The notes below the pieces were generated by a model. The model was not told where the DNA came from and did not search any database. It saw nothing but the letters and a program-made list of their open reading frames with translations. Made by a program: the position numbers and the translations under genes. From an uncultured bacterium (lineage in GTDB: Bacteria > Babelota > Babeliae > Babelales > Vermiphilaceae): a stretch of 64,000 nucleotides of DNA. How positions within the stretch are numbered: the first letter of the stretch is position 1; each line of letters starts with the position of its first letter. Location: contig OY969699.1 in the NCBI GenBank assembly GCA_963702025.1, forward strand, positions 1,408,001 to 1,472,000, written 5' to 3'. Positions 1 through 64,000 of this stretch are shown in pieces.

Positions 1-317
1 GATGCCGCCTGTGATCGCAGAACATTATCCGACGATACCAACAAAAGACCATGGGATCTACCCTGTAATATTTCAGTAATAACGTCGTCGGCTGTTTTTT
101 GGTTCCCCGAATAGATGATTTTAACACCGTGATCTTTTTCTTGAGACGCAATGCCCAGCGGCCCACCATCAAAAACAAGAGTAATTGAATGATTCTTTTT
201 TTCAGCATATTTACCCAATAAGGCTATAAAAGCGCGTCGCTGCTTTTGAGAGATCTGGCCATCATGCAGGACCTGCTTTAAGACATTGTAGCCATCGATA
301 AGAATATGCATGGACAT
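1..317 (-). CDS. YacP-like NYN-domain RNase, partial (runs off window start)
   Basis: Manual translation MSMHILIDGYNVLK...TLVFDGG...YSGNQKTADDVI...LVSSD carries the IDGYN, VFDG, ADD and VSSD motifs of NYN_YacP. Confidence 0.85.
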   Translation of the reverse strand, partial: MSMHILIDGYNVLKQVLHDGQISQKQRRAFIALLGKYAEKKNHSITLVFDGGPLGIASQEKDHGVKIIYSGNQKTADDVITEILQGRSHGLLLVSSDNVLRSQAA

Positions 318-441
318 CCATAATTACTATTGTTTCATTGCCAACCAGGGTAAACAATATTAGTATAAATTAGTAAATAATAGTATCTACAATAGAATAG
401 TAAAAATAATCACGATCAGACAGACCAATGAGGACAAGCCC

Positions 442-1302
442 ATGTCTTTACTTATTCAACTCCGACAACGAATCAAAGCCATTGAAACCATCAAAAAAAT
501 TACCCATGCAATGCGCCTAATTTCTATGTCGGCACGCAGTCGCCTTAAAAGTAAAGAAAGTCCCTTGCGTGATTACATACAAACGATAAGCACTCTTTTA
601 GCACAAATCAAACAGTATGCTCCTGATTGGCATAATCCCTTACTTAATCCTTTGCCCAATGCGCCGCACAATCCCCTAGTTATCATAATTGGCTCTCAAC
701 GCGGCTTATGTGGCAATTTTAACACAACACTGTTCCATTTTTTCCAAAAAACCATCGCAAAAGGTTCCCATGAAGGCGGCGTTATTCCGGTAATTCCAAT
801 TGGCAAAAAAGCAGTAATCTATTGTGAACACAACCCACTGTTTAAGATAATTAAATCCTATCCTGAGCTTCACGCAAAAAAAATAGAAGCAATTTCTCAA
901 GAAATAACGCAGTTACTCGAGTCGCAGCAGCCGGCATTTACCCATGTTACCGTTTTTAGCAATATGTTAAAAACTTTTTTTGTGCAAAAGCCACAAGAAG
1001 CACCATTAATACCACTTACGCTCAAAGCAGAACAAGAACTAAGCAATAACCAATCCATTGATTACGAATGGGAGCAGTCACCCACCAGTTTACTCGATCA
1101 GCTTGCGCGCCAAACAATACTCATTAATCTTCATTATTTGCTTTTTGAATCATTACTTGCAGAACATGCCGCACGCTTTATTTCTATGGATAATGCCACA
1201 CGTAATGCACAGGCATTATTAGAAGAAACTAAATTGCAATACAACAAACTGCGTCAAGCAAAGATTACCAAAGAATTAACTGAGCTGGTCAGCAGCATGT
1301 AA
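442..1302 (+). CDS. atpG: ATP synthase F1 gamma subunit
   Basis: IKKITHAMRLIS, RGLCGNFN, EHAARFISMDNATRNA and RQAKITKELTE motifs. Confidence 0.95.
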   Translation: MSLLIQLRQRIKAIETIKKITHAMRLISMSARSRLKSKESPLRDYIQTISTLLAQIKQYAPDWHNPLLNPLPNAPHNPLVIIIGSQRGLCGNFNTTLFHFFQKTIAKGSHEGGVIPVIPIGKKAVIYCEHNPLFKIIKSYPELHAKKIEAISQEITQLLESQQPAFTHVTVFSNMLKTFFVQKPQEAPLIPLTLKAEQELSNNQSIDYEWEQSPTSLLDQLARQTILINLHYLLFESLLAEHAARFISMDNATRNAQALLEETKLQYNKLRQAKITKELTELVSSM

Positions 1303-1429
1303 ATTTTTGCTCTCCTTTACAGGTACAGGGAAGCACCTTTCAGGCCCTTTTTAAGGCAATTTCCCCAAAAAATGCTCTATTTACCCTTTTTTTGACTATT
1401 CTTTTATGATTATAGGTTCAAAAAACACC

Positions 1430-1459
1430 TTGACTTACGCACTAATTTCATGTTAAAAT
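1430..1459 (+). promoter_or_regulatory. sigma70-type promoter, copy 1
   Basis: TTGACT-18 bp-TAAAAT with extended -10 TG; near-identical copy at 2904-2933. Confidence 0.7.
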
Positions 1460-1515
1460 ACAAATAGAGAATAAAATATAAGCAATAAACGTAAATAATG
1501 AAAAAGGAGAATAGT

Positions 1516-2871
1516 ATGAAGAAAATGTTAACAATAGCTAGCCTTACGCTGTTGGGAAGCTTTTCCCTCAATGGTATGGAAATGCCGCGCTTAAGGGTCA
1601 AAGAACTGTCTTTAGAAGAGAAAGTAATTAATCTTTACTCATTAATTGCAAGCAACCAACGTCAAATAAAGGAGCTTGAAAAACAAGCCAAACAAGGGGA
1701 AATAACTCCGGACCAGTTTAAAGCTATGGCAAAAGATCGCGTTGGGTTAACTAATGAACTTCAAACTCAAATAGAGCTTGAAAAACAATTGGCAGAGGTT
1801 GAAGCAGAAATAAATACCCTATTCATAACATTAGGGGAATATGAGAAATCACCTCAACGATATGCGACAGAAATTAAATCTATAAGTCAAGTATGGCAAC
1901 AAAAAGAGAATGCAAAAGAAAACATTAAAGAAAAACTGAAAGTTAGCGCTCGGAAGTTAGATGATCTTCAGCTAGGCTTAGTTACTCAAGAAAGAGCAGC
2001 AAAAGCCAAAGTATTACCAAGCGCCAAGCAAAAACCGCCCGTTCCACCACGTGAAGAACCGGTCAAGAAAACACCACCTCCTGTTCCAGCACGCGAACCG
2101 GTAGAACAAGCTCATCCATTGCCAGTTTTGCCCGCTATTAAGAAACCGGCTGAACAGCCCGCTCCCATAGCTGAACAACGTGAGCAAGAACATGCTCGCG
2201 CTGAAAAAGAACGTAAAGCCGCCGGAGAAAGACGAGCCGCTGAACAACAACGCCGTGAGCAAGAACGAAAAGCAGAACAAGAACGAAAAGCCGCTGAAGA
2301 ACAAGCTCGTGCTGAAAAAGAACGTAAAGCAGCCGGAGAAAGGCGAGCCGCTGAACAACAACGCCGTGAGCAAGAACGAAAAGCAGAACAAGAACGAAAG
2401 CACGCTGAAGAACAAGCTCGTGCTGAACGCGCTGAAAAAGAACGTAAAGCAGCCGGAGAAAGGCTAGCCGCTGAACAACAACGCCGTGAGCAAGAACGAA
2501 AAGCGGAACAAGAACGAAAGCACGCTGAAGAACATGCTAGTCCTGAAGAATTAGAAGAACTAGCAGCTGCTATTCAACGACAAATAGACCGAGAACGAGA
2601 TGCTGAATATGTGAGAAAAGAAGCAGCTGAAAAAGGTGCCTTTGCTGCACTTGGCCTTCAGCCAAATGCATCCTGGTCCCAAATTTTAGGATTATCGGAA
2701 AATCCGTCATATGACGAAATAAAAAGCGCTTATAAAAAGCTCACTATAAAATGGTCACCTGATAGAAATCAAGACAAAAGAGCTAATGAAGTCACCAAGC
2801 TGATTAGAACAGCGCGCGATACGTTAGCAGCTAAATATGAACCGGAAAGAGAAGCGCCCTTAGAACATTAA
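1516..2871 (+). CDS. Secreted coiled-coil/Pro-rich/repeat protein with C-terminal degenerate J-domain
   Basis: AGGAG RBS before 1516; leader ...SLNG|MEM; PPVPPR; 37-aa repeats; C-terminal ILGLSENPSYDEIKSAYKKLTIKWSPDRN. Confidence 0.8.
   Translation: MKKMLTIASLTLLGSFSLNGMEMPRLRVKELSLEEKVINLYSLIASNQRQIKELEKQAKQGEITPDQFKAMAKDRVGLTNELQTQIELEKQLAEVEAEINTLFITLGEYEKSPQRYATEIKSISQVWQQKENAKENIKEKLKVSARKLDDLQLGLVTQERAAKAKVLPSAKQKPPVPPREEPVKKTPPPVPAREPVEQAHPLPVLPAIKKPAEQPAPIAEQREQEHARAEKERKAAGERRAAEQQRREQERKAEQERKAAEEQARAEKERKAAGERRAAEQQRREQERKAEQERKHAEEQARAERAEKERKAAGERLAAEQQRREQERKAEQERKHAEEHASPEELEELAAAIQRQIDRERDAEYVRKEAAEKGAFAALGLQPNASWSQILGLSENPSYDEIKSAYKKLTIKWSPDRNQDKRANEVTKLIRTARDTLAAKYEPEREAPLEH
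2194..2535 (+). repeat. Three tandem 111-bp (37-aa) coding repeats
   Basis: Units start at 2194, 2305 and 2416 (third has a 9-bp insertion); ARAEKERKAAGERRAAEQQRREQERKAEQERKxAEEQ. Confidence 0.95.
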
Positions 2872-2903
2872 TTGATTCTGTGGAGGGGGGCATTTTTGCC
2901 CCC

Positions 2904-2933
2904 TTGACTTACGCACTAATTCCATGATAAAAT
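2904..2933 (+). promoter_or_regulatory. sigma70-type promoter, copy 2
   Basis: TTGACTTACGCACTAATTCCATGATAAAAT, directly after a GGGGGCA/TGCCCCC hairpin (2886-2903). Confidence 0.7.
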
Positions 2934-2992
2934 ACAATTAGATAATAAAATATTGTAGTCATCGTATATATATATCAAAAAGGAGAATAATT

Positions 2993-3973
2993 ATGAAAAA
3001 TACGTTAAAAATCGCTTTACTCACCCTTCTGGGTGGCTTTACCTTAAGTAAGGGAATGGAGTTACCATATGTTGGCATCCCAGTCCCCGCAGCTGGAAGC
3101 CAAGGAGAATCACTGGCTCAACGAATAAGCAATATTAATTCTATGCTTGCTGCTAACCAGGAGAATATGAATGAGCTAGAAAACAGCTTCAAAAGAGGTG
3201 CTATTAATGGGGATCAGTTTGAATCGATGATTAAGCATCGTCTTTCGATCTACGAAGAACTTGAAACTGAAAAAAATGAACTGCTTGCACAGCAAAAAGC
3301 ACAAAGAGGAGCATCTGTTGGCATGCCATTACCACCAGTTATAAAGCCTGCTGCAAAAGCACCCCCGGTAATATATGCGCCAACACCTGCAGTAGTTTAT
3401 CAATTAGAGCCGGCCGTTCAACCACGTGAAGAACCGGTCAAGAAGACACCGCCTCTTGTTCCGCCACGAGAACCAGTAAAACCAGCAGAAAAGCCTGCTC
3501 CTGTACAGATCGCACCGGTAGTTGCGCCAATTCTGCCTGCTATTAAAAAACCGGCTGAACAGCCTGCTCCCATAATTGCACCACCGGCACCTAATATTCC
3601 TAAAGCTCCCCCTGCTCCAAAAGGAGGATTTCCGGCCTTCAAAAAACCGGCGGAACAACCTGCTCCCGTACAGCCTGCTCCTGTAGTTGCACCGGTCGCT
3701 GTTCAAGCACCTCAAACTCCTGCTTATCAGGTTCCGCAAGCTGACATTGACAGATGGAAAGCTATGACAAAAGAGAAATTAAGTGCTGAACGAGACAGAC
3801 TTAATTGGAAAATGGGAGCCTTAGCACAAGCACGTCCTTTAAGTAATAAACCTGCCTCTGATGAAGAGATTCAGCTTAATGCGGAAATCAATGCGATTGA
3901 TGAAATAGCCAAAACAAAGAATTTTTGGGTAGCAGGTGAAAAACCAGTTCTTTCTAGAACTTGGCTCCCTTAA
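2993..3973 (+). CDS. Secreted Pro-rich protein, partial paralog of 1516..2871
   Basis: Leader ...LSKG|MEL; shares N-terminal helical segment, PREEPVKKTPP and PAIKKPAEQPAP blocks. Confidence 0.8.
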   Translation: MKNTLKIALLTLLGGFTLSKGMELPYVGIPVPAAGSQGESLAQRISNINSMLAANQENMNELENSFKRGAINGDQFESMIKHRLSIYEELETEKNELLAQQKAQRGASVGMPLPPVIKPAAKAPPVIYAPTPAVVYQLEPAVQPREEPVKKTPPLVPPREPVKPAEKPAPVQIAPVVAPILPAIKKPAEQPAPIIAPPAPNIPKAPPAPKGGFPAFKKPAEQPAPVQPAPVVAPVAVQAPQTPAYQVPQADIDRWKAMTKEKLSAERDRLNWKMGALAQARPLSNKPASDEEIQLNAEINAIDEIAKTKNFWVAGEKPVLSRTWLP

Positions 3974-3990
3974 AACTATTCAAAGAGCTC

Positions 3991-4030
3991 AAAAAAAGAA
4001 GGATGTCAAAATTGACATCCTTCTTTTTTT
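3991..4030. terminator. Intrinsic terminator, bidirectional type
   Basis: A7-GAAGGATGTCAA / TTGACATCCTTC-T7 perfect inverted repeat. Confidence 0.9.
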
Positions 4031-4036
4031 GTTCCC

Positions 4037-4213
4037 TATGCCTATTGGGTTGAGACATTAGAGGATGCGTCAAGAGAAATTGTTGAAGCAATAAAAAATA
4101 AAACAGCCGTTGATTATATTACCAAACTTTGGCAAAAAGTTGCTGCGTTGCTTCCACTTATCCCTGATGATTTGTATAATGCCTTAAGCGCGCGGCCCGG
4201 CGGTGGCTTTTAA
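4037..4213 (+). pseudogene. C-terminal remnant of an SDR oxidoreductase
   Basis: YWVETLEDASREIVEAIKNKTAVDYITKLWQKVAALLPLIPDDLY resembles SDR C-termini; no start codon or Rossmann motif, begins right after a terminator. Confidence 0.55.
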
Positions 4214-4269
4214 AGACAATCAAACAAAAGAATATTCGAATGCTTAACCCATGCTCATTAAGGCAAAAA

Positions 4270-4983
4270 ATGAATAAAGTTATGATCTATCTTTTCTTAC
4301 TATTTTTTACAGTCTATCCAGCTTTTGCCATAGAAAAGCTTAACTCTTCGCCACATAAAATTGCACTGGAAGAATATCTTATCAATGAACTCGATGATGC
4401 ATATATTGCAAAAGAACTGGCAACAATTCTGGTCGAAAATATTTTGATATGGAAAGCGCCAACTATTGCAACGGCACAAATAACTTCAATTATTGCCTAC
4501 GCATTCGGTAACCGAATTTTGCCGAACGGCAATCGGATTCCTGGACCAATGAATGAAGCATTGGCTGATATTGTTGTGCAACTACATAAAGAAACGAATG
4601 CGCCGGTGTTTGCGCAATGGGAAATTGCTGAGGCGATTGGTGACCGCATTGCGCCTGAGAACCTAACCGTTATCAATCCAGCGCTGGATGCGCAAGCAAA
4701 TATTGTATATCTAAGCACCGCTGGCGTTGCATCAGCAATAATAAAACATGTTGGCGACCCTCAAAAACTTGGCAAAGTTGCGGTGATCGCATTTAATGAT
4801 CATCTCTATCGATGCATCAAAGTATCGCGTGATGCGGGCATTGATGCATACGCGCCTGAAGGTTATTCAATGCCCGGCAATTACGACGAGCATTCAGGCC
4901 AACCGTGGACTCGCAACCGTCTTATATATTTGGTAACCGATATGAAAGCGCGGATAACAAATTGTTTTGAAAAATTACTTTAA
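4270..4983 (+). CDS. Exported hypothetical alpha/beta protein (possibly DUF218-like)
   Basis: Long ORF with signal peptide; AFGNR, GPMNEALA and AQWEIA segments. Confidence 0.6.
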   Translation: MNKVMIYLFLLFFTVYPAFAIEKLNSSPHKIALEEYLINELDDAYIAKELATILVENILIWKAPTIATAQITSIIAYAFGNRILPNGNRIPGPMNEALADIVVQLHKETNAPVFAQWEIAEAIGDRIAPENLTVINPALDAQANIVYLSTAGVASAIIKHVGDPQKLGKVAVIAFNDHLYRCIKVSRDAGIDAYAPEGYSMPGNYDEHSGQPWTRNRLIYLVTDMKARITNCFEKLL

Positions 4984-5030
4984 AATTTTTTTTTATAATC
5001 CTTTATGCAGAAATTAAACGCCAAATTTAA

Positions 5031-5128
5031 TTAGTTGCGATGCGCGATATTCAACGGATGAAGAAATTACTTTTGATTATGCATCCGTGATTGCCGAACT
5101 TGAAAGCAATTGCAAGCGATCCTATTAG
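5031..5128 (+). pseudogene. SET-domain C-terminal remnant
   Basis: LVAMRDIQ, then a frameshift at 5055-5056, then DEEITFDY; matches the SET motif AxRDIxxGEE(I/L)TxDY. Confidence 0.5.
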
Positions 5129-5220
5129 AAATAGATTTAAAAATTTCCAAATATTGACTGAACAGGCTTTTTTGCTATTCTTGCAATAATACTTTTTTAT
5201 TTTTACGATGGTGAAACTAC

Positions 5221-6123
5221 ATGAGACTGACCTTGCACTATTTTTTATTCTTCTTTCTTTTCGGCATACATACATTTCCACTTTCTGCAATGGAAGAACA
5301 ACCACTAACGCCGCGCACTCGAACTATCATTCAATTAAGTCAGCAAGTTGATAAGGTAACTCGGCAAGTTAATGCGGTGACCGCCGTGGTAATTGGTCAA
5401 GATGCACAACTCAGAGCAACTCAAACGGCATTAACGGCTACGCAATCTCAGCTCACAGATACGCAAGCCGCGCTCATTGATCTTTTAAAGGAAAAAAATG
5501 CCCGTCTTAAAGTCGCGGAAAAAGAGAGAATACTGCAAGCAAAAAATAGCAAGCTCTTGGCTATCGCCCAAAAATGTGCCCTCGGTGCAGCAAAACTCGG
5601 TATATTTCGCGGTGCTTCTGTAATTTTAAAACAATATTCCCAAACTATAATGCCCGGCGATTTTTTAACAAATGAAATTTTGCCTGACCTGTGTGCCACC
5701 GTAGTTGCTCAACAAGCCCCACAATTAGTTTGGAAAGTTTATGAGGGTCTGGGAACAATGACTAACCGTTGTAGTAGCGCATTAAATACGATGTTGGATC
5801 ACTATATAGACCTTTACTTGCAAGAAGATGCTACAGAACCAAACAGCAACAACCTTGCCAGAATCGGAAAACTGTACAAACGTAAAGCAGCATTAGAAAA
5901 AAAACCAGAATGGGAAGAATCATTTGATGAAAGTTTTAGGAGCAGTGTGGATGAGAAAACTAACTTCTTTAAAAATTATCTATCAAACCCGGAAGTAGAA
6001 ATTTTCCCTTTGCATACAGAAAAAATGGCATCTAAAATAGATGCACTTGAAAAAGATATTTCTTTGGCTGAAAAACTCATTAAAGAATGTCATGCTGTAA
6101 AAAGCCTAGCAGAAAGAAAATAA
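5221..6123 (+). CDS. Secreted coiled-coil hypothetical protein
   Basis: Leader ...PLSA|MEE; heptad-rich N-terminal half. Confidence 0.75.
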   Translation: MRLTLHYFLFFFLFGIHTFPLSAMEEQPLTPRTRTIIQLSQQVDKVTRQVNAVTAVVIGQDAQLRATQTALTATQSQLTDTQAALIDLLKEKNARLKVAEKERILQAKNSKLLAIAQKCALGAAKLGIFRGASVILKQYSQTIMPGDFLTNEILPDLCATVVAQQAPQLVWKVYEGLGTMTNRCSSALNTMLDHYIDLYLQEDATEPNSNNLARIGKLYKRKAALEKKPEWEESFDESFRSSVDEKTNFFKNYLSNPEVEIFPLHTEKMASKIDALEKDISLAEKLIKECHAVKSLAERK

Positions 6124-6160
6124 GAAAAAAACAATACAAGTGATATTTTAGGGTAATACA

Positions 6161-6706
6161 ATGAATCACCAGTTAATTGCATTTGCATGTATAGTAAGTT
6201 TCTCATCAACATATGGGATGGATAATGCATTAGTACAATCTCATGCTACGGCTTTAACGAAAGATGCGCATGCCCAAGCATTGGTAGAATTACTGCAAAT
6301 CGATGCAAACCGATCTGAAGAACTTAAAAAAATCCACCTACGGATGCTTAAGCAAGAAGAAGAAAAAACAAGCCTGCAGGCTCAGTTAAGAGCAACGAAG
6401 GATGAGCTTGCCAATCAAAAAACCAATAATCAAAATCTTGCAGATCAAATGACACTTCTACAAGAATCTAATATTAGACTGGAAATAAAAGTAGATTCTC
6501 TCAAACGCGACAAATCCGAACTTCGTTTTTATGTTACCGGTGCTATTTTTATCGGCGGACTAGCAGTCTTAAGCCATATTATTAAATTGCCGCAAACAAA
6601 TAGTAGTGTTGAAGAAATTATTAAATCAAAACCTGTTCAAGCAGATGATAAAAAATCTGATCCAGCAGATATAGATTACGCAGACCTGGTACATGGCCTG
6701 TTGTAA
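6161..6706 (+). CDS. Secreted coiled-coil protein with late hydrophobic segment
   Basis: Leader ...STYG|MDN; coiled coil then FYVTGAIFIGGLAVLSHII. Confidence 0.75.
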   Translation: MNHQLIAFACIVSFSSTYGMDNALVQSHATALTKDAHAQALVELLQIDANRSEELKKIHLRMLKQEEEKTSLQAQLRATKDELANQKTNNQNLADQMTLLQESNIRLEIKVDSLKRDKSELRFYVTGAIFIGGLAVLSHIIKLPQTNSSVEEIIKSKPVQADDKKSDPADIDYADLVHGLL

Positions 6707-6766
6707 TAAAAAAATGCATAAAATCAGTTTCGTACAGTAATAGTTGTTTAGTAAAAAATTATCTAA

Positions 6767-8118
6767 CAATGGTTCGGACATTTTTAACATCTGACAACTC
6801 CGGTTTCTATTACACTTTTTATCCCAGGGTGGAATTTAATCAAACTCAGGTCCAACCCTAAGATTGAAAAAATTAGATTTACCAGCATTTCATTATAGTT
6901 TCTCCTTTTGTGGCTTTGCATAGAAAATGGCGCTCTTTCATTGGTACCAGCCCCCGCTTCCGTCTCTTGAATTTTGGTCAAAAGAAGAGCGGTCGCTGAG
7001 GCATTTAAGTGGGCATGTATTTTTTCTTTACTGCGGACTTGGAAGTCAGTAAGCCCAACAAATTGTTTTCCATCACGAAAGATGAACTCAATCTGAAAGC
7101 GTGAGCTATAGGTAACATGGATCTCCTGAGCGCTCAAAGTCAAATCGGTAGAGAACATGAGTACCAGGCCTTGCTTATTTTTACGCGTACGCACTAGACA
7201 AGCAACCTTAACCGTACACTTGAGATTTACACTATAAAAAGTTCCTTCATATAAATCATCTCCATCCTCAGTTGCGCATACAAAAGAGTAACTTTTCAAA
7301 TCTTTCACATCAACTTTATCTCCATATTTTTTTGGCCGACCTCTTCCTCCTTTTTTCTCAAAATTGAGGAACCGCAAATTAGCATCGCAACGCAACTTGC
7401 TTACTACGTGATAGCCGCATTTGCGAGCCATAGTGACAAACTTTTTGTTGGCAAAGTACGCATCAACAATGAGTAGCTTAATACTCAGAGGCAAGCCATG
7501 CAATTTCATCTTATTGAGCTGCTGTTCTGCGCAGTCAACATAAAAATCCATTCGATTTGCTTCAGAAGCTCCAATCAACTTTTTGATTTCATCTTTTGGT
7601 GGTGTTTGGATCACCACGAGGGGATAAGCCGTATTTTTCTTAATATCGATAAGCGCGAATCCATTTCCTTCAAGACCCTTTTCAGACTTGCCGCTGGAGC
7701 CATTCCAAAATGATTCCAGGCCATAGGTTTTCTTGCCAGACTTTTTTATAAAAAACGGATCATAAGCTATTCCATAATGCCCATTTTCATCGATAATTTT
7801 GTTCACTGTCAAGCAATTGAATTGCAAGTAATCAAATGGCTTTTCAAAATTCCGAGAGAACGTTTTTTCGTCATAAGATGCATATCGCGCCATGTTACGA
7901 AAATTCATTCTTCCCCCCATCGATAATATCGTGCCAAGCATGCTTTCGATAAATTTTTTCTGAGGCTTATAAATTCCTGTCATTTTTTCTAAAATTTCCT
8001 GTATAATTTTCATTGCCGCATTTCAATCTTTTTTTAGAGGAAGTTTGATTGACTCCACTAATTATGGGTATGCGGTTTAAATTTTCAAGTTACTTTCAAA
8101 AAACTGTCCGAACTATTG
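6767..8118 (-). mobile_element. Complete insertion sequence (1352 bp), DDE type (IS701/IS4-like)
   Basis: TIRs CAATGGTTCGGACATTTT and reverse complement CAATAGTTCGGACAGTTT; 6-bp direct repeat ATCTAA at 6761-6766 and 8119-8124. Confidence 0.92.
6784..8013 (-). CDS. DDE transposase
   Basis: AYDPFFIKKSGKKT, IVDAYF, GRGRPKKYG and YSSRFQIEFIFRDGKQFVGL motifs. Confidence 0.92.
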   Translation of the reverse strand: MKIIQEILEKMTGIYKPQKKFIESMLGTILSMGGRMNFRNMARYASYDEKTFSRNFEKPFDYLQFNCLTVNKIIDENGHYGIAYDPFFIKKSGKKTYGLESFWNGSSGKSEKGLEGNGFALIDIKKNTAYPLVVIQTPPKDEIKKLIGASEANRMDFYVDCAEQQLNKMKLHGLPLSIKLLIVDAYFANKKFVTMARKCGYHVVSKLRCDANLRFLNFEKKGGRGRPKKYGDKVDVKDLKSYSFVCATEDGDDLYEGTFYSVNLKCTVKVACLVRTRKNKQGLVLMFSTDLTLSAQEIHVTYSSRFQIEFIFRDGKQFVGLTDFQVRSKEKIHAHLNASATALLLTKIQETEAGAGTNERAPFSMQSHKRRNYNEMLVNLIFSILGLDLSLIKFHPGIKSVIETGVVRC

Positions 8119-8140
8119 ATCTAATACAAAGGCAATATCC

Positions 8141-8647
8141 ATGATTAACAAATCTCTAACTCTTCTTATGGTACTCAGTATTTCAGCAACCTATGGCATG
8201 CAAAAGCAACAACTTCAACTATCATCGGCGCAATTACAACAGGGTATTTATACTCGATTGAATTCTCATGAGGATCAACTGAGAAAAAATACCGATCAAA
8301 TAAATGCACTTGAAAAAATATTAAAAGATAGGGAAGAAGAAAAAAAAATATTGGCAGAAGCGCACGCAATAAAAGATAATGAAAATGCCAAAAAGCTGAA
8401 AGAATTAACCGCTGAAAATACTCAATTGCAGAATAGCGTGAGTAATCTTCAGGCTGCTGCAATTGGAACTGGTATTTTTGCGGGTTTATCTGCTCTTGTC
8501 GGCTTAGTTTGGCTTGTAGATCATCAAGAAACTCTCAAAGAGCATAAAGAAACTCTCAATGAACATGGGAACGAGTTGAGAAATCATGGCTACGAGTTGC
8601 GAAATAATCAAGAAACTCTCCAAAAGTTTGCCAACAAGCCCAAATAG
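8141..8647 (+). CDS. Secreted coiled-coil plus transmembrane protein, paralog of 6161..6706
   Basis: Leader ...ATYG|MQK; AAAIGTGIFAGLSALVGLVWLV; five 7-aa repeats at the C-terminus. Confidence 0.75.
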   Translation: MINKSLTLLMVLSISATYGMQKQQLQLSSAQLQQGIYTRLNSHEDQLRKNTDQINALEKILKDREEEKKILAEAHAIKDNENAKKLKELTAENTQLQNSVSNLQAAAIGTGIFAGLSALVGLVWLVDHQETLKEHKETLNEHGNELRNHGYELRNNQETLQKFANKPK

Positions 8648-8663
8648 CTGAAGCGTTCATCAG

Positions 8664-8870
8664 TTATTTTTCTACAAACTCCAAAAGCTCACCCGGCTGA
8701 CAATCTAATGCTTTGCATAAAGCTGAAAGCGTTGAAAATCGAATAGCTTTTGCTTTATCGTTTTTTAAAATAGAAAGATTTGCTTCGGTGATACCAACTT
8801 TTTGCGCAAGCTCATTCAATCGCATTTTGCGTTTTGCCATCATTTCATCAAGTCGCACAATAATAAACAT
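8664..8870 (-). CDS. XRE/Cro-family HTH regulator (YozG-like)
   Basis: ELAQKVGITEANLSILKNDKAKAIRFSTL...LDCQPGELLEF. Confidence 0.93.
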   Translation of the reverse strand: MFIIVRLDEMMAKRKMRLNELAQKVGITEANLSILKNDKAKAIRFSTLSALCKALDCQPGELLEFVEK

Positions 8871-8872
8871 GT

Positions 8873-9421
8873 TTACACCACCAAATCTTGTTCTGATTTG
8901 ATTTTATGGGCCTCTTGAATTAGATGCACCGCCATAAAAAGAATTAAAACGATGAACAAATGTATTATATCGTTAAAGTTTATTGACACCATAACATAAC
9001 GGTTTCCTGCTGATTTAAATAAAGAAATCATCAAACTTGCAATGGTATCAAAAAAAACTTGGTAAAGAGCCCAAACAAGCATGATCATATTAATTTTCTT
9101 TACTATGTTAACCACTTCTTGCGTGAAAAACTGATTTTTTTTGTAGAGTTCTAAAATTTTAAAAAAATACCACAATGCAAAAAGTAAACAGATTACTGAT
9201 ACGCTTTCAAGAATGAAAAATAAAGCTTTGCCCAAGAAAGGCACTGTTACGATATCATGATCGAGAATTGCTGGAGCCGCTTGCATTTGATAATACGCAA
9301 GACAAAACTTGTTTGCATTAATTTTTCCCCACGAAAGTAATCTCATAATAATAATGAGCGGAACCACAACAAAAAGCGCACATCGCTGAATCCATATTGC
9401 AATGTTAGAAATTTTATTCAT
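8873..9421 (-). CDS. DUF2975 (YoaS-like) membrane protein
   Basis: Several TM helices; C-terminal EAHKIKSEQDLVV; typical partner of the YozG-like HTH; AGGAG RBS before 9421. Confidence 0.85.
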   Translation of the reverse strand: MNKISNIAIWIQRCALFVVVPLIIIMRLLSWGKINANKFCLAYYQMQAAPAILDHDIVTVPFLGKALFFILESVSVICLLFALWYFFKILELYKKNQFFTQEVVNIVKKINMIMLVWALYQVFFDTIASLMISLFKSAGNRYVMVSINFNDIIHLFIVLILFMAVHLIQEAHKIKSEQDLVV

Positions 9422-9620
9422 CGTTACTCCTAAAAAAAGTAATTTAACAATTTTCAACACATCGAATAATAACAAATATTTATCGAAAATCAATATATTT
9501 TTTGAAAAATGTTTTATAAATATGCATTTCTGCAAGTTACTTCCACTGATATTCGACAATCGGTATAATGGCTTAAATGAATTTTAAGATTACGCAATGC
9601 AAATAAAAAAAGGGTCACGA

Positions 9621-10781
9621 ATGTTCAAAACGTCTTTGGTAATAATCGGCACCACACTTGCTGCGTTACTCTGGTATGCATCACCTATTTTTAAACCCTT
9701 CCCAAAGCCAACCGGGCCCTATTCTGTTGGCACAACAGTTGTCGAATTAACAGAAGCCAATCGTAAAGAAACTTTTTCGGGAAATCCTGATGAGAAACGT
9801 ATGTTGGTTGCACGGATATTTTATCCTACTATCCGAGTAGATAATCTTGAAAAATATCCGTATCTTGGCAACAAAATGCCGTACTACCAAAAATTTGTGG
9901 CGTCTTATTATCAGGTTCCCGAATCTATAGCAAAATTGTTTTTGCGTGGGGTTGAAACTCATTCATTTATCAATGCCACAGTAGCAAACAAACAAAGCTC
10001 GTATCCCGTTGTCTTATTTTCTCATGGATTACTTGGCCTGCCCAGTGACACCTCTTTAACGATTTTAGAAAACCTTGCAAGTCATGGGTATATTGTTGTT
10101 GCAATTGATCACTCATATTTAAATGCACTTACCTTGTTTGCCGATGGCAGAGTGACTTCTTCGGTTAAATTGAGCGAGCAGTTTAATAAAATGCGGCCGC
10201 ACGAACAAAAAGAGTTTCAGACCAAAGCAATTGATGTGTATAAAGCCGACATGAAATTTATAATCGATGAACTAGTGAAACTCAATGAAGATCCCAAAAG
10301 CATCTTTTACCACCGCATTAACCTGGAAAAGATTGCCGCAATGGGCCATTCTGCTGGCGGTACCGCTTCAATAGAGTTTTGCCGGAGTGATAATCGATGC
10401 AAGGCAGCAATAGATCTTGATGGCTGGTATGATCAAGCAATTGGCCTAGAACCCATTAATAAGCCATTGCTTTTGATGTTTGGTTCAAAAAGCCTGGAAG
10501 TTTCTGAGCCCACGTCGGAATATTTAAAAAGAAAAGAGCTAACGCGAGAACAATATTTTGAGCGTGAGAAGAATATTGATGCTCACATCAAGAAATTATG
10601 TTCCGTGCCTACCTGCTCTTTTGTTATTATCCCCAATGCAAGCCATGGCGATTTTGATGATGAAATGTTTATAAAATGGCCATTGAGATCATGGAATGAA
10701 GTTGAACCATATACAACAATAGCATTAATCAATGGCCATATTGTACAATTTTTGAATAAATACTTATCAAAAGAAAAATAA
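9621..10781 (+). CDS. PAF-acetylhydrolase-like alpha/beta hydrolase
   Basis: PTGPYSVG, FSHG, LASHGYIVVAIDH, GHSAGG and LDGW motifs. Confidence 0.9.
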   Translation: MFKTSLVIIGTTLAALLWYASPIFKPFPKPTGPYSVGTTVVELTEANRKETFSGNPDEKRMLVARIFYPTIRVDNLEKYPYLGNKMPYYQKFVASYYQVPESIAKLFLRGVETHSFINATVANKQSSYPVVLFSHGLLGLPSDTSLTILENLASHGYIVVAIDHSYLNALTLFADGRVTSSVKLSEQFNKMRPHEQKEFQTKAIDVYKADMKFIIDELVKLNEDPKSIFYHRINLEKIAAMGHSAGGTASIEFCRSDNRCKAAIDLDGWYDQAIGLEPINKPLLLMFGSKSLEVSEPTSEYLKRKELTREQYFEREKNIDAHIKKLCSVPTCSFVIIPNASHGDFDDEMFIKWPLRSWNEVEPYTTIALINGHIVQFLNKYLSKEK

Positions 10782-10965
10782 GCATGAAATTACCAGATCA
10801 ATTTATTACTTTCGTTGAAAGTGTATGGCATGAACCTCAGTGTGCCCAGAAAATTATAGAAATTTGATTACGGCATCGTATCTGCTTGCTTAAATTTGCG
10901 GTATCATTACTCTATTAGATGTTTTTCACTCAATTACATCACCGTTAAAATAAAAGGATTCTCTC

Positions 10966-11586
10966 ATGTTCACATGCAAAGCACTCGCCATCATTCTTCT
11001 TGTAAGCTCATCCAGCACATTTTCCATGCAAAATGAAAAAAATAATGAGCAACCAAACCCATTTTTGCAAGGTTCTCAAGCAATACCGGTTCCCTCTATT
11101 ATTTATCCTTCTCTTCCAGTACCGCCCGTAACTCTTTCAATACCATTACCAATATTACCCAATGAATTACCAAAACGGAGCTTATGGGCCGGTGGCGCAA
11201 TTGCCAATATTGGTATTGCTGACCATGCAACGCGTTTCACCATAAGCACACTTGCGCATGCCAATGGATGCATTGAACATCGATATGCACCATCTACCTA
11301 TCTACTTGCCGCAGCAGGTGCGGGCCTGGCGGGTGCTTCAGCCGGATCCGTTTTACTCTGCGCAAAAAAAGCATATTGCGGACAACAAGCAATCATCAAG
11401 AAAAAAAAGGCCGCGCTGGGCATTGGCAAAGTAGCCAGTGGCGCCATTATTTTTGCACTGAGCACTCAATTAACTTCCCTTGATGATTCAATGGCCACTA
11501 CCACTCTTGCGCGCGGCGGGCAATTTATCAGTTTGGCCTGCGCCGCCGATGGTATTTATGATATTTATACATCTGTTGGCAAATAA
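10966..11586 (+). CDS. Secreted hypothetical protein with Pro-rich and Gly/Ala hydrophobic helices
   Basis: Leader ...STFS|MQN. Confidence 0.7.
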   Translation: MFTCKALAIILLVSSSSTFSMQNEKNNEQPNPFLQGSQAIPVPSIIYPSLPVPPVTLSIPLPILPNELPKRSLWAGGAIANIGIADHATRFTISTLAHANGCIEHRYAPSTYLLAAAGAGLAGASAGSVLLCAKKAYCGQQAIIKKKKAALGIGKVASGAIIFALSTQLTSLDDSMATTTLARGGQFISLACAADGIYDIYTSVGK

Positions 11587-11627
11587 CGCGAACTCGAACT
11601 AAAAAACTAGAGGAACAAATTGAGAAA

Positions 11628-11765
11628 GGCCGCTCGTGGTGAGTGCAGCCGCAGGCTGCGTATCAAACCATGCGGCCCAAAAATCATAAGATATATTGAT
11701 AAATATTTATTAAACCCGCATGGTTCGATACGATTGCTTCGCAATCACTCACCACGAGCGGGTTT
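11628..11765. repeat. Inverted pair of REP-like palindromic elements
   Basis: CCGCTCGTGGTGAGTG-[hairpin]-CGTATC(A/G)AACCATGCGG at 11628-11677 and, inverted, at 11712-11765. Confidence 0.85.
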
Positions 11766-11819
11766 TATGACTAATTTTCAAAATTTTATCCCAATTTAAC
11801 GTTAATTAAAAGGATCCGC

Positions 11820-12542
11820 ATGAAAACATCCATCTCATTACTTCTACTCACCATCTGCACAGTACCGCAGTACCTCGTTGCGTCCGAACATTGCAGCAAA
11901 AAGAAAATTGATCCATCACATGAATATTCCACCTGGGAAAGCCTCATTGATCAATCAATAATTCAAGCATGCATTAAAAGCACGCAATGGTGCAAACAAA
12001 GAACATTGAAAGAGAATGAAAAGGATTTACAAACTGCCTGCGAGCAGCTGAATAATGATATTGCGAAACTTAAAAACGGAAACCATTCACGTGCTAAGAG
12101 TGCGCGAGATGCCGTATGGACCATTTATCTAAAAAAAACATTCGATATAACTGAAAGTCAAAAGGATCTTTCCAAAAACAAGATTACCCAACTGGAACAA
12201 CAATTACGCAGAAAGGAGCTGCTCAGTTTACACTATGAATTACACAATCAGAATAATTGGCAATCGCATATTTCGTCAGAAATTATAAGCGCTTGCCGGC
12301 GAGTAAATAATAATCTGGGCTCACTGGAACTGGAATCAAAAGATGTGGAAGTTCATAAAGCTTGTGCCCAATTGCAAAAGGATATGCTTGCTTTGACATA
12401 TGGGAATAAGGGAAAAGCTGCGGATGCCCGCCGAAACATCGACATCATTAACAGCAAAACTAGTTCTACTGAAGTTCCCGGCGGCTGCAGTCGTACAAGT
12501 GCGGAAATGATCGATGCTTTGGCAAATCGACAGCTTTCATAA
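11820..12542 (+). CDS. Secreted protein with internal two-fold repeat
   Basis: Leader ...YLVA|SEH; WESLIDQSIIQAC...ACEQLNNDIAKLKNGN repeated as WQSHISSEIISAC...ACAQLQKDMLALTYGN. Confidence 0.75.
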   Translation: MKTSISLLLLTICTVPQYLVASEHCSKKKIDPSHEYSTWESLIDQSIIQACIKSTQWCKQRTLKENEKDLQTACEQLNNDIAKLKNGNHSRAKSARDAVWTIYLKKTFDITESQKDLSKNKITQLEQQLRRKELLSLHYELHNQNNWQSHISSEIISACRRVNNNLGSLELESKDVEVHKACAQLQKDMLALTYGNKGKAADARRNIDIINSKTSSTEVPGGCSRTSAEMIDALANRQLS

Positions 12543-12552
12543 AAAAAAATTT

Positions 12553-12828
12553 TTAAAAATATGGCGGGCCCCATGCCAGATAATCAAATCCGGTATCATG
12601 ACCTTTTTTTTCATGTGTCATGCAGTGATGGGCACAATATTCATCAAGTATTTTTTGCGCATGAATCTTTACATCAATATCTTGTTTAAAATATTCTATC
12701 AATCGCATCCGGATCGCAAAACCGGCGAACTCATATAGAGAATCATGCGCTACAAATCGCATCATACCTTTCCATAAATCTGCAGGCAATAATTGCAAAT
12801 AATTATCAAATGGAAGGATTAATTTATC
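12553..12828 (-). pseudogene. Leaderless F-box-like gene fragment
   Basis: DNYLQLLPADLWKGMMRF resembles SYLQLLPKDLWRETM of 24862..25623; no leader or RBS-ATG. Confidence 0.5.
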
Positions 12829-12830
12829 TT

Positions 12831-13529
12831 TTAACTTTTTTTTAACAATGCGTTAAACTCGGCAACAACTTTTGCATGATGTTCTTTATCTGCTGCAAAA
12901 TCATAAGAAAACGTAGAGGCAATCTCGCTCCCGGAATATTTTGGAGTAAATGGAGGACGGTAGCCTCTGGTTATCATTATATCGGACGCCCCTTCTTCAT
13001 CCTTTGCAGTTTCACTCTTATGTTTTTGATATGCTTCACGTAGCGGCGCATTATAAATCTTATCTTCTTCGGTTTCAAAACCTGAAAATAAAAGCTCAAC
13101 TTTTTTGTTATTTACCAAGCAGTGAACTTTACCGGTTGGGATATAGCTGAGCAAGCGATGCACCTGATCTTTTTTTGTCATCATAACTAAACATGCACCG
13201 CTATCAATGGTGCCATTCTTTATTTTTTCAAGTAGCTCATGAAATGGCTTTTGATCGAGATCACGAGCTTTTGATGCTTGCACGCAGAGTTGGATAAAAA
13301 ATGGCTGTTGCACCCGCGCAAGCTTTACCGTATCATCTGCTTGCTCGGTTTCTGCCAGCGGGCTAAGATAATGGTCATAGATTTCTTTGACCCTGCCGCC
13401 TCGGCCATCGCTTACCCACACATCGCCATTATCTTCGATGATGCATTTGAAATAGGGGCGGCCTTCCATTGCTTGCATGCTTATAATACTAAAACACGCT
13501 AATGCGATTATATTTTTTATGTAATTCAT
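12831..13529 (-). CDS. Secreted protein, unknown family X
   Basis: Leader ...SMQA|MEG; FIQLCVQASK, HRLLSYIPTG and YDFAADKEHHAK shared with paralogs. Confidence 0.8.
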   Translation of the reverse strand: MNYIKNIIALACFSIISMQAMEGRPYFKCIIEDNGDVWVSDGRGGRVKEIYDHYLSPLAETEQADDTVKLARVQQPFFIQLCVQASKARDLDQKPFHELLEKIKNGTIDSGACLVMMTKKDQVHRLLSYIPTGKVHCLVNNKKVELLFSGFETEEDKIYNAPLREAYQKHKSETAKDEEGASDIMITRGYRPPFTPKYSGSEIASTFSYDFAADKEHHAKVVAEFNALLKKS

Positions 13530-13556
13530 GAGATCCTCAATAATTAATGATATGAT

Positions 13557-14321
13557 CTATTTTCCAACTTCACGCAACTCTTGTTTCCATGCTTGTTTTT
13601 TTTGTTCTAGTTTTGCTGCTTCTTGCAGTGCAGCCTCTTTGTCTTGTTGATATTTTTTTAAAACAAATTTGCAACCCGGTGCAAAAAAGGGCAATACATT
13701 GCATCTTAAAATTACCGGTAGAGAGACTGATCGCTTTATATGTGTAAACATAAGCTCGGCTACGCCCTCATCTTTTATTGCTTGCATCTGATTAAAGATG
13801 CCAAAGTCGGGCTCCGCTACAAGAGAGCGATGAGAAAATGGATACTCGTCTGGATCAGCAAAAGTTATTGCCATTGCCCCTTCCCGGCTATAAAGCCCAA
13901 AAAAAACTTTCAAGAAACCAATATTCTTGTGCGCCAGAGCCTTATCAAAAAATGATACTTTTGTATTAATAGCGAATAAGGTGAACTGACTTGCTGGTGG
14001 CTTTGTCCAGTAATAATCTTCGTCCCTGTAGTAAGTTTGTTTATATTTAATTTCATTTCTAACCTCATATCTATCACTCGCGGAATCTTTATTTGCGCAT
14101 AATAGAGCACGAAGATAGAGGCTATCTTTTTTTCTTTCAAAATTTTCAGCAAGCTTTTCTAATTGCTCAGTTCTGCACTTGTAGTCACATCCTTGTTTTT
14201 CGAATTCTTGTAAAAATTTACGATGGTCTTCTTGCGAACACGGTTCAATTTTCTCTTCCATTGCACATAGGCTTATAATGCTAAAACAAGCTAACGCAAT
14301 TATTTTTTTGGTAATATTCAT
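13557..14321 (-). CDS. Secreted hypothetical protein
   Basis: Leader MNITKKIIALACFSIISLCA|MEE, nearly identical to the neighbour's leader. Confidence 0.75.
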   Translation of the reverse strand: MNITKKIIALACFSIISLCAMEEKIEPCSQEDHRKFLQEFEKQGCDYKCRTEQLEKLAENFERKKDSLYLRALLCANKDSASDRYEVRNEIKYKQTYYRDEDYYWTKPPASQFTLFAINTKVSFFDKALAHKNIGFLKVFFGLYSREGAMAITFADPDEYPFSHRSLVAEPDFGIFNQMQAIKDEGVAELMFTHIKRSVSLPVILRCNVLPFFAPGCKFVLKKYQQDKEAALQEAAKLEQKKQAWKQELREVGK

Positions 14322-14330
14322 GAGATCCTT

Positions 14331-15050
14331 TTATGGCAATTTGTTTTGGAACAGCCCATTAAATTCAGCAACAATTTTTGCGTGATGTTCTTTATCTGCT
14401 GCAAAATCATAATTTGAGCTCAAGCGATCTTCACCGGTTAATTCCGTTTCTTTTCCTCTTCTGGCTTTTTGAGCAGCCAAAAATTCATAACATGGAAAGC
14501 CAGCCGGATCTAAAGGAAAATCTTCTTCCACTTTAGGCGCAACTGTTCTCACGATAGATTTATCTGGCTTATCAACCAATCGCATGCCAAGAATAATAGT
14601 CATTCTAATTTTTTTGTCGTTTACCAATTGCTTATTCACTTCTTTTCCCGAAGGAATATAACTGAGCAATCGATGTTCAGCATCTTTGTGGGTCACGGCA
14701 ATAGTTTCTTGTTCAGCCTCAATCTTGCCGCTTCGAACTCTATCCAACAATTCATGAAAGGGTATTGTATCGAGCTGCTTTATTTTTGAAGCTTGCACCA
14801 CTAGTTGAATAAATAATGCCTGTGGAATATTAAAATGTTGTTTGATATCATCTGCATTTTTAGTTTTATCCAGTGAATAAAAAAAGTTCGGATACGTTTC
14901 CTTTATCATGCCGCCGTGCTCATCTTTTATCCACACATCACCATTGCTGTCTTCTTCACTAAATACTCTATAATTATAAGCGCGCCCATCCTCCATTGCA
15001 GATGTAGCATTTGATAACAGTAGTACAGTTAGTAAGGCTTTTTTTAACAT
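14331..15050 (-). CDS. Secreted protein, unknown family X
   Basis: Leader ...ATSA|MED; FIQLVVQASK, HRLLSYIPSG, YDFAADKEHHAK. Confidence 0.8.
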   Translation of the reverse strand: MLKKALLTVLLLSNATSAMEDGRAYNYRVFSEEDSNGDVWIKDEHGGMIKETYPNFFYSLDKTKNADDIKQHFNIPQALFIQLVVQASKIKQLDTIPFHELLDRVRSGKIEAEQETIAVTHKDAEHRLLSYIPSGKEVNKQLVNDKKIRMTIILGMRLVDKPDKSIVRTVAPKVEEDFPLDPAGFPCYEFLAAQKARRGKETELTGEDRLSSNYDFAADKEHHAKIVAEFNGLFQNKLP

Positions 15051-15062
15051 AAGATTCCTTTA

Positions 15063-15179
15063 TTATTGAATATCACAAGACCATGAAGACCGTATTAACT
15101 GGGTAGCTTTAATCGGGTTCTGCTGCATGAAATAGACTGCATTCGATGTAAGTATTATTATAAAGGCTTTTTTTAACAT
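15063..15179 (-). pseudogene. Leader-only mini ORF (38 aa)
   Basis: MLKKAFIIILTSNAVYF|MQQNPIKATQLIRSSWSCDIQ*; TAATG-coupled to the upstream gene; leader resembles that of 14331..15050. Confidence 0.6.
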
Positions 15180-16066
15180 TATTTTTCCAATTCTTGTTTA
15201 ACTGTTTCAATAAAAGATGCTTCCCATCCTGTTGTGTTTGATGCTGAAAATATTGCTAGCAAACTAAGAATTCGTTTTCGAGATTCTTGTAATTGAATCA
15301 AGGTATACGTGTCCTGCTGCGATAGAATATTGGCAGGCTTTTGTAATTGAGCGATCTCTTTTTCTTTGCTTTGCAATGCCTCCTGTTTTGCCACAGCATC
15401 GGACGTGAGAGCCTGTACTTGCAGCGTTAAAAGAGCCGCATCATTTATTTTTTCTAGTAACTGAGTTTTCAAACGAGCTGCTGAATCCTGAAGCTCTTTA
15501 TGTTCTTGCGCCGAAATCACCTGTTGCCCAGATAGCTGCGTTTGTAAATGCGCAATCAACTCATCTCTTTGTGTAAAAGCTGCCTCCAATTCTTTAGCCA
15601 TTTTTTTATAGCCAAGTGCTTGCTGTCTCGCTTCTTCACCATAAAATGCTTGATCAATAGTACTGAAACTGGCCGCAGCCATGTCTGATACATAATCATG
15701 ATTTGCCAATTCCCATAGCTTTTTCAATCCTGCGAGTTTCTCAATTTTAGTTGTTATTGCTTGAGACTGGCCTTGATTTGCAGAAATTCCATTAAATGCC
15801 ATCTCCAATTCTTTTGCGATTGCTTGGGCACGATTACGCATTTCCCTGTTACCCGTATTTAAGAATTCTATCGTTGCAGGATCATGGTCAGTATTATCCC
15901 AATTTTGTTCTGGAATCAAATTATGTAATTTTTTTATTCCCGCCTGGAATTCTGCTTTGTGTTTAGCTATTTCTTGCAAACCCGAACGTTCCATGCAAAA
16001 AAGCAAGACGTTAAAGCTAAAACCGGCTAGTAAAATAAATATTTTTTTTACCATGTTGATTCTCAT
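15179..16066 (-). CDS. Secreted coiled-coil protein
   Basis: Leader ...LLFC|MER; C-terminal QESRKRILSLLAIFSASNTTGWEASFI module. Confidence 0.8.
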   Translation of the reverse strand: MRINMVKKIFILLAGFSFNVLLFCMERSGLQEIAKHKAEFQAGIKKLHNLIPEQNWDNTDHDPATIEFLNTGNREMRNRAQAIAKELEMAFNGISANQGQSQAITTKIEKLAGLKKLWELANHDYVSDMAAASFSTIDQAFYGEEARQQALGYKKMAKELEAAFTQRDELIAHLQTQLSGQQVISAQEHKELQDSAARLKTQLLEKINDAALLTLQVQALTSDAVAKQEALQSKEKEIAQLQKPANILSQQDTYTLIQLQESRKRILSLLAIFSASNTTGWEASFIETVKQELEK

Positions 16067-17346
16067 TAATTCTTATGCAATTCTTCTGTGATTGTCGCAA
16101 TAAATGTTGCTTCCCATCCGGTTGTTTTTGATGCTGAAAACATCGCCAACAAACTGCGCATGCGTTCACGGGACTCTTGCATTTGCGCTAAAGCTTGTGC
16201 CCTCTGTTGGGCGAGAGCATCAAATTGAGCCGCTTGGATCTCTACGGTTTCAAGTTGCTTTTGAAGTTTTGCGTTCTCATCTTCTTTTCTTTTCAAATTG
16301 CCGCGTACGATTTGTTTAACGTGTCTCTGACTTGCAAGTTGCTGTTCGAGTGACTCAACTTGTTTTTTGTTTTCACTAAGCGTAGTGTCTAAAGTTGCTT
16401 GGATCTTTTTAAGGTGCAACTGTTTTTCTGCAATCTCTGCTAAAAGATTTTTCTCACTTTCCTCATAATGCTGAATTCGCTGGCTGAGACCGCGTTTTTC
16501 TAAAATACCCTCTTGATGCAAATTATTTAATCGTATAACTTCATTATGTTTTGCAATTGCTTCAGCACGAAGATCTGCAAGTTGCCCACGTGTTTGGGTA
16601 AGTTCGGTTACTTTTGCTGTGAGAGTCTGCTGAAGCACTTCCGGTTGGCTCAGGCGAATGACTTCTTGATTTAAGCAATCAATTTCAGCTTGTTTAGTCG
16701 GGATTGCTCGCTTCATCACAGAAAGCAAACCCCAATCATCGCCTTCTTGCATTTGCGATTGCAATAATTCTGTTTCTTTTTTCCAGTCAAAAAAAAATTC
16801 AAAAATGACATCAATTGATTCTTCCTCTCCTTTTAACGTGGCAATTTTTTCTTTGAGGTGATTAATTTCTTTCATCTTGGGCGCTAAAACTTGCTTAACC
16901 TGCTCTTCATGCGAATAAAATTTACCACGTTCTGCTTGCCCTAGTGCTTGATAATACTCATCCCAAAACCGGTATGAAGGGCAAACCTGCTGAGCCAGCT
17001 GTGTCATGAGCTTAAGCTTTCTTATTTTTTCTTCTTTTGTTTTGGGACGGTCTTCATCTTTCATATACATGGATAAATGTATATAAGAAGCTACTACATC
17101 CTCATCTTTTAATTGAGTAACGTGTTGACCGGCAGCTCTTTTTTCATTATTTTCTTTGTCATAACAATTTATTTTCCAAGATTTATATTGTTCGGCAAGT
17201 ATTTGAACATCTTGTTGCGCCTGGTGTGCCACATGCTGTACTCGCGCTTGTCTTAACTTTTCAAGATCGGGCTTGGCTACCATTCCTTCAACAGAGCAAT
17301 TAATAACGCTTGTTAAGAGCAGTAATACAATAATAATTTTCTTCAT
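16066..17346 (-). CDS. Secreted long coiled-coil protein
   Basis: Leader ...SVEG|MVA; C-terminal QESRERMRSLLAMFSASKTTGWEATFI module. Confidence 0.8.
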   Translation of the reverse strand: MKKIIIVLLLLTSVINCSVEGMVAKPDLEKLRQARVQHVAHQAQQDVQILAEQYKSWKINCYDKENNEKRAAGQHVTQLKDEDVVASYIHLSMYMKDEDRPKTKEEKIRKLKLMTQLAQQVCPSYRFWDEYYQALGQAERGKFYSHEEQVKQVLAPKMKEINHLKEKIATLKGEEESIDVIFEFFFDWKKETELLQSQMQEGDDWGLLSVMKRAIPTKQAEIDCLNQEVIRLSQPEVLQQTLTAKVTELTQTRGQLADLRAEAIAKHNEVIRLNNLHQEGILEKRGLSQRIQHYEESEKNLLAEIAEKQLHLKKIQATLDTTLSENKKQVESLEQQLASQRHVKQIVRGNLKRKEDENAKLQKQLETVEIQAAQFDALAQQRAQALAQMQESRERMRSLLAMFSASKTTGWEATFIATITEELHKN

Positions 17347-17458
17347 TCATTTCCTCGTAAAAATTTAATTTTTTAATTTATTAATTTCTAATATTATTTA
17401 CTCATCGGCAGACTTGCACTTGCAATTGGAGCCGGTGCTGCTTGCGCTTTATGAAGAG

Positions 17459-17485
17459 AATGGGCCCGATAGTTTCGGGCCCATT
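17459..17485 (-). terminator. Stem-loop terminator after ankyrin gene
   Basis: AATGGGCCCGA / TCGGGCCCATT inverted repeat. Confidence 0.75.
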
Positions 17486-17496
17486 GTGATAGTTTT

Positions 17497-18273
17497 TTAT
17501 GGTTTGATGCTACTCGGCTCAACCGGCAGACTGGCGGTTGTTAATGATAGCGCCACGGGCTCACCGGTAGCAAGCTGTGCCTTCTTTTTTACTGCCTCAC
17601 TCAGCACATCAAATAGTGCTGCCCCATTGGTATTGGTTGCCACATAATGCAATGCTGAATTACCTGATTTATCAAGCTCCTCGATACGAGCGCCTTTGAG
17701 CACCATTTCTTCCAGGCCCTCAGCACTATCTGCTTGGCACGCACGATGAAGCGCAAATTCTTGAGATGCATTTTTAATGTCAAACAGCTTTTTACATGAT
17801 TTTTGAAGAGTAATGAGCACTGTCGGATCACTATAATCTTTATAGGCAAGCGCATGATAGACAGCACCGGTATTGCCAAAATCAGGAGTTACCGCCACCG
17901 AAGCTCCGGCAAGAACAAGAGTTTCCACAACGTCCACGTGCCCTTTTTTACAAGCAATATGAAGCGCCGTTGCATTTTCATTATCAGTTTGATCAACTAA
18001 TGCGCCGTTTTTGAGCAATATTTCTGCAATTGTGTTCTTATTATACTCAGCGCTCAACATAAGCGGCGTTCTTTGCAGCGGCAATGCGCGTGCATCAATG
18101 CGCGCACCCAGCTCAAGAAGCTTTTTTGCCACTTCGGTATTACCCACCGATACGGCAGTATGCAACGGGGTCCAGCCCGCTGCATTGCGAACGTCTATCA
18201 GTTTTTCCATAGCCTGTAAGTTTGAAATGGTGGCGCTCACCAAGAAAAGAGAAATGTGTAATGACTTTGCCAT
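17497..18273 (-). CDS. Secreted ankyrin-repeat protein
   Basis: Leader ...NLQA|MEK; GWTPLHTA, RTPLMLSA, TALHIAC and GNSALHY repeats. Confidence 0.92.
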   Translation of the reverse strand: MAKSLHISLFLVSATISNLQAMEKLIDVRNAAGWTPLHTAVSVGNTEVAKKLLELGARIDARALPLQRTPLMLSAEYNKNTIAEILLKNGALVDQTDNENATALHIACKKGHVDVVETLVLAGASVAVTPDFGNTGAVYHALAYKDYSDPTVLITLQKSCKKLFDIKNASQEFALHRACQADSAEGLEEMVLKGARIEELDKSGNSALHYVATNTNGAALFDVLSEAVKKKAQLATGEPVALSLTTASLPVEPSSIKP

Positions 18274-18444
18274 TGCCTACTCCTGCATAGTTAAAAAAAG
18301 TCGTACGGTTGTTAAACTGCGCACACTCTACCAATTTAAAAAGAAAAAGCCAAGCGATTTTTTGCTTGCATATTTTTAATCAATGATTACCATTATGAGC
18401 AGTGAATATATGTACCATTAAAATTCAATACCGTAAGGATCGCT

Positions 18445-18645
18445 ATGAAAAAACTGATTTTTGCACTGGTTTGTTTTTCTGCTGCTGAAGCAGTAGCAAT
18501 GGAAACTCATCGGGAACGCCAAGAAAGAGAGATGTATCGACCAACTGCACCGGCTCCCATTCACGGACAACCTATAACTCACAGACAGCGCCAAGAAGCT
18601 AACCTCGCCAATCCATCTGCTCCTCAACCGGGCCAAAAACGATAA
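18445..18645 (+). CDS. Small secreted disordered protein (66 aa)
   Basis: AAGGA RBS; leader MKKLIFALVCFSAAEAVA|MET. Confidence 0.7.
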   Translation: MKKLIFALVCFSAAEAVAMETHRERQEREMYRPTAPAPIHGQPITHRQRQEANLANPSAPQPGQKR

Positions 18646-18671
18646 TATTTAAGAGTGGGTAGAAAATTCAA

Positions 18672-18713
18672 AAAACCCGTTCGTGGTGAGCTTGTCGAAC
18701 CATAGCGGGTTTT
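18672..18713. repeat. REP-like element, short variant, between convergent genes
   Basis: AAAACCCGTTCGTGGTGAGCTTGTCGAACCATAGCGGGTTTT; same core as 11628-11765 without the internal hairpin. Confidence 0.8.
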
Positions 18714-18721
18714 CTTTTGCT

Positions 18722-19288
18722 CTATTTTCCAAGCAATTTACTAAATTCTTTTTCAATCTTTTCACGATGATCCATCTCTGAATCAAAATCATCTTCATTA
18801 TTGGCAACTATCGTTATCTTAAGTGGCGCGCCTACGCGCTTTCCTTGATGCGCCTGGATCCCCGCATTAGCAAACTGATTATTCAACAAAACCTCATGAA
18901 AAACCATGCCGCATTCTTGATCAACGTTGCCGTTCCAAGGAATATATTTGAGCAAAGTATGAAAAGCGGCTGAATAGTTAGTTTTAATGAGCGGGCCATT
19001 AAAGCTGTCTTCTTGCCGATTAATATCATGCGCTAAATCTGCAAAGGATGCCGCAGTAAAATTTTTATCTTGTGCCGCTTGCACAAAAAGATGAAAAAAT
19101 AATCGTTTTTTTGTCCGAATTGTAATGACGTCCGCGTGCTCTGCGGTAAAGCATTGAACCACAGCAGGAGATGTTGCAAGAGATTTGTTGTACCTATTGT
19201 TGAGATTTTCTTTCTCTTGCGGGCACTCCATCGCATATCCGTTTATTGTTATAAGCGCTAACAGTGAATTTGCAATTATTATTTTCAT
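18722..19288 (-). CDS. Secreted protein, unknown family X (IPW subtype)
   Basis: Leader ...NGYA|MEC; LFFHLFVQA, FHTLLKYIPWNGNVD. Confidence 0.8.
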   Translation of the reverse strand: MKIIIANSLLALITINGYAMECPQEKENLNNRYNKSLATSPAVVQCFTAEHADVITIRTKKRLFFHLFVQAAQDKNFTAASFADLAHDINRQEDSFNGPLIKTNYSAAFHTLLKYIPWNGNVDQECGMVFHEVLLNNQFANAGIQAHQGKRVGAPLKITIVANNEDDFDSEMDHREKIEKEFSKLLGK

Positions 19289-19293
19289 GATTA

Positions 19294-20019
19294 TTAATGC
19301 GCCAGCTCAAAAAAGAGATGATCCCGCGTTGCTTTTTCGTCAAGATTGGCGACCTGCACAGCAGGTTTAAGTTTTGTATAATCCAGGCCATGCACAATTA
19401 CTTTAGTTCCTTGTTTATTAAAATCGATAGTAGAAATATTGCCGAAAAAGTGCGGTATCGTGAATGTTTGCGGTATTTCAAATTTGTCCGGTTGTAGGCC
19501 CGGCTTGCGCAGTTTTTGCACCGCAAGCACCGTTTTCCAATCAAGGCGTTCAATGCCCCCTTGGGGGAATACCATTTCATGTTTCAGTGTTGCTAAAAGT
19601 ACCCCATCATAAGAAAGAGCAATGTGGCGCACATCCGTCAAAGATTCGAAATGTGTAATATCCTCAAGGCCCTGATTGATTTGGGCAATTTTTTCAGACA
19701 ATGCATAGCGTTGTTTCAGATCATACACGGCAAGAATTGCAGAAACGGAAGTAAAGCCTTTTTTTCCATCAAAAGTGTTATGTTTCCTCTCTAAAGTAAG
19801 CATCGTAGAAGAATCCCGCCAATATGTATCGATCATATCTATAGCAAGACAAGGAGAATCTGAGCTGTCTGATTCATGTTGCAAGAATTTTTCTCTTGTC
19901 CGCTCGACACATTCGGCATCCGTTTCTGAATCAATGGTATCTAATGGGCTTGGCGATTGTTGCATAGTGTAGGTACAGTTTGCGAATAATAGCGTAATTG
20001 CAATGATGATGTTTTTCAT
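19294..20019 (-). CDS. Secreted protein with beta-propeller-like blades
   Basis: Leader ...CTYT|MQQ; IALSYDG and IDFNKQGTKVIVHG shared with 21504..22298. Confidence 0.7.
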   Translation of the reverse strand: MKNIIIAITLLFANCTYTMQQSPSPLDTIDSETDAECVERTREKFLQHESDSSDSPCLAIDMIDTYWRDSSTMLTLERKHNTFDGKKGFTSVSAILAVYDLKQRYALSEKIAQINQGLEDITHFESLTDVRHIALSYDGVLLATLKHEMVFPQGGIERLDWKTVLAVQKLRKPGLQPDKFEIPQTFTIPHFFGNISTIDFNKQGTKVIVHGLDYTKLKPAVQVANLDEKATRDHLFFELAH

Positions 20020-20047
20020 GGAATATCCTTCTTTAATGATGATTTTT

Positions 20048-20860
20048 TTATTTCTTTATCAACTCATAAAACTCTTTAAGAATCATATTATGATGTTCGG
20101 CATCAGCTTCAAAAAAATAATCCGCTAATAGTCGTTGCCCTGAATATTGATAATATTCATATTCACCCTTAATTTCTTGGCCCCACTTCCATTCTTGTGG
20201 TGGCAATTTTTCTCGAGCAACTTTAATTTTTAGATTTTCTATTGTATCCTCATCAGTTTCATATGGTCGTAGAACAAACCGCACTTTTTTTCCATTAATT
20301 AATGACTTGGTATGTCCGGTTGGAACACATGCAAGTAAGCGATGGCATAAATCTTTTTTGGTAATGCCAACCTTATTGGTATGCACCTTAACATTATCAT
20401 ATATGCCTAATCCTTCACCATCACGTATTGCAATCTTGTTGTATGTTATAATTTCATTAGCACCTATCTTTACAAAATTATCTTTTTTTATTTTGGCCAA
20501 AAGCTCTTGAAAAGCGGCTAAGCGAGCGCCAACCGCTTTTGATGCCTGCACACATAATTGCATGAAAAGTGATGATCTCACCAATGAATATTGGCCCACA
20601 TCATCATAGAATGCCGTTTTTTCTAAATCACAAAAATAATGATCAAAAACCTCTGCTTTTTCTAACAGAGGATTCTCAGAGCCTTGTTGGGGAGTTTCAT
20701 TTTTTTCTGTGGTAATAAAAAGATCACCTGAATTGATAATAACCTTAAAATCACCCATTTGAACCAAATGAGCATATGGTTGTTCGGGTGCTGGTTTTTC
20801 TTCCATTCCGAGCGCTACCGCATTCATCATTAATAAAACCGACAACATGATTTTATTCAT
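20048..20860 (-). CDS. Secreted protein, unknown family X
   Basis: Leader ...VALG|MEE; LFMQLCVQASK, HRLLACVPTG, FEADAEHH. Confidence 0.8.
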   Translation of the reverse strand: MNKIMLSVLLMMNAVALGMEEKPAPEQPYAHLVQMGDFKVIINSGDLFITTEKNETPQQGSENPLLEKAEVFDHYFCDLEKTAFYDDVGQYSLVRSSLFMQLCVQASKAVGARLAAFQELLAKIKKDNFVKIGANEIITYNKIAIRDGEGLGIYDNVKVHTNKVGITKKDLCHRLLACVPTGHTKSLINGKKVRFVLRPYETDEDTIENLKIKVAREKLPPQEWKWGQEIKGEYEYYQYSGQRLLADYFFEADAEHHNMILKEFYELIKK

Positions 20861-21492
20861 TTTGAGTTCCTTTCAAGTTTACGGCAAAGTTTTTCAAATT
20901 CATCACAGATTTTTTCGTGTTCTTGATCCTCATAAAAATTATGTCCGGAAAACATTTCTATAATTTTCACCGGTTTTATACATTTTGATTGCCATTTTAA
21001 AAAAGCCAACCCTATTTTTGTTTCATTAATGAGTGTATTGTAACAGTTGATCGTATTATCACCAATGCCATCCCACGGGATGCGAGACAATAGTTTATAA
21101 AATTCGTTCGGCTCTTCAATGCCGATCCAATCATTATTGTGATTTAAAGATTTTTCTAAATCACTTTGTAAGCCAAGCAACAAAGATGGATCATATTCCC
21201 ATTGAGTAGGGAAAGTTTCTCTCTCTCTTATTTTGCACGCTTGCACCACTAAATGTATAAATAATGGTCTTTGAGTTGTAACAATATTCGTATCACCAAA
21301 TATTTTTTTTAAATGGGGAGCGTCGGCCAAAACTTTGTTATAGGCACGTAGATGAGAAGGCATATTGGAAATATTGCGTGCAGCCGCGTTATAATGTGCT
21401 ACAAAATTAACTTTTGGTTTAGGCGCTATCATTGCTTGAATGGGAATGCACAATGCCGCTAAATTCAGCGCTACAATAATCTTTTTCTTCAT
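20857..21492 (-). CDS. Secreted protein, unknown family X (IPW subtype)
   Basis: Leader ...PIQA|MIA; LFIHLVVQA, FYKLLSRIPWDG. Confidence 0.8.
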   Translation of the reverse strand: MKKKIIVALNLAALCIPIQAMIAPKPKVNFVAHYNAAARNISNMPSHLRAYNKVLADAPHLKKIFGDTNIVTTQRPLFIHLVVQACKIRERETFPTQWEYDPSLLLGLQSDLEKSLNHNNDWIGIEEPNEFYKLLSRIPWDGIGDNTINCYNTLINETKIGLAFLKWQSKCIKPVKIIEMFSGHNFYEDQEHEKICDEFEKLCRKLERNSK

Positions 21493-21503
21493 TGATTAAC
21501 CCT

Positions 21504-22298
21504 TTATTTTTGCAAACTATTTGCAAGCTTTTTGCAAACGCCGCGTTGTTTAAAATAATCATCCAAAGTTTGTTTGCTTTTTTTAGCTTGAGCTTTACGC
21601 TCTTCTTTGTTCATCAGGTTCCACAGAAAATAAGTAGGTTCTTCTTTTTCAAAGCAAACGCCATGAGTAATAATTTTGGTGCCTTGCTTATTAAAATCAA
21701 GAAAAACGATATTTTTCAAAAGCATCGGAATAGGAAAATCTCTTTTAGTGTTGGTAGGAATATGAATCACCGTGATTTGCGCGCTATTTGGAGGAGCAGT
21801 AGCTCCTTGACATGCTATCGTTCTTTGGCCCAATCGCCCGAACCATTGGCCATCCGATGAAATGGCAACATCGATAGTTTGATAATAATATTTATCAGCA
21901 TCAATTACTGTGGCCACAGTATCAAGAGAGATGCGCTCTGAATCTTCTTTGGGCACCGTATCCCAAGCAATCACTCTTGATACCGTGGAATCACTTTGAT
22001 CAAGATAAACCTTCTTCAAATTATCAGGAGAATAAGCAGAAAAACAGGTAGAAATGCGCCCTTGTGACCGCCTATATTGTTGCGCGTCTCTATGATAATC
22101 ACTGACATTATGGCTTTTAATTTCTGTGCGGCGAATAAAATCAGCTTTTGATTCTCTCTTTCTGTTCGGCAAATAACTTGCAATAATATTCTGCGCATCT
22201 TTGGGCAGCATGGCTAAATAACAAATGCCCTGCTCACGTTGCATTGCTTGCAAAAAGCTGCAAAAAAGTAACGGCGCTACAATACTACGTAATTTCAT
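21504..22298 (-). CDS. Secreted F-box-like plus propeller-like protein
   Basis: Leader ...FLQA|MQR; YLAMLPKDAQNIIASYL; AYSPDN, AISSDG and LDFNKQG blades. Confidence 0.7.
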   Translation of the reverse strand: MKLRSIVAPLLFCSFLQAMQREQGICYLAMLPKDAQNIIASYLPNRKRESKADFIRRTEIKSHNVSDYHRDAQQYRRSQGRISTCFSAYSPDNLKKVYLDQSDSTVSRVIAWDTVPKEDSERISLDTVATVIDADKYYYQTIDVAISSDGQWFGRLGQRTIACQGATAPPNSAQITVIHIPTNTKRDFPIPMLLKNIVFLDFNKQGTKIITHGVCFEKEEPTYFLWNLMNKEERKAQAKKSKQTLDDYFKQRGVCKKLANSLQK

Positions 22299-22856
22299 TT
22301 AGGGACACCACATATCATTATTCCTTTGCTTCTCTTGATTGTAATTTCTCCTCTTGTTAAGAAATCTAATCAAAAGAGGATCGGCCCCACTCTGCTCAAC
22401 GTTCTCCCTCCATGATGAATCACTACAAAATCCAACAATAAGATCATCAGCGCAGGCGCTAATAATTGAGCTATTAAGCACTATGAGCGTATACTCAGCT
22501 TCGCTTTTTATAAATCCATTTAAAAACTTTTCAACCAGGTATTGGTTCGTGGCTTTGAAATGCAATGATACCGGCGTGATATGAAATAGACTATTTTCAT
22601 AAGAAATGTTGCAAGCTTCTTTGAGCAGTGGCATGGCTGCCCATTTGTTTATTTTGCGATAGCTTTCCCCGTAACGTTCACAAAGCTTATCATCGATTGC
22701 TTTTGCCAAAAGCTTTCGCTGCTTGGGCAATTTTTTCTCAATGTGATCGGCGATTGTTTTGACACACAACGATGCAAGCGATGGAATCCCGCTGCGGCTG
22801 GCCAGAAAATGAGTAAGGGAAAATGTAAAAAGTATGAGCGCTAAAAGTTTTTTCAT
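22299..22856 (-). CDS. Secreted protein with BC-box-like motif
   Basis: Leader ...HFLA|SRS; IPSLASLCVKTI; ends WCP; paralog of 34845..35465. Confidence 0.7.
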   Translation of the reverse strand: MKKLLALILFTFSLTHFLASRSGIPSLASLCVKTIADHIEKKLPKQRKLLAKAIDDKLCERYGESYRKINKWAAMPLLKEACNISYENSLFHITPVSLHFKATNQYLVEKFLNGFIKSEAEYTLIVLNSSIISACADDLIVGFCSDSSWRENVEQSGADPLLIRFLNKRRNYNQEKQRNNDMWCP

Positions 22857-23100
22857 ATGCTGCTATTCAAGAAAATGTCCCAAAAATCTCTATAAAGGAT
22901 GCCAATTTCTAAAAATAATGCCACAGTAACCTGCAAAAAAGCAATCGCTCTCGACTTAAAAATATGACTCATATGATTCATTTTTGGCTATTTATGACTC
23001 ATGCGAGTTATATGAGTTGTATTTTCAAATGACTTGCTATTTTGCCATGCATTTTTTATACTCAAATAAAACTTTTGCATCGCAAAATTAATAGGAAACT

Positions 23101-24420
23101 ATGAAAAGATATATAATCCGGGCTAATGAAGACGTTATTTTTGAGTCTTTTGAGAGGCCCTTCATAAGCGCCCTTTTGGGGCCTCGCAGGGTAGGAAAGA
23201 CTACATTGCTTGAATATTATATTGGCCAACACCCCCAAAGAAAATGGGTGAAATTCAATATGGATATTCTGAGCCAACGAGATCGGGTTTCTCAAGAAGA
23301 ACTGGCCCTCATGATCGAACAAACAGCATTACAAAAAATTGGTGGACCTCAAAAACTCTGGGTTTTTATCGATGAGGCGCAAAAATGTCCGGAACTTTTT
23401 GATCAAATTAAAGTGATATACGATACCTATAAAGGCACCAATCATATTAAATTTCTACTCACCGGATCAGCGCACCTTAATCTTCATCAATTGACCGCCG
23501 AATCACTGGCCGGGCGAGTAGAATTACTCAATTTACGTGAATTTAACTTGAAAGAAATGGCATTATTGGAAAATCATAACCTGAGCGTTCCACATGATAA
23601 TGCATTTGATGCCATTTTTCATAATAAGATAAGCACCTTGCATAAAAATTTCTCCGACTTATCTCCGTTTCAACTCGTTTTGCAATCTGCCCTAGAAGAT
23701 CTTTTAGTATGGGGAGGACTTCCTGAAACGATGCAAGAGCCTTCGGAAAAATTCCGTTTAAAATATCTGGGCGACTATCTGCAAACCTATTTGGAAAAAG
23801 ATATTCGCGCAATCGATACCATAGGGGATCTAACTCTTTATCAAAACTTAATGAAAATTGCTGCTGAACAAACAGGCTCTATCCGCGATGATAAAAAAAT
23901 TATTGAGGCACTCCATTGCTCCCGCATCACCCTTACCAAATACCGTGATTATTTGCTGGCAACTTTGCAATATGAAGAGATCTATCCGTATTTGCGCAGC
24001 TCGGTTAAACGGCTGGTAAAATCTCCTAAAGGATACCTTATAAACAATGGGCTTGTGAGCTACCTTACCGGCATTCATGAATTTTCTATACTTAAAACAA
24101 CCAATATGCTCGGCTATCGCTTTGAAAATTGGTTTTTAAATGAAATTAATACCTGGCTCGACGCTCAAACCGCTCATCATCAGGTTTTTTACTGGCGCAC
24201 CGGAGCAGGAGCTGAGGTGGATTTTGTTATCACATTGGGGAATAAAGTAATTCCGTTTGAAGTTACGTATGCATCTTCTATCGAAACTAAAAAATTAAAT
24301 AATTTAAAGAACTTTATGAAGAGCACTTCGCAGGTACCCCTTGGGGTGTTTTGCTACAATGGAAAACTGGAATTTGACAGTGAAAATAATATCCTCTTTT
24401 TACCGGCATGGATGATATGA
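23101..24420 (+). CDS. AAA_14 ATPase with DUF4143 domain
   Basis: GPRRVGKTT, FIDEAQ, LTGS, ESLAGR, WGGLPE, YWRTGAGAEVDFV. Confidence 0.92.
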   Translation: MKRYIIRANEDVIFESFERPFISALLGPRRVGKTTLLEYYIGQHPQRKWVKFNMDILSQRDRVSQEELALMIEQTALQKIGGPQKLWVFIDEAQKCPELFDQIKVIYDTYKGTNHIKFLLTGSAHLNLHQLTAESLAGRVELLNLREFNLKEMALLENHNLSVPHDNAFDAIFHNKISTLHKNFSDLSPFQLVLQSALEDLLVWGGLPETMQEPSEKFRLKYLGDYLQTYLEKDIRAIDTIGDLTLYQNLMKIAAEQTGSIRDDKKIIEALHCSRITLTKYRDYLLATLQYEEIYPYLRSSVKRLVKSPKGYLINNGLVSYLTGIHEFSILKTTNMLGYRFENWFLNEINTWLDAQTAHHQVFYWRTGAGAEVDFVITLGNKVIPFEVTYASSIETKKLNNLKNFMKSTSQVPLGVFCYNGKLEFDSENNILFLPAWMI

Positions 24421-24422
24421 TT

Positions 24423-24884
24423 ATGCGAATAACAATCCGCCCTTTTACATCCGCCGATACTCCGGCACTGATACAATTATTTAAAGAGGCGGTTAACGCA
24501 ATAAATATTCGCCATTATTCGCCCGAACAAATAGCGGTCTGGACAAATATTGATGCCGATCGCTTTCAAAAAAAATTAGAAAAAAATATTGCTTTCATCG
24601 CTGAAATCGATTCAAGAATTGTTGGCTTTGCTGATATAACGCACGAAGGGTATCTTGATCGCCTGTATGTGCACAAAGATTACCAAGCCCGTTGGGTTGC
24701 CCTTTCCCTTTTTAAAGCGATAGAAAAAGCGGCACGCGAGCTTGGCCTTACTAAAATTACTACCGATTGCAGTATTACCGCCAAAGTGCCGGCAGAGAGA
24801 ATGGGCTTTGTGACAATCAAAGAACAAACCGTGATGCGCCATGGGGTGCCGCTTGTTAATTATGTTATGGAAAAGAAGTTATAG
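24423..24884 (+). CDS. GNAT acetyltransferase (YafP-like)
   Basis: HYSPEQIAVW, GYLDRLYVHKDYQ, SITAK; close paralog at 42537. Confidence 0.9.
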   Translation: MRITIRPFTSADTPALIQLFKEAVNAINIRHYSPEQIAVWTNIDADRFQKKLEKNIAFIAEIDSRIVGFADITHEGYLDRLYVHKDYQARWVALSLFKAIEKAARELGLTKITTDCSITAKVPAERMGFVTIKEQTVMRHGVPLVNYVMEKKL

Positions 24885-25623
24885 TTTTTTACTTTCCCTC
24901 ATTGCGCTACAGCATTTGCTCTGCTTTGCATGCCAAACACCATTACCCTCATATCTTCAATTGTTGCCAAAAGATCTATGGCGCGAGACCATGAATTGCA
25001 CTCTCTCAACCGCACCATTATGGCAGGATAAAGAGGAAGATAATAGAGTTGAGCAGGCTCTCCGCTTTAATGCCCTTGCAAAAGAACTGTGCAACTTAAA
25101 TTTGCAGCATATGATCATTTCCCGCATGCAAGCCGATCTTTCGCATGCAAAAAAAAAGATTCTGGAGCCTTACTATCCGGATTATAATTTTAAATTAAAT
25201 CGCTTTGATGATTTTTTTAATTATGGCGCATCAAGAAAAAAACCGGAAAAAGATCCTCTTTCTCCCGACAACCCCAAAAATTTTATCAACATTTTACCAC
25301 TAAAAAATATTCTCTCGTATTATGAAAGTGATAAAGAATGGGTAAAGATTTTTTTGATGACAAAGAACTGCGGCGGCACCTTACGCAAGCATATTTTTCT
25401 GTGCGCGATGACGCATCGCAATGAAGAACTTGTTAATCTTCTCTGGAACAACAACTATCGAAAAAAATTACTGTTATCTAAAATGTGGAAACGTCCCTTT
25501 ATTCGCATGGCAAGCTGTGTTGCGTATAAGGCCGGCTATGCAGGAATTCACGCAGAGTTTAAACAAATGGAAGACAAAATAAAGGCTAAAATTAAGGCAT
25601 CGCAAGTATGGTATCCGGGGTAG
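24862..25623 (+). CDS. Secreted F-box-like hypothetical protein
   Basis: Hydrophobic leader ...LCFA|CQT then SYLQLLPKDLWRETM; start uncertain. Confidence 0.6.
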   Translation: MLWKRSYSFLLSLIALQHLLCFACQTPLPSYLQLLPKDLWRETMNCTLSTAPLWQDKEEDNRVEQALRFNALAKELCNLNLQHMIISRMQADLSHAKKKILEPYYPDYNFKLNRFDDFFNYGASRKKPEKDPLSPDNPKNFINILPLKNILSYYESDKEWVKIFLMTKNCGGTLRKHIFLCAMTHRNEELVNLLWNNNYRKKLLLSKMWKRPFIRMASCVAYKAGYAGIHAEFKQMEDKIKAKIKASQVWYPG

Positions 25624-25753
25624 CACACTTGTCACTTGTCTGTGCCAAGCGATGATCCCTTATATTGTAATTTTGACCATAGAATGCTAGTTTTATGTTA
25701 TAATTTCGACCATGAACTTGCAAAAACAGGTTTGATTTTAACCATGGATAGCT

Positions 25754-27109
25754 ATGAAACGTCTATATGACCATTATCTTTCATTATGGAAACATGATTC
25801 AATTCGCAAGCCACTTTTATTACGGGGTGCCCGTCAAGTGGGAAAGACCTATGCAGTTCGAAAATTGGGGCAAACATTTGAGAGGTTTATAGAAATAAAT
25901 CTGGAAGAAACTCCGCGGGCAAGAGAAATATTTGAAAAAGATTTAATAGTCGAAAGAATTATGCGCGATATTTCACTTCTTACCGGCCAAGATATCATTG
26001 CCGGAAAAACACTATTATTCATTGATGAAATTCAACTGGTCCCGCAGGCAGTTCTCGCACTCCGCTATTTTTATGAAAAAGTACCACAGTTACATGTAAT
26101 AGCGGCAGGCTCTCTCTTGGATTTTGCTATTGCTCAAGTAGGAATACCGGTAGGGCGCGTTCAGCTCATGTATATGTATCCATTATCGTTTATTGAATTT
26201 TTAGCTGCAATGAAGGAACATCAAATTATTAAAGAGATCATGGTCCATGAGCTAGGCCGGGAATTAACCACTGTTATTCATGAAAAGATATTAGAATATG
26301 TGGCGCATTATCAGGTGATTGGAGGAATGCCTGCAACCGTAGAAAATTGGCAAAAAAATAAAAATCCTCACACGTGCCAACGGATCAGCTCTTCAATTTT
26401 GGAGACATATCGACATGATTTTGTAAAGTATGCAAAACGACATCAAATTAAATATCTAGAGCTTCTCTTTAAAGAAGTTCCGCGACAGTTAAGTCAAAAA
26501 TTTAAATATAGTGATGTTGAAGGAGAGTATCGCAAGCGGGAACTTGCACCGGCACTGGATCTTTTGGAAACGGCGGGGCTTACTCATAAAGTGCATTATT
26601 CCGCGTGCCAAGGCTTTCCCTTTGGTGCCCAGACGAATCCGCAAGATTTCAAAGTTATATTTCTAGATATTGGGCTTGCAGAAACTATGCTATCGCTTAA
26701 TCTTCAAGATTGGTTCCTTGATCCACTTGGAACACTTGTTAATAAAGGAGCCATTGTAGAAGCATTTGTTGGGCAAGAAATGCTCGTATATGCTGATCCA
26801 TTTATTACTACTGAGCTTTTTTATTGGCACCGCGAATCTCCTTCTAGCCAGGCAGAGATCGATTATGTAATTCAACAAAAAGATGCTATTATTCCAATTG
26901 AGGTAAAAGGTGGTAGCGGAAAAACGCTCAAAAGTATGCATCTTTTTCTTGAGAGCCATAAACAATCTCCGTATGGCATTCGTTTTTCTACAAATAATTA
27001 TTCATTGTTCGAAAAACTCCATTCTTATCCTTTGTATGCGATCGCAAAAGTTATCGGCACTAATAACTTTGAACTTTTGCGAGCAATTAATTCGTTAGTA
27101 GACAAGTAA
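25754..27109 (+). CDS. AAA_14 ATPase with DUF4143 domain
   Basis: GARQVGKT, FIDEIQ, AAGSLL, PVGRV, GGMP, AEIDYV..IPIEVK. Confidence 0.92.
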   Translation: MKRLYDHYLSLWKHDSIRKPLLLRGARQVGKTYAVRKLGQTFERFIEINLEETPRAREIFEKDLIVERIMRDISLLTGQDIIAGKTLLFIDEIQLVPQAVLALRYFYEKVPQLHVIAAGSLLDFAIAQVGIPVGRVQLMYMYPLSFIEFLAAMKEHQIIKEIMVHELGRELTTVIHEKILEYVAHYQVIGGMPATVENWQKNKNPHTCQRISSSILETYRHDFVKYAKRHQIKYLELLFKEVPRQLSQKFKYSDVEGEYRKRELAPALDLLETAGLTHKVHYSACQGFPFGAQTNPQDFKVIFLDIGLAETMLSLNLQDWFLDPLGTLVNKGAIVEAFVGQEMLVYADPFITTELFYWHRESPSSQAEIDYVIQQKDAIIPIEVKGGSGKTLKSMHLFLESHKQSPYGIRFSTNNYSLFEKLHSYPLYAIAKVIGTNNFELLRAINSLVDK

Positions 27110-27200
27110 ATTATTCGCGGTTGCATATTAGCTATTCTTCTTTTTTGAATTTGCAGCTATACTACGTGCTAATGTTTTTGCATCGCAACAAGGAGAATCA

Positions 27201-30200
27201 ATGTTGAAAAAATCTGTTTTTGCATCTTTGTCTTATCTCTCTTTTTTAATATTTCATAACGCCTTTACGATGGAGCAAGATCGGCATAGCTATCACTTGA
27301 GTATAAAAAAAATTCAAAACTCTCCGGATCAACTTACCATAAAAATAAGTAAGAATGCTCAGAAATGCTCATTGGTTGCAAACTTTGCAGCGCATACCTG
27401 CGATAACGAACAGAATTTATTTGCGCCTTTCAAAACCGCAGCTGGATTAAAAAATGCAACGTTTGGCGATGCAGCAAATCCTGATTGTTTTTTGTGGAAC
27501 ATTCCGGAGTTTGGGTTGCTTAAATTGCAGCGCGATGGATCAATGTTTTTTGGCCATGGGCAAAATGATGTGCCATTAGCGCATGATGAACTCACGTTTA
27601 ACACGCCCGGCACACTATTTTTAGAATCATTAAAAGTTGCTGCCTTAAAAATCAAATCAGAAAAAGCACAACTCTGCCAAGCAGTAGTTGCCGATCAAGT
27701 GCATGCTGATCATTCCGTTCAAAACAGTGGTTGTTTAAAAACAAAACGGCTTGTAGGCCCCGGGGAATTTTTGAATGAAGGATTATTAGAACTTGAAGGT
27801 ACGCGACAAAAGCCGGCAATCTTAGGCATCAAAAAATTTCAAAACAAAAACAAACTTCCCCTGCTTGCCGCAAAGGTGCAATCTTCTCACTTGCGTGTAA
27901 CGGGCGATAATCAATGTTTTAGTAATGGTGATGGCGCGCTTTTTGATGTGTCAGATTCGCTTTGGGTTGAAAAATTGCAATCGGGCATCGCATCATTATT
28001 TTGCAATAAAGGATCGCTCACAACCGGCCAATTTGATTTATGCCGACAAGCAACTAATGAAGGATTTTTGCAAGCTCATACCATGACGGCCAAAGAACAA
28101 CAATTTGATAATAAAGAGTTCGGGCAAGTAAAAATTTTGGATGCCATGTATGTTGACTCTTCAATAGTAAATGAAGGTGAGCTTAATGCACAGAGAATCA
28201 TTAATGTGAATAATGGAGTTAATAAAGGAACAATTACCGGATCGCCTGATCTTTCTTTAGATGTCCGCCATACACTCGATAACTATGGCCAAGTAAAAAT
28301 TTCCTCTTTATCAGGCGAAGGTGTTTTTAAAAATCATCGCAACCTCTTCTTTAACAACGTTTACCCGACAACAATTCAAACACTTATCAATCAAACATTA
28401 GCTCACGATAAAAAAGCAAAAATTGAAGGCCGCGGACTTTATATTCAAGGCGGCATATTCTTAAATGAAGTTGATTCAGATATTTGCCTAAATGGAAACT
28501 TAAGTTTTACCAGTAGACAGCCATGGTTAGGAATTGTTAGCCCTGTTGCTAAACTTGCTTGCAATAAAGGAAATATCAAAGTGCAATCGCTCCATCTCTT
28601 TGAAGAGTATGGCTTGGAAAATAGTGGAAATGTAGAAATAAAAGATTTGCGACTGGAGCAAAAAACGCCATTGAACAACTTGCAAGGAGGGTCCGTTGAA
28701 ATAAATGGATCAATGTCTATTGATAAGACTGCTATCAAAAATGCCGGTGAGCTTACAACACATGGTAATGTTAATCTTACAGCTGCACATGTGGAAAATA
28801 AGGGCACCATGATCTGCAAACAGGGAAATCTTTCTTACACCGATGCAAAATTGGACAATGCAGGCAACGTGTTAATGGATGGTGTTAAATCTTCAGATAT
28901 TCTCGATGTTACCAATTCAGGAATGCTGGCCCTCAAAGATAGTGCTTTGAATTTCGGAGAGTTAAAAAATGAGAAAGACCTTGTCTTGCATAGCGGCGTT
29001 TATGCCGTTAATGCCTTGACACGAAATAAACGATTACAATTGTTAGATCAAGATTGGGTAATCACTGATGATCCAAAGCATCAAGCTCCTCATAGATTGC
29101 TCTGTATGAATTCTCCCGAAAAAAAATCTTGGGGTGCCAGCTTTGCAGAAGAAATTGAGTGTCAACGCAATTTGCGTTATGACCTTGAAGTGTGGCCCGG
29201 CAATGTGCGCAGTCAAGCAGATGTATGTTTATCAAGTCGGTATATTCGCGATATAGACCAGCTGAAGGCATTGCAAACTCCCGGTAAAGTTACTGCGTGG
29301 TGTGGCCCAATCAATTTGATCGAAGAAGAAGAGAAAGAATCAGAAAGCAATTTTTTGTGGGGTTTCAATTTTGCTGCTTTGAGAAGATGTTTCTCTCATT
29401 ATGATTTTTCAAATATTGGTCACTTAGCATTAAACGTCTTTGGACCCTTTACTACGCATTATTCTTTCCAGGCTCCGACACTTTCCATGCATGTGCTTGG
29501 CCCTCTAGTTTTGGGTAAAGATAATGAACATTTAGGCACTCTCGCTGCTACCCATGGACCTTTAACCGTTCAGGCACATAGTATTGACGGCCGCTTTGGT
29601 AAATTCTATGGCAACGGAAAAACCTTACTTGAATCATACAAAGAAGATATCACCGTTGGTGCACCAACGCGCGGCATTGATGAAAACATTAAACAGCAAT
29701 TTATAAATGCATATCCCCGTCCTGGAGGCTTTTGGAATAAGTTTGTTGATAATTTTCTTGCTTCTTTCGATTATACCCTCAATCAACCCAATGGTGCCTA
29801 TGCGGCTTCTGATAATCATCTTACATTGCGATCAGCAAAAAACATATTTGTTAAATATGGAACCGTGATCAGCGCTCTGGGCAATCATTTGATTGCTCAA
29901 AATGAAGTTCAAAATCTTTCGGGTAAAATTTCTTCGCAAGGAGGAACCACATTCGAAGCCGATACGTATAATCATACACGTGAGGGTGCTGCAACCAAAT
30001 CATGGACAAGCCAACATGATTATTATCAATATCCCGGATCGGGTCCTGCAGTTCTTGAATCATTAAAAAAAATCGACTTCTTGGTCAAAAAAGTGAACAA
30101 TCGCGCCGGTTCTATTCGCTGTGGTGAAGATATTGGCGTAAATGGATCTAAAACATTGGCTCAAGCCACTGAATATGTTGAAGAGCCGCAGCATTTTTAT

Positions 30201-33200
30201 CACTATTATTTCAATCATCATGGACGGGGATGTGATTGGGGAGCAAAAGGCAATGTAATATTTACACAATCATGTACCACCCAAGCGGGTGATACTATTA
30301 CCATGAATCTTGGCAACTTCGTAATCACCGGCACTATGAATGCTGCCGGAAAAATATCTATCCAAGCAAATACCGGATTGTTTGCGAATAATAACAGTTC
30401 CCGTCAAACGCAGATTCCTACGCAACCGGTGGTTGTTGATGTCACGCACTATATGCAAGATCAGGCACGAAGGCCCGGCATGTATCGCCTTGGTAATAAC
30501 AATGCAGTCGAAACAGAGTTCCCACTTGGCGCTGCATCTGCTCCGCAAGACGGGGATCGGGTATTGCTTGAAAATCCTGGCCGCGCTGCACCATTAGCAT
30601 GGGCAGATATTTTTAATCCATTGAACTCAGTCAATCTTGATTTGCATTTGCAGCAATTATTGGCGAATCTTGCGGGTAAAGTATATGCAGGAAAAGCAAA
30701 AGGTAATAATCTAGCAACTATTCTTTGGGCCAATGCCAATAAGTGGCGCCAACAACATGGTAAAGATGTGATGTCCCCGGCAGACATGAAAAACCTTAAC
30801 ACCTCTATGCTCCTGTGCCAGATTTTGAATAATGGTTTATCTGAACAACAACAAATATTACTCTGTATTGCGCCCGCCGATATCAATCCCTATCAAGATC
30901 GGGGAGATATCGTTGCTGATGCGGTTGAATGTATCACCGAAGGTGATCAAACGCATTTGAATAATCGTATTGTGGCGCAAGGGCCCGATGGGATTACACT
31001 CACATCAAAAGCGGGCAATGTACACTTAGAAACTCAAAAGTATACCACTGTCAGTGAAACAGATGCAGGCACGATCACCCAGCAACACGCAATGCCACAA
31101 CAGCAATTAATCGCACAATCGGGTCCTGTTGCCGTGACTGCTCATGGAAATATTTCTCGCACCGGCACCGTGATAGCGGCAGCAGGCGATGTTGATGAAC
31201 ATGCCCAAACCGGTTCAGTTATTAAAAATCCATTGGTATTGCAAACAACCGTTGAAAAGCACCATAAAGAAAGGGGATTATTTTCAACTACAGAATCAAC
31301 TCAAACGAGCGTAACGCATCATGTAGTGCCTTCAACAACAATCTCAGGAGCAAAACTCCATGATAAAGCAGCAGTGTCAATTAACGCCGTTGCACCGCAA
31401 GATTCTGCTACGCAAAAGATCATTTATGAATCGCCAAACACCATTATCGAGGGCTTGATTCTGGCCAACCGCACCACCAGTCAATCCAACACCAGTAGTG
31501 GCTTCTCAGAACAATCCTCTTTTGAAAGCAAAGAAACGCCACACACAACCCCTGCGAATATACAAGCCAAAGTAGTAGAGTTAGTGGGAAAAAATGCACG
31601 CGTAAATGCAAACATTAATGCAAAAGAACTGCGCGATGAAACGGAGCATGGCGCGCAATTTGTTGCAAAAGTTGCCCAAATGCTGTGCTCAGGTCAATCA
31701 CTAGCTTCGAGCCCATTCATGAGCGTAGATGCCGGTTATAATGCCGGCTATGAAACCATGATTCCTACCATGCTCATGGTAGAAAAAATTGTGCGAACCA
31801 AAGAAACCGGGCACATGGTTTTTGAATCGGCACTCATCGATAAAAATCGCACTGAAATTATTGGTAAATTTGTTGAAACTACTTACCAGCTCAAGCAATG
31901 GCAAACCAGTTGGAATCATACATCACAATTGATCCCCGATGAAGCGTTGATAGTTGTTGCATTAGCCATTACCTTAGCAACGCAAGGCGCCGGCGTAGAA
32001 CTTTTAGCTCCGTTGCTTACCAATATTACTGCCGCAACCGGCATGCAATTAAGCGCAGCAGGGATTGCGATGGTGAATGCCGGTATTTCAACTGTTTGCA
32101 GTAGTGCTGCAACTTCATTCTTGAGAACCGGCGATCCGATTAATACCGTTGCCCAACTCGCATCTCCTGCGCAACTTAAATCAGTAGCATTCAGTATGGC
32201 ATCAGCCGGATTATGTTCTCAACTAGGTGATATGCTGAACGTGAATATGAAACCTGAATTGAAATCTTTGGTGAGCCATGTCAAAGAACAGGCACTGCGC
32301 GGCACTGTCGATGCATTGCTGAATGTTGCAATCAATGATGCACCGGTTGATAAAGCGCTGGGCGATGCATGCAAACAAATTCCATTAAAAGCGGTTGCTG
32401 CTTATGCGGCAAATAAAATTTGTACCGCGTATATGAATACCATCTCTCAAAAAGCAGCACAAACAGTCGTGGGCGGCTTGAGTGGTTTTGCGATGGATAA
32501 TTCTTCAAGAGGCTTTGTTTCTGGTGCAGTTGGCGCATTAACAGCCGAAACTATTGGAGATTTACTCATAGCTGATGCAAAAGAAATTTCTATTATTGCT
32601 GCGCTCCGGCTAAAAGCTGCAGGAAAACCACTGAGCATAGAAAATATGCAACAAGCAATCCAAGAAGAAGTGCGCTATAAAATGAATTTTGCCAAAATTG
32701 CAGCTTCCGGCATTGCGGCGCTTGCAAAACAAAATCCTTCAATTGCGCTATCAACCGCAAGCAATGCGCTTGATAATGATGTCGCTATCCGAGGCTCATT
32801 GTATGCAATGGCAGAATTCCAATCAATGCTCTCAGCGGCAAGTCAGGCAGTTGTTACTTTGGGGATACCTGATGAGGTAATGGAATCACAATTAGCAGAG
32901 TCCAGCGCAGCAGCTTCACCTAATGAGCAAACGGGTGCATCTGAAGAAGGAGATCAAAGACCGTTTGTTGAACATCCTAATAGGGGTTTGTGGTATAAAG
33001 CTTGTATTTCAGGCGATCTTATATTAACAGAAGGACGTGGGAAATATCTTTATTTAGGTCTACGTTCTGTCTGGCATAAGCATCCTAAATGCCCGTTTAA
33101 TGTAATGGGCCATGGGAGTTCTTCAGCGGTGGAAGTGGACACAAAAGAAATTCATTCGCATGGATTAGATAGAACGAATTCAAATATCTTAGAAGCTGAG

Positions 33201-33509
33201 GGACGCGTAAGCCTGAATGCTACTGAACTTGCAAAACTGATTAGAACTGCGCCTAACTATGAAGAAGGGCAACATATCAATTTGTTTTCATGTGAATGTG
33301 GAGCTGACCCAGATGGAATAGCTCAGCAGTTGTCTGATGAAATGAAGACTCCAGTATCTGCCTTCACTGGATTAGCCGCGACTTTCGGGTTAGTATTTGC
33401 TTCAGTATCATTTGATAAGGGGTTCCCTGAATTAAAAGATATTAAAACCTTTTATCCGCAAGAGAAGCCTCTAACCAATATTCCAGACTTACGTTTCCCG
33501 ATGAATTAG
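27201..33509 (+). CDS. Giant haemagglutinin/CdiA-like exoprotein with C-terminal clan CD peptidase-like domain
   Basis: Leader ...NAFT|MEQ; many NxG beta-helix repeats; Ala/Gly helical region ending TASNALDND; C-terminal MGHG...LFSCECG...AQQLS. Confidence 0.75.
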   Translation: MLKKSVFASLSYLSFLIFHNAFTMEQDRHSYHLSIKKIQNSPDQLTIKISKNAQKCSLVANFAAHTCDNEQNLFAPFKTAAGLKNATFGDAANPDCFLWNIPEFGLLKLQRDGSMFFGHGQNDVPLAHDELTFNTPGTLFLESLKVAALKIKSEKAQLCQAVVADQVHADHSVQNSGCLKTKRLVGPGEFLNEGLLELEGTRQKPAILGIKKFQNKNKLPLLAAKVQSSHLRVTGDNQCFSNGDGALFDVSDSLWVEKLQSGIASLFCNKGSLTTGQFDLCRQATNEGFLQAHTMTAKEQQFDNKEFGQVKILDAMYVDSSIVNEGELNAQRIINVNNGVNKGTITGSPDLSLDVRHTLDNYGQVKISSLSGEGVFKNHRNLFFNNVYPTTIQTLINQTLAHDKKAKIEGRGLYIQGGIFLNEVDSDICLNGNLSFTSRQPWLGIVSPVAKLACNKGNIKVQSLHLFEEYGLENSGNVEIKDLRLEQKTPLNNLQGGSVEINGSMSIDKTAIKNAGELTTHGNVNLTAAHVENKGTMICKQGNLSYTDAKLDNAGNVLMDGVKSSDILDVTNSGMLALKDSALNFGELKNEKDLVLHSGVYAVNALTRNKRLQLLDQDWVITDDPKHQAPHRLLCMNSPEKKSWGASFAEEIECQRNLRYDLEVWPGNVRSQADVCLSSRYIRDIDQLKALQTPGKVTAWCGPINLIEEEEKESESNFLWGFNFAALRRCFSHYDFSNIGHLALNVFGPFTTHYSFQAPTLSMHVLGPLVLGKDNEHLGTLAATHGPLTVQAHSIDGRFGKFYGNGKTLLESYKEDITVGAPTRGIDENIKQQFINAYPRPGGFWNKFVDNFLASFDYTLNQPNGAYAASDNHLTLRSAKNIFVKYGTVISALGNHLIAQNEVQNLSGKISSQGGTTFEADTYNHTREGAATKSWTSQHDYYQYPGSGPAVLESLKKIDFLVKKVNNRAGSIRCGEDIGVNGSKTLAQATEYVEEPQHFYHYYFNHHGRGCDWGAKGNVIFTQSCTTQAGDTITMNLGNFVITGTMNAAGKISIQANTGLFANNNSSRQTQIPTQPVVVDVTHYMQDQARRPGMYRLGNNNAVETEFPLGAASAPQDGDRVLLENPGRAAPLAWADIFNPLNSVNLDLHLQQLLANLAGKVYAGKAKGNNLATILWANANKWRQQHGKDVMSPADMKNLNTSMLLCQILNNGLSEQQQILLCIAPADINPYQDRGDIVADAVECITEGDQTHLNNRIVAQGPDGITLTSKAGNVHLETQKYTTVSETDAGTITQQHAMPQQQLIAQSGPVAVTAHGNISRTGTVIAAAGDVDEHAQTGSVIKNPLVLQTTVEKHHKERGLFSTTESTQTSVTHHVVPSTTISGAKLHDKAAVSINAVAPQDSATQKIIYESPNTIIEGLILANRTTSQSNTSSGFSEQSSFESKETPHTTPANIQAKVVELVGKNARVNANINAKELRDETEHGAQFVAKVAQMLCSGQSLASSPFMSVDAGYNAGYETMIPTMLMVEKIVRTKETGHMVFESALIDKNRTEIIGKFVETTYQLKQWQTSWNHTSQLIPDEALIVVALAITLATQGAGVELLAPLLTNITAATGMQLSAAGIAMVNAGISTVCSSAATSFLRTGDPINTVAQLASPAQLKSVAFSMASAGLCSQLGDMLNVNMKPELKSLVSHVKEQALRGTVDALLNVAINDAPVDKALGDACKQIPLKAVAAYAANKICTAYMNTISQKAAQTVVGGLSGFAMDNSSRGFVSGAVGALTAETIGDLLIADAKEISIIAALRLKAAGKPLSIENMQQAIQEEVRYKMNFAKIAASGIAALAKQNPSIALSTASNALDNDVAIRGSLYAMAEFQSMLSAASQAVVTLGIPDEVMESQLAESSAAASPNEQTGASEEGDQRPFVEHPNRGLWYKACISGDLILTEGRGKYLYLGLRSVWHKHPKCPFNVMGHGSSSAVEVDTKEIHSHGLDRTNSNILEAEGRVSLNATELAKLIRTAPNYEEGQHINLFSCECGADPDGIAQQLSDEMKTPVSAFTGLAATFGLVFASVSFDKGFPELKDIKTFYPQEKPLTNIPDLRFPMN

Positions 33510-33540
33510 AAAAGTATGAGCTTGAGCAATATGCAAGAAA

Positions 33541-34086
33541 TTATTTTTGCTCAAGCTCTTCAAAAGAGATATCACGAACCGGATAATTTTCCCAATCTTT
33601 ATAATCAAAATGCCACCATTCAGCATGCCAGCCAATAAAACCATGTTTATGCATAATGGTTTCTAAGAGTAAGCGATTTTGCCGGACAATTTCAGCAATA
33701 TCTTGATAATTACGATGAGCTTTTTCACTAAAATCATCGAAATCAGTACCCATATCAAGTTCTTTGCCAGTCTTTAGATCAATAAGCGTCACATCAATAG
33801 CACATCCGCGATTATGCCGGGAACCTTTTGAAGGATTGGCGACATACGTTTCATCGGGTAATAATTCCCAAAATATTTTTTGAACTGATAATGGCCGATA
33901 ACCATCATAAACTTTAAGACTAAAGCCCAGGCTAATGAATTCTTTTTGAGCTACTTGCAATGCCACTGCGGCTACTTCTTCAAGATAGCATTCTGCAATT
34001 GAATAAACTGGCACACCGGTAAAATTATTACTGGTGGCATACCTGATATCACGAGGAATTTGAGGATCAATTTTTATTATTTTCAT
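33541..34086 (-). CDS. ddpX: D-alanyl-D-alanine dipeptidase (M15D, VanX/DdpX family)
   Basis: YDGYRP, GSRHNRGCAIDVTL, DMGTDFDDF and EWWHF motifs. Confidence 0.93.
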   Translation of the reverse strand: MKIIKIDPQIPRDIRYATSNNFTGVPVYSIAECYLEEVAAVALQVAQKEFISLGFSLKVYDGYRPLSVQKIFWELLPDETYVANPSKGSRHNRGCAIDVTLIDLKTGKELDMGTDFDDFSEKAHRNYQDIAEIVRQNRLLLETIMHKHGFIGWHAEWWHFDYKDWENYPVRDISFEELEQK

Positions 34087-34771
34087 GTGCATTTAATGCA
34101 AAATCAACGGCGGCTGATGTTTGAAGTTGCACCGGATCAATGATCGGCAACACTGAATTAGTTTGATTCACCACCGATGGATATTCGGTGCATCCCAAAA
34201 CAACCGCATCGCAATCTTTATGTTTTGCAATCAAATTGGCAAAATAGTTTCTTGATTCTTGCGACACGCTATTTTGCATTAACTCGCCATGAATTCGTTG
34301 CATCTCATTGCGCTCTTCTAGATTTGGAATCACTACCTCTGTGCCATTATCTTCAAGTTTCTTGCCAAAAAAACCATCTTCCATGGTAAATTTGGTGGCA
34401 AGTAAAAGGACTTTATTATAGTTTTGCTTTTTAATATGTTGCGCAACTAAATCAACGGCATGGAATACGTGAATTTGAGAGTTAAGATCAGCTTTAATCA
34501 TGTCATAATATTTATGCAAGCTGTTGCAGCAAATAATAATGCAATCAGGATTGAGTGTGATAAGCTTTAGCAATTCTCTTTTTAATGCTGCGGCAGTTGC
34601 ACCATGATCTTTGCCGTAATTGCTCATAATATCATGATAATCGACACTGCTTAGAATAATTTTGGCGCTATGATAACCGCCCAAGCGTTTGTTCATCTTT
34701 TCATTTAATAGTGTGTAATAGCCAATGGTTGATGACCAGCCGGTGCCGCCTAATAATCCAATTGTTTTCAT
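34067..34771 (-). CDS. Aspartate/glutamate racemase family (RacX/YgeA-like)
   Basis: MKTIGLLGG, CCNSLH, LATKFTME, VLGCTE. Confidence 0.92.
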   Translation of the reverse strand: MKTIGLLGGTGWSSTIGYYTLLNEKMNKRLGGYHSAKIILSSVDYHDIMSNYGKDHGATAAALKRELLKLITLNPDCIIICCNSLHKYYDMIKADLNSQIHVFHAVDLVAQHIKKQNYNKVLLLATKFTMEDGFFGKKLEDNGTEVVIPNLEERNEMQRIHGELMQNSVSQESRNYFANLIAKHKDCDAVVLGCTEYPSVVNQTNSVLPIIDPVQLQTSAAVDFALNAHENNKN

Positions 34772-34844
34772 GTGTGATCCTGTAGTGTAATAATGTTTAT
34801 ATTGCTTTGTTTATGTTTTTAATAAAGTTTACTACTTCTTTTGA

Positions 34845-35465
34845 TTACGGACACCAGCTATCATCATATCGATATCGTTTTTCAGATGCTTTTTCTTTGG
34901 CTTCTCGAGCCTCACGATTCTTCTTGGATGAAAAAAGTTGCATTCCTACCGGAATATCCTTTACCCCAGTTGTTGTAAGGAGAACATGATCCCAAGAAGC
35001 ATGGTAATGCATATAAATATCCATACAGCGCTTAACAACTGAACTTTTAGTATAAAGCTGCTCGATTTCTTTGTGTCTATCCTGTCCTTGATATTTTAAT
35101 TTCTCATTTAATTTTTCATTAAGTTCTACGGGCAGCTTTTTAACCTGTATTAATATCGGCGTAATACGGAGCTGCTCATTTTCCTGAGTAATGGTTGCAA
35201 TTTTATTGAGGGTGGTTATCGCGGTAAAAAGATCAAGTTGCTTTTCCAGCGGAGCATTCACCATATCAGTATATTTATTAAGGCTTTCATGAGGAAATTG
35301 GGCATCAATTTTTTGAGCCAGAAGATCGCACTGCTGATTGCGCACGGATGCAATTTCTCTGATTATTTTCTCGAGACACAATGAAACGAGGGGAGGGATA
35401 TATCTTGAATTTTGCATTGGATAAATGTTTGAAACAAAAAATAAAGGAAGTAGTAAGTATTTCAT
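34845..35465 (-). CDS. Secreted protein with BC-box-like motif
   Basis: Leader ...NIYP|MQN; IPPLVSLCLEKI; ends WCP. Confidence 0.7.
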   Translation of the reverse strand: MKYLLLPLFFVSNIYPMQNSRYIPPLVSLCLEKIIREIASVRNQQCDLLAQKIDAQFPHESLNKYTDMVNAPLEKQLDLFTAITTLNKIATITQENEQLRITPILIQVKKLPVELNEKLNEKLKYQGQDRHKEIEQLYTKSSVVKRCMDIYMHYHASWDHVLLTTTGVKDIPVGMQLFSSKKNREAREAKEKASEKRYRYDDSWCP

Positions 35466-35483
35466 AAACAGCTTTCGTATATT

Positions 35484-36074
35484 TTAATCTGCATGCTCAA
35501 TCGATTCAAATGCAAACATCTGCCGATCTTCATGCCAAGTGAAGGTAATAATTGATTCATTGGTTACTTCGGGTAATTGTTCTACATTATGCCCTAGATG
35601 AACAAGCAATGAGCGGATTGCTCCTCCATGAGTCACCACGGCAATACGCTGGTCTTTGTGTTTTTGTGCGATTAACAGGAGATAGTTCATAACGCGTTCT
35701 ATTACTTTATCGCGGGGTTCTGCACCAATTTCTTCTGGCAATGTTAGCCAATCAAAATGTCCATAAAGATCGTGCCATTCTTTTTTTGTAAGCCCTTCCA
35801 TTTTGCCATAATGTCCTTCGCGCAGATCAGCGGCACTAATGATCTCTAATGTAAAAAGAGTGGCAATTGCATGCGCCGTTTGATGCGCTCGTTGCAAATC
35901 TGATGAATAAAGGGCATGCAAAGAGACGTGTTTCTTCTTAAGAAACTGCGCCACTTTTTGTGCTTGTGCTTTTCCGGTTGCATTCAATGGAATATCCGCG
36001 TGGCCCTGTATTTTACCCGCAAGATTCCAATCAGTTTGACCATGACGAATAAGATATAAGGTAGTTGTACTCAT
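35484..36074 (-). CDS. Histidine phosphatase (phosphoglycerate mutase family)
   Basis: LIRHGQTDWN, SSDLQRA, LREGHYG, VVTHGG. Confidence 0.93.
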   Translation of the reverse strand: MSTTTLYLIRHGQTDWNLAGKIQGHADIPLNATGKAQAQKVAQFLKKKHVSLHALYSSDLQRAHQTAHAIATLFTLEIISAADLREGHYGKMEGLTKKEWHDLYGHFDWLTLPEEIGAEPRDKVIERVMNYLLLIAQKHKDQRIAVVTHGGAIRSLLVHLGHNVEQLPEVTNESIITFTWHEDRQMFAFESIEHAD

Positions 36075-36145
36075 ATGAAAATCCTCAATGTGTATATTTT
36101 ATGCATTGCATTTATGAACAAGAAATTTCTATATCAGGCAAATGG

Positions 36146-36445
36146 CTAATCAGGATGCGGCACAATCGCAATAATTGTAAGCTGACGTTCTTTAGGTCCA
36201 TAATACCAAAATATTCGATATGCCCTGGGAGTCTTTTGTTGTGCGTATGCTTCAAAAACTTTTTCTCCTCTTGGCCCCTTTAATGCAGTGTACTCGTGCG
36301 TATTTAGAGATGGATGCCTTAAATTTACTTCCATAAGGCCTAATGTCTTGCTTACTGCTTTATAAATTTTGATTTGTGAAGGATCATTTTCAAGCTCATC
36401 GAGACTATCATTTGCCTCATCAGAAAACACCAATTCTCTTTTCAT
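36146..36445 (-). CDS. RelE/ParE-superfamily toxin
   Basis: LVFSDEA, NLRHPSLNTH, AYRIFWYYG...IIAIVPHP; ATGA overlap with upstream partner. Confidence 0.75.
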   Translation of the reverse strand: MKRELVFSDEANDSLDELENDPSQIKIYKAVSKTLGLMEVNLRHPSLNTHEYTALKGPRGEKVFEAYAQQKTPRAYRIFWYYGPKERQLTIIAIVPHPD

Positions 36446-36717
36446 TTGGATTTACTTCTCTTAGTTACATGATGGGCAAATGAACCACGGCTCACCCCTG
36501 GTGTTTTTTGTTTGAGGCCCCGTTTGATTTTCTCGAGAATTTCTTTATTTTCGGGCTTAAAAAGCCAAGCTTCGCGAGCAGGAACTTCTACTATAGGTTC
36601 TAGAATGATTCGACCATCTTTTTCTTCATGAGCATAAAAAGAAGACGCAATTTTTTTTGATACTTTAGTAAGCGATATTCGATTGCGAGAATCCACCTTT
36701 ACTGAAACTTTTTTCAT
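36442..36717 (-). CDS. AbrB-like antitoxin
   Basis: VKVDSRNRISL...DGRIILEP...EAWLF; directly upstream of the toxin. Confidence 0.7.
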   Translation of the reverse strand: MKKVSVKVDSRNRISLTKVSKKIASSFYAHEEKDGRIILEPIVEVPAREAWLFKPENKEILEKIKRGLKQKTPGVSRGSFAHHVTKRSKSK

Positions 36718-36775
36718 AAAAATACTCCTAAAAAAGTTAGTTATTTTAAACAATATCATAAAAGTGGGATTTGTG

Positions 36776-37651
36776 TCAAATGGGTAAATGGGTATTTATC
36801 ACTTCATCAATAATGCGCCAGCAATTTTTGCCTTCGATGTTATTTGCTTCGCAAATTTCCGATGCAACAATCAACGCTTTCCATAAGGCCCAACCGCGAC
36901 CGCGAGCCCAAGTGCCTTCATCTAGATTAAGAGTTTTGCAAAAAACTTCCCTGCTTTCTCCTTTGAAGAATGTCCATGCAATTGCTAAGTCGCACGCAGG
37001 ATCACCAATTGTTAATCCACCAAAATCAATAACGGCGCTTAACTGCCCGTTTTGCACGAGCAAGTTTCCCAGACTAATGTCTCCATGCACCCAAACAGGC
37101 GGCCGGGTCCACTGCGTTGCAAGTGCTGCTTCCCAAACTTGAGTTGCGGCGACAATATCGATCTTATCTTTCAGGATCGCCAAAGCTTTACGCGTTTCAT
37201 CATCATAAATTGCTAGCGATCCACCACGATCAGTGGTTGTTCCGGGAACCGGACCATTGGTAGGATCAATTTTTTGCAGCGCAACAAGAAATTGTGCAAG
37301 GCTCTTTGCAAAATCATTGGTATTAGCTATTTGTGCGTAGCCAGCAGCTTCGCCTGGTAGCCAGCGATAAACAGACCATTGCCATGGATAACCATACCCT
37401 GGCTCACCAATCACTAAAGGAATGGGAATTTGCAGTGGCAATAACGGAGCCAAAATTGGTAACCACTTATGCTCTTTTTCAACTTTCGGCGCATATTCTT
37501 GCCCGCTTGGCATACGCACGAGCATTGCATCACCAAGATGGAAGGTTCTATTATCCCATCCGCCCTGAGCAACCGGCTTTACCTCCAAATGTTTCCATTG
37601 GGGAAATTGAGAATCTATGAGCTTCCGCACAAGTTCAGTATCTATGATCAT
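36776..37651 (-). CDS. Aminoglycoside phosphotransferase-family kinase
   Basis: GWDNRTFHLG, WVHGDISLGNLL, VIDFG, GDPACDL. Confidence 0.92.
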   Translation of the reverse strand: MIIDTELVRKLIDSQFPQWKHLEVKPVAQGGWDNRTFHLGDAMLVRMPSGQEYAPKVEKEHKWLPILAPLLPLQIPIPLVIGEPGYGYPWQWSVYRWLPGEAAGYAQIANTNDFAKSLAQFLVALQKIDPTNGPVPGTTTDRGGSLAIYDDETRKALAILKDKIDIVAATQVWEAALATQWTRPPVWVHGDISLGNLLVQNGQLSAVIDFGGLTIGDPACDLAIAWTFFKGESREVFCKTLNLDEGTWARGRGWALWKALIVASEICEANNIEGKNCWRIIDEVINTHLPI

Positions 37652-37653
37652 AA

Positions 37654-38487
37654 CTATTTATCGTCATTTTCTAATTTAGATGTATCAAATCCCCATTTTG
37701 CGCACAAGCCATGTAATGCAAGCATAGCGCTCGAATAGCCTTTACAGCTATAGATCGCTCTCAAATCTGTTTCTAATTTATCATTGCCATGCGCCATTTC
37801 TGCAAAAAAATCAGGGCCTTTTAATAGATTCATCTGATATCTATGAGTGTTATACATATGATCTTGAATTCTGGCAACTTCATCGGCAGTCAAAAGGGGA
37901 TTAAGTGAAGGCTTTTTTTGAGCCGCTTCAAGAAGCGTTTTGAATGCTTCAACTATTTTTGAATCAACATCATAATCAGCAGTGCCGTATACATTAACTA
38001 TCACCGGCCTTTCAAGATTTTTTGTTTGCTCTGTTCTAATAAAACCTACGTTTGCAAATTTATCATTTAATAATGTTTGATGCCACGCAATTCCCTGTTC
38101 TTTATCCACGTTGCCATTCCAAGGAATGAATTGTAAGAGTTTATGAAAGGATGCTGATTGCTGTGTCAAGACATCGCAAGCATAGCGATGCGATTTGCTC
38201 GCACGATCTTCTTCGTTATCGATATCTTCCATCACTTTGCAAAAATCCGTTGGTTTAAAATTGGTATCATGGGCAGCTTGTGTGCACAAATGAGAAAAAA
38301 GTCCCCTTTGTATTGCTATAAGAGTATTTGATTGCGGGGATATATCTTTAAAGCAATCGATCACATCTGGCGAAGATATAAGAGGCTTATTGTAGGCAGC
38401 CAAAAGATTTTCTTTTGGGGCTTCCATAGCCTGGAGGCTAAATATGCTAAAACATGCTAATGCCATTGTACTTTTAATAAGTTTCAT
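37654..38487 (-). CDS. Secreted protein, unknown family X (IPW subtype) with C-terminal extension
   Basis: GAGG RBS; leader ...SLQA|MEA; LFSHLCTQA, FHKLLQFIPWNGNVD. Confidence 0.8.
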   Translation of the reverse strand: MKLIKSTMALACFSIFSLQAMEAPKENLLAAYNKPLISSPDVIDCFKDISPQSNTLIAIQRGLFSHLCTQAAHDTNFKPTDFCKVMEDIDNEEDRASKSHRYACDVLTQQSASFHKLLQFIPWNGNVDKEQGIAWHQTLLNDKFANVGFIRTEQTKNLERPVIVNVYGTADYDVDSKIVEAFKTLLEAAQKKPSLNPLLTADEVARIQDHMYNTHRYQMNLLKGPDFFAEMAHGNDKLETDLRAIYSCKGYSSAMLALHGLCAKWGFDTSKLENDDK

Positions 38488-38596
38488 ATGAACCTCTTCG
38501 AATAAAATAGCTGTAATTGTCCTAAGATTAGCAAATATGATAGCCATTTATGCAAATTAAAGATAGAAAAAATGCCATTATTTATGCGGCTTTTCT

Positions 38597-39958
38597 CTAT
38601 TTTGATTCATCTTCTTTCAAGTAATTCTCAGCTAATTCTTTCCAATTAATCGCCTTTGGCTGTCTTTTTTGCGCTTTGTGCAATTCAACTTCACGGCGAA
38701 GATCTTCAAATTGTTGTATGCGGGCTTCGAAAAGAGGGTGTGTACTTTTAAATGTTTCTTTCTTCGGAGCTTCCAGCAAGTACTCCTCTGCACTCATTGT
38801 CCCTCTGTTTCCCCAGGCTATTGCATCATCGATAGGAATGCCAAATTCTATAATCGCAAATCTATCTGCTTCTAATTCTTGGGTTCTGCTATATGCATGC
38901 TCAAAGCTTTCTTTAAATGGTAGATGCTCACTAGTTTTTTTCTCTTTTTTAAATTCTTCAATTGCAGCCTTTTGCAAAACTGAATGGGTTAAAGTCTGAG
39001 GCTCAAATAAGTGGCCTAATGCAAAATGTCCCAATTCATGCGCTATAACAAAGCGAAGCTCACCAATAGGTTGTTTTGTTGTGCTAGCGCCTATCCTAAT
39101 AAGCGGTAAACCATCTTTGGGTGAAGAATAAACTAATGCGATATCATCTATATAATTTCTTTTAATGTGATCAGATCCGGTTGGATCGACTGCTAGTATT
39201 GCTTCATATAATGAGGACGCAAAGGATTTAATTACCTCCAATATTTGCATGCGCTCGCTTTCGGTAATAGCAGGTGTTTTGGCTACCGTATCATTATATT
39301 GCCTAAGATACCCTGATAGACTTTCTTTTTGCGCTTCTTGGTCATAATATTTTATCCCCGGATCAAATATAATAACCGGATATCCATAAATTTCATCACT
39401 CCCCTGAATCCCTGCTGCTTTCGGATCCACTGCCATTTCCAGGCATGGCTTGCCATTTGCTGCTTCGCATTTTCTAAGTGTTTCATATCCTTGAGGATTA
39501 ATGTGCTGAATAATCTTCATCCAATATTCGTATTCATCTTTGGGGAATGAATAATCTTCTTTCTGCGCATATTTTTCAGATATAAAATCAAGACCTGGCT
39601 TAAAGGCCAAGTATTTGGCAGCCATTAAGAATGCAAAGTTATCTTTAATCGGAATCTCTTGCTCTGCCTTCTTAAGAAATTGTTTTTCATTGAGATTTTT
39701 ATGTTGATAAAGCAGTTGCATTAATTGTGCAATTTCTGCCAGTACTTCCCCTGAAATACTAAGATACGCACTCCCATAGTCTCGGAGGATGTTTGCAAAG
39801 ACCTCTGATTTTTGTGCAATTTCAAAAGGAACTTTAAATTCTTTTTTATCAGAGCTTATCAGCGTCACCATGGCTGGAGCTTGCGGTGGCAGCTCCATGG
39901 CATTGAGCATGGCGCTCAAACCCAATACGATAAATATGATTGATAGTTGTAGCTTCAT
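38597..39958 (-). CDS. Secreted Skp1/BTB-like domain fused to M48-like metallopeptidase
   Basis: Leader ...MLNA|MEL; VTLISSDKKEFKV...FLMAAKYL; HELGH, QELEADRFA, STHP..RI. Confidence 0.85.
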   Translation of the reverse strand: MKLQLSIIFIVLGLSAMLNAMELPPQAPAMVTLISSDKKEFKVPFEIAQKSEVFANILRDYGSAYLSISGEVLAEIAQLMQLLYQHKNLNEKQFLKKAEQEIPIKDNFAFLMAAKYLAFKPGLDFISEKYAQKEDYSFPKDEYEYWMKIIQHINPQGYETLRKCEAANGKPCLEMAVDPKAAGIQGSDEIYGYPVIIFDPGIKYYDQEAQKESLSGYLRQYNDTVAKTPAITESERMQILEVIKSFASSLYEAILAVDPTGSDHIKRNYIDDIALVYSSPKDGLPLIRIGASTTKQPIGELRFVIAHELGHFALGHLFEPQTLTHSVLQKAAIEEFKKEKKTSEHLPFKESFEHAYSRTQELEADRFAIIEFGIPIDDAIAWGNRGTMSAEEYLLEAPKKETFKSTHPLFEARIQQFEDLRREVELHKAQKRQPKAINWKELAENYLKEDESK

Positions 39959-41305
39959 TAATTACCGCTTTCTTTATTCTTCAACATTTCTTCTAATTCA
40001 TTATGTAAATAGGTCGGCAAAAGATTTTTTGCTCTTTCAAGAGTTATTTTGCCCTCTTTCACCCACTGTGCCACGTTTTTTACTGATTTGAATTCTGCTT
40101 GCGCTATATCTGATGTTTCGAGCAGTTCTTGTTTAGTTTCAAGATTTAACGCTTCCACTCTCGCTATATGCTTCTTTTCTTCCGGCATCATCGGCCTTTT
40201 TTCGATTCTAAACCCAAGCTCATTAAGCTTAGCTTTTTCAACGTCTAAAAAAGATCGCGTTTTCATTTTTCTTATCTCACCAGATTCTGTTTTTGTGAGC
40301 CCCTTTGTTAATATTTTTTCAATCTCCGCAAATTCTTTTATCGCATTATCCATAAAAACAGACTTTTTATCTTGGTTTAAGCGCTTGGCTTTCTCGCTTA
40401 ATTCTTTTGTCCAATCAAGCATGGTTTTACCATTTTTGTCCGTGATGCTCATAATACTGCCATGCCCTTTAATCACTTCTACACTCTCATCCATATGTGT
40501 TCCCTCCGGCAACCAATTAACATAGGTCTTGAGTAAATAGTATAGGTGACGACCGCCATCATATTTTGCCAACGCGAAAGCCTCTTCGACTGCGATTACG
40601 TAGGCAGCGATATGGAGGGCCACATGTGCTTCTTGTGGGGTATATCTTTTACCATGGATTGTACTTTTGTATGTACCTTCTCTTTCTTCTGCAATAAATG
40701 GGCCATAGTTTTTATAGCGCTTTGAAAGATTATTAAATCTAATCTGTGGCCCCTTAAGATTTTCAAGCACGTTATATATTCCATATTCTACTATTGTCAG
40801 TTCCTGGATAGCCTCTTTCAGTTCATAGGTAGCCGTTTGCCGCTCATAGATAGCCATTATCCGTTCATAGGTACCCGTTTTCAGTTCATCGGTATCATAC
40901 GGAGGCGTTCCTTCTGCCAACATCATCCCTATCGCATCCAGATCATACCGAAAGCTAAGCTCAAGCTCTCCCTCAATAATGCGCGGTGGCATCCCTTCAT
41001 TATTAAGTTTATTTTTAAAATCAGGATCAGCAGCAATAGCATTCTCAACAAAGGTTTTTATCGCCTGGAGTTGCCCAGTAAGATCTTTTATCTCTTTAAC
41101 TAATGCGTTCAGAGTATTTGTATCCTTTTCAGGGTTAATTCTGATACTTTTGTCTCTAATTTCCCTTACATTTTTGGTCAAATGTTGCACCATATCAGTC
41201 AAGTTTTTTATTCACATCTTTATTTCCACCAACAGGCAGCTCCATGGCATTGAGCAGGGTGCTCATGCTCAGGATGGCGAGAACAATGTTTTTTGACAGA
41301 TTCAT
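39958..41305 (-). pseudogene. Secreted helical protein split by a frameshift in an A6 run
   Basis: AAGGA RBS and leader MNLSKNIVLAILSMSTLLNA|MELP at 41305; frame break at 41204-41209; 414-aa body continues to 39958. Confidence 0.75.
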
Positions 41306-41319
41306 AGGACTTCCTTTAT

Positions 41320-42312
41320 TTATTGCAAACTTTTTAACATTTCTTCTAATTGTTTCTGTAAATCAGCGGGAAGTTTTTTCTTCGCTTGTTCAAGCGTGAT
41401 TTGACCGCTTTTAATTTGCTGTGCAACTGCTTTCAATGATTGCTGGCGCAACGAGGGAGCTTGCACATACTTTGCTAGTAATTCGATTATTGGTTGATAT
41501 TTTTCAGATTCAGTAGGGTGCGCTTTTATTATTTCTTCTAAACTTTCTATTAATGTTTTGTCTGAAAGAAGACCTATTTTTGGATTAGGGTTAGCGCCCG
41601 CCTCAAGCAGCATTTTAATAATTGGATAATTTTTTGCCTCTACTGCTTTTTCTAAAATAGTATAATACCTTCCGTGTGAACTATATGCATACGTATTAAG
41701 ATCTGCCCCGGCTTCTAGCAGCTTTTTGAATAGCACTGGATCATTATTTTCTAAAGCTGCATTAAGAGGGCTCGAAGAACCATACCGTTCTGAAATCATA
41801 TAACTAGGATTAGGAGTAAAGCCTATATCAAGAAACAACATAAGCATCTCTCGAGATCCGGGATTTCGAAGATCCTGTATGAATGACTTAAAAATTTGTT
41901 CGAGATCAATAGATAGTTTTGGATGTGATTTAAACCACTGTTGTGCTTGCGCGGTAGAAAACCATCGTTTTGCACCCGGAGTTTTTAACGCAAGTGCTAC
42001 TGTAATACGATCTCCATTAGTCCATTTAGTAGCAAGATCGGTAATAAGGTTATTAGTAATACTTGCATCATTAATCAGCTGATTGAATTGTTTGTCAACA
42101 AGTGTTAATGCTCTGATTGTTTGAATTGCAGTTCCTAATGAATCAGAATTTGTTATGTCATTAGTAATTTGAGCTTGTAACTCTGTAGGCAATCCCGATA
42201 AAGATAATAGTGATGGTTCAATAGTGCGTGGTTTCTCCATAGAAAAAATAGATGCATTTTTGGTAAGAGATAGTATAACGAGAAGCATTATGGTGTATTT
42301 GACGGCATTCAT
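41320..42312 (-). CDS. Secreted F-box-like plus ankyrin protein with C-terminal SOCS/BC-box-like tail
   Basis: Leader ...SIFS|MEK; LSGLPTELQAQI; SPLNAAL..KLLEAGAD; APSLRQQSLKAV...LPADLQKQL. Confidence 0.82.
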   Translation of the reverse strand: MNAVKYTIMLLVILSLTKNASIFSMEKPRTIEPSLLSLSGLPTELQAQITNDITNSDSLGTAIQTIRALTLVDKQFNQLINDASITNNLITDLATKWTNGDRITVALALKTPGAKRWFSTAQAQQWFKSHPKLSIDLEQIFKSFIQDLRNPGSREMLMLFLDIGFTPNPSYMISERYGSSSPLNAALENNDPVLFKKLLEAGADLNTYAYSSHGRYYTILEKAVEAKNYPIIKMLLEAGANPNPKIGLLSDKTLIESLEEIIKAHPTESEKYQPIIELLAKYVQAPSLRQQSLKAVAQQIKSGQITLEQAKKKLPADLQKQLEEMLKSLQ

Positions 42313-42536
42313 TTTTATCCCCAAAGAACATTGTTCTGTATAAAATTTACCATTAATTATTTCTATTTGAATTATATCATATGACTGATCCTGCTTACAA
42401 GAAAAAAGCAAAAAAACCAGCAGGCATGCTTAAAAGGCTTATAATAAAGGCATTTTTAACCTTGATATCCCCTAAAAACCTGCTATTCTTTGCATATGCT
42501 TTTCGATCGTTTTACCCCCCAATTTGAGCAGTTCTC

Positions 42537-43004
42537 ATGAGTACTATTGCCATCCGCCCCTTTAAATCTTTAGATTTGCCTGCAGTAATACAGCTCTTTA
42601 AAGAAGCAGTTGCTGCCATCAATATCCAGCATTATTCGCCTGAACAAATAGCCGTTTGGACGGACATCGACAGCGAACGCTGGCTAAAAAAGTTAGAACA
42701 GAACATTGCATTTGTTGCTGAAATGGATTCAACAATTGTCGGATTTGCCGATATATCCCATGAAGGCTATCTTGACCGCATGTATGTGCATAAAGATTAT
42801 CAAGCGAGATGGGTATCCCTGCATCTTTTTAAAGCTATAGAAAAAGCAGCGCGAGAGCTTGGCCTTACCAAAATTACTACTGATTGCAGCATCACCGCCA
42901 AAGTGCCTGCCGAACGTATGGGCTTTAAAGTGGTAAAGGAGCAGATCGTGGAGAAAAATGGGGTGCAATTTACCAACTATCATATGGAAAAGAAATTAGT
43001 TTAA
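42537..43004 (+). CDS. GNAT acetyltransferase (YafP-like)
   Basis: Near-duplicate of 24423..24884. Confidence 0.9.
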   Translation: MSTIAIRPFKSLDLPAVIQLFKEAVAAINIQHYSPEQIAVWTDIDSERWLKKLEQNIAFVAEMDSTIVGFADISHEGYLDRMYVHKDYQARWVSLHLFKAIEKAARELGLTKITTDCSITAKVPAERMGFKVVKEQIVEKNGVQFTNYHMEKKLV

Positions 43005-43030
43005 GGCATAGATTTTAAAGAGGAATCACC

Positions 43031-43579
43031 ATGAAAAAATTGTTAATTGCTTCAATTATTGGATTATTACCGGCAGTAATTTCTGCATCTGAAAGAAAAA
43101 TTAATTGCGATGACTTTGCAAAACATATTGAAAATGAGCTTAAGAAGAAAGAACATGGTATGAATGGTTTTTATGGTGCGTATTATTACCAGAAAACAAA
43201 TTTTTTCGGCATGCCTGTTGGCAAGCCTGAGCTTTGCACTTCTTATTTCATTAATGGCACATGTGAGGTAACGTATAAAAAAAGAAATTGTAAAGCAGCA
43301 GGTGAAGAGGGTGATTCTTATGCAATAATACTTTTGCCTGGCAGAATTGCGCTCTTTAAGCAATATCATAATGCTCTTAAGCAATGCGCAGAAACCTCTG
43401 AAGACTCCTGCCCATTAGCAGCGCAAACCATGCGTAAACTTGAAGAAAAAATGGATATGTGTTCGCAATGCATTGATTTATACAATCAAGGCAAGGCTGA
43501 AGCATCAAAAAAAGATAAAGAAGAAAAAGTAAGAAAAGATGCTTTTGATAAATTAATTAATGATACCAATAAAAAATAG
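43031..43579 (+). CDS. Secreted Cys-containing hypothetical protein
   Basis: AGGA RBS; leader ...VISA|SER. Confidence 0.75.
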   Translation: MKKLLIASIIGLLPAVISASERKINCDDFAKHIENELKKKEHGMNGFYGAYYYQKTNFFGMPVGKPELCTSYFINGTCEVTYKKRNCKAAGEEGDSYAIILLPGRIALFKQYHNALKQCAETSEDSCPLAAQTMRKLEEKMDMCSQCIDLYNQGKAEASKKDKEEKVRKDAFDKLINDTNKK

Positions 43580-43822
43580 AGACCCGCTTTCATAGGGAAA
43601 TCTCGAAACCTCGCTTGATTTTTGCCCTGACTGGCTTTATCATTACAATAATGTTCACTTTTATGAGAAGGCACTGTGCCATGAAAACCGTCACTGTTCG
43701 AGCATAACTTGCTCACCAATCTTTATCGTTAATTATCCTGTTTGTTTCTATTAAAAAAACCAAACACGGCTACCAATTTTCTAATTTATCTTTTCTATTA
43801 TTTTTGTTTGTGGAGTCATACC

Positions 43823-44572
43823 ATGACCAATGTTTTGCTGCAGATTCAAAACATTACTAAAACGTATAAAGTTACCAATAAAACAATTAATGCCCTTAAA
43901 GGAGTTTCACTTGATATTTATAATGGCGAAGTTCTTGGCTTGCTCGGCGTAAACGGCGCCGGTAAATCCACCCTTTCATCTATTATTGCAACACTGCATC
44001 CGGCAACAAGCGGCGATATTTTATATAAAAACAGCTCTATCTATAATGATCTACCCAGTTTTCGTATGCGCTTAGGCTATTGTCCGCAAAAGCCTAATCT
44101 AAATCCGAATCTTACACTCGAGCAAAACTTACTGTTTGCCGGAAGATTGTATGGAATGAATGATGATCAGATTGCAGATCGCATTATTGTACTTGCAAAG
44201 CGATTTGGACTAGAAAGCTATCTAGGTCAAAAAGCTGAGGTTCTTTCCGGCGGCTATAAACAACGCTTTATGATCGCCCGCAGTCTCATTCATAACCCGG
44301 AATTTATTATTCTTGATGAGCCAACGGTGGGCCTTGATCCGCATATCAGGCGCAGTTTATGGGATGTGATTAGAGAGCTTAAAAAAGATGGCATCACCGT
44401 CTTGCTTACCACCCACTATCTTGATGAGGCTGAAAAACTCTCTGATCGTGTGGTGATCCTCGATCAAGGACTTATTAAACTCATCGATACCCCTGATAAA
44501 TTGATGGCCGATTTTAAACAGAAGAATCTTGAAGACGTTTTCCTAGAACTAATGAATACCAATAAAGAATAA
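43823..44572 (+). CDS. ABC-2 type exporter ATP-binding subunit
   Basis: GVNGAGKST, LSGG, ILDEPTVGLDP, TTHYLDEAE. Confidence 0.95.
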   Translation: MTNVLLQIQNITKTYKVTNKTINALKGVSLDIYNGEVLGLLGVNGAGKSTLSSIIATLHPATSGDILYKNSSIYNDLPSFRMRLGYCPQKPNLNPNLTLEQNLLFAGRLYGMNDDQIADRIIVLAKRFGLESYLGQKAEVLSGGYKQRFMIARSLIHNPEFIILDEPTVGLDPHIRRSLWDVIRELKKDGITVLLTTHYLDEAEKLSDRVVILDQGLIKLIDTPDKLMADFKQKNLEDVFLELMNTNKE

Positions 44573-44583
44573 AGAGTATTATT

Positions 44584-45372
44584 ATGCAAAAAGTTTCATA
44601 TTTTACCGTATGCAAAAATCTGATCAAAGCTGATTTGATCAGATTTAAGCAAATGTTTTTAGATAAATTTATCGATCTTTCTATTTGGGTTGTACTCACC
44701 ACGATTGTTACTGCTTACATAATGCCCTATTTTGGACTTACCGTTGATTTTGGTGTGTTCCAATTAGGCGGCCTTATTGCGGCAACAGGACTTCTTGAAA
44801 TGGGCAATAGCAATACGGTTGAATTAGTTTCCGATTTTGAAGGGGATCGTGTGATTAGTTTTAATCTCACACTTCCTATTCCTTCATGGCTGGCGCTCGT
44901 AAGCAAAGCGGGATATTATTTTATTATTTATACCATTTTATCTCTGCTCATGCTTCCGATTGGCAAATTATGCTTGTGGAATCAATTCGATCTAGCCAGC
45001 GTACACTATCCTAAATTTATTTTGGCAATTTTTGCCCTAAACCTGTTCTACGCTAGTTTTGCATTATGGATGGCAAGTATCGTGCCTAATATAAATAAAA
45101 TGGGCCAAGTATGGATGCGTTTCATTTTCCCGTTATGGTTTTTGGGCGGTTTTCAATTTTCTTGGATGGCAAGCTATAAAACTATTCCTTCATTTGCGAT
45201 GGTAAATTTGATCAATCCGATGATCTATACTACTGAAGCCGTGCGGGTAGCATTATTAGGGCAAAAAGGCTTTATCAACTTTTGGCTTTGTATATTGGCC
45301 ATCTTATTTTTTGCCAGCATATCACTCTATTTAGGAATCACCAATCTGAGAAAAAGGCTTGATTTTATTTAA
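44584..45372 (+). CDS. ABC-2 type permease
   Basis: About six TM helices; INPMIYTTEAVR; adjacent to the ATPase. Confidence 0.9.
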   Translation: MQKVSYFTVCKNLIKADLIRFKQMFLDKFIDLSIWVVLTTIVTAYIMPYFGLTVDFGVFQLGGLIAATGLLEMGNSNTVELVSDFEGDRVISFNLTLPIPSWLALVSKAGYYFIIYTILSLLMLPIGKLCLWNQFDLASVHYPKFILAIFALNLFYASFALWMASIVPNINKMGQVWMRFIFPLWFLGGFQFSWMASYKTIPSFAMVNLINPMIYTTEAVRVALLGQKGFINFWLCILAILFFASISLYLGITNLRKRLDFI

Positions 45373-45486
45373 AAATACCATTTACAGGGAAAGTTTATGC
45401 AAATCACTACATAAACCTTATGCAAATCCATACATCGATGATAGAATTTTCATAAAACTATACGGATCAAAAAGTAAGGTAACTTT

Positions 45487-46299
45487 ATGAAATTGCCACC
45501 TCATCAAAGTGCAAAACCATCGCATTATAATAAAGAAGCTGAAAGCTATGATGCTTTTAATGAGGCTCGATCTGTATTGATTAATTCGACTCTCGAAAAG
45601 ATACTTAAAAAATATAATGTTAACACCGTTCTTGATCTCACGTGTGGCACCGGCTCTCAAGTTTTCTGGCTTATCAAATGCGGCTTTGGCGTAGTTGGCT
45701 CTGATATTAATGCTAAAATGCTCAAGATTGCACAAGATAAAGCAAAGAAGGAGAAATTAGATCTCCAGTTTATCAAAGGCGATATGCGCACCGTGCATGT
45801 TGGCGAGTTTGATGCCGTTATTACCATATTCAATGCAATAGGGCATTTGACTAAAGCAGATTTTGAAAAAGCATTACACAATATACATCGGAATTTGAAG
45901 AATGATGGCCTTTATATTTTTGATATTGCCAACCTCAATTATTTTTTAAACGATAATCACATTTGCGATCTCACTATAGATTGGGTAACGGTTACTGATG
46001 ATACCCGATTTCGCGATATTCAATATAGCATCATCGACACCGAGGGAATTCTTACATTTTATACTACCTCAATTGTTCAAAAAAGGGCCTCGCCCGGCGT
46101 AGCTCAGGGAGCGCAGACGGGTTCTGAAAAGCCAAAGATTTCAAAAAGTGTACAAACATTGCAACTTTATTCTGCTGATCAACTTAAAGAGATACTAAGC
46201 AAGCATGGTTTTAAAGTTCTCAATCAATGCGGAATCGATGGATCAAAATTTATTGAAGATAGAACTGATCGTATTCTTACCGTTGCTCAGAAACAGTAA
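45487..46299 (+). CDS. Class I SAM-dependent methyltransferase
   Basis: VLDLTCGTG, GDMR, FDAVITIFNAIGH, LKNDGLYIFD. Confidence 0.92.
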   Translation: MKLPPHQSAKPSHYNKEAESYDAFNEARSVLINSTLEKILKKYNVNTVLDLTCGTGSQVFWLIKCGFGVVGSDINAKMLKIAQDKAKKEKLDLQFIKGDMRTVHVGEFDAVITIFNAIGHLTKADFEKALHNIHRNLKNDGLYIFDIANLNYFLNDNHICDLTIDWVTVTDDTRFRDIQYSIIDTEGILTFYTTSIVQKRASPGVAQGAQTGSEKPKISKSVQTLQLYSADQLKEILSKHGFKVLNQCGIDGSKFIEDRTDRILTVAQKQ

Positions 46300-46310
46300 T
46301 CGGATAATTT

Positions 46311-47198
46311 CTAAACTGCAAGCGGTTTTTGTTGCGCTAATAATTTACGCGCTTTCTCTTCAGTCAACCACTCTTCATGCTCAACTAAATGCTTCAATTG
46401 CAACGTTGCAACTTCTTTATCAAGCTCTCCGGGTACCAACTGGGCGCCATTATATTGATAACCATGAAATGGAATTCCCCGTTTACGCATTTCATCGGCA
46501 ACCGATTCTACCCGCTCCATACTATCATCAAAGAAAATTACTTGATCAGGCTTCCAGCCTACACGATCAAGAAATGCGCCAAGCACTTGTCCTTTTGATG
46601 CTTGAATGGTGCATAATATGCCATGATAAAGCATAGGGAAATGATCTTCCTCCTGTGGTAACTCATCAAAAATCATATCAGGAAAATCTGCTTTGCTAAA
46701 ATCGATACCAAGCTCTTTAAGTTTATTAAACCGCCATTCCGGCACTGAAGGAATAGTAAAATATGCACCGGTCCACATAGCAGTCAATGCAAGTACTTTA
46801 ACCCCGCGATTTTGCAAGGCCGCAATAGTTTGAACAATGGCAGGCTCAATAAGAAGCGGAACCTCTTGACTTTGCAAAATGCTCAAATAGTAGTCACCTG
46901 AATATTTTGCATTCGCAAAAGCACTGGAAAATAATTCTCCTATCCAAGAACAATCATCTTGATTTTTGATATTAGAACGGAATACTATGCTAGAAGGCTC
47001 AATTAACGTGTCATCTACATCAAAAAGTACCAGTGCATTTTTATTCGCTGCCTTTAGCACATCGGCCGCTTGAGCAAAAGAATCAATCTGCTGAATAGTA
47101 TTAGTTGCAACGTGCGGCTTGTGTATGCAAAAGAGCATTATTGCAAGTAAACCGGCACCAAAAGCGCATAGTAAAATTGATATTTTATTTATCTTCAT
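46311..47198 (-). CDS. HAD-like DUF2608 protein with N-terminal anchor
   Basis: LFDVDDTL, LALTA, SKGQVL, IFFDDS. Confidence 0.85.
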   Translation of the reverse strand: MKINKISILLCAFGAGLLAIMLFCIHKPHVATNTIQQIDSFAQAADVLKAANKNALVLFDVDDTLIEPSSIVFRSNIKNQDDCSWIGELFSSAFANAKYSGDYYLSILQSQEVPLLIEPAIVQTIAALQNRGVKVLALTAMWTGAYFTIPSVPEWRFNKLKELGIDFSKADFPDMIFDELPQEEDHFPMLYHGILCTIQASKGQVLGAFLDRVGWKPDQVIFFDDSMERVESVADEMRKRGIPFHGYQYNGAQLVPGELDKEVATLQLKHLVEHEEWLTEEKARKLLAQQKPLAV

Positions 47199-47327
47199 TG
47201 TTCTCATCTCGCATAGAAAAGGCCGTGCAATGGAGGAACATAAATCTTGCTAAGCAATGTTAGCATATTTTATTAAGATTATGGTAATATTTAACAAAAT
47301 AGTTACTAGTTATAATAACGAGGCTTT

Positions 47328-47648
47328 ATGATGCATCAAAAAGAACTTGAAGAAGCAAAGAAACGCCTGATTGAAACCTATCGCCCCCTTGAAATTTACC
47401 TATTTGGATCCTACGCCTGGGGCACACCTGATGAAGAAAGCGATCTTGACCTCTTGATAGTCATTGATTCATATGACAAAAGTCGACATCAAATGCGCGT
47501 TGAAGGCTACAAAGCCCTTATAAATATAAAAATACCAAAAGAAATTTTACTCTATTCTAAACAAGAGTTCGAAACTTATTCCAAAGATGTCACTCGTCTA
47601 TGCCATAAAGTCAAACTCAAAGGTAAACGAATTTATGCAAAAGCATGA
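47328..47648 (+). CDS. Minimal nucleotidyltransferase (MNT) antitoxin
   Basis: IYLFGSYAWG...ESDLDLLIV. Confidence 0.92.
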   Translation: MMHQKELEEAKKRLIETYRPLEIYLFGSYAWGTPDEESDLDLLIVIDSYDKSRHQMRVEGYKALINIKIPKEILLYSKQEFETYSKDVTRLCHKVKLKGKRIYAKA

Positions 47649-48000
47649 AGAATGGTTATTTATTGCCGAAGATGATCTACGGGGAGCCAAAAAACTAATT
47701 GCGGGCGATGATCCCGTTATTTCACCGGCCATTTTTCACACACAGCAATGCGCGGAGAAAGCACTTAAAGCTTATTTGGCATATAAGAAGCAGCCCCCTA
47801 AAAGAGTGCATGACTTAGTTATGCTTTTAGTAAATTGCATGGAATTTGATAAATCTTTTGAGACCTTATCTGATGATGCACTCGAATTAAATCCTTACCT
47901 ATCGGAAAGCAGATACCCAGATGATGCCTTTGTAATACCGGATTTAACAACGGTAAAAAATGCAATTAAAATCGAGCTGACAAAATACTCACTTTCGTAA
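47635..48000 (+). CDS. HEPN-domain protein, C-terminus possibly truncated
   Basis: EWLFIAEDDL, FHTQQCAEKALKA, HDL, SRYP; overlaps the MNT gene. Confidence 0.9.
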   Translation: MQKHEEWLFIAEDDLRGAKKLIAGDDPVISPAIFHTQQCAEKALKAYLAYKKQPPKRVHDLVMLLVNCMEFDKSFETLSDDALELNPYLSESRYPDDAFVIPDLTTVKNAIKIELTKYSLS

Positions 48001-48030
48001 GAAGCAAAATAAAATAACAGCTTACTTGCA

Positions 48031-49038
48031 ATGAGTGCAATGCAAATCAATGCCGGCATTCAAAATGGTGTTTTACAACCTGATCATATTCGCATTGAAA
48101 ATGATACCGGCACTACCATAACAGTTCAATTAGGCGACGCAATTGCTGTCGATAAACCATCTGAGCGCATCGATAATCCGCTTCTTTATGGAAGCATTCG
48201 AAAATCTGATATTAACTGTGAGGATAATTCACTCAATTTGGTGAGCGATGCGATTAAATCTGGAGAAACTTTGGTAATAGATACCTGCCAAGATGACATA
48301 GCTCGTTACAATCAAGAAAAAGGATTGAATGAAACTAAGGATTTCATAGTTGTTTACAATGAAGCAGCCAAACCGATTGGTGCCATTCTTTATCCGTTGC
48401 AAAAATATGGCAAATCGGTCAACAATAACTCGGTAATCTGGAGCATTAAAGCATCTGATCTCATTCAAAAAAGAGTGATTAATCCCTATCCTGAATTAAA
48501 TCATAAAGGTCTTTTAGAGCGCGTGTATGCAACCTTACGCGCATCATTAAAATCAACCCCTTCTTTAACTATTCCTCGTGTTCAAGTTACCAATGATACC
48601 AAAAAAGAACTTGAAATTGAGGATGCAACAAACTATCGCGTACAGATTAATGGCAACTGGATAACTGCCGGTTACCAAACAACCAAATCGTATGCTGCAA
48701 ACCCGGGCGCAACCGTCAGTATTGATACCCCTCAGCAATCTGTTCAAGATTTCGTGAAAGATGCTACGGATACCAAAAAAAGAGCCCTTCGCATTTATAA
48801 TTTTGAATCCGGACGCAACTTAGTAGGCACCATGGAATATTATCCTTCCACTAATTCAGTGAAAACGGTAGATGGCATAACCTATATCGTATCGAAGCCG
48901 TTGAATGTAAACGCATCTGATATCATTAAGAAACAGGCTATCGCCGATAAAAAAGCTGAAAAAGAACACTTGGAAAGGGTATTAGCCGAAGTAAAGCAAG
49001 AGCTTAAAGAAGCGCGGCAAATGAGAGCGCGATTATAA
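48031..49038 (+). CDS. Hypothetical protein with two similar beta-rich domains; leader appears truncated
   Basis: IRIENDT...IKASDLI and VQVTNDT...VNASDII; in-frame stop at 48010. Confidence 0.7.
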   Translation: MSAMQINAGIQNGVLQPDHIRIENDTGTTITVQLGDAIAVDKPSERIDNPLLYGSIRKSDINCEDNSLNLVSDAIKSGETLVIDTCQDDIARYNQEKGLNETKDFIVVYNEAAKPIGAILYPLQKYGKSVNNNSVIWSIKASDLIQKRVINPYPELNHKGLLERVYATLRASLKSTPSLTIPRVQVTNDTKKELEIEDATNYRVQINGNWITAGYQTTKSYAANPGATVSIDTPQQSVQDFVKDATDTKKRALRIYNFESGRNLVGTMEYYPSTNSVKTVDGITYIVSKPLNVNASDIIKKQAIADKKAEKEHLERVLAEVKQELKEARQMRARL

Positions 49039-49052
49039 CAGTAACTATAGCC

Positions 49053-49076
49053 GGGGCTGCGAATTAAAGCAGCCCC
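49053..49076 (+). terminator. Stem-loop terminator
   Basis: GGGGCTGC / GCAGCCCC. Confidence 0.7.
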
Positions 49077-49095
49077 TATATAAATGGAGAAAACT

Positions 49096-49896
49096 ATGTT
49101 AAAAATAAAGAATTATTCAATGTATCTTTTATTAGTAACTGCACTCGCATTCAGCTCTCTTGCCAGCGGCATGGATGCTGATCACACACAACGTAATGCA
49201 ATTACCAGAATTAATGCGATTACCAATCATTTAACACCACAAGCACCTACCAGCGGCACATTACATCATGGCATTACCGAAAGTGGTATCGAATATGTCT
49301 TTTATAAGGTTGCTACTAAAAAAGAAAATCAGCACGCAAGCCCAACCGTGCAAAAACAGACTGGTTTGAGTATTGAGGATTTTAATACAGAAAACGATTA
49401 TAAAAAAGCAAAGCAATTATTGAAAGATAATTGGGATGATTTAATTGGTTATGATGAACCGTGTACTGAAGATTCTTGCCAAACAGTTGCATATTACTTG
49501 TTCAAAACACAAAGATCAGCTAATTATCGTCCTCACCCATTAATAGTTAAAACGGTGAAAAATAATGGTCAAATGATCGGCTTCATTGGCTATGTGTTAT
49601 ATGATTCTGCAAATAACGATAAAAATTACCCATCAGGTTATCTTCTCAATGCACCACTTGATGCTGGCCATATTGAAATAATGGCGGTAGATGCAGCATA
49701 TCGCAGAACAGGAGCAGGCATGCAATTAATGCAGCATGCGCTCAATGATCTTATTCAAAAAGGTGCCAAAAAAATAAATCTAGGGGTTAAAAATGATAAT
49801 AAACCCGCATGGAATTTATATCTTAAATTAGGCTTTACCATTGATAAAAAATTTGATGATAAAAATACTATGTTGGTAAAAATAATCAAGAAATAA
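49096..49896 (+). CDS. Secreted GNAT acetyltransferase (RimI/NAT-like)
   Basis: Leader ...LASG|MDA; MAVDAAYRRTGAG, V..DNKPAWNLYLKLGF. Confidence 0.85.
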   Translation: MLKIKNYSMYLLLVTALAFSSLASGMDADHTQRNAITRINAITNHLTPQAPTSGTLHHGITESGIEYVFYKVATKKENQHASPTVQKQTGLSIEDFNTENDYKKAKQLLKDNWDDLIGYDEPCTEDSCQTVAYYLFKTQRSANYRPHPLIVKTVKNNGQMIGFIGYVLYDSANNDKNYPSGYLLNAPLDAGHIEIMAVDAAYRRTGAGMQLMQHALNDLIQKGAKKINLGVKNDNKPAWNLYLKLGFTIDKKFDDKNTMLVKIIKK

Positions 49897-49950
49897 GCGA
49901 CGGCAACAATTACTTTATAAAATACATTATAAAAAGATACGAGAGGCTCT

Positions 49951-50407
49951 ATGTTACCAAAAATATACGCATTAATTATATCCGCATTCTGTATCAGCTC
50001 ACTTGCTGCCATGGATCCCTCAGAAAATCAACCGTGGGAAAAGAAGCTTGCCGAGCTAACCAATGGCCGCTCATCCGGGCGCAACAGTCCGCATGAAACT
50101 ACCGCAGGGACATGTTGAAGATTTTGTGAAAGATGCAACGGATAACAAAAAAAGAATCCTACGAATTTATAATTTTGAATCTGGGCGCAACTTAGTGGGC
50201 ACCATGGATTATCCTACCTCTGATCCAGTGAAAACAGTAGATGGCATAACCTATATCGTATCGAAGCCTCTCAATGTTAACGCATCTGACATAATTAAGA
50301 AACAGACTATCGCTGATAAAACTGCTGAAAAAGAAAGATTGGAAAGAATAATAGCAGACATCAAACAAGAGCTTAAAGATGCACAGAAATTGAGAGCTCG
50401 ATTATAA
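49951..50407 (+). pseudogene. Internally deleted, frameshifted paralog of 48031..49038
   Basis: Leader MLPKIYALIISAFCISSLAA|MDP at 49951 is out of frame with 50063..50407, which closely matches the last ~115 aa of 48031..49038. Confidence 0.75.
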
Positions 50408-50421
50408 TACTATATATCTAT

Positions 50422-50452
50422 AAAGGGGCCGTGGATTAAAGCGGCCCTTTTT
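50422..50452 (+). terminator. Intrinsic terminator
   Basis: AAAGGGGCCG / CGGCCCTTTTT. Confidence 0.75.
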
Positions 50453-50647
50453 CATTAGGAGCGCAGTAATTTTTGCAGAAGAAAGATGGGGGTACAAAAG
50501 TCTTTTGCCCCATGTTGCAAAACTCATCAAAGAATTCTTCATCTTTCCAGATAGCAGTCAAAGCGCATACTCTTGCCCAAATAGAAAATTAATATAAAAT
50601 ACAAAAGAATAGATATTACGAAACATTTCTTAATTAATGGACTATTT

Positions 50648-51133
50648 ATGAAAAATTTTATTCTCCTTGCCAGTAAAAGAATTATTTTGGTCCTGCCATT
50701 AATCACCTTTGCAAACAATACTCGTTGCATGAATGGATTTGACCAATCACTCAACCCTGATCACTTAATTGAAAATAAAGCACAGAGCTTACTGGTCATG
50801 CTGCAAACGGTGCCAACAGATCACCGGGTTACGGCCGATCTGTTAAAAAATATTAACGTTATGAGATTTTTTAAGTTCATGGAAGAGTATGTCAAAATAT
50901 TTCCCGCAATGAGTGGCACAGAATTTAAGAGAATGATGAGTGAATTGGATCAGTATGTTGAGCAACATCTTCCGGCGGGCCAACAATGTTATCTTAAAGA
51001 AGTTTCTGAATTTTTACAGCAACGTTATTTTTCCGATTATTCCGTGAATGAACTTTTTACCTTTAGTCTTTTAATTGCAGCAATTGAAGATTTAACGGAA
51101 CTGAATAGATTGATAAGCAAAAGAGCTCAATAA
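50648..51133 (+). CDS. Secreted helical hypothetical protein
   Basis: Leader ...NTRC|MNG. Confidence 0.65.
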   Translation: MKNFILLASKRIILVLPLITFANNTRCMNGFDQSLNPDHLIENKAQSLLVMLQTVPTDHRVTADLLKNINVMRFFKFMEEYVKIFPAMSGTEFKRMMSELDQYVEQHLPAGQQCYLKEVSEFLQQRYFSDYSVNELFTFSLLIAAIEDLTELNRLISKRAQ

Positions 51134-51236
51134 GCTTTTGCCTGTGTTTTCAATTTCATTAATTTGTAAAACTCAACCAATAGAGTATCATGTAACCAAG
51201 TTCTATTAGGATGTCTATTTAAGCAAAAGTAAACAT

Positions 51237-52517
51237 ATGCAACAGAAAAAAATATCCCTTGTTAGCGCCATAATTCTCAATGTAAACATACTGGTTGGAT
51301 CGGCAATTTTTGCTTTTCCCAGTTTGATGGCCGGCATTGCAGGTAATGCAAGTTTTCTTTCATGGGGAATAGTTGCACTTTTATTTTTGCCTTTAGTGTT
51401 AGCCGCTGTCGAATTAACCAGCCTTTTTCCGGGGGCGGGTGGCTTTTATACCTATGCAAAGGAGGGCCTGGGAAAAGAAGCAGGTTATTTAGCCGGTTGG
51501 CTGTATATTGTTGGCTATACATTTTCAGTGGTTCTTGAAGGCTTGGCACTCAGAAAAATAGTTACTTCCTACTGCTTATCTGTACCTTTCATTGATAATG
51601 TCTTTATTTTTAATCTTCTGTTTGTAAGCATTTTAGTGCTCTTTAATATGTTAAGCCTTAAAGTAATGAGTAACTTTCTGAGCTTCTTTACGATCTGTAA
51701 GATATTACCACTCGTAATATTAATTTTATTAATTCCATTTATTATAAATCCCAACTTCTCAATTACGAGTACTGAGCTTTCCTTATTGCCGGCTTCATTG
51801 CCCTTGGCAATCTTTGGATACTTTGGTTTTGAATATTGTTGCAATATTACTCATCATATTGAAAACAGCAAAAAGAATGGGCCGCGAGCGATCATGATCG
51901 GTTTTTTGGCAACTGCGCTCATTTACATGCTCTTTCATTTTGGTCTTTTAAATCTTATGGGTGCTCAAAAACTTGCTGAATGCGGCGCTCCGGCCTACGC
52001 ATCATTTTTGACTATGCCAATCCCCTACTTAAAAGAATTTATCAATTTCTTTATTCCTATTGCTTCTATTATCGCAATTTGCGCAACTGCTATCGGACTT
52101 CTTAATGCAAACACGGAAGTATTATATGTAATGGCCCAAGAGCGTCAATTTTATAAATGGCATTTGTTATCCAAGGTTAACACATATGGCCGGCCTATCG
52201 TAGCATTATTGCTCCAGAGTTTTATAATTTTTTTGATTTTAATGTTTGTCCCTTATATTGCGGTTATTAATGGCCTGTGTAACGTAGGGGTTTTCTTAGC
52301 CTATCTACTTCCCTTTATTTCTTTATTGATTTTACAACGCAGCATTGGCAGCTATAGAAAAATGCCTTTGACCATTTTAGCAATTGCTATTATTGTGGGT
52401 CTCATTATTTACAACTGGCTATTCATGGCAGATTCGCTCATTGAACGTTTGCTGTATACCGCATTGCTATGCTGCATTATTGGTAGCGGATTTTTAATTC
52501 GAAATCGCGAACGATGA
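51237..52517 (+). CDS. APC-family amino acid permease
   Basis: VGSAIF, PGAGGFYTYA, YFGFE; about 12 TM helices. Confidence 0.92.
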   Translation: MQQKKISLVSAIILNVNILVGSAIFAFPSLMAGIAGNASFLSWGIVALLFLPLVLAAVELTSLFPGAGGFYTYAKEGLGKEAGYLAGWLYIVGYTFSVVLEGLALRKIVTSYCLSVPFIDNVFIFNLLFVSILVLFNMLSLKVMSNFLSFFTICKILPLVILILLIPFIINPNFSITSTELSLLPASLPLAIFGYFGFEYCCNITHHIENSKKNGPRAIMIGFLATALIYMLFHFGLLNLMGAQKLAECGAPAYASFLTMPIPYLKEFINFFIPIASIIAICATAIGLLNANTEVLYVMAQERQFYKWHLLSKVNTYGRPIVALLLQSFIIFLILMFVPYIAVINGLCNVGVFLAYLLPFISLLILQRSIGSYRKMPLTILAIAIIVGLIIYNWLFMADSLIERLLYTALLCCIIGSGFLIRNRER

Positions 52518-53035
52518 ACACAATGAAGAGGATAGCCATTATTGGCAATGCCGGATCGGGTAAATCAATACTGGCCCAAAAGCTGCATACCATTTTTAAG
52601 TTGCCGGTTTATCATCTTGATAAATATTTCTGGAAACCGGGGTGGGTAAGGCCCGATCCTATTGAATACAAAAAAATCCATGGCAGTTTATGTGATAAGG
52701 ATGAATGGATCATCGAAGGCCTTAATCTGAAGCTTTTGGATTATCGCATTAAGCAAGCCGATATGATTATATTTTTAGATTTTCCACAGTACCTTTGCTT
52801 TTGGCGTATTTTTAAAAGATCCGTAAAATATTATGGAAAAGTAGCTCCAGGGAGTGCCGAAGGATGCCCGGAAAGATTTAATTGGGAATTTTTAAATTGG
52901 GTGCGTGCTTTTAAAAAAAGATATTCTGCCAAAACACGTGAACTTTTAGCAGGTTACGCAAATACAAAACAGATTTATGTTTTTAGATCGCAACAAGAAG
53001 TTGATAAATTTGTTGAAAAAATTGCACAAGATTAA
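52514..53035 (+). CDS. FlaR-like P-loop kinase (topology modulation protein)
   Basis: IIGNAGSGKS, HLDKYFWKPGW, WIIEG, GCPER. Confidence 0.9.
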   Translation: MNTMKRIAIIGNAGSGKSILAQKLHTIFKLPVYHLDKYFWKPGWVRPDPIEYKKIHGSLCDKDEWIIEGLNLKLLDYRIKQADMIIFLDFPQYLCFWRIFKRSVKYYGKVAPGSAEGCPERFNWEFLNWVRAFKKRYSAKTRELLAGYANTKQIYVFRSQQEVDKFVEKIAQD

Positions 53036-54456
53036 AGAGCCGCTAAAATCCTGCCATCTTTCACCTCATATATATCGTTTACTGATATGGCTTTCAAAAA
53101 TTGCTGATCATGAGAAATAATAATCAGCGCCCCCGGATATGCTGCCAGAACTTCAATAAGATACTCGCGTGTTTGCAAATCGATATTATTGGTAATCTCA
53201 TCAAGCAGTAAAAGATACGGATTTTTTGCTGCGATGAAAGCAAGCGATAAGCGAGCCTTTTCACCTCCCGAGAGATTGCCTACTTTATTTTCAACTTCAT
53301 GTTGGGTTGAAAAGAGAAAATCATTCAGATGCTTGCGCACTTCAAGATTGGACCATTGGGGCGCTGCTTCTTGAATAACCTGAAATATGGTCAGCGATGG
53401 CGGCAAAGTGGAATAATGTTGATCCAAGTAGCCAATATTATTGTTGGCCGGCATATGCCAATTGCCTTGGATTTTGATCTGCGGTTCATGCAAAATCGCT
53501 TTTAAAAAGGTTGATTTACCTGAACCATTAGCGCCGGTTATTGCAATGCGATCGGTTGGCTGAATCTGCATATTGATATCATGCAAAATAGGAGGTTTAT
53601 CTTTATACCCGCAGCTTCCGTTTACAATAGAAACAATCGCTTTATGCGTAACTGTGGTGCGCATGCCGACATTAAATTTGGGCTTAATTTTTTTATGAAC
53701 AAATGCCTGCCCAAGCTCTGCTTGAATAGATTCTTGCATATATGATAACCGTTTGAGATTTTTCCCTTCGGATCGGGAGCCACTTTCTTTCATGGCGCCA
53801 AGCAATGTGCGATCTTTTTCATGAATATTGGCCACTTTGCTTTGAGCGGCTCTTTTATGCTCTTGTTCTAGCGCTTTGCGCAATTTACGTTTTTCTTTAT
53901 ACAATTGCTCGCGTTGCTGTTCAAGCTGTTCTTGCTGGGCATCATGCATCGCCAGATACTCAGCATAATTGCCGGCAAAAATGGTAATGGTCCCATGTTC
54001 AATATGCCAAATTTCATCAAAATCGAGCGCTAAGATATCCGGATCATGAGAAACAATGATCATTGTGTAATTCCAAGAGCGCAACATGCGAATAAATGAG
54101 GTTTTATTATGCTGGTCCAAATGATTGGTTGGCTCATCAAGGCATAAAACATCAGGACCCACACTTAAAGCACCCGAAAGGGCTTTATTAAATCGTTGGC
54201 CACCACTTAAGTGCGGATACTCGGTTATTGTTTGGGGCACATAGCCAAAGGTAATCCCTTCGGGAATTTTTACATGCCCTGATGTTGGTGGCGTGAGCCC
54301 TTGAATTGTTTTAAGCAAGGTCGATTTGCCGGATCCATTTATACCCATAATAACAATGTGCTTGCCCGGATGAATTTGAGTACTAAAGTTTTCAAAGCAG
54401 ATTTTTGGATTGGCATATAATGAAATATTGCTGATGGTAATAGGTTTGTGGCTCAT
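53032..54456 (-). CDS. ABC-F ATPase (ribosome-associated, ARE-like)
   Basis: Two NBDs (GINGSGKST, LSGGQ, DEPTNHLD; GANGSGKST, LSGGE) with a coiled linker and no TM; GGGGAG RBS. Confidence 0.9.
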   Translation of the reverse strand: MSHKPITISNISLYANPKICFENFSTQIHPGKHIVIMGINGSGKSTLLKTIQGLTPPTSGHVKIPEGITFGYVPQTITEYPHLSGGQRFNKALSGALSVGPDVLCLDEPTNHLDQHNKTSFIRMLRSWNYTMIIVSHDPDILALDFDEIWHIEHGTITIFAGNYAEYLAMHDAQQEQLEQQREQLYKEKRKLRKALEQEHKRAAQSKVANIHEKDRTLLGAMKESGSRSEGKNLKRLSYMQESIQAELGQAFVHKKIKPKFNVGMRTTVTHKAIVSIVNGSCGYKDKPPILHDINMQIQPTDRIAITGANGSGKSTFLKAILHEPQIKIQGNWHMPANNNIGYLDQHYSTLPPSLTIFQVIQEAAPQWSNLEVRKHLNDFLFSTQHEVENKVGNLSGGEKARLSLAFIAAKNPYLLLLDEITNNIDLQTREYLIEVLAAYPGALIIISHDQQFLKAISVNDIYEVKDGRILAAL

Positions 54457-54612
54457 AAATTTTGTCTCCCCGTGCAAAGCCATCTTGTTCAGTGAAGCAA
54501 GCGCCATGGCTCTTTTATCAAGCAGAATTATGCTAATTTACCAATCGACTACCAAATCAGCATAATTCCCTTGGAAAGAGCGAAGCTCTGCCATTTATTC
54601 TTATTCGTTTCG

Positions 54613-55482
54613 TTAAAAAGTACTTATAAAGGCCCCAAGCTTGCCAATCCTATCTTTAATGCCTGCAGTCTTAGGAAAATCTTCTTTTTCAAGCGCCTCA
54701 GTGAGCCGTGAAAATTCAGTAGCCATGCAATAAATATAGGCATTGCCAACCGCAAGGTTTTCTCCAGATTTTTGATTATAGGCTTGAATTGCCAGGGGAA
54801 TTAATTCCATATCAATCAAATGCAAGTAACGAAATTCATGATAAACGGTATCAATTGCCGCTGACGTAAAATCTATACTGCCGGATAGTTTTTTGGTTGC
54901 CGGATCAATGAGAATGTTATCTGCATGCAAATCATTATGCACTAATTCTAATTTTTTGTCGGCATCTATTATGCGTTGATATTCATTTATGAAATGGACA
55001 AATAGTTCTTGAAGATGTTTATCAGTTAATACTTTGGAAAGTCTTGATTGTAGAATATCCGGTTTTAAGGGCCAATCGGCGCGGGTAAGCCCTATTTTTT
55101 CTGCAGCATCAAGAGTGATGCTTGAATGCAACTCATAAAGAAATTGCGCAAAATCATCAGCAAATTGTTTTTTCTGAATTTCAGTAAGTTCCTCATACAT
55201 TGTAGCGGCAAGCGGCACACCTAAAATCTTCTTATATCCAAAGCAATAGGCATCGGGAAAATAATAAGCAACTTTTGGGATAGAGCAGGCAATTTTATTT
55301 TCAAGCATTTTTAGAAGTTGCACTTCAATGCCCATATGCTGTTGCACATCCGAGTTTTTGGCAAATCGAAAGATCCATGTATTATTTACCTCAATAACGC
55401 AATGTTCATCGCCCTGCTTTTGTACAATCGACTGTATACATAGATCGGGAATGTTTTTTTCTAAAAATAGCTTATTGTTCAT
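54613..55482 (-). CDS. Aminoglycoside phosphotransferase-family kinase
   Basis: VNNTWIFRF, HNDLHADNIL, IDF. Confidence 0.88.
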   Translation of the reverse strand: MNNKLFLEKNIPDLCIQSIVQKQGDEHCVIEVNNTWIFRFAKNSDVQQHMGIEVQLLKMLENKIACSIPKVAYYFPDAYCFGYKKILGVPLAATMYEELTEIQKKQFADDFAQFLYELHSSITLDAAEKIGLTRADWPLKPDILQSRLSKVLTDKHLQELFVHFINEYQRIIDADKKLELVHNDLHADNILIDPATKKLSGSIDFTSAAIDTVYHEFRYLHLIDMELIPLAIQAYNQKSGENLAVGNAYIYCMATEFSRLTEALEKEDFPKTAGIKDRIGKLGAFISTF

Positions 55483-56620
55483 GTTTCAAAATTCGATTGC
55501 CGGGATTAAGATTATTTTTCAGGTATTTATCAAAAAAATCGGTTGTATATTTCTTAGCTCTATTTTGCATTTTTCTCGACTGTGCTGATGAAGCGCCAAC
55601 ATCAACATCAATAAATTTGGATAACAATTGGCCGAGTAGCGTTGCGTGCAAAAGGAGCGGTAAATCAGTGAATGCGCCATGGCCAATATTATCAATATCA
55701 ACAATTGTCATATTTCCCTGTGATGCGCTTGCTAATTGATCCAGTTTCTCACGTTCAATTTTTCCCTCGGCATCGGCCCATATGCGGCTTTTTTTGGCTA
55801 CGATTTCCAAAAAGGGAGTATGCAGGGGCTCCATATTTAAATTGCCACGAAGACCACTATCAAACGCAACGCCGGCTTTAATACGAGCATCTTTTAAACA
55901 CATGTGCATCGTAAGCGCTCCGCCTCCTGAATGTCCGGCCATGCCGATGTGATCTATGTCGAGTTTTTTATAAAACATCGACGAAGGTTGAGCATTGAAT
56001 TGTGATACACTGTCTAAAACAAAAGTAATATCATGGGCCAGCGTTTCAAATTGTTCTCGCTTCCAGGCCCTAGTAATCTCTTTGCCCTCTCTTTTTTTTG
56101 AGCTCAATAGACTATCAATGTATCTGCCATCAGGAAATCGTGTTCTTGCAGCCATATAGGGATGATTGATGCCAATTACTATATATCCCTGGCTAGCAAG
56201 CTCTTGCATGAGCCATGTGTATTGTTGAATCATGGGGCCTGATCCATGGGTGACAATAATCACCGGAAATAAATCGCCCTTTGCTAGTGCCGCATTGAGC
56301 TGCGCGTATATTTTTGTTTTTTGCAAACCACCAAGCAGCCAAGTAGGGATACCGCTTTGCGTGTGAATAAATTCTTTGAAATTTTCAATCGCATCAGCAT
56401 CATAAAGCGTATTGGGGTTCTCTGTTTTTATATTTGTTGGATACCAAATATGCAGCATTAATTCGCGTGGTGAATTCGGATTGTTTGGTTCTTTCCGCTT
56501 GGTATCAATTAAATGAAGTTCTGTTGTGCCAACGCCATAGCAACCTGTGGGTGCCGGAAAATTATTGAGATTACCGAACATAATAATCCTCATTGTTCTT
56601 TGCCATACACTGGACTTCAA
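55472..56620 (-). CDS. PAF-acetylhydrolase-like alpha/beta hydrolase
   Basis: PTGCYGVG, HIWYP, LASQGYIV, GHSGGG. Confidence 0.9.
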   Translation of the reverse strand: MKSSVWQRTMRIIMFGNLNNFPAPTGCYGVGTTELHLIDTKRKEPNNPNSPRELMLHIWYPTNIKTENPNTLYDADAIENFKEFIHTQSGIPTWLLGGLQKTKIYAQLNAALAKGDLFPVIIVTHGSGPMIQQYTWLMQELASQGYIVIGINHPYMAARTRFPDGRYIDSLLSSKKREGKEITRAWKREQFETLAHDITFVLDSVSQFNAQPSSMFYKKLDIDHIGMAGHSGGGALTMHMCLKDARIKAGVAFDSGLRGNLNMEPLHTPFLEIVAKKSRIWADAEGKIEREKLDQLASASQGNMTIVDIDNIGHGAFTDLPLLLHATLLGQLLSKFIDVDVGASSAQSRKMQNRAKKYTTDFFDKYLKNNLNPGNRILKHEQ

Positions 56621-56625
56621 TATTT

Positions 56626-57894
56626 CTATTTTTTAATTTTTATTTTTTCCGTTATTTCCGGCAAGCCTTTCAGCAGAGCAATAAATTGATTGCGATCTTT
56701 ATTCTTAAGGTATACATCAAAAAAATCAACCACGAGTTTTCGGGTAATCTCAATTCCTTTTAATGGAGCAATTGTGCCTGGTGGCAGAGACGGCAATAAG
56801 AAAGGGTAATCAGTAAAACTCATATGATCTGCTTTTTTGAGAATTGCTAAATATGCATCATTAAGAAGATAATTAAATAAGTTTTCTATAGCTGATCGAT
56901 AGTCAATAATCACTTTATCAACGTCTGCTTTTGTCATGTGCATTTTTTCAAGCATCTCATCAGGAGGATAATTTCCGAGATCAACCGATTGGCTAGCTTC
57001 TAGGAACATAAATGGTTTATCGAAAGCCATTTGCGCATCTTTTCCTTCCGGGGAACCATCAATAAGAATACCTGCCTTACATCTGCTATCCTGTCGACAA
57101 ACCTGCACTGCAGTAGCGCCCCCAAAAGAGTGCCCAAATATGCCAATGTGTGATAAATCCAGCTTAGAAGTTAATAAATGATTTGGATCATTTATGTTCA
57201 TTTTTTCTAATTTATCAAGAACAAATTTAGTATCCTGCACCCATCTATCCATCATATCCGATAATCCCTTTGATCGTATCTCTAGCATTTCGTTTGGATT
57301 ATCTACAGGTTTTTGTGTTACCGGCTTGGCATCTTCAGGCCTAATTATTCTGCCATCAGGGAAAAAAGTAACTAAATTGTCATATGGGTGATCAATTCCA
57401 ACAACAATATATCCATGGCTTGCCAAATCTTCCAATACACTTGTGTATGATCGAACAACCCCAGTACCGACGCCCGGTGAAAAGATGACTACCGGCCATC
57501 GGGTGTTAGAAGATGAAACTGAAGCATTATATATACTACGAGTTTTAACTACATCAAGAAACCCTAATTTCTCTAAAGGAGTATGCGATTGCTCACTTAT
57601 AAAATGTTTAACATACGGCATCTCCTGAGATAAATATGGATAGGGCTCACCTTCAATGTTTTTATCGATTGGATACCAAATGTGAACCATTAATTCCCGA
57701 TAATCTTCAGGATTTTTTGACGCGTTTTCTTTGCGGCTCTTATCAATCAAATGATACTTGGTGGTACCAACCGCAAATGGACCCGTTAGTGCCGGTAATT
57801 GTATTACGTGCCGCTCCTTATGCATACAAAATAAAGTTATTATGGCACCGAGTGCTACGGCACCAGTAATTAAAATGATTTTATTTATTTTCAT
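56626..57894 (-). CDS. PAF-acetylhydrolase-like alpha/beta hydrolase
   Basis: TGPFAVG, HIWYP, LASHGYIVVGIDH, GHSFGG, HMSFTD. Confidence 0.9.
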   Translation of the reverse strand: MKINKIILITGAVALGAIITLFCMHKERHVIQLPALTGPFAVGTTKYHLIDKSRKENASKNPEDYRELMVHIWYPIDKNIEGEPYPYLSQEMPYVKHFISEQSHTPLEKLGFLDVVKTRSIYNASVSSSNTRWPVVIFSPGVGTGVVRSYTSVLEDLASHGYIVVGIDHPYDNLVTFFPDGRIIRPEDAKPVTQKPVDNPNEMLEIRSKGLSDMMDRWVQDTKFVLDKLEKMNINDPNHLLTSKLDLSHIGIFGHSFGGATAVQVCRQDSRCKAGILIDGSPEGKDAQMAFDKPFMFLEASQSVDLGNYPPDEMLEKMHMTKADVDKVIIDYRSAIENLFNYLLNDAYLAILKKADHMSFTDYPFLLPSLPPGTIAPLKGIEITRKLVVDFFDVYLKNKDRNQFIALLKGLPEITEKIKIKK

Positions 57895-58095
57895 TATTTC
57901 ATCACAATGTTTTGAGTTTGGAATTCTATAAATAAAACTGTAACAAAGGCCCATAGCAAGCACAAGAATTCAATTTTGATGGAACTTAGTACTTTTTCGA
58001 TTAGCCAAGAAGAAAATAATACATAAAAAGAATATCTTCAACGGCAATTCTCTGCTAAAATAGTGCTTATTTTAAACACTTTATACGGAGAAACA

Positions 58096-58761
58096 ATGAT
58101 CGCCAAAAAACTCATATTGATACTTTTACTGGGCACAAAAATGTATGGCTGTGCAAGATTTTTAACAGATCAATGGGAGAAAGAAATGCAACAATCTGAG
58201 CCAAGAAGCGGCCGCATGGATTGGTGGGCACCACAAAATGAGTTTGCCGCTGACCATCTTAGAAAATGCGCCGAAGCGAGCAAAGAAAAAGAACAAGCCC
58301 TTAAAGAGTCACCCGCAACTGCTGAGTATAAAAATGCTCAAGTACAAGTATCTGCTGATACTGCTGATTGCCTTGATCAATCCACTATGAACCGACTTTT
58401 GCATGTAACCGCAGCGGCAGGAAAAATCGAAGCGGTGCAGTACCTTATTACAAAAGGAGCTGCAATTGATGGACGCGATGAAGATACGTGGACACCCTTA
58501 ATGAGGGCAACAAAAGGCAATCATATTGCGGTTGTTAAAGCTTTGCTGGATGCCGGTGCTGATATGAATATTTGTTCTGATTATTGCAGAGTTTGTGATC
58601 CGGGGAACGGTGATTATCCACCAAACTGGCGCGGGCCAAGAGAACGCACAACTCCGCCGCCTCATAAATGCCGGCAAGCAACATCAGCCCCTTTACTTGC
58701 CAAATTTGGGCGCTTTACTGAAATTGAAAATTTGTTTGAAAAATATAAAAAACAAAAGTAA
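58096..58761 (+). CDS. Secreted ankyrin-repeat protein
   Basis: GGAG RBS; leader ...KMYG|CAR; LLHVTAAAG, WTPLMRA..GNH..VVKALLDAGAD. Confidence 0.85.
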   Translation: MIAKKLILILLLGTKMYGCARFLTDQWEKEMQQSEPRSGRMDWWAPQNEFAADHLRKCAEASKEKEQALKESPATAEYKNAQVQVSADTADCLDQSTMNRLLHVTAAAGKIEAVQYLITKGAAIDGRDEDTWTPLMRATKGNHIAVVKALLDAGADMNICSDYCRVCDPGNGDYPPNWRGPRERTTPPPHKCRQATSAPLLAKFGRFTEIENLFEKYKKQK

Positions 58762-58770
58762 GGAATCATC

Positions 58771-59445
58771 ATGAATCACATCGAGATCGAACTCCGTTAT
58801 GAAGTTCTTAAACCTGAACAACTGCCATCATTTTTGGCTCCATTCGAAAAATTACATCAAAAACATGATGTTGATATCTATTTAGACACTCCCCAAGCGA
58901 TCCTCTATCAACGCGGCATTTTCATTCGCACTCGTAATGATAAAAAATTAGATATCAAATTCAATCGGGCAACTCTTGATAATCCTGATTTGGCAATTCA
59001 AGATTATTGCGAAGAGCATAGCTTTCCATTGCCGTTGCAAGAAAAAGACCTGGCTCAGATTAATGAATTGTTGGTGAGTCTTGATTTAAAACCACCGGCA
59101 ATTGCCGATCTTGCACATTTGAAATCGATTAACAGTTTTATTGAACATTACCGCGTTGATAAACTACGAACATCATACAAGCATGATTCTTTTACGCTCT
59201 GTTTGGATGAAGTTGCCGATCTTGGCACGTTCTTAGAAATTGAGCTGATGGCCAACAGCATAGAAGATCTTGCTGCGGTGAAACAACAAATGCAGTATTT
59301 AATTAAAGAACTTGATGTGGCACCTTTAAAAACCGGGTACGGTACATTGTTGCTTCGCAAAAAAGATTTTGGGCATTATTTAATGGGCAGATTTGTTTTG
59401 GAAGAAGATAAGATTTATAGAAAAAGCCACAGAAATAAAGCCTAA
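58771..59445 (+). CDS. CYTH-domain protein
   Basis: IEIELRY, DIYLD, FIRTR, KLRTSY, LDEVADLGTFLEIE. Confidence 0.88.
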   Translation: MNHIEIELRYEVLKPEQLPSFLAPFEKLHQKHDVDIYLDTPQAILYQRGIFIRTRNDKKLDIKFNRATLDNPDLAIQDYCEEHSFPLPLQEKDLAQINELLVSLDLKPPAIADLAHLKSINSFIEHYRVDKLRTSYKHDSFTLCLDEVADLGTFLEIELMANSIEDLAAVKQQMQYLIKELDVAPLKTGYGTLLLRKKDFGHYLMGRFVLEEDKIYRKSHRNKA

Positions 59446-59538
59446 AGAGCGATTTCATTTGACACACGCGCTTCAAATTGACAAAATAAGAAAGCAATAT
59501 CAAAAAATATTAATTTTTAATTTCACAACAGGAAATAC

Positions 59539-60051
59539 ATGAAGAGATTCATACTCCCACTGTTTTTATTAGTCAGTTCTGCAAATATCTTTAGTTTGAA
59601 TCCGGCATTAGTAAATGGAGTTCGCATAGCAAGGCAGTATGTTTCTCCAACGATTGCAACCGCATTTGGACTTAAATTAACCCATAAAGCTCTCAAGCCT
59701 ATTATCCATACTTTTAAGGATGCTCGGCTTGACCTGGAAAATGCAAAATGGGCTTTAGCACGTTACACAGAAATGATTAATAAAGAGAAAGCCGAGCTTA
59801 CCCCAGAACAAGCAAAATACTATCGACCTTCTTCAAGCCTCCAATGGAACATCGATTTTAATGGTAAAAAAAGCCAAAGAACGTATCTTCAATGCCTCAA
59901 AGAAGAGTTTGCGCTCAAATTTTTTACGGGATCCTTACGCTATGATTATCGCACCGTTGGCGCCGCATTACTTGCGGGCGGATTAATCACTGCTAATGGT
60001 CTGTATGAATTGGGACTAGGGACCGCCATTGAAAAGATTGTAAGAAGATAA
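59539..60051 (+). CDS. Exported hypothetical protein
   Basis: Signal peptide; C-terminal hydrophobic helix. Confidence 0.65.
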   Translation: MKRFILPLFLLVSSANIFSLNPALVNGVRIARQYVSPTIATAFGLKLTHKALKPIIHTFKDARLDLENAKWALARYTEMINKEKAELTPEQAKYYRPSSSLQWNIDFNGKKSQRTYLQCLKEEFALKFFTGSLRYDYRTVGAALLAGGLITANGLYELGLGTAIEKIVRR

Positions 60052-60084
60052 ATTTTTCACTATCCTCATTTTAATTGCAATGTC

Positions 60085-60112
60085 AGCCCCGAAATAAAAA
60101 ATCGGGGCTTTT
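60085..60112 (+). terminator. Intrinsic terminator
   Basis: AGCCCCGA / TCGGGGCT followed by TTT. Confidence 0.75.
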
Positions 60113-60158
60113 CAATTCTTGAAGAAGATAAAGTATTTCCAAAACTAGAGACAATAAA

Positions 60159-60857
60159 ATGACTATAAAAAAACAGATTATCGCTATCGGTGGCGGTGGC
60201 TTTAGCAGCAAAAGAACGTCAACGAATACAATTTCAGTCCCCGAATATTTTTTACAGCAAACCGAAAAAGACAATCCTAAAATTTGCTTTATCCCCACGG
60301 CCAGCGGAGAATCGCAATCATATATTGTGAACTTTTATCAAGCATTTACCAAACTCGATTGCCAGCCATCCCATCTTTCATTTTTTTCGCCACATACTGC
60401 GGATATTGAATCATTTATTTTAGAACAAGATGCCATTTATGTTGGCGGTGGCAATACTAAGAGCATGTTGGCAATTTGGAGAGAATGGAACTTTGACACT
60501 TTTTTAAAGCGTGCCTACGAAAAAGGAATTGTTTTAGGCGGTGTGAGCGCCGGTTCAATTTGCTGGTTTCAAGAAGGCGTCACCGATTCAATTCCGGGCC
60601 CATTAACCGCAATCAAAGCGCTAGGATTTTTAAACGGCAGTAATTGTCCGCATTATGATGGCGAAGCTGAACGCAGACCTGCTTATCATAAGCTATTGCT
60701 CGATGAAAAACTTTCAGCCGGCATTGCTATAGATGATAATGTTGCCGTTCACTTTATTGATGGTAACGTTTTTAATGTGGTGAAATCGAATCCTAAAGCA
60801 AATGCGTATCATGTGTTTAAAGAAGATAATACCGTTGTAGAAAAGCCGATTTTATGA
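60159..60857 (+). CDS. Peptidase E (S51 family)
   Basis: FIPTAS, YVGGGNT, GVSAGS, PHY. Confidence 0.92.
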   Translation: MTIKKQIIAIGGGGFSSKRTSTNTISVPEYFLQQTEKDNPKICFIPTASGESQSYIVNFYQAFTKLDCQPSHLSFFSPHTADIESFILEQDAIYVGGGNTKSMLAIWREWNFDTFLKRAYEKGIVLGGVSAGSICWFQEGVTDSIPGPLTAIKALGFLNGSNCPHYDGEAERRPAYHKLLLDEKLSAGIAIDDNVAVHFIDGNVFNVVKSNPKANAYHVFKEDNTVVEKPIL

Positions 60858-60898
60858 CAAAAATCATTCTCAAAAGAATTAAGGGAAAAAGATAGATT

Positions 60899-61468
60899 AT
60901 GATTTCCCAAAAAATACGCTGTTTCGGCAATGAACCCGGTAAAGAATTTTATGCCAAATATCATGACACTGAATGGGGCATTCCCTCGCACAACGATCGG
61001 CATTTGTTTGAAATGCTCATTTTAGAAGGGGCTCAAGCCGGATTAAGTTGGGAAACAGTGTTAAAAAAGCGTGACGGCTATCGCAAGGCGTTCCATCACT
61101 TTGATCCACGCAAAGTCGCTTTAATGAAAGATCATGAACTCGAAGCATTACGCCAAAATCCCGATATTATTCGCAATCAGCTAAAAATATATGCTGCGCG
61201 CCAGAATGCATTAGTATTTTTAGAAATACAAAAAGAATTTGGATCCTTTGACCGCTATGTGTGGAGGTTTGTGAAGGGTAAGCCAATTATGCATCATCCC
61301 AAAAAATTTACCGATCTTCCAAGCACCACTGCAGAGAGTGACGCGCTATCCAAAGATTTAAAAAAGCGAGGAATGACATTTGTGGGCTCTACAATTATTT
61401 ATGCATACATGCAAGCAGTAGGCCTTGCCAATGAGCATATCATCACATGCTGGCGTTATGGTCACTAA
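60899..61468 (+). CDS. tag: DNA-3-methyladenine glycosylase I
   Basis: YHDTEWG, LEGAQAGLSW, IIRN.LKI, FVGSTIIYAYMQAVG..NEH...C. Confidence 0.95.
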   Translation: MISQKIRCFGNEPGKEFYAKYHDTEWGIPSHNDRHLFEMLILEGAQAGLSWETVLKKRDGYRKAFHHFDPRKVALMKDHELEALRQNPDIIRNQLKIYAARQNALVFLEIQKEFGSFDRYVWRFVKGKPIMHHPKKFTDLPSTTAESDALSKDLKKRGMTFVGSTIIYAYMQAVGLANEHIITCWRYGH

Positions 61469-61649
61469 ATATTTAAATTAACGATAATAACATCATAATT
61501 TCTTGTTTTTTATAAAATAAGACAGCGCAATTAAACATCTGCTAAACATATTGGAACTTGGGGTAGCCAATCCACACTTCCATTTTTATCCGCAATAGAC
61601 CCATCTTTGCTTGTTGCGATATAAAGAATGGTATAAGCAATAGCAATTC

Positions 61650-62210
61650 TTAAGAGATTAAATGATTAATTTGTTTATGAAAATTTATAAGGCATACATA
61701 AAGAATTGCTAACATCATAAATGGAACAACTATAGAAAGCGTTATTCCCGAGCTATTAAATATCAATGACCACATAAAAGCAAGAGTAGATCCAGCTAAA
61801 AAAATTATTGTTAATTTTTGATTCTCTCCTTTGCCAATATTACTTGCATTACTAAATACGCCATAAGAAAAAATTAATGATATGACACTGGTAAAGATAA
61901 AAGCGCAAAAAAGAAAAGGGCCTTTATAATTATTCATCAGCTGGAGTAAATACGGCTGATTCGCCAGAAATAGGATTGCACTGCTGATAAGCCATATATT
62001 GGTTGCCAGCAAAAAATAATTAAAATTAATATTAAATATTCGGTGAAGAATAATCACTATCACCGCTACAAGGGCCGCGTAATAAAATGGCATTGACCAA
62101 GGACAAAAATTATCTGGAGCTTTGCACAGAAATGCTTTTGCAATTATGAACGTTATAAATGGAGCAAATGCTAATAATGAGATAAAGCGGTGCAGAGAGA
62201 AATATTTCAT
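61650..62210 (-). CDS. Hypothetical integral membrane protein
   Basis: About six hydrophobic segments; downstream of PadR. Confidence 0.7.
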   Translation of the reverse strand: MKYFSLHRFISLLAFAPFITFIIAKAFLCKAPDNFCPWSMPFYYAALVAVIVIILHRIFNINFNYFLLATNIWLISSAILFLANQPYLLQLMNNYKGPFLFCAFIFTSVISLIFSYGVFSNASNIGKGENQKLTIIFLAGSTLAFMWSLIFNSSGITLSIVVPFMMLAILYVCLINFHKQINHLIS

Positions 62211-62259
62211 TGAATTCCTTTATTATAAAGTAATAAGCATATAAAACTTTTCATGAATC

Positions 62260-62805
62260 TTAAGGTAGTTCATCATTTTTAACTTTTTTTATTGCACCAT
62301 CAACCCATTTTAATTCAGCTTCAAAATGAGCGGTTGCGAGACGAAAATTCTCGGTAATATGGCGGGGCCATCCAACCTCCGCTACTCGTATTGGAATTAG
62401 GTGAGTCATAGATTTAATATTTGCTCGCAAACTATCTGCTTTATACTCAAGAGCTAAAATCAATTCTTCTTTTGGCATGCAATTCATAAAGGTCAATGCT
62501 ACTTGAAATGGATCAATGATTGGCTTAAGATCCCACCATTGTTTGCGAAGGAGGTCCATAAATTGATCTTTACCCGCTTCTGTTACTTCATATAAAATGC
62601 GACCGGGCCTTGCATCATCCTTACTTTCTATCACTTTTATTAGACCCTCTTCTGACATTTTTTTTAATGCAAAATAAATAGAGCCATAGGCGATATTTGC
62701 CCATTGCTCAGCATTCCATGATTCAAGCTCTTGCCTTATTTCATAACCATGTTTTGGTCCTTGCTGTACAAGAACCCCTAACAGCAAAGTTCTGATAGCT
62801 GACAT
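62260..62805 (-). CDS. PadR-family regulator
   Basis: GPKHGYEI, GSIYFALKKM..EGLI, YEVTEAG. Confidence 0.92.
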   Translation of the reverse strand: MSAIRTLLLGVLVQQGPKHGYEIRQELESWNAEQWANIAYGSIYFALKKMSEEGLIKVIESKDDARPGRILYEVTEAGKDQFMDLLRKQWWDLKPIIDPFQVALTFMNCMPKEELILALEYKADSLRANIKSMTHLIPIRVAEVGWPRHITENFRLATAHFEAELKWVDGAIKKVKNDELP

Positions 62806-62901
62806 TTTAACCCCTTGACATTAGTAAGATTTTATACAAACTTGTATATAAGCTTATATCGAGATTCGAGTTTTGTCAATCTATCTAAGGGGGGTTTTTC
62901 T

Positions 62902-64000
62902 ATGTTAAAAATGAATTTTATCTGTAATTTTTGCAAAGATACCATACCTGTTATTCGTAAAACAGGGAGTATTCTGGTTCATGGCGCAAAAGAGCATAAT
63001 TTAAAGAATATTTGCTTCGAGATTCCTAAAGGCAAATTAGTCGCTTTAACCGGTCCCTCAGGTTCAGGTAAATCCTCTATTGCAACTGATATTTTGCAAA
63101 AAGAATGCATACGGCAATATTTGGAATCTTTGGGAATGGTTACCGATCATATAGAAAAAGCAAAAGTAGATAGTATCATGGGATTATCCCCTTCAATTGG
63201 GGTTACGCAGCGAAAAACCGATTTTAATCCTCGTTCTACCGTTGGCACCCGATCCGGGATTCTTACTATTCTAAGGAATTTATTTGCAGCAATCGGTCAT
63301 CAACCATGTACAAGCTGTGGAAAAAGGGTCAAACAGCCTTTGCAAGATAAGCATAAACTGACAATAGTTGAAGTAGAGGGAGATGAAACAGGTTCTTCTT
63401 CAAAGAAAAGGAAAATAAGCTATTTTGATTGTCCGCATTGTGGCCATCAGCTAGAAAAGTTGAAAATGGCTCATTTTTCCTTTAATGCACTCGTAGGCGC
63501 CTGCGAGGCTTGTAAAGGCGTCGGCCAAATCATAAGCGTTGATCTATCGCGTTTACTGAATGAAGAAAAAACAATTCGAGATGGCGGAGTAGATATGTGG
63601 GGCGAGACTCTTGCAAAGCATTATGAAAACGTCATCCTTGCTTCCAGCAAACATTATAAATTTCCATTTGATCCGGCTTTGGCTTTAAAAAATTATACAA
63701 AAGATCAGAAAAATTTTCTTCTTTATGGAATTACTTTTCCAGATTTTGTAAAAACATACAAGCATATTCAAGCGCCAAAAAAAGTGAGCGAAGGAAATTT
63801 TGAAGGTATTATTCCCCATTTACTAAATCTCCACAAAAAAAATCCCGAAAAAGCTTCAAGTGATGTTAAAAAATATATTCTTCATGAATCATGTATTGAA
63901 TGTAACAATACACGCTTGGGTAGACTTGGCAGAGAAGTAACCGTCGGTGAAAAAACCATCATTGACATGGGTGGACTTAATCTCAATGAATTACTTAAAT
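62902..64000 (+). CDS. UvrA-like ABC ATPase, probably class II; partial
   Basis: Manual translation: GAKEHNLKNI, TGPSGSGKSS, RQYLES, GLSPSI, NPRSTVGT, FSFN...GACEACKG. Confidence 0.88.
   Translation, partial: MLKMNFICNFCKDTIPVIRKTGSILVHGAKEHNLKNICFEIPKGKLVALTGPSGSGKSSIATDILQKECIRQYLESLGMVTDHIEKAKVDSIMGLSPSIGVTQRKTDFNPRSTVGTRSGILTILRNLFAAIGHQPCTSCGKRVKQPLQDKHKLTIVEVEGDETGSSSKKRKISYFDCPHCGHQLEKLKMAHFSFNALVGACEACKGVGQIISVDLSRLLNEEKTIRDGGVDMWGETLAKHYENVILASSKHYKFPFDPALALKNYTKDQKNFLLYGITFPDFVKTYKHIQAPKKVSEGNFEGIIPHLLNLHKKNPEKASSDVKKYILHESCIECNNTRLGRLGREVTVGEKTIIDMGGLNLNELLK

Follow-up and report, generated by a model that had tools for sequence, protein, structure and literature searches.

Secreted proteins of the Babelota genome analyzed here appear to follow a cargo-selective "+1 Met rule," in which the best signal peptidase I-like site of a Sec-type leader lies directly before a Met that is usually followed by Glu, and in which proteins with eukaryote-like domains carry this Met far more often than envelope proteins do. 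We give a probability of about 0.5 to the reading that Met-Glu has been selected because it survives N-terminal quality control in the host.

Met leaders in the window

The 64,000-nucleotide stretch of DNA analyzed here (the window) comes from a genome of the Babelota (Dependentiae), a group living inside protists. An earlier note on this DNA, made from the sequence alone, had listed 28 leaders with a Lys-rich start, a hydrophobic core, and a Met after a mostly small residue. All 28 starts were in-frame ATGs on the implied strands (11 plus, 17 minus), each with a hydrophobic core and with the leader Met at residues 17 to 28. The residue after Met was Glu in 16, Gln in 6, Asp in 3, and Asn, Val, and Ile in 1 each, as had been counted; the residue before it was Ala in 13, Gly in 7, Ser, Cys, and Thr in 2 each, and Pro and Phe in 1 each. 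The Lys-rich start held for most leaders, but a few had one Lys/Arg or none (none in the gene at 6161).

On the plus strand, a 451-amino-acid protein with a C-terminal DnaJ domain (1516..2871; Met21-Glu, ATG at 1576) and a homologous 326-amino-acid orphan (2993..3973; Met22-Glu, 3056) were followed by orphans at 5221..6123 (Met24-Glu, 5290), 6161..6706 (Met20-Asp, 6218), 8141..8647 (Met20-Gln, 8198), and 10966..11586 (Met21-Gln, 11026). Further plus-strand cases were a 66-amino-acid product (18445..18645; Met19-Glu, 18499), a 2,102-amino-acid DUF637 protein (27201..33509; Met24-Glu, 27270), a GNAT with a PTS2-like nonapeptide 12 residues past the Met (49096..49896; Met26-Asp, 49171), a 55-amino-acid remnant (49951..50118; Met21-Asp), and a weak case at 50648..51133 (Met28-Asn, 50729).

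The minus strand encoded six members of one orphan family, A3, at 12831..13529 (Met21-Glu, 13469), 14331..15050 (Met19-Glu, 14996), 18722..19288 (Met20-Glu, 19231), 20048..20860 (Met19-Glu, 20806), 20857..21492 (Met21-Ile, 21432), and 37654..38487 (Met21-Glu, 38427). The leader of 13557..14321 (Met21-Glu, 14261) was common to the first and last of these, yet its cargo was not detectably homologous, which constitutes a leader swap. Two remnants were leader stubs: one of 38 amino acids (15063..15179; Phe-Met-Gln) partly duplicated the leader of 14331..15050, and one of 36 amino acids (41195..41305; Met21-Glu) lay beside an A-run and out of frame with a 414-amino-acid open reading frame (39958-41202), either as a broken gene or through a sequence error. 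Such swaps and stubs were thus visible locally. An orphan at 15179..16066 (Met25-Glu, 15994) had its C-terminus in common with 16066..17346 (Met22-Val, 17283), whose site is uncertain (rank 6 in the blind model described below), and 19294..20019 (Met19-Gln, 19965) was homologous to the orphan at 21504..22298 (Met19-Gln, 22244). Ankyrin repeats were encoded at 17497..18273 (Met22-Glu, 18210), and an ankyrin repeat at 41320..42312 (Met25-Glu, 42240). The gene at 34845..35465 had an atypical Pro at -1 (Pro-Met17-Gln, 35417), and a Skp1_POZ-like protein with a peptidase M48 domain (38597..39958; Met21-Glu, 39898) had an earlier Met17-Leu as its top blind site. Overall, the Met site ranked top for 17 of the 28.

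The five leaders said to expose Ser or Cys were likewise located. Probable Ser-Glu starts occurred in the Met-less plus-strand leader at 11820..12542, for which the blind model does not fix the site, and at 43031..43579 (plus), whose homologue in another genome (G161) starts Gln-Glu; a probable Ser-Arg start occurred at 22299..22856 (minus), a homologue of the Met-Gln protein at 34845..35465 (24% identity over 209 amino acids). Possible Cys starts were those of an orphan at 24862..25623 (plus), which could be a lipoprotein, and of an ankyrin-repeat protein at 58096..58761 (plus). The description of the cargoes as unrelated was correct only in part, given family A3 and four homologous pairs (1516/2993, 16066/17346, 20019/22298, and 22856/35465, by start position).

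Genome-wide extent and cargo of the Met class

With our own detector in place of SignalP, Met occurred 3 to 11 residues past the hydrophobic window in 350 of 717 soluble signal-peptide-like proteins (111 expected). Met directly followed an Ala/Gly/Ser-type site in 301 of 681 signal-peptide-like proteins (the Met class; 380 were non-Met), at residues 17 to 26 for most leaders. An expectation-maximization cleavage model that was blind to +1 and everything downstream placed Met at +1 in 195 of the 681; the corresponding counts were 2 for -1 and 19 for +2, and the background frequency of Met was 1.9%. Among 558 confident blind sites, +1 was Met in 177 and Gln in 28. The model thus agrees with the earlier proposal that the predicted cleavage site lies immediately before Met. 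When 201 sites were picked by Glu at +2 instead, +1 was Met in 150, Gln in 9, Asp in 5, and Ser in 4. The -1 residue, chosen blind to flanks, was Ala (37%), Gly (22%), Ser (16%), Pro (6%), Thr (5%), or Cys (5%), and no small-residue bias at -1 was seen for internal Met controls; -3 was most often Leu (22%), Ala (18%), Ser (13%), or Ile (11%). Atypical -1 residues preceded Met in 31 of the 301 (Pro 19, Thr 12), and because 11 of the 12 Thr cases had a small residue at -3, some of these may be cut two residues earlier. The genome encodes a single LepB with catalytic Ser/Lys motifs as in E. coli LepB; an unusual signal peptidase was rejected, since LepB looks ordinary at the level of these motifs.

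Position +2 was Glu, Gln, Asp, or Asn in 222 of the 301 (small in 39, bulky hydrophobic in 16), compared with 31 of 91 confident non-Met leaders, and was Glu in 54%. Lys/Arg made up 4% at +2 but 29% at +3, and the consensus extended to Lys at +3 (26%) and Pro at +4 (28%). Cys content did not separate the Met and non-Met classes. The 222 predicted N-termini fit the NatB substrate class, Met-Glu/Asp/Asn/Gln (PMC9692967). However, NatB is said to be tethered to ribosomes and to modify chains as they are made (PMC9692967). To suppose that it also acetylates imported proteins is thus an assumption, and the +2 pattern is explicable without any such acetylation. The suggested extension to Ser starts as NatA substrates fared poorly: Ser-Glu was rarer than Gln-Glu and Asp-Glu among the 201 sites above and reached 9 of 109 in relatives, and a general Ser/NatA class was rejected.

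In the first half of the genome, 41 of 49 proteins with eukaryote-like domains were of the Met class and 8 were not (6 lacked Met when read by eye), compared with 1 of 20 envelope proteins (19 were not; Fisher P = 8e-10), although many of these 20 controls are not cleaved substrates but anchors or lipoproteins. An equal Met frequency in periplasmic proteins, which the earlier note had named as evidence against its reading, was therefore not seen among these envelope proteins; BamA, for example, had a predicted mature start of Gln. Among ankyrin-motif proteins of the held-out second half, 23 of 27 were of the Met class, compared with 130 of 314 proteins overall. CaaX-type C-termini occurred in 10 of the 301 (0.43 expected by sliding; none in the window), and 15 of 18 open reading frames with such an end carried a leader plus Met by eye, the motif pattern having been refined after a first count. 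A bacterial CaaX effector is known to be farnesylated by its host (PMC2916131), and these predicted C-termini independently support a host-cytosol destination. NLSs were not enriched in the Met class (38 versus 29.7 expected; strong NLSs, 29 versus 28.3), and PTS2 (3 versus 1.1) and PTS1 (4 versus 0.9) counts were suggestive only, as controls also exceeded expectation. Mimicry of host cytosolic proteins by the mature cargoes, as first proposed, thus has partial support from the Met register, the cargo split, and the CaaX ends, but not in its NatB-acetylation and Ser/NatA parts.

Met is not obligatory for host-type cargo. Among five IBR/RBR-ligase homologues with a leader-like start, one had Met-Glu and the others seemingly had Ala, Thr, or Phe/Ser; by eye, 17 of 21 listed members of family A3 started with Met, 2 with Ser-Glu, and 2 distant ones with Gln or Asp. 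Seven homologues of the window GNAT had a different, non-Met N-terminus, which suggests that this GNAT gained its Met together with a new N-terminal segment. Homologues of at least 40% identity in sampled DNA of relatives were found for 9 of the 301 Met-class and 68 of the 380 non-Met proteins.

Across the phylum the rule was widespread yet patchy (80 of 150 Babelota genomes), with Met fractions of 4 to 44% in the samples. The Glu:Asp ratio at +2 was 163:16 in this genome and 22:12 in another (G124), a difference that looks like descent. In 200 kb of Vermiphilus pyriformis the count was 2 of 47, lower than the E. coli false-positive level (5 of 48), although the leader profile gave 4 strong matches genome-wide. 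That profile replaced a phylum-wide DNA-pattern count, which was dropped on account of an unreliable reversed-pattern control (72 versus 10 in an unrelated high-GC genome); a first paralogue identity profile, circular at Met, went unused. Met was kept at 25 to 45% identity of leaders and cargo, and in 12 of 18 families. A bias toward MEKP/MELP was peculiar to this genome, with 19 MEKP matches here and 0 to 3 in each of 150 others. The ESM Atlas gave no usable match for a leader and only sub-0.8 matches for an orphan query, a leader-profile search of 1.84 billion proteins returned 2 matches, both repetitive and uninformative, and plasmids yielded ordinary ankyrin proteins. Similar Ala-Met-Glu leaders may occur in Holosporales proteins.

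Explanations for Met-Glu

Under the favored explanation of host N-terminal quality control, translation begins at the first ATG, the single LepB would cut before Met, and the mature protein would exit the periplasm through type II secretion (no other outer-membrane route was found in the genome) or in vesicles and reach the protist cytosol. There, an ordinary signal peptidase product, often beginning with Glu, Asp, Gln, Asn, Lys, or a bulky residue, would present an N-degron. Met-Glu would instead avoid the Arg/N-degron pathway, resist trimming by Met aminopeptidase, and not form a Met-hydrophobic degron (for these rules and specificities, see PMC8037982); NatB acetylation may add stability, but the data do not require it. 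The rule correlates with host-facing features (ankyrin, LRR, WD40, IBR, CaaX ends, and fast-turnover orphans) and spares envelope proteins. New effectors would acquire it through duplication and local leader swapping, hence the genome-specific MEKP/MELP flavor. Stability alone does not explain the dominance of Met, as Ser, Ala, or Thr also evades the Arg/N-degron pathway.

That the second Met is simply a translation start, through mis-annotation, a dual bacterial start, or a Kozak-like context for host ribosomes, is extremely improbable and, on sequence grounds, largely refuted. Ala-Met-Glu codons do automatically place G at -3 and +4, but a Shine-Dalgarno 4-mer preceded 240 of 350 first ATGs and 4 of the 350 second ones. 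The counts were 140 and 2, respectively, among the 208 cases with only one upstream ATG, and 16 and 0 among the 28 window leaders. An intact in-frame leader lay upstream of each second Met, and the synonymous codons preceding this Met differed little from those that precede Met residues elsewhere inside proteins (P = 0.03, 0.26, and 0.17). A past start is another matter: Met, without current function, may once have been the start codon of captured genes that later received a leader, or it may be a relic of a few ancestral leaders that spread through duplication and shuffling. In a few enzymes of the Met class (an SDR and part of a LigD), Met does sit close to the usual start of such proteins, and the local swaps, the stubs, and the MEKP/MELP bias fit inheritance. 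Nevertheless, inheritance is quite unlikely, as 268 of the 301 leaders were singletons without a DNA-level relative and cargo was nonhomologous in just 3 of 35 similar-leader pairs (the same counts led us to reject a single mobile leader cassette copied onto unrelated cargo), Met persists in diverged families, and the window GNAT gained its Met with new sequence. The share of Glu at +2 also resembles neither this genome's own start codons (Glu in 9 of 324) nor a eukaryotic set (Arabidopsis ME, 11 to 14%; MA, MS, and MG together, ~40%; PMC8037982).

The exposed Met-Glu(-x-Pro) might instead be a sorting tag, read by a periplasmic receptor, a type II component, or a vacuole translocon for host delivery. 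A selection step among the ~680 leader-bearing proteins is needed, since TolC, VirB4, and an FlhA-type export gate were not found in the genome and two secretins were; the sharp cargo split and the consensus reaching +3 and +4 fit a tag, which would also account for Met rather than Ser. Against it stand the Met-less eukaryote-like proteins and IBR/RBR homologues, which argue against a mandatory export tag, the exchange of Met with Ser within families, the confinement of MEKP to one genome, and the lack of a candidate receptor; type II recognition generally reads folded structure. We regard sorting as rather unlikely, even though in Plasmodium it is the mature N-terminus that specifies export (PMC10653839). 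Its boldest form, in which Met-Glu is a dedicated address for an undescribed crossing of the outer and vacuole membranes into the protist cytosol and doubles as N-degron camouflage, is similarly doubtful; it would be a bacterial counterpart of the Plasmodium export in a phylum where no type III or IV system was found. A purely bacterial cause, whereby cleavage by the Babelota peptidase is most efficient ahead of Met-Glu or this N-terminus withstands periplasmic aminopeptidases, is improbable. Atypical -1 residues are seemingly tolerated before Met-Glu, acidic +2 residues are mildly favored in non-Met leaders as well (Glu in 15 of 91), and the Bacteroidetes Q-rule works via extracytoplasmic stability (PMC10653852); however, the one LepB has to mature the Met-less envelope proteins as well, and the Q-rule is not compartment-selective (PMC5837995), whereas the +1 Met rule is cargo-selective.

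Comparison with known systems

No earlier description of the +1 Met rule was found in our literature search. The signal-peptide-bearing effectors described for Babela massiliensis and Chromulinavorax destructans share with those here the phylum, the ankyrin or eukaryote-like cargo, and the Sec leaders, and type II is the only secretion system reported for either (PMC4378268, PMC6561590). Signal-peptide proteins make up as much as 44% of genes in Babelota (PMC6561590), yet the available text of these papers gives no way to separate host-directed cargo from envelope proteins; signal peptides are only noted, the word "methionine" being absent from the Babela main text (PMC4378268) and "motif" from that of Chromulinavorax (PMC6561590). 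In that regard, +1 Met offers a one-residue predictor of host-directed cargo (~300 candidates here) and a direct way into the question of how the host cytosol is reached by a bacterium that has only Sec and type II secretion. If the stability reading is true, host N-terminal quality control shapes a whole bacterial secretome, and cultured members of the phylum make the rule testable.

The closest bacterial parallel, as described in the available text of PMC5837995 and PMC10653852, is the Q-rule, also a phylum-level +1 preference of signal peptidase I substrates tied to the stability of the mature protein. It favors Gln rather than Met, spans all compartments rather than host-facing cargo, and applies to ~70% of substrates rather than patchily; the proposed reader of the Babelota rule, unlike that of the Q-rule, is the host. 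For anthrax lethal factor, the mature N-terminal residue is reported to alter potency once the protein enters the host cytosol, which was read as an N-end-rule effect on stability (PMC2518864); such control is known for single proteins, whereas here it would extend proteome-wide over hundreds of unrelated ones. In Plasmodium PEXEL, too, cleavage exposes a mature N-terminus with a semiconserved second position on hundreds of host-exported proteins, and acetylation of these N-termini has been discussed (PMC10653839). PEXEL differs in belonging to a eukaryotic parasite with a dedicated protease and translocon, in being acetylated within the parasite, and in having no fixed +1 residue and a position 2 that is dispensable for export (PMC10653839).

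Methionine at predicted mature N-termini

The source genome (one contig, 1.596 Mb, GC 39%) is that of a member of the Babelota, a phylum of intracellular protist parasites; the closest relatives of its ATP-synthase gamma subunit were mostly labelled Babeliales/Dependentiae/TM6 or unclassified, and it shares a family with Vermiphilus pyriformis and strain Noda2021. Genes were called with a hexamer model, and signal-peptide-like N-termini were flagged from charge and hydrophobicity alone by our own detector instead of SignalP. A Met lying 3 to 11 residues past the hydrophobic window was found in 350/717 proteins against 111 expected, with A, G or S before it in 75% of cases and E after it in 48%, biases that were absent from internal Met controls. 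An EM cleavage model restricted to positions -12 to -1, and blind from +1 on, placed Met at +1 in 195/681 proteins, compared with 2 at -1, 19 at +2 and 49 at +3, which agrees with the earlier note's placing of the cut directly before Met. The alternative that the second ATG is the translation start, which would have refuted the note's reading, was rejected: a Shine-Dalgarno 4-mer preceded 240/350 first but 4/350 second ATGs. By a refined rule, 301/681 proteins have Met directly after the predicted cleavage site (the Met class); the same rule flagged 5/48 in 400 kb of E. coli, 0 of them with E/D/Q/N next, which sets the false-positive floor.

All 28 window leaders were present with the residues claimed for them (28/28). 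Their cargoes, described in the note as unrelated, are not all so: they include one six-member family (A3, an orphan family) and several homologous pairs. Among 21 A3 members listed, 17 start with Met by eye, two with Ser-Glu and two distant ones with Gln or Asp. Copying of one leader cassette was rejected, as 268/301 leaders were singletons at the DNA level; the cargoes formed 164 clusters. Local leader swapping does occur: 14321 has its leader in common with 13529 and 38487 but another kind of cargo, 15179 is a leader stub, and the Met of the GNAT encoded at 49096 sits on a novel N-terminal segment, its seven homologues beginning differently.

The rule was widespread but uneven in the Babelota. 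Met-class rates in sampled DNA were 67/153 for a same-genus relative (G124), 57/195 for loci flanking ATP synthase, 14/79 for Noda2021, 17/110 for a 20-genome family sample and 2/47 for V. pyriformis. A 28-position leader profile, biased toward the source genome, had matches in 80/150 other Babelota genomes and 12/18 families (E <=0.001; <=55 candidates scored per genome), and in 0/3 outside genomes at that threshold (best E 0.23). An extended MEKP motif was peculiar to the source genome (19 matches versus 0-3 in others).

Cargo of the Met-class leaders

Pfam was run over the first 786 kb of the genome, on 184/187 non-Met and 150/180 Met-class proteins, with sequences truncated to 420 residues. 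Sorted by hand with class known to the sorter, eukaryote-like domains fell to 41 Met versus 8 non-Met proteins (two of the latter being Met by eye), other families to 13 versus 48, and proteins with no family to 95 versus 95. Met was scarcer in envelope proteins, as the note's reading entails (1 versus 19), a control weakened by its many anchors and lipoproteins; the signal-peptide-like set as a whole takes in both, along with some cytoplasmic false positives (14/184 scanned non-Met proteins). BamA has a predicted mature start of Gln. In the second half of the genome, outside the Pfam scan, Met was found in 23/27 proteins with an ankyrin motif, and, independently of Pfam, 9/301 Met-class versus 68/380 non-Met proteins had a homologue at >=40% identity in sampled relative DNA. 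The +1 Met rule, as read from predicted cleavage sites, is real, genome-wide and cargo-selective.

Six of 25 intact window ORFs matched a Pfam family above cut-off: DnaJ, ankyrin (two), DUF637, Skp1_POZ with M48, and GNAT. The DUF637 (haemagglutinin-like region) protein, secreted and of 2102 aa (27201-33509, +), may be of polymorphic-toxin type. An IS4-like DDE transposase (6784-8013, -) sits amid the Met-leader genes; three PAF-acetylhydrolase-like hydrolases with hydrophobic N-terminal segments (9597-10781 and 55472-57963) and two AAA_14/DUF4143 ATPases (23101 and 25754) also occur. Leaders at 39958-41305 (-), adjoined by an A-run, and 49951-50407 (+) are out of frame with the next ORF, which may mean that the genes are broken or phase-variable, or that the sequence is in error.

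Leader-like N-termini were also seen on normally cytoplasmic enzymes in the first half of the genome (LigD parts, peroxiredoxin, NDP kinase, HIT, UDP-glucose dehydrogenase, SDR and HAD) and on six tandem, normally cytoplasmic GT17 glycosyltransferases at ~498-503 kb, which suggests movement to the periplasm or host. A secreted protein joining ankyrin to IBR (RBR-type E3 ligase) is encoded at 15237-16496 of a sampled locus (L071; source genome 75237-76745), and its homologues bear leaders.

Signs of a host destination

The genome encodes three TLC-family nucleotide transporters, two secretins, one signal peptidase I and one signal peptidase II; TolC, VirB4 and FlhA-type families were sought in this 95% complete genome and none was found. 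Earlier work describes many ankyrin proteins with signal peptides in Babelota, and type II as the sole secretion system (PMC4378268, PMC6561590, PMC4776705). Several proteins, ankyrin-bearing or orphan, have Cys near the cleavage site (window 24862 and 58096; genome 297158 and 320689); given the signal peptidase II, they may be lipoproteins, hence a second delivery class.

CaaX-type C-termini were found on 10/301 Met-class proteins against 0.43 expected, with a pattern refined post hoc (the first matched 1/301), and 15/18 of all CaaX-ended ORFs had leader plus Met by eye. About 15 secreted proteins end this way, several with ankyrin or WD40 repeats (for example C1:479107-481810, 429263, 696142, 722941 and 1481338), and are candidate host-prenylated effectors; similar ends occur in loci L059 and L027. 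Because bacterial CaaX effectors are lipidated by cytosolic enzymes of the host (PMC2916131), these ends are the strongest independent sign of a host destination. NLS motifs were not enriched in the Met class. The window GNAT (49096-49896, +) has at residues 38-46, just past its Met, a canonical-looking PTS2 peroxisomal nonapeptide (R-I-x5-H-L), missing in its seven homologues; this is a lone case, and PTS2 showed no overall enrichment.

Explanations and known systems

E, Q, D or N stood at +2 in 222/301 Met-class proteins versus 31/91 confident non-Met leaders (p=2e-11) and followed the true start Met in 68/324; small residues (39) and bulky hydrophobic ones (16) made up fewer of the 301, and Lys/Arg were scarce at +2 and frequent at +3. 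According to one review of host N-terminal filters (PMC8037982), proteins starting with Glu, Asp, Gln, Asn, Lys or Arg are degraded, Met before a small residue is trimmed, Met-hydrophobic is a conditional degron, and Met-Asn and Met-Gln are at times trimmed unless acetylated. A Met-Glu start would clear every one of these filters, acetylation being unneeded, and exemption from them is our preferred reason for its being favoured (probability about 0.5). Against it, Ser or Ala would do as well, Met is missing from several host-type proteins (among them an IBR-ligase homologue possibly starting with Phe), and Pro or Thr stands at -1 in 31/301 sites. Acetylation by host NatB, which recognises Met-E/D/N/Q, stays a guess because the enzyme is described as ribosome-tethered (PMC9692967).

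That Met-Glu is instead a sorting tag would account for the choice of Met in particular and has a Plasmodium precedent in sorting by N-terminus (PMC10653839), but such a tag cannot be obligatory, and we consider it unlikely. Still more doubtful is plain inheritance of the +1 Met, which fits the local flavour of leaders but explains neither why the Met persists across families nor why its setting departs from the start-codon contexts of bacteria and eukaryotes.

No title or abstract opening in the literature searched described a +1 Met rule, which is apparently unreported. The nearest known kind is the Bacteroidetes Q-rule, similar in outline in its working (PMC5837995, PMC10653852), from which the +1 Met rule differs in the +1 residue and in depending on compartment (PMC5837995).
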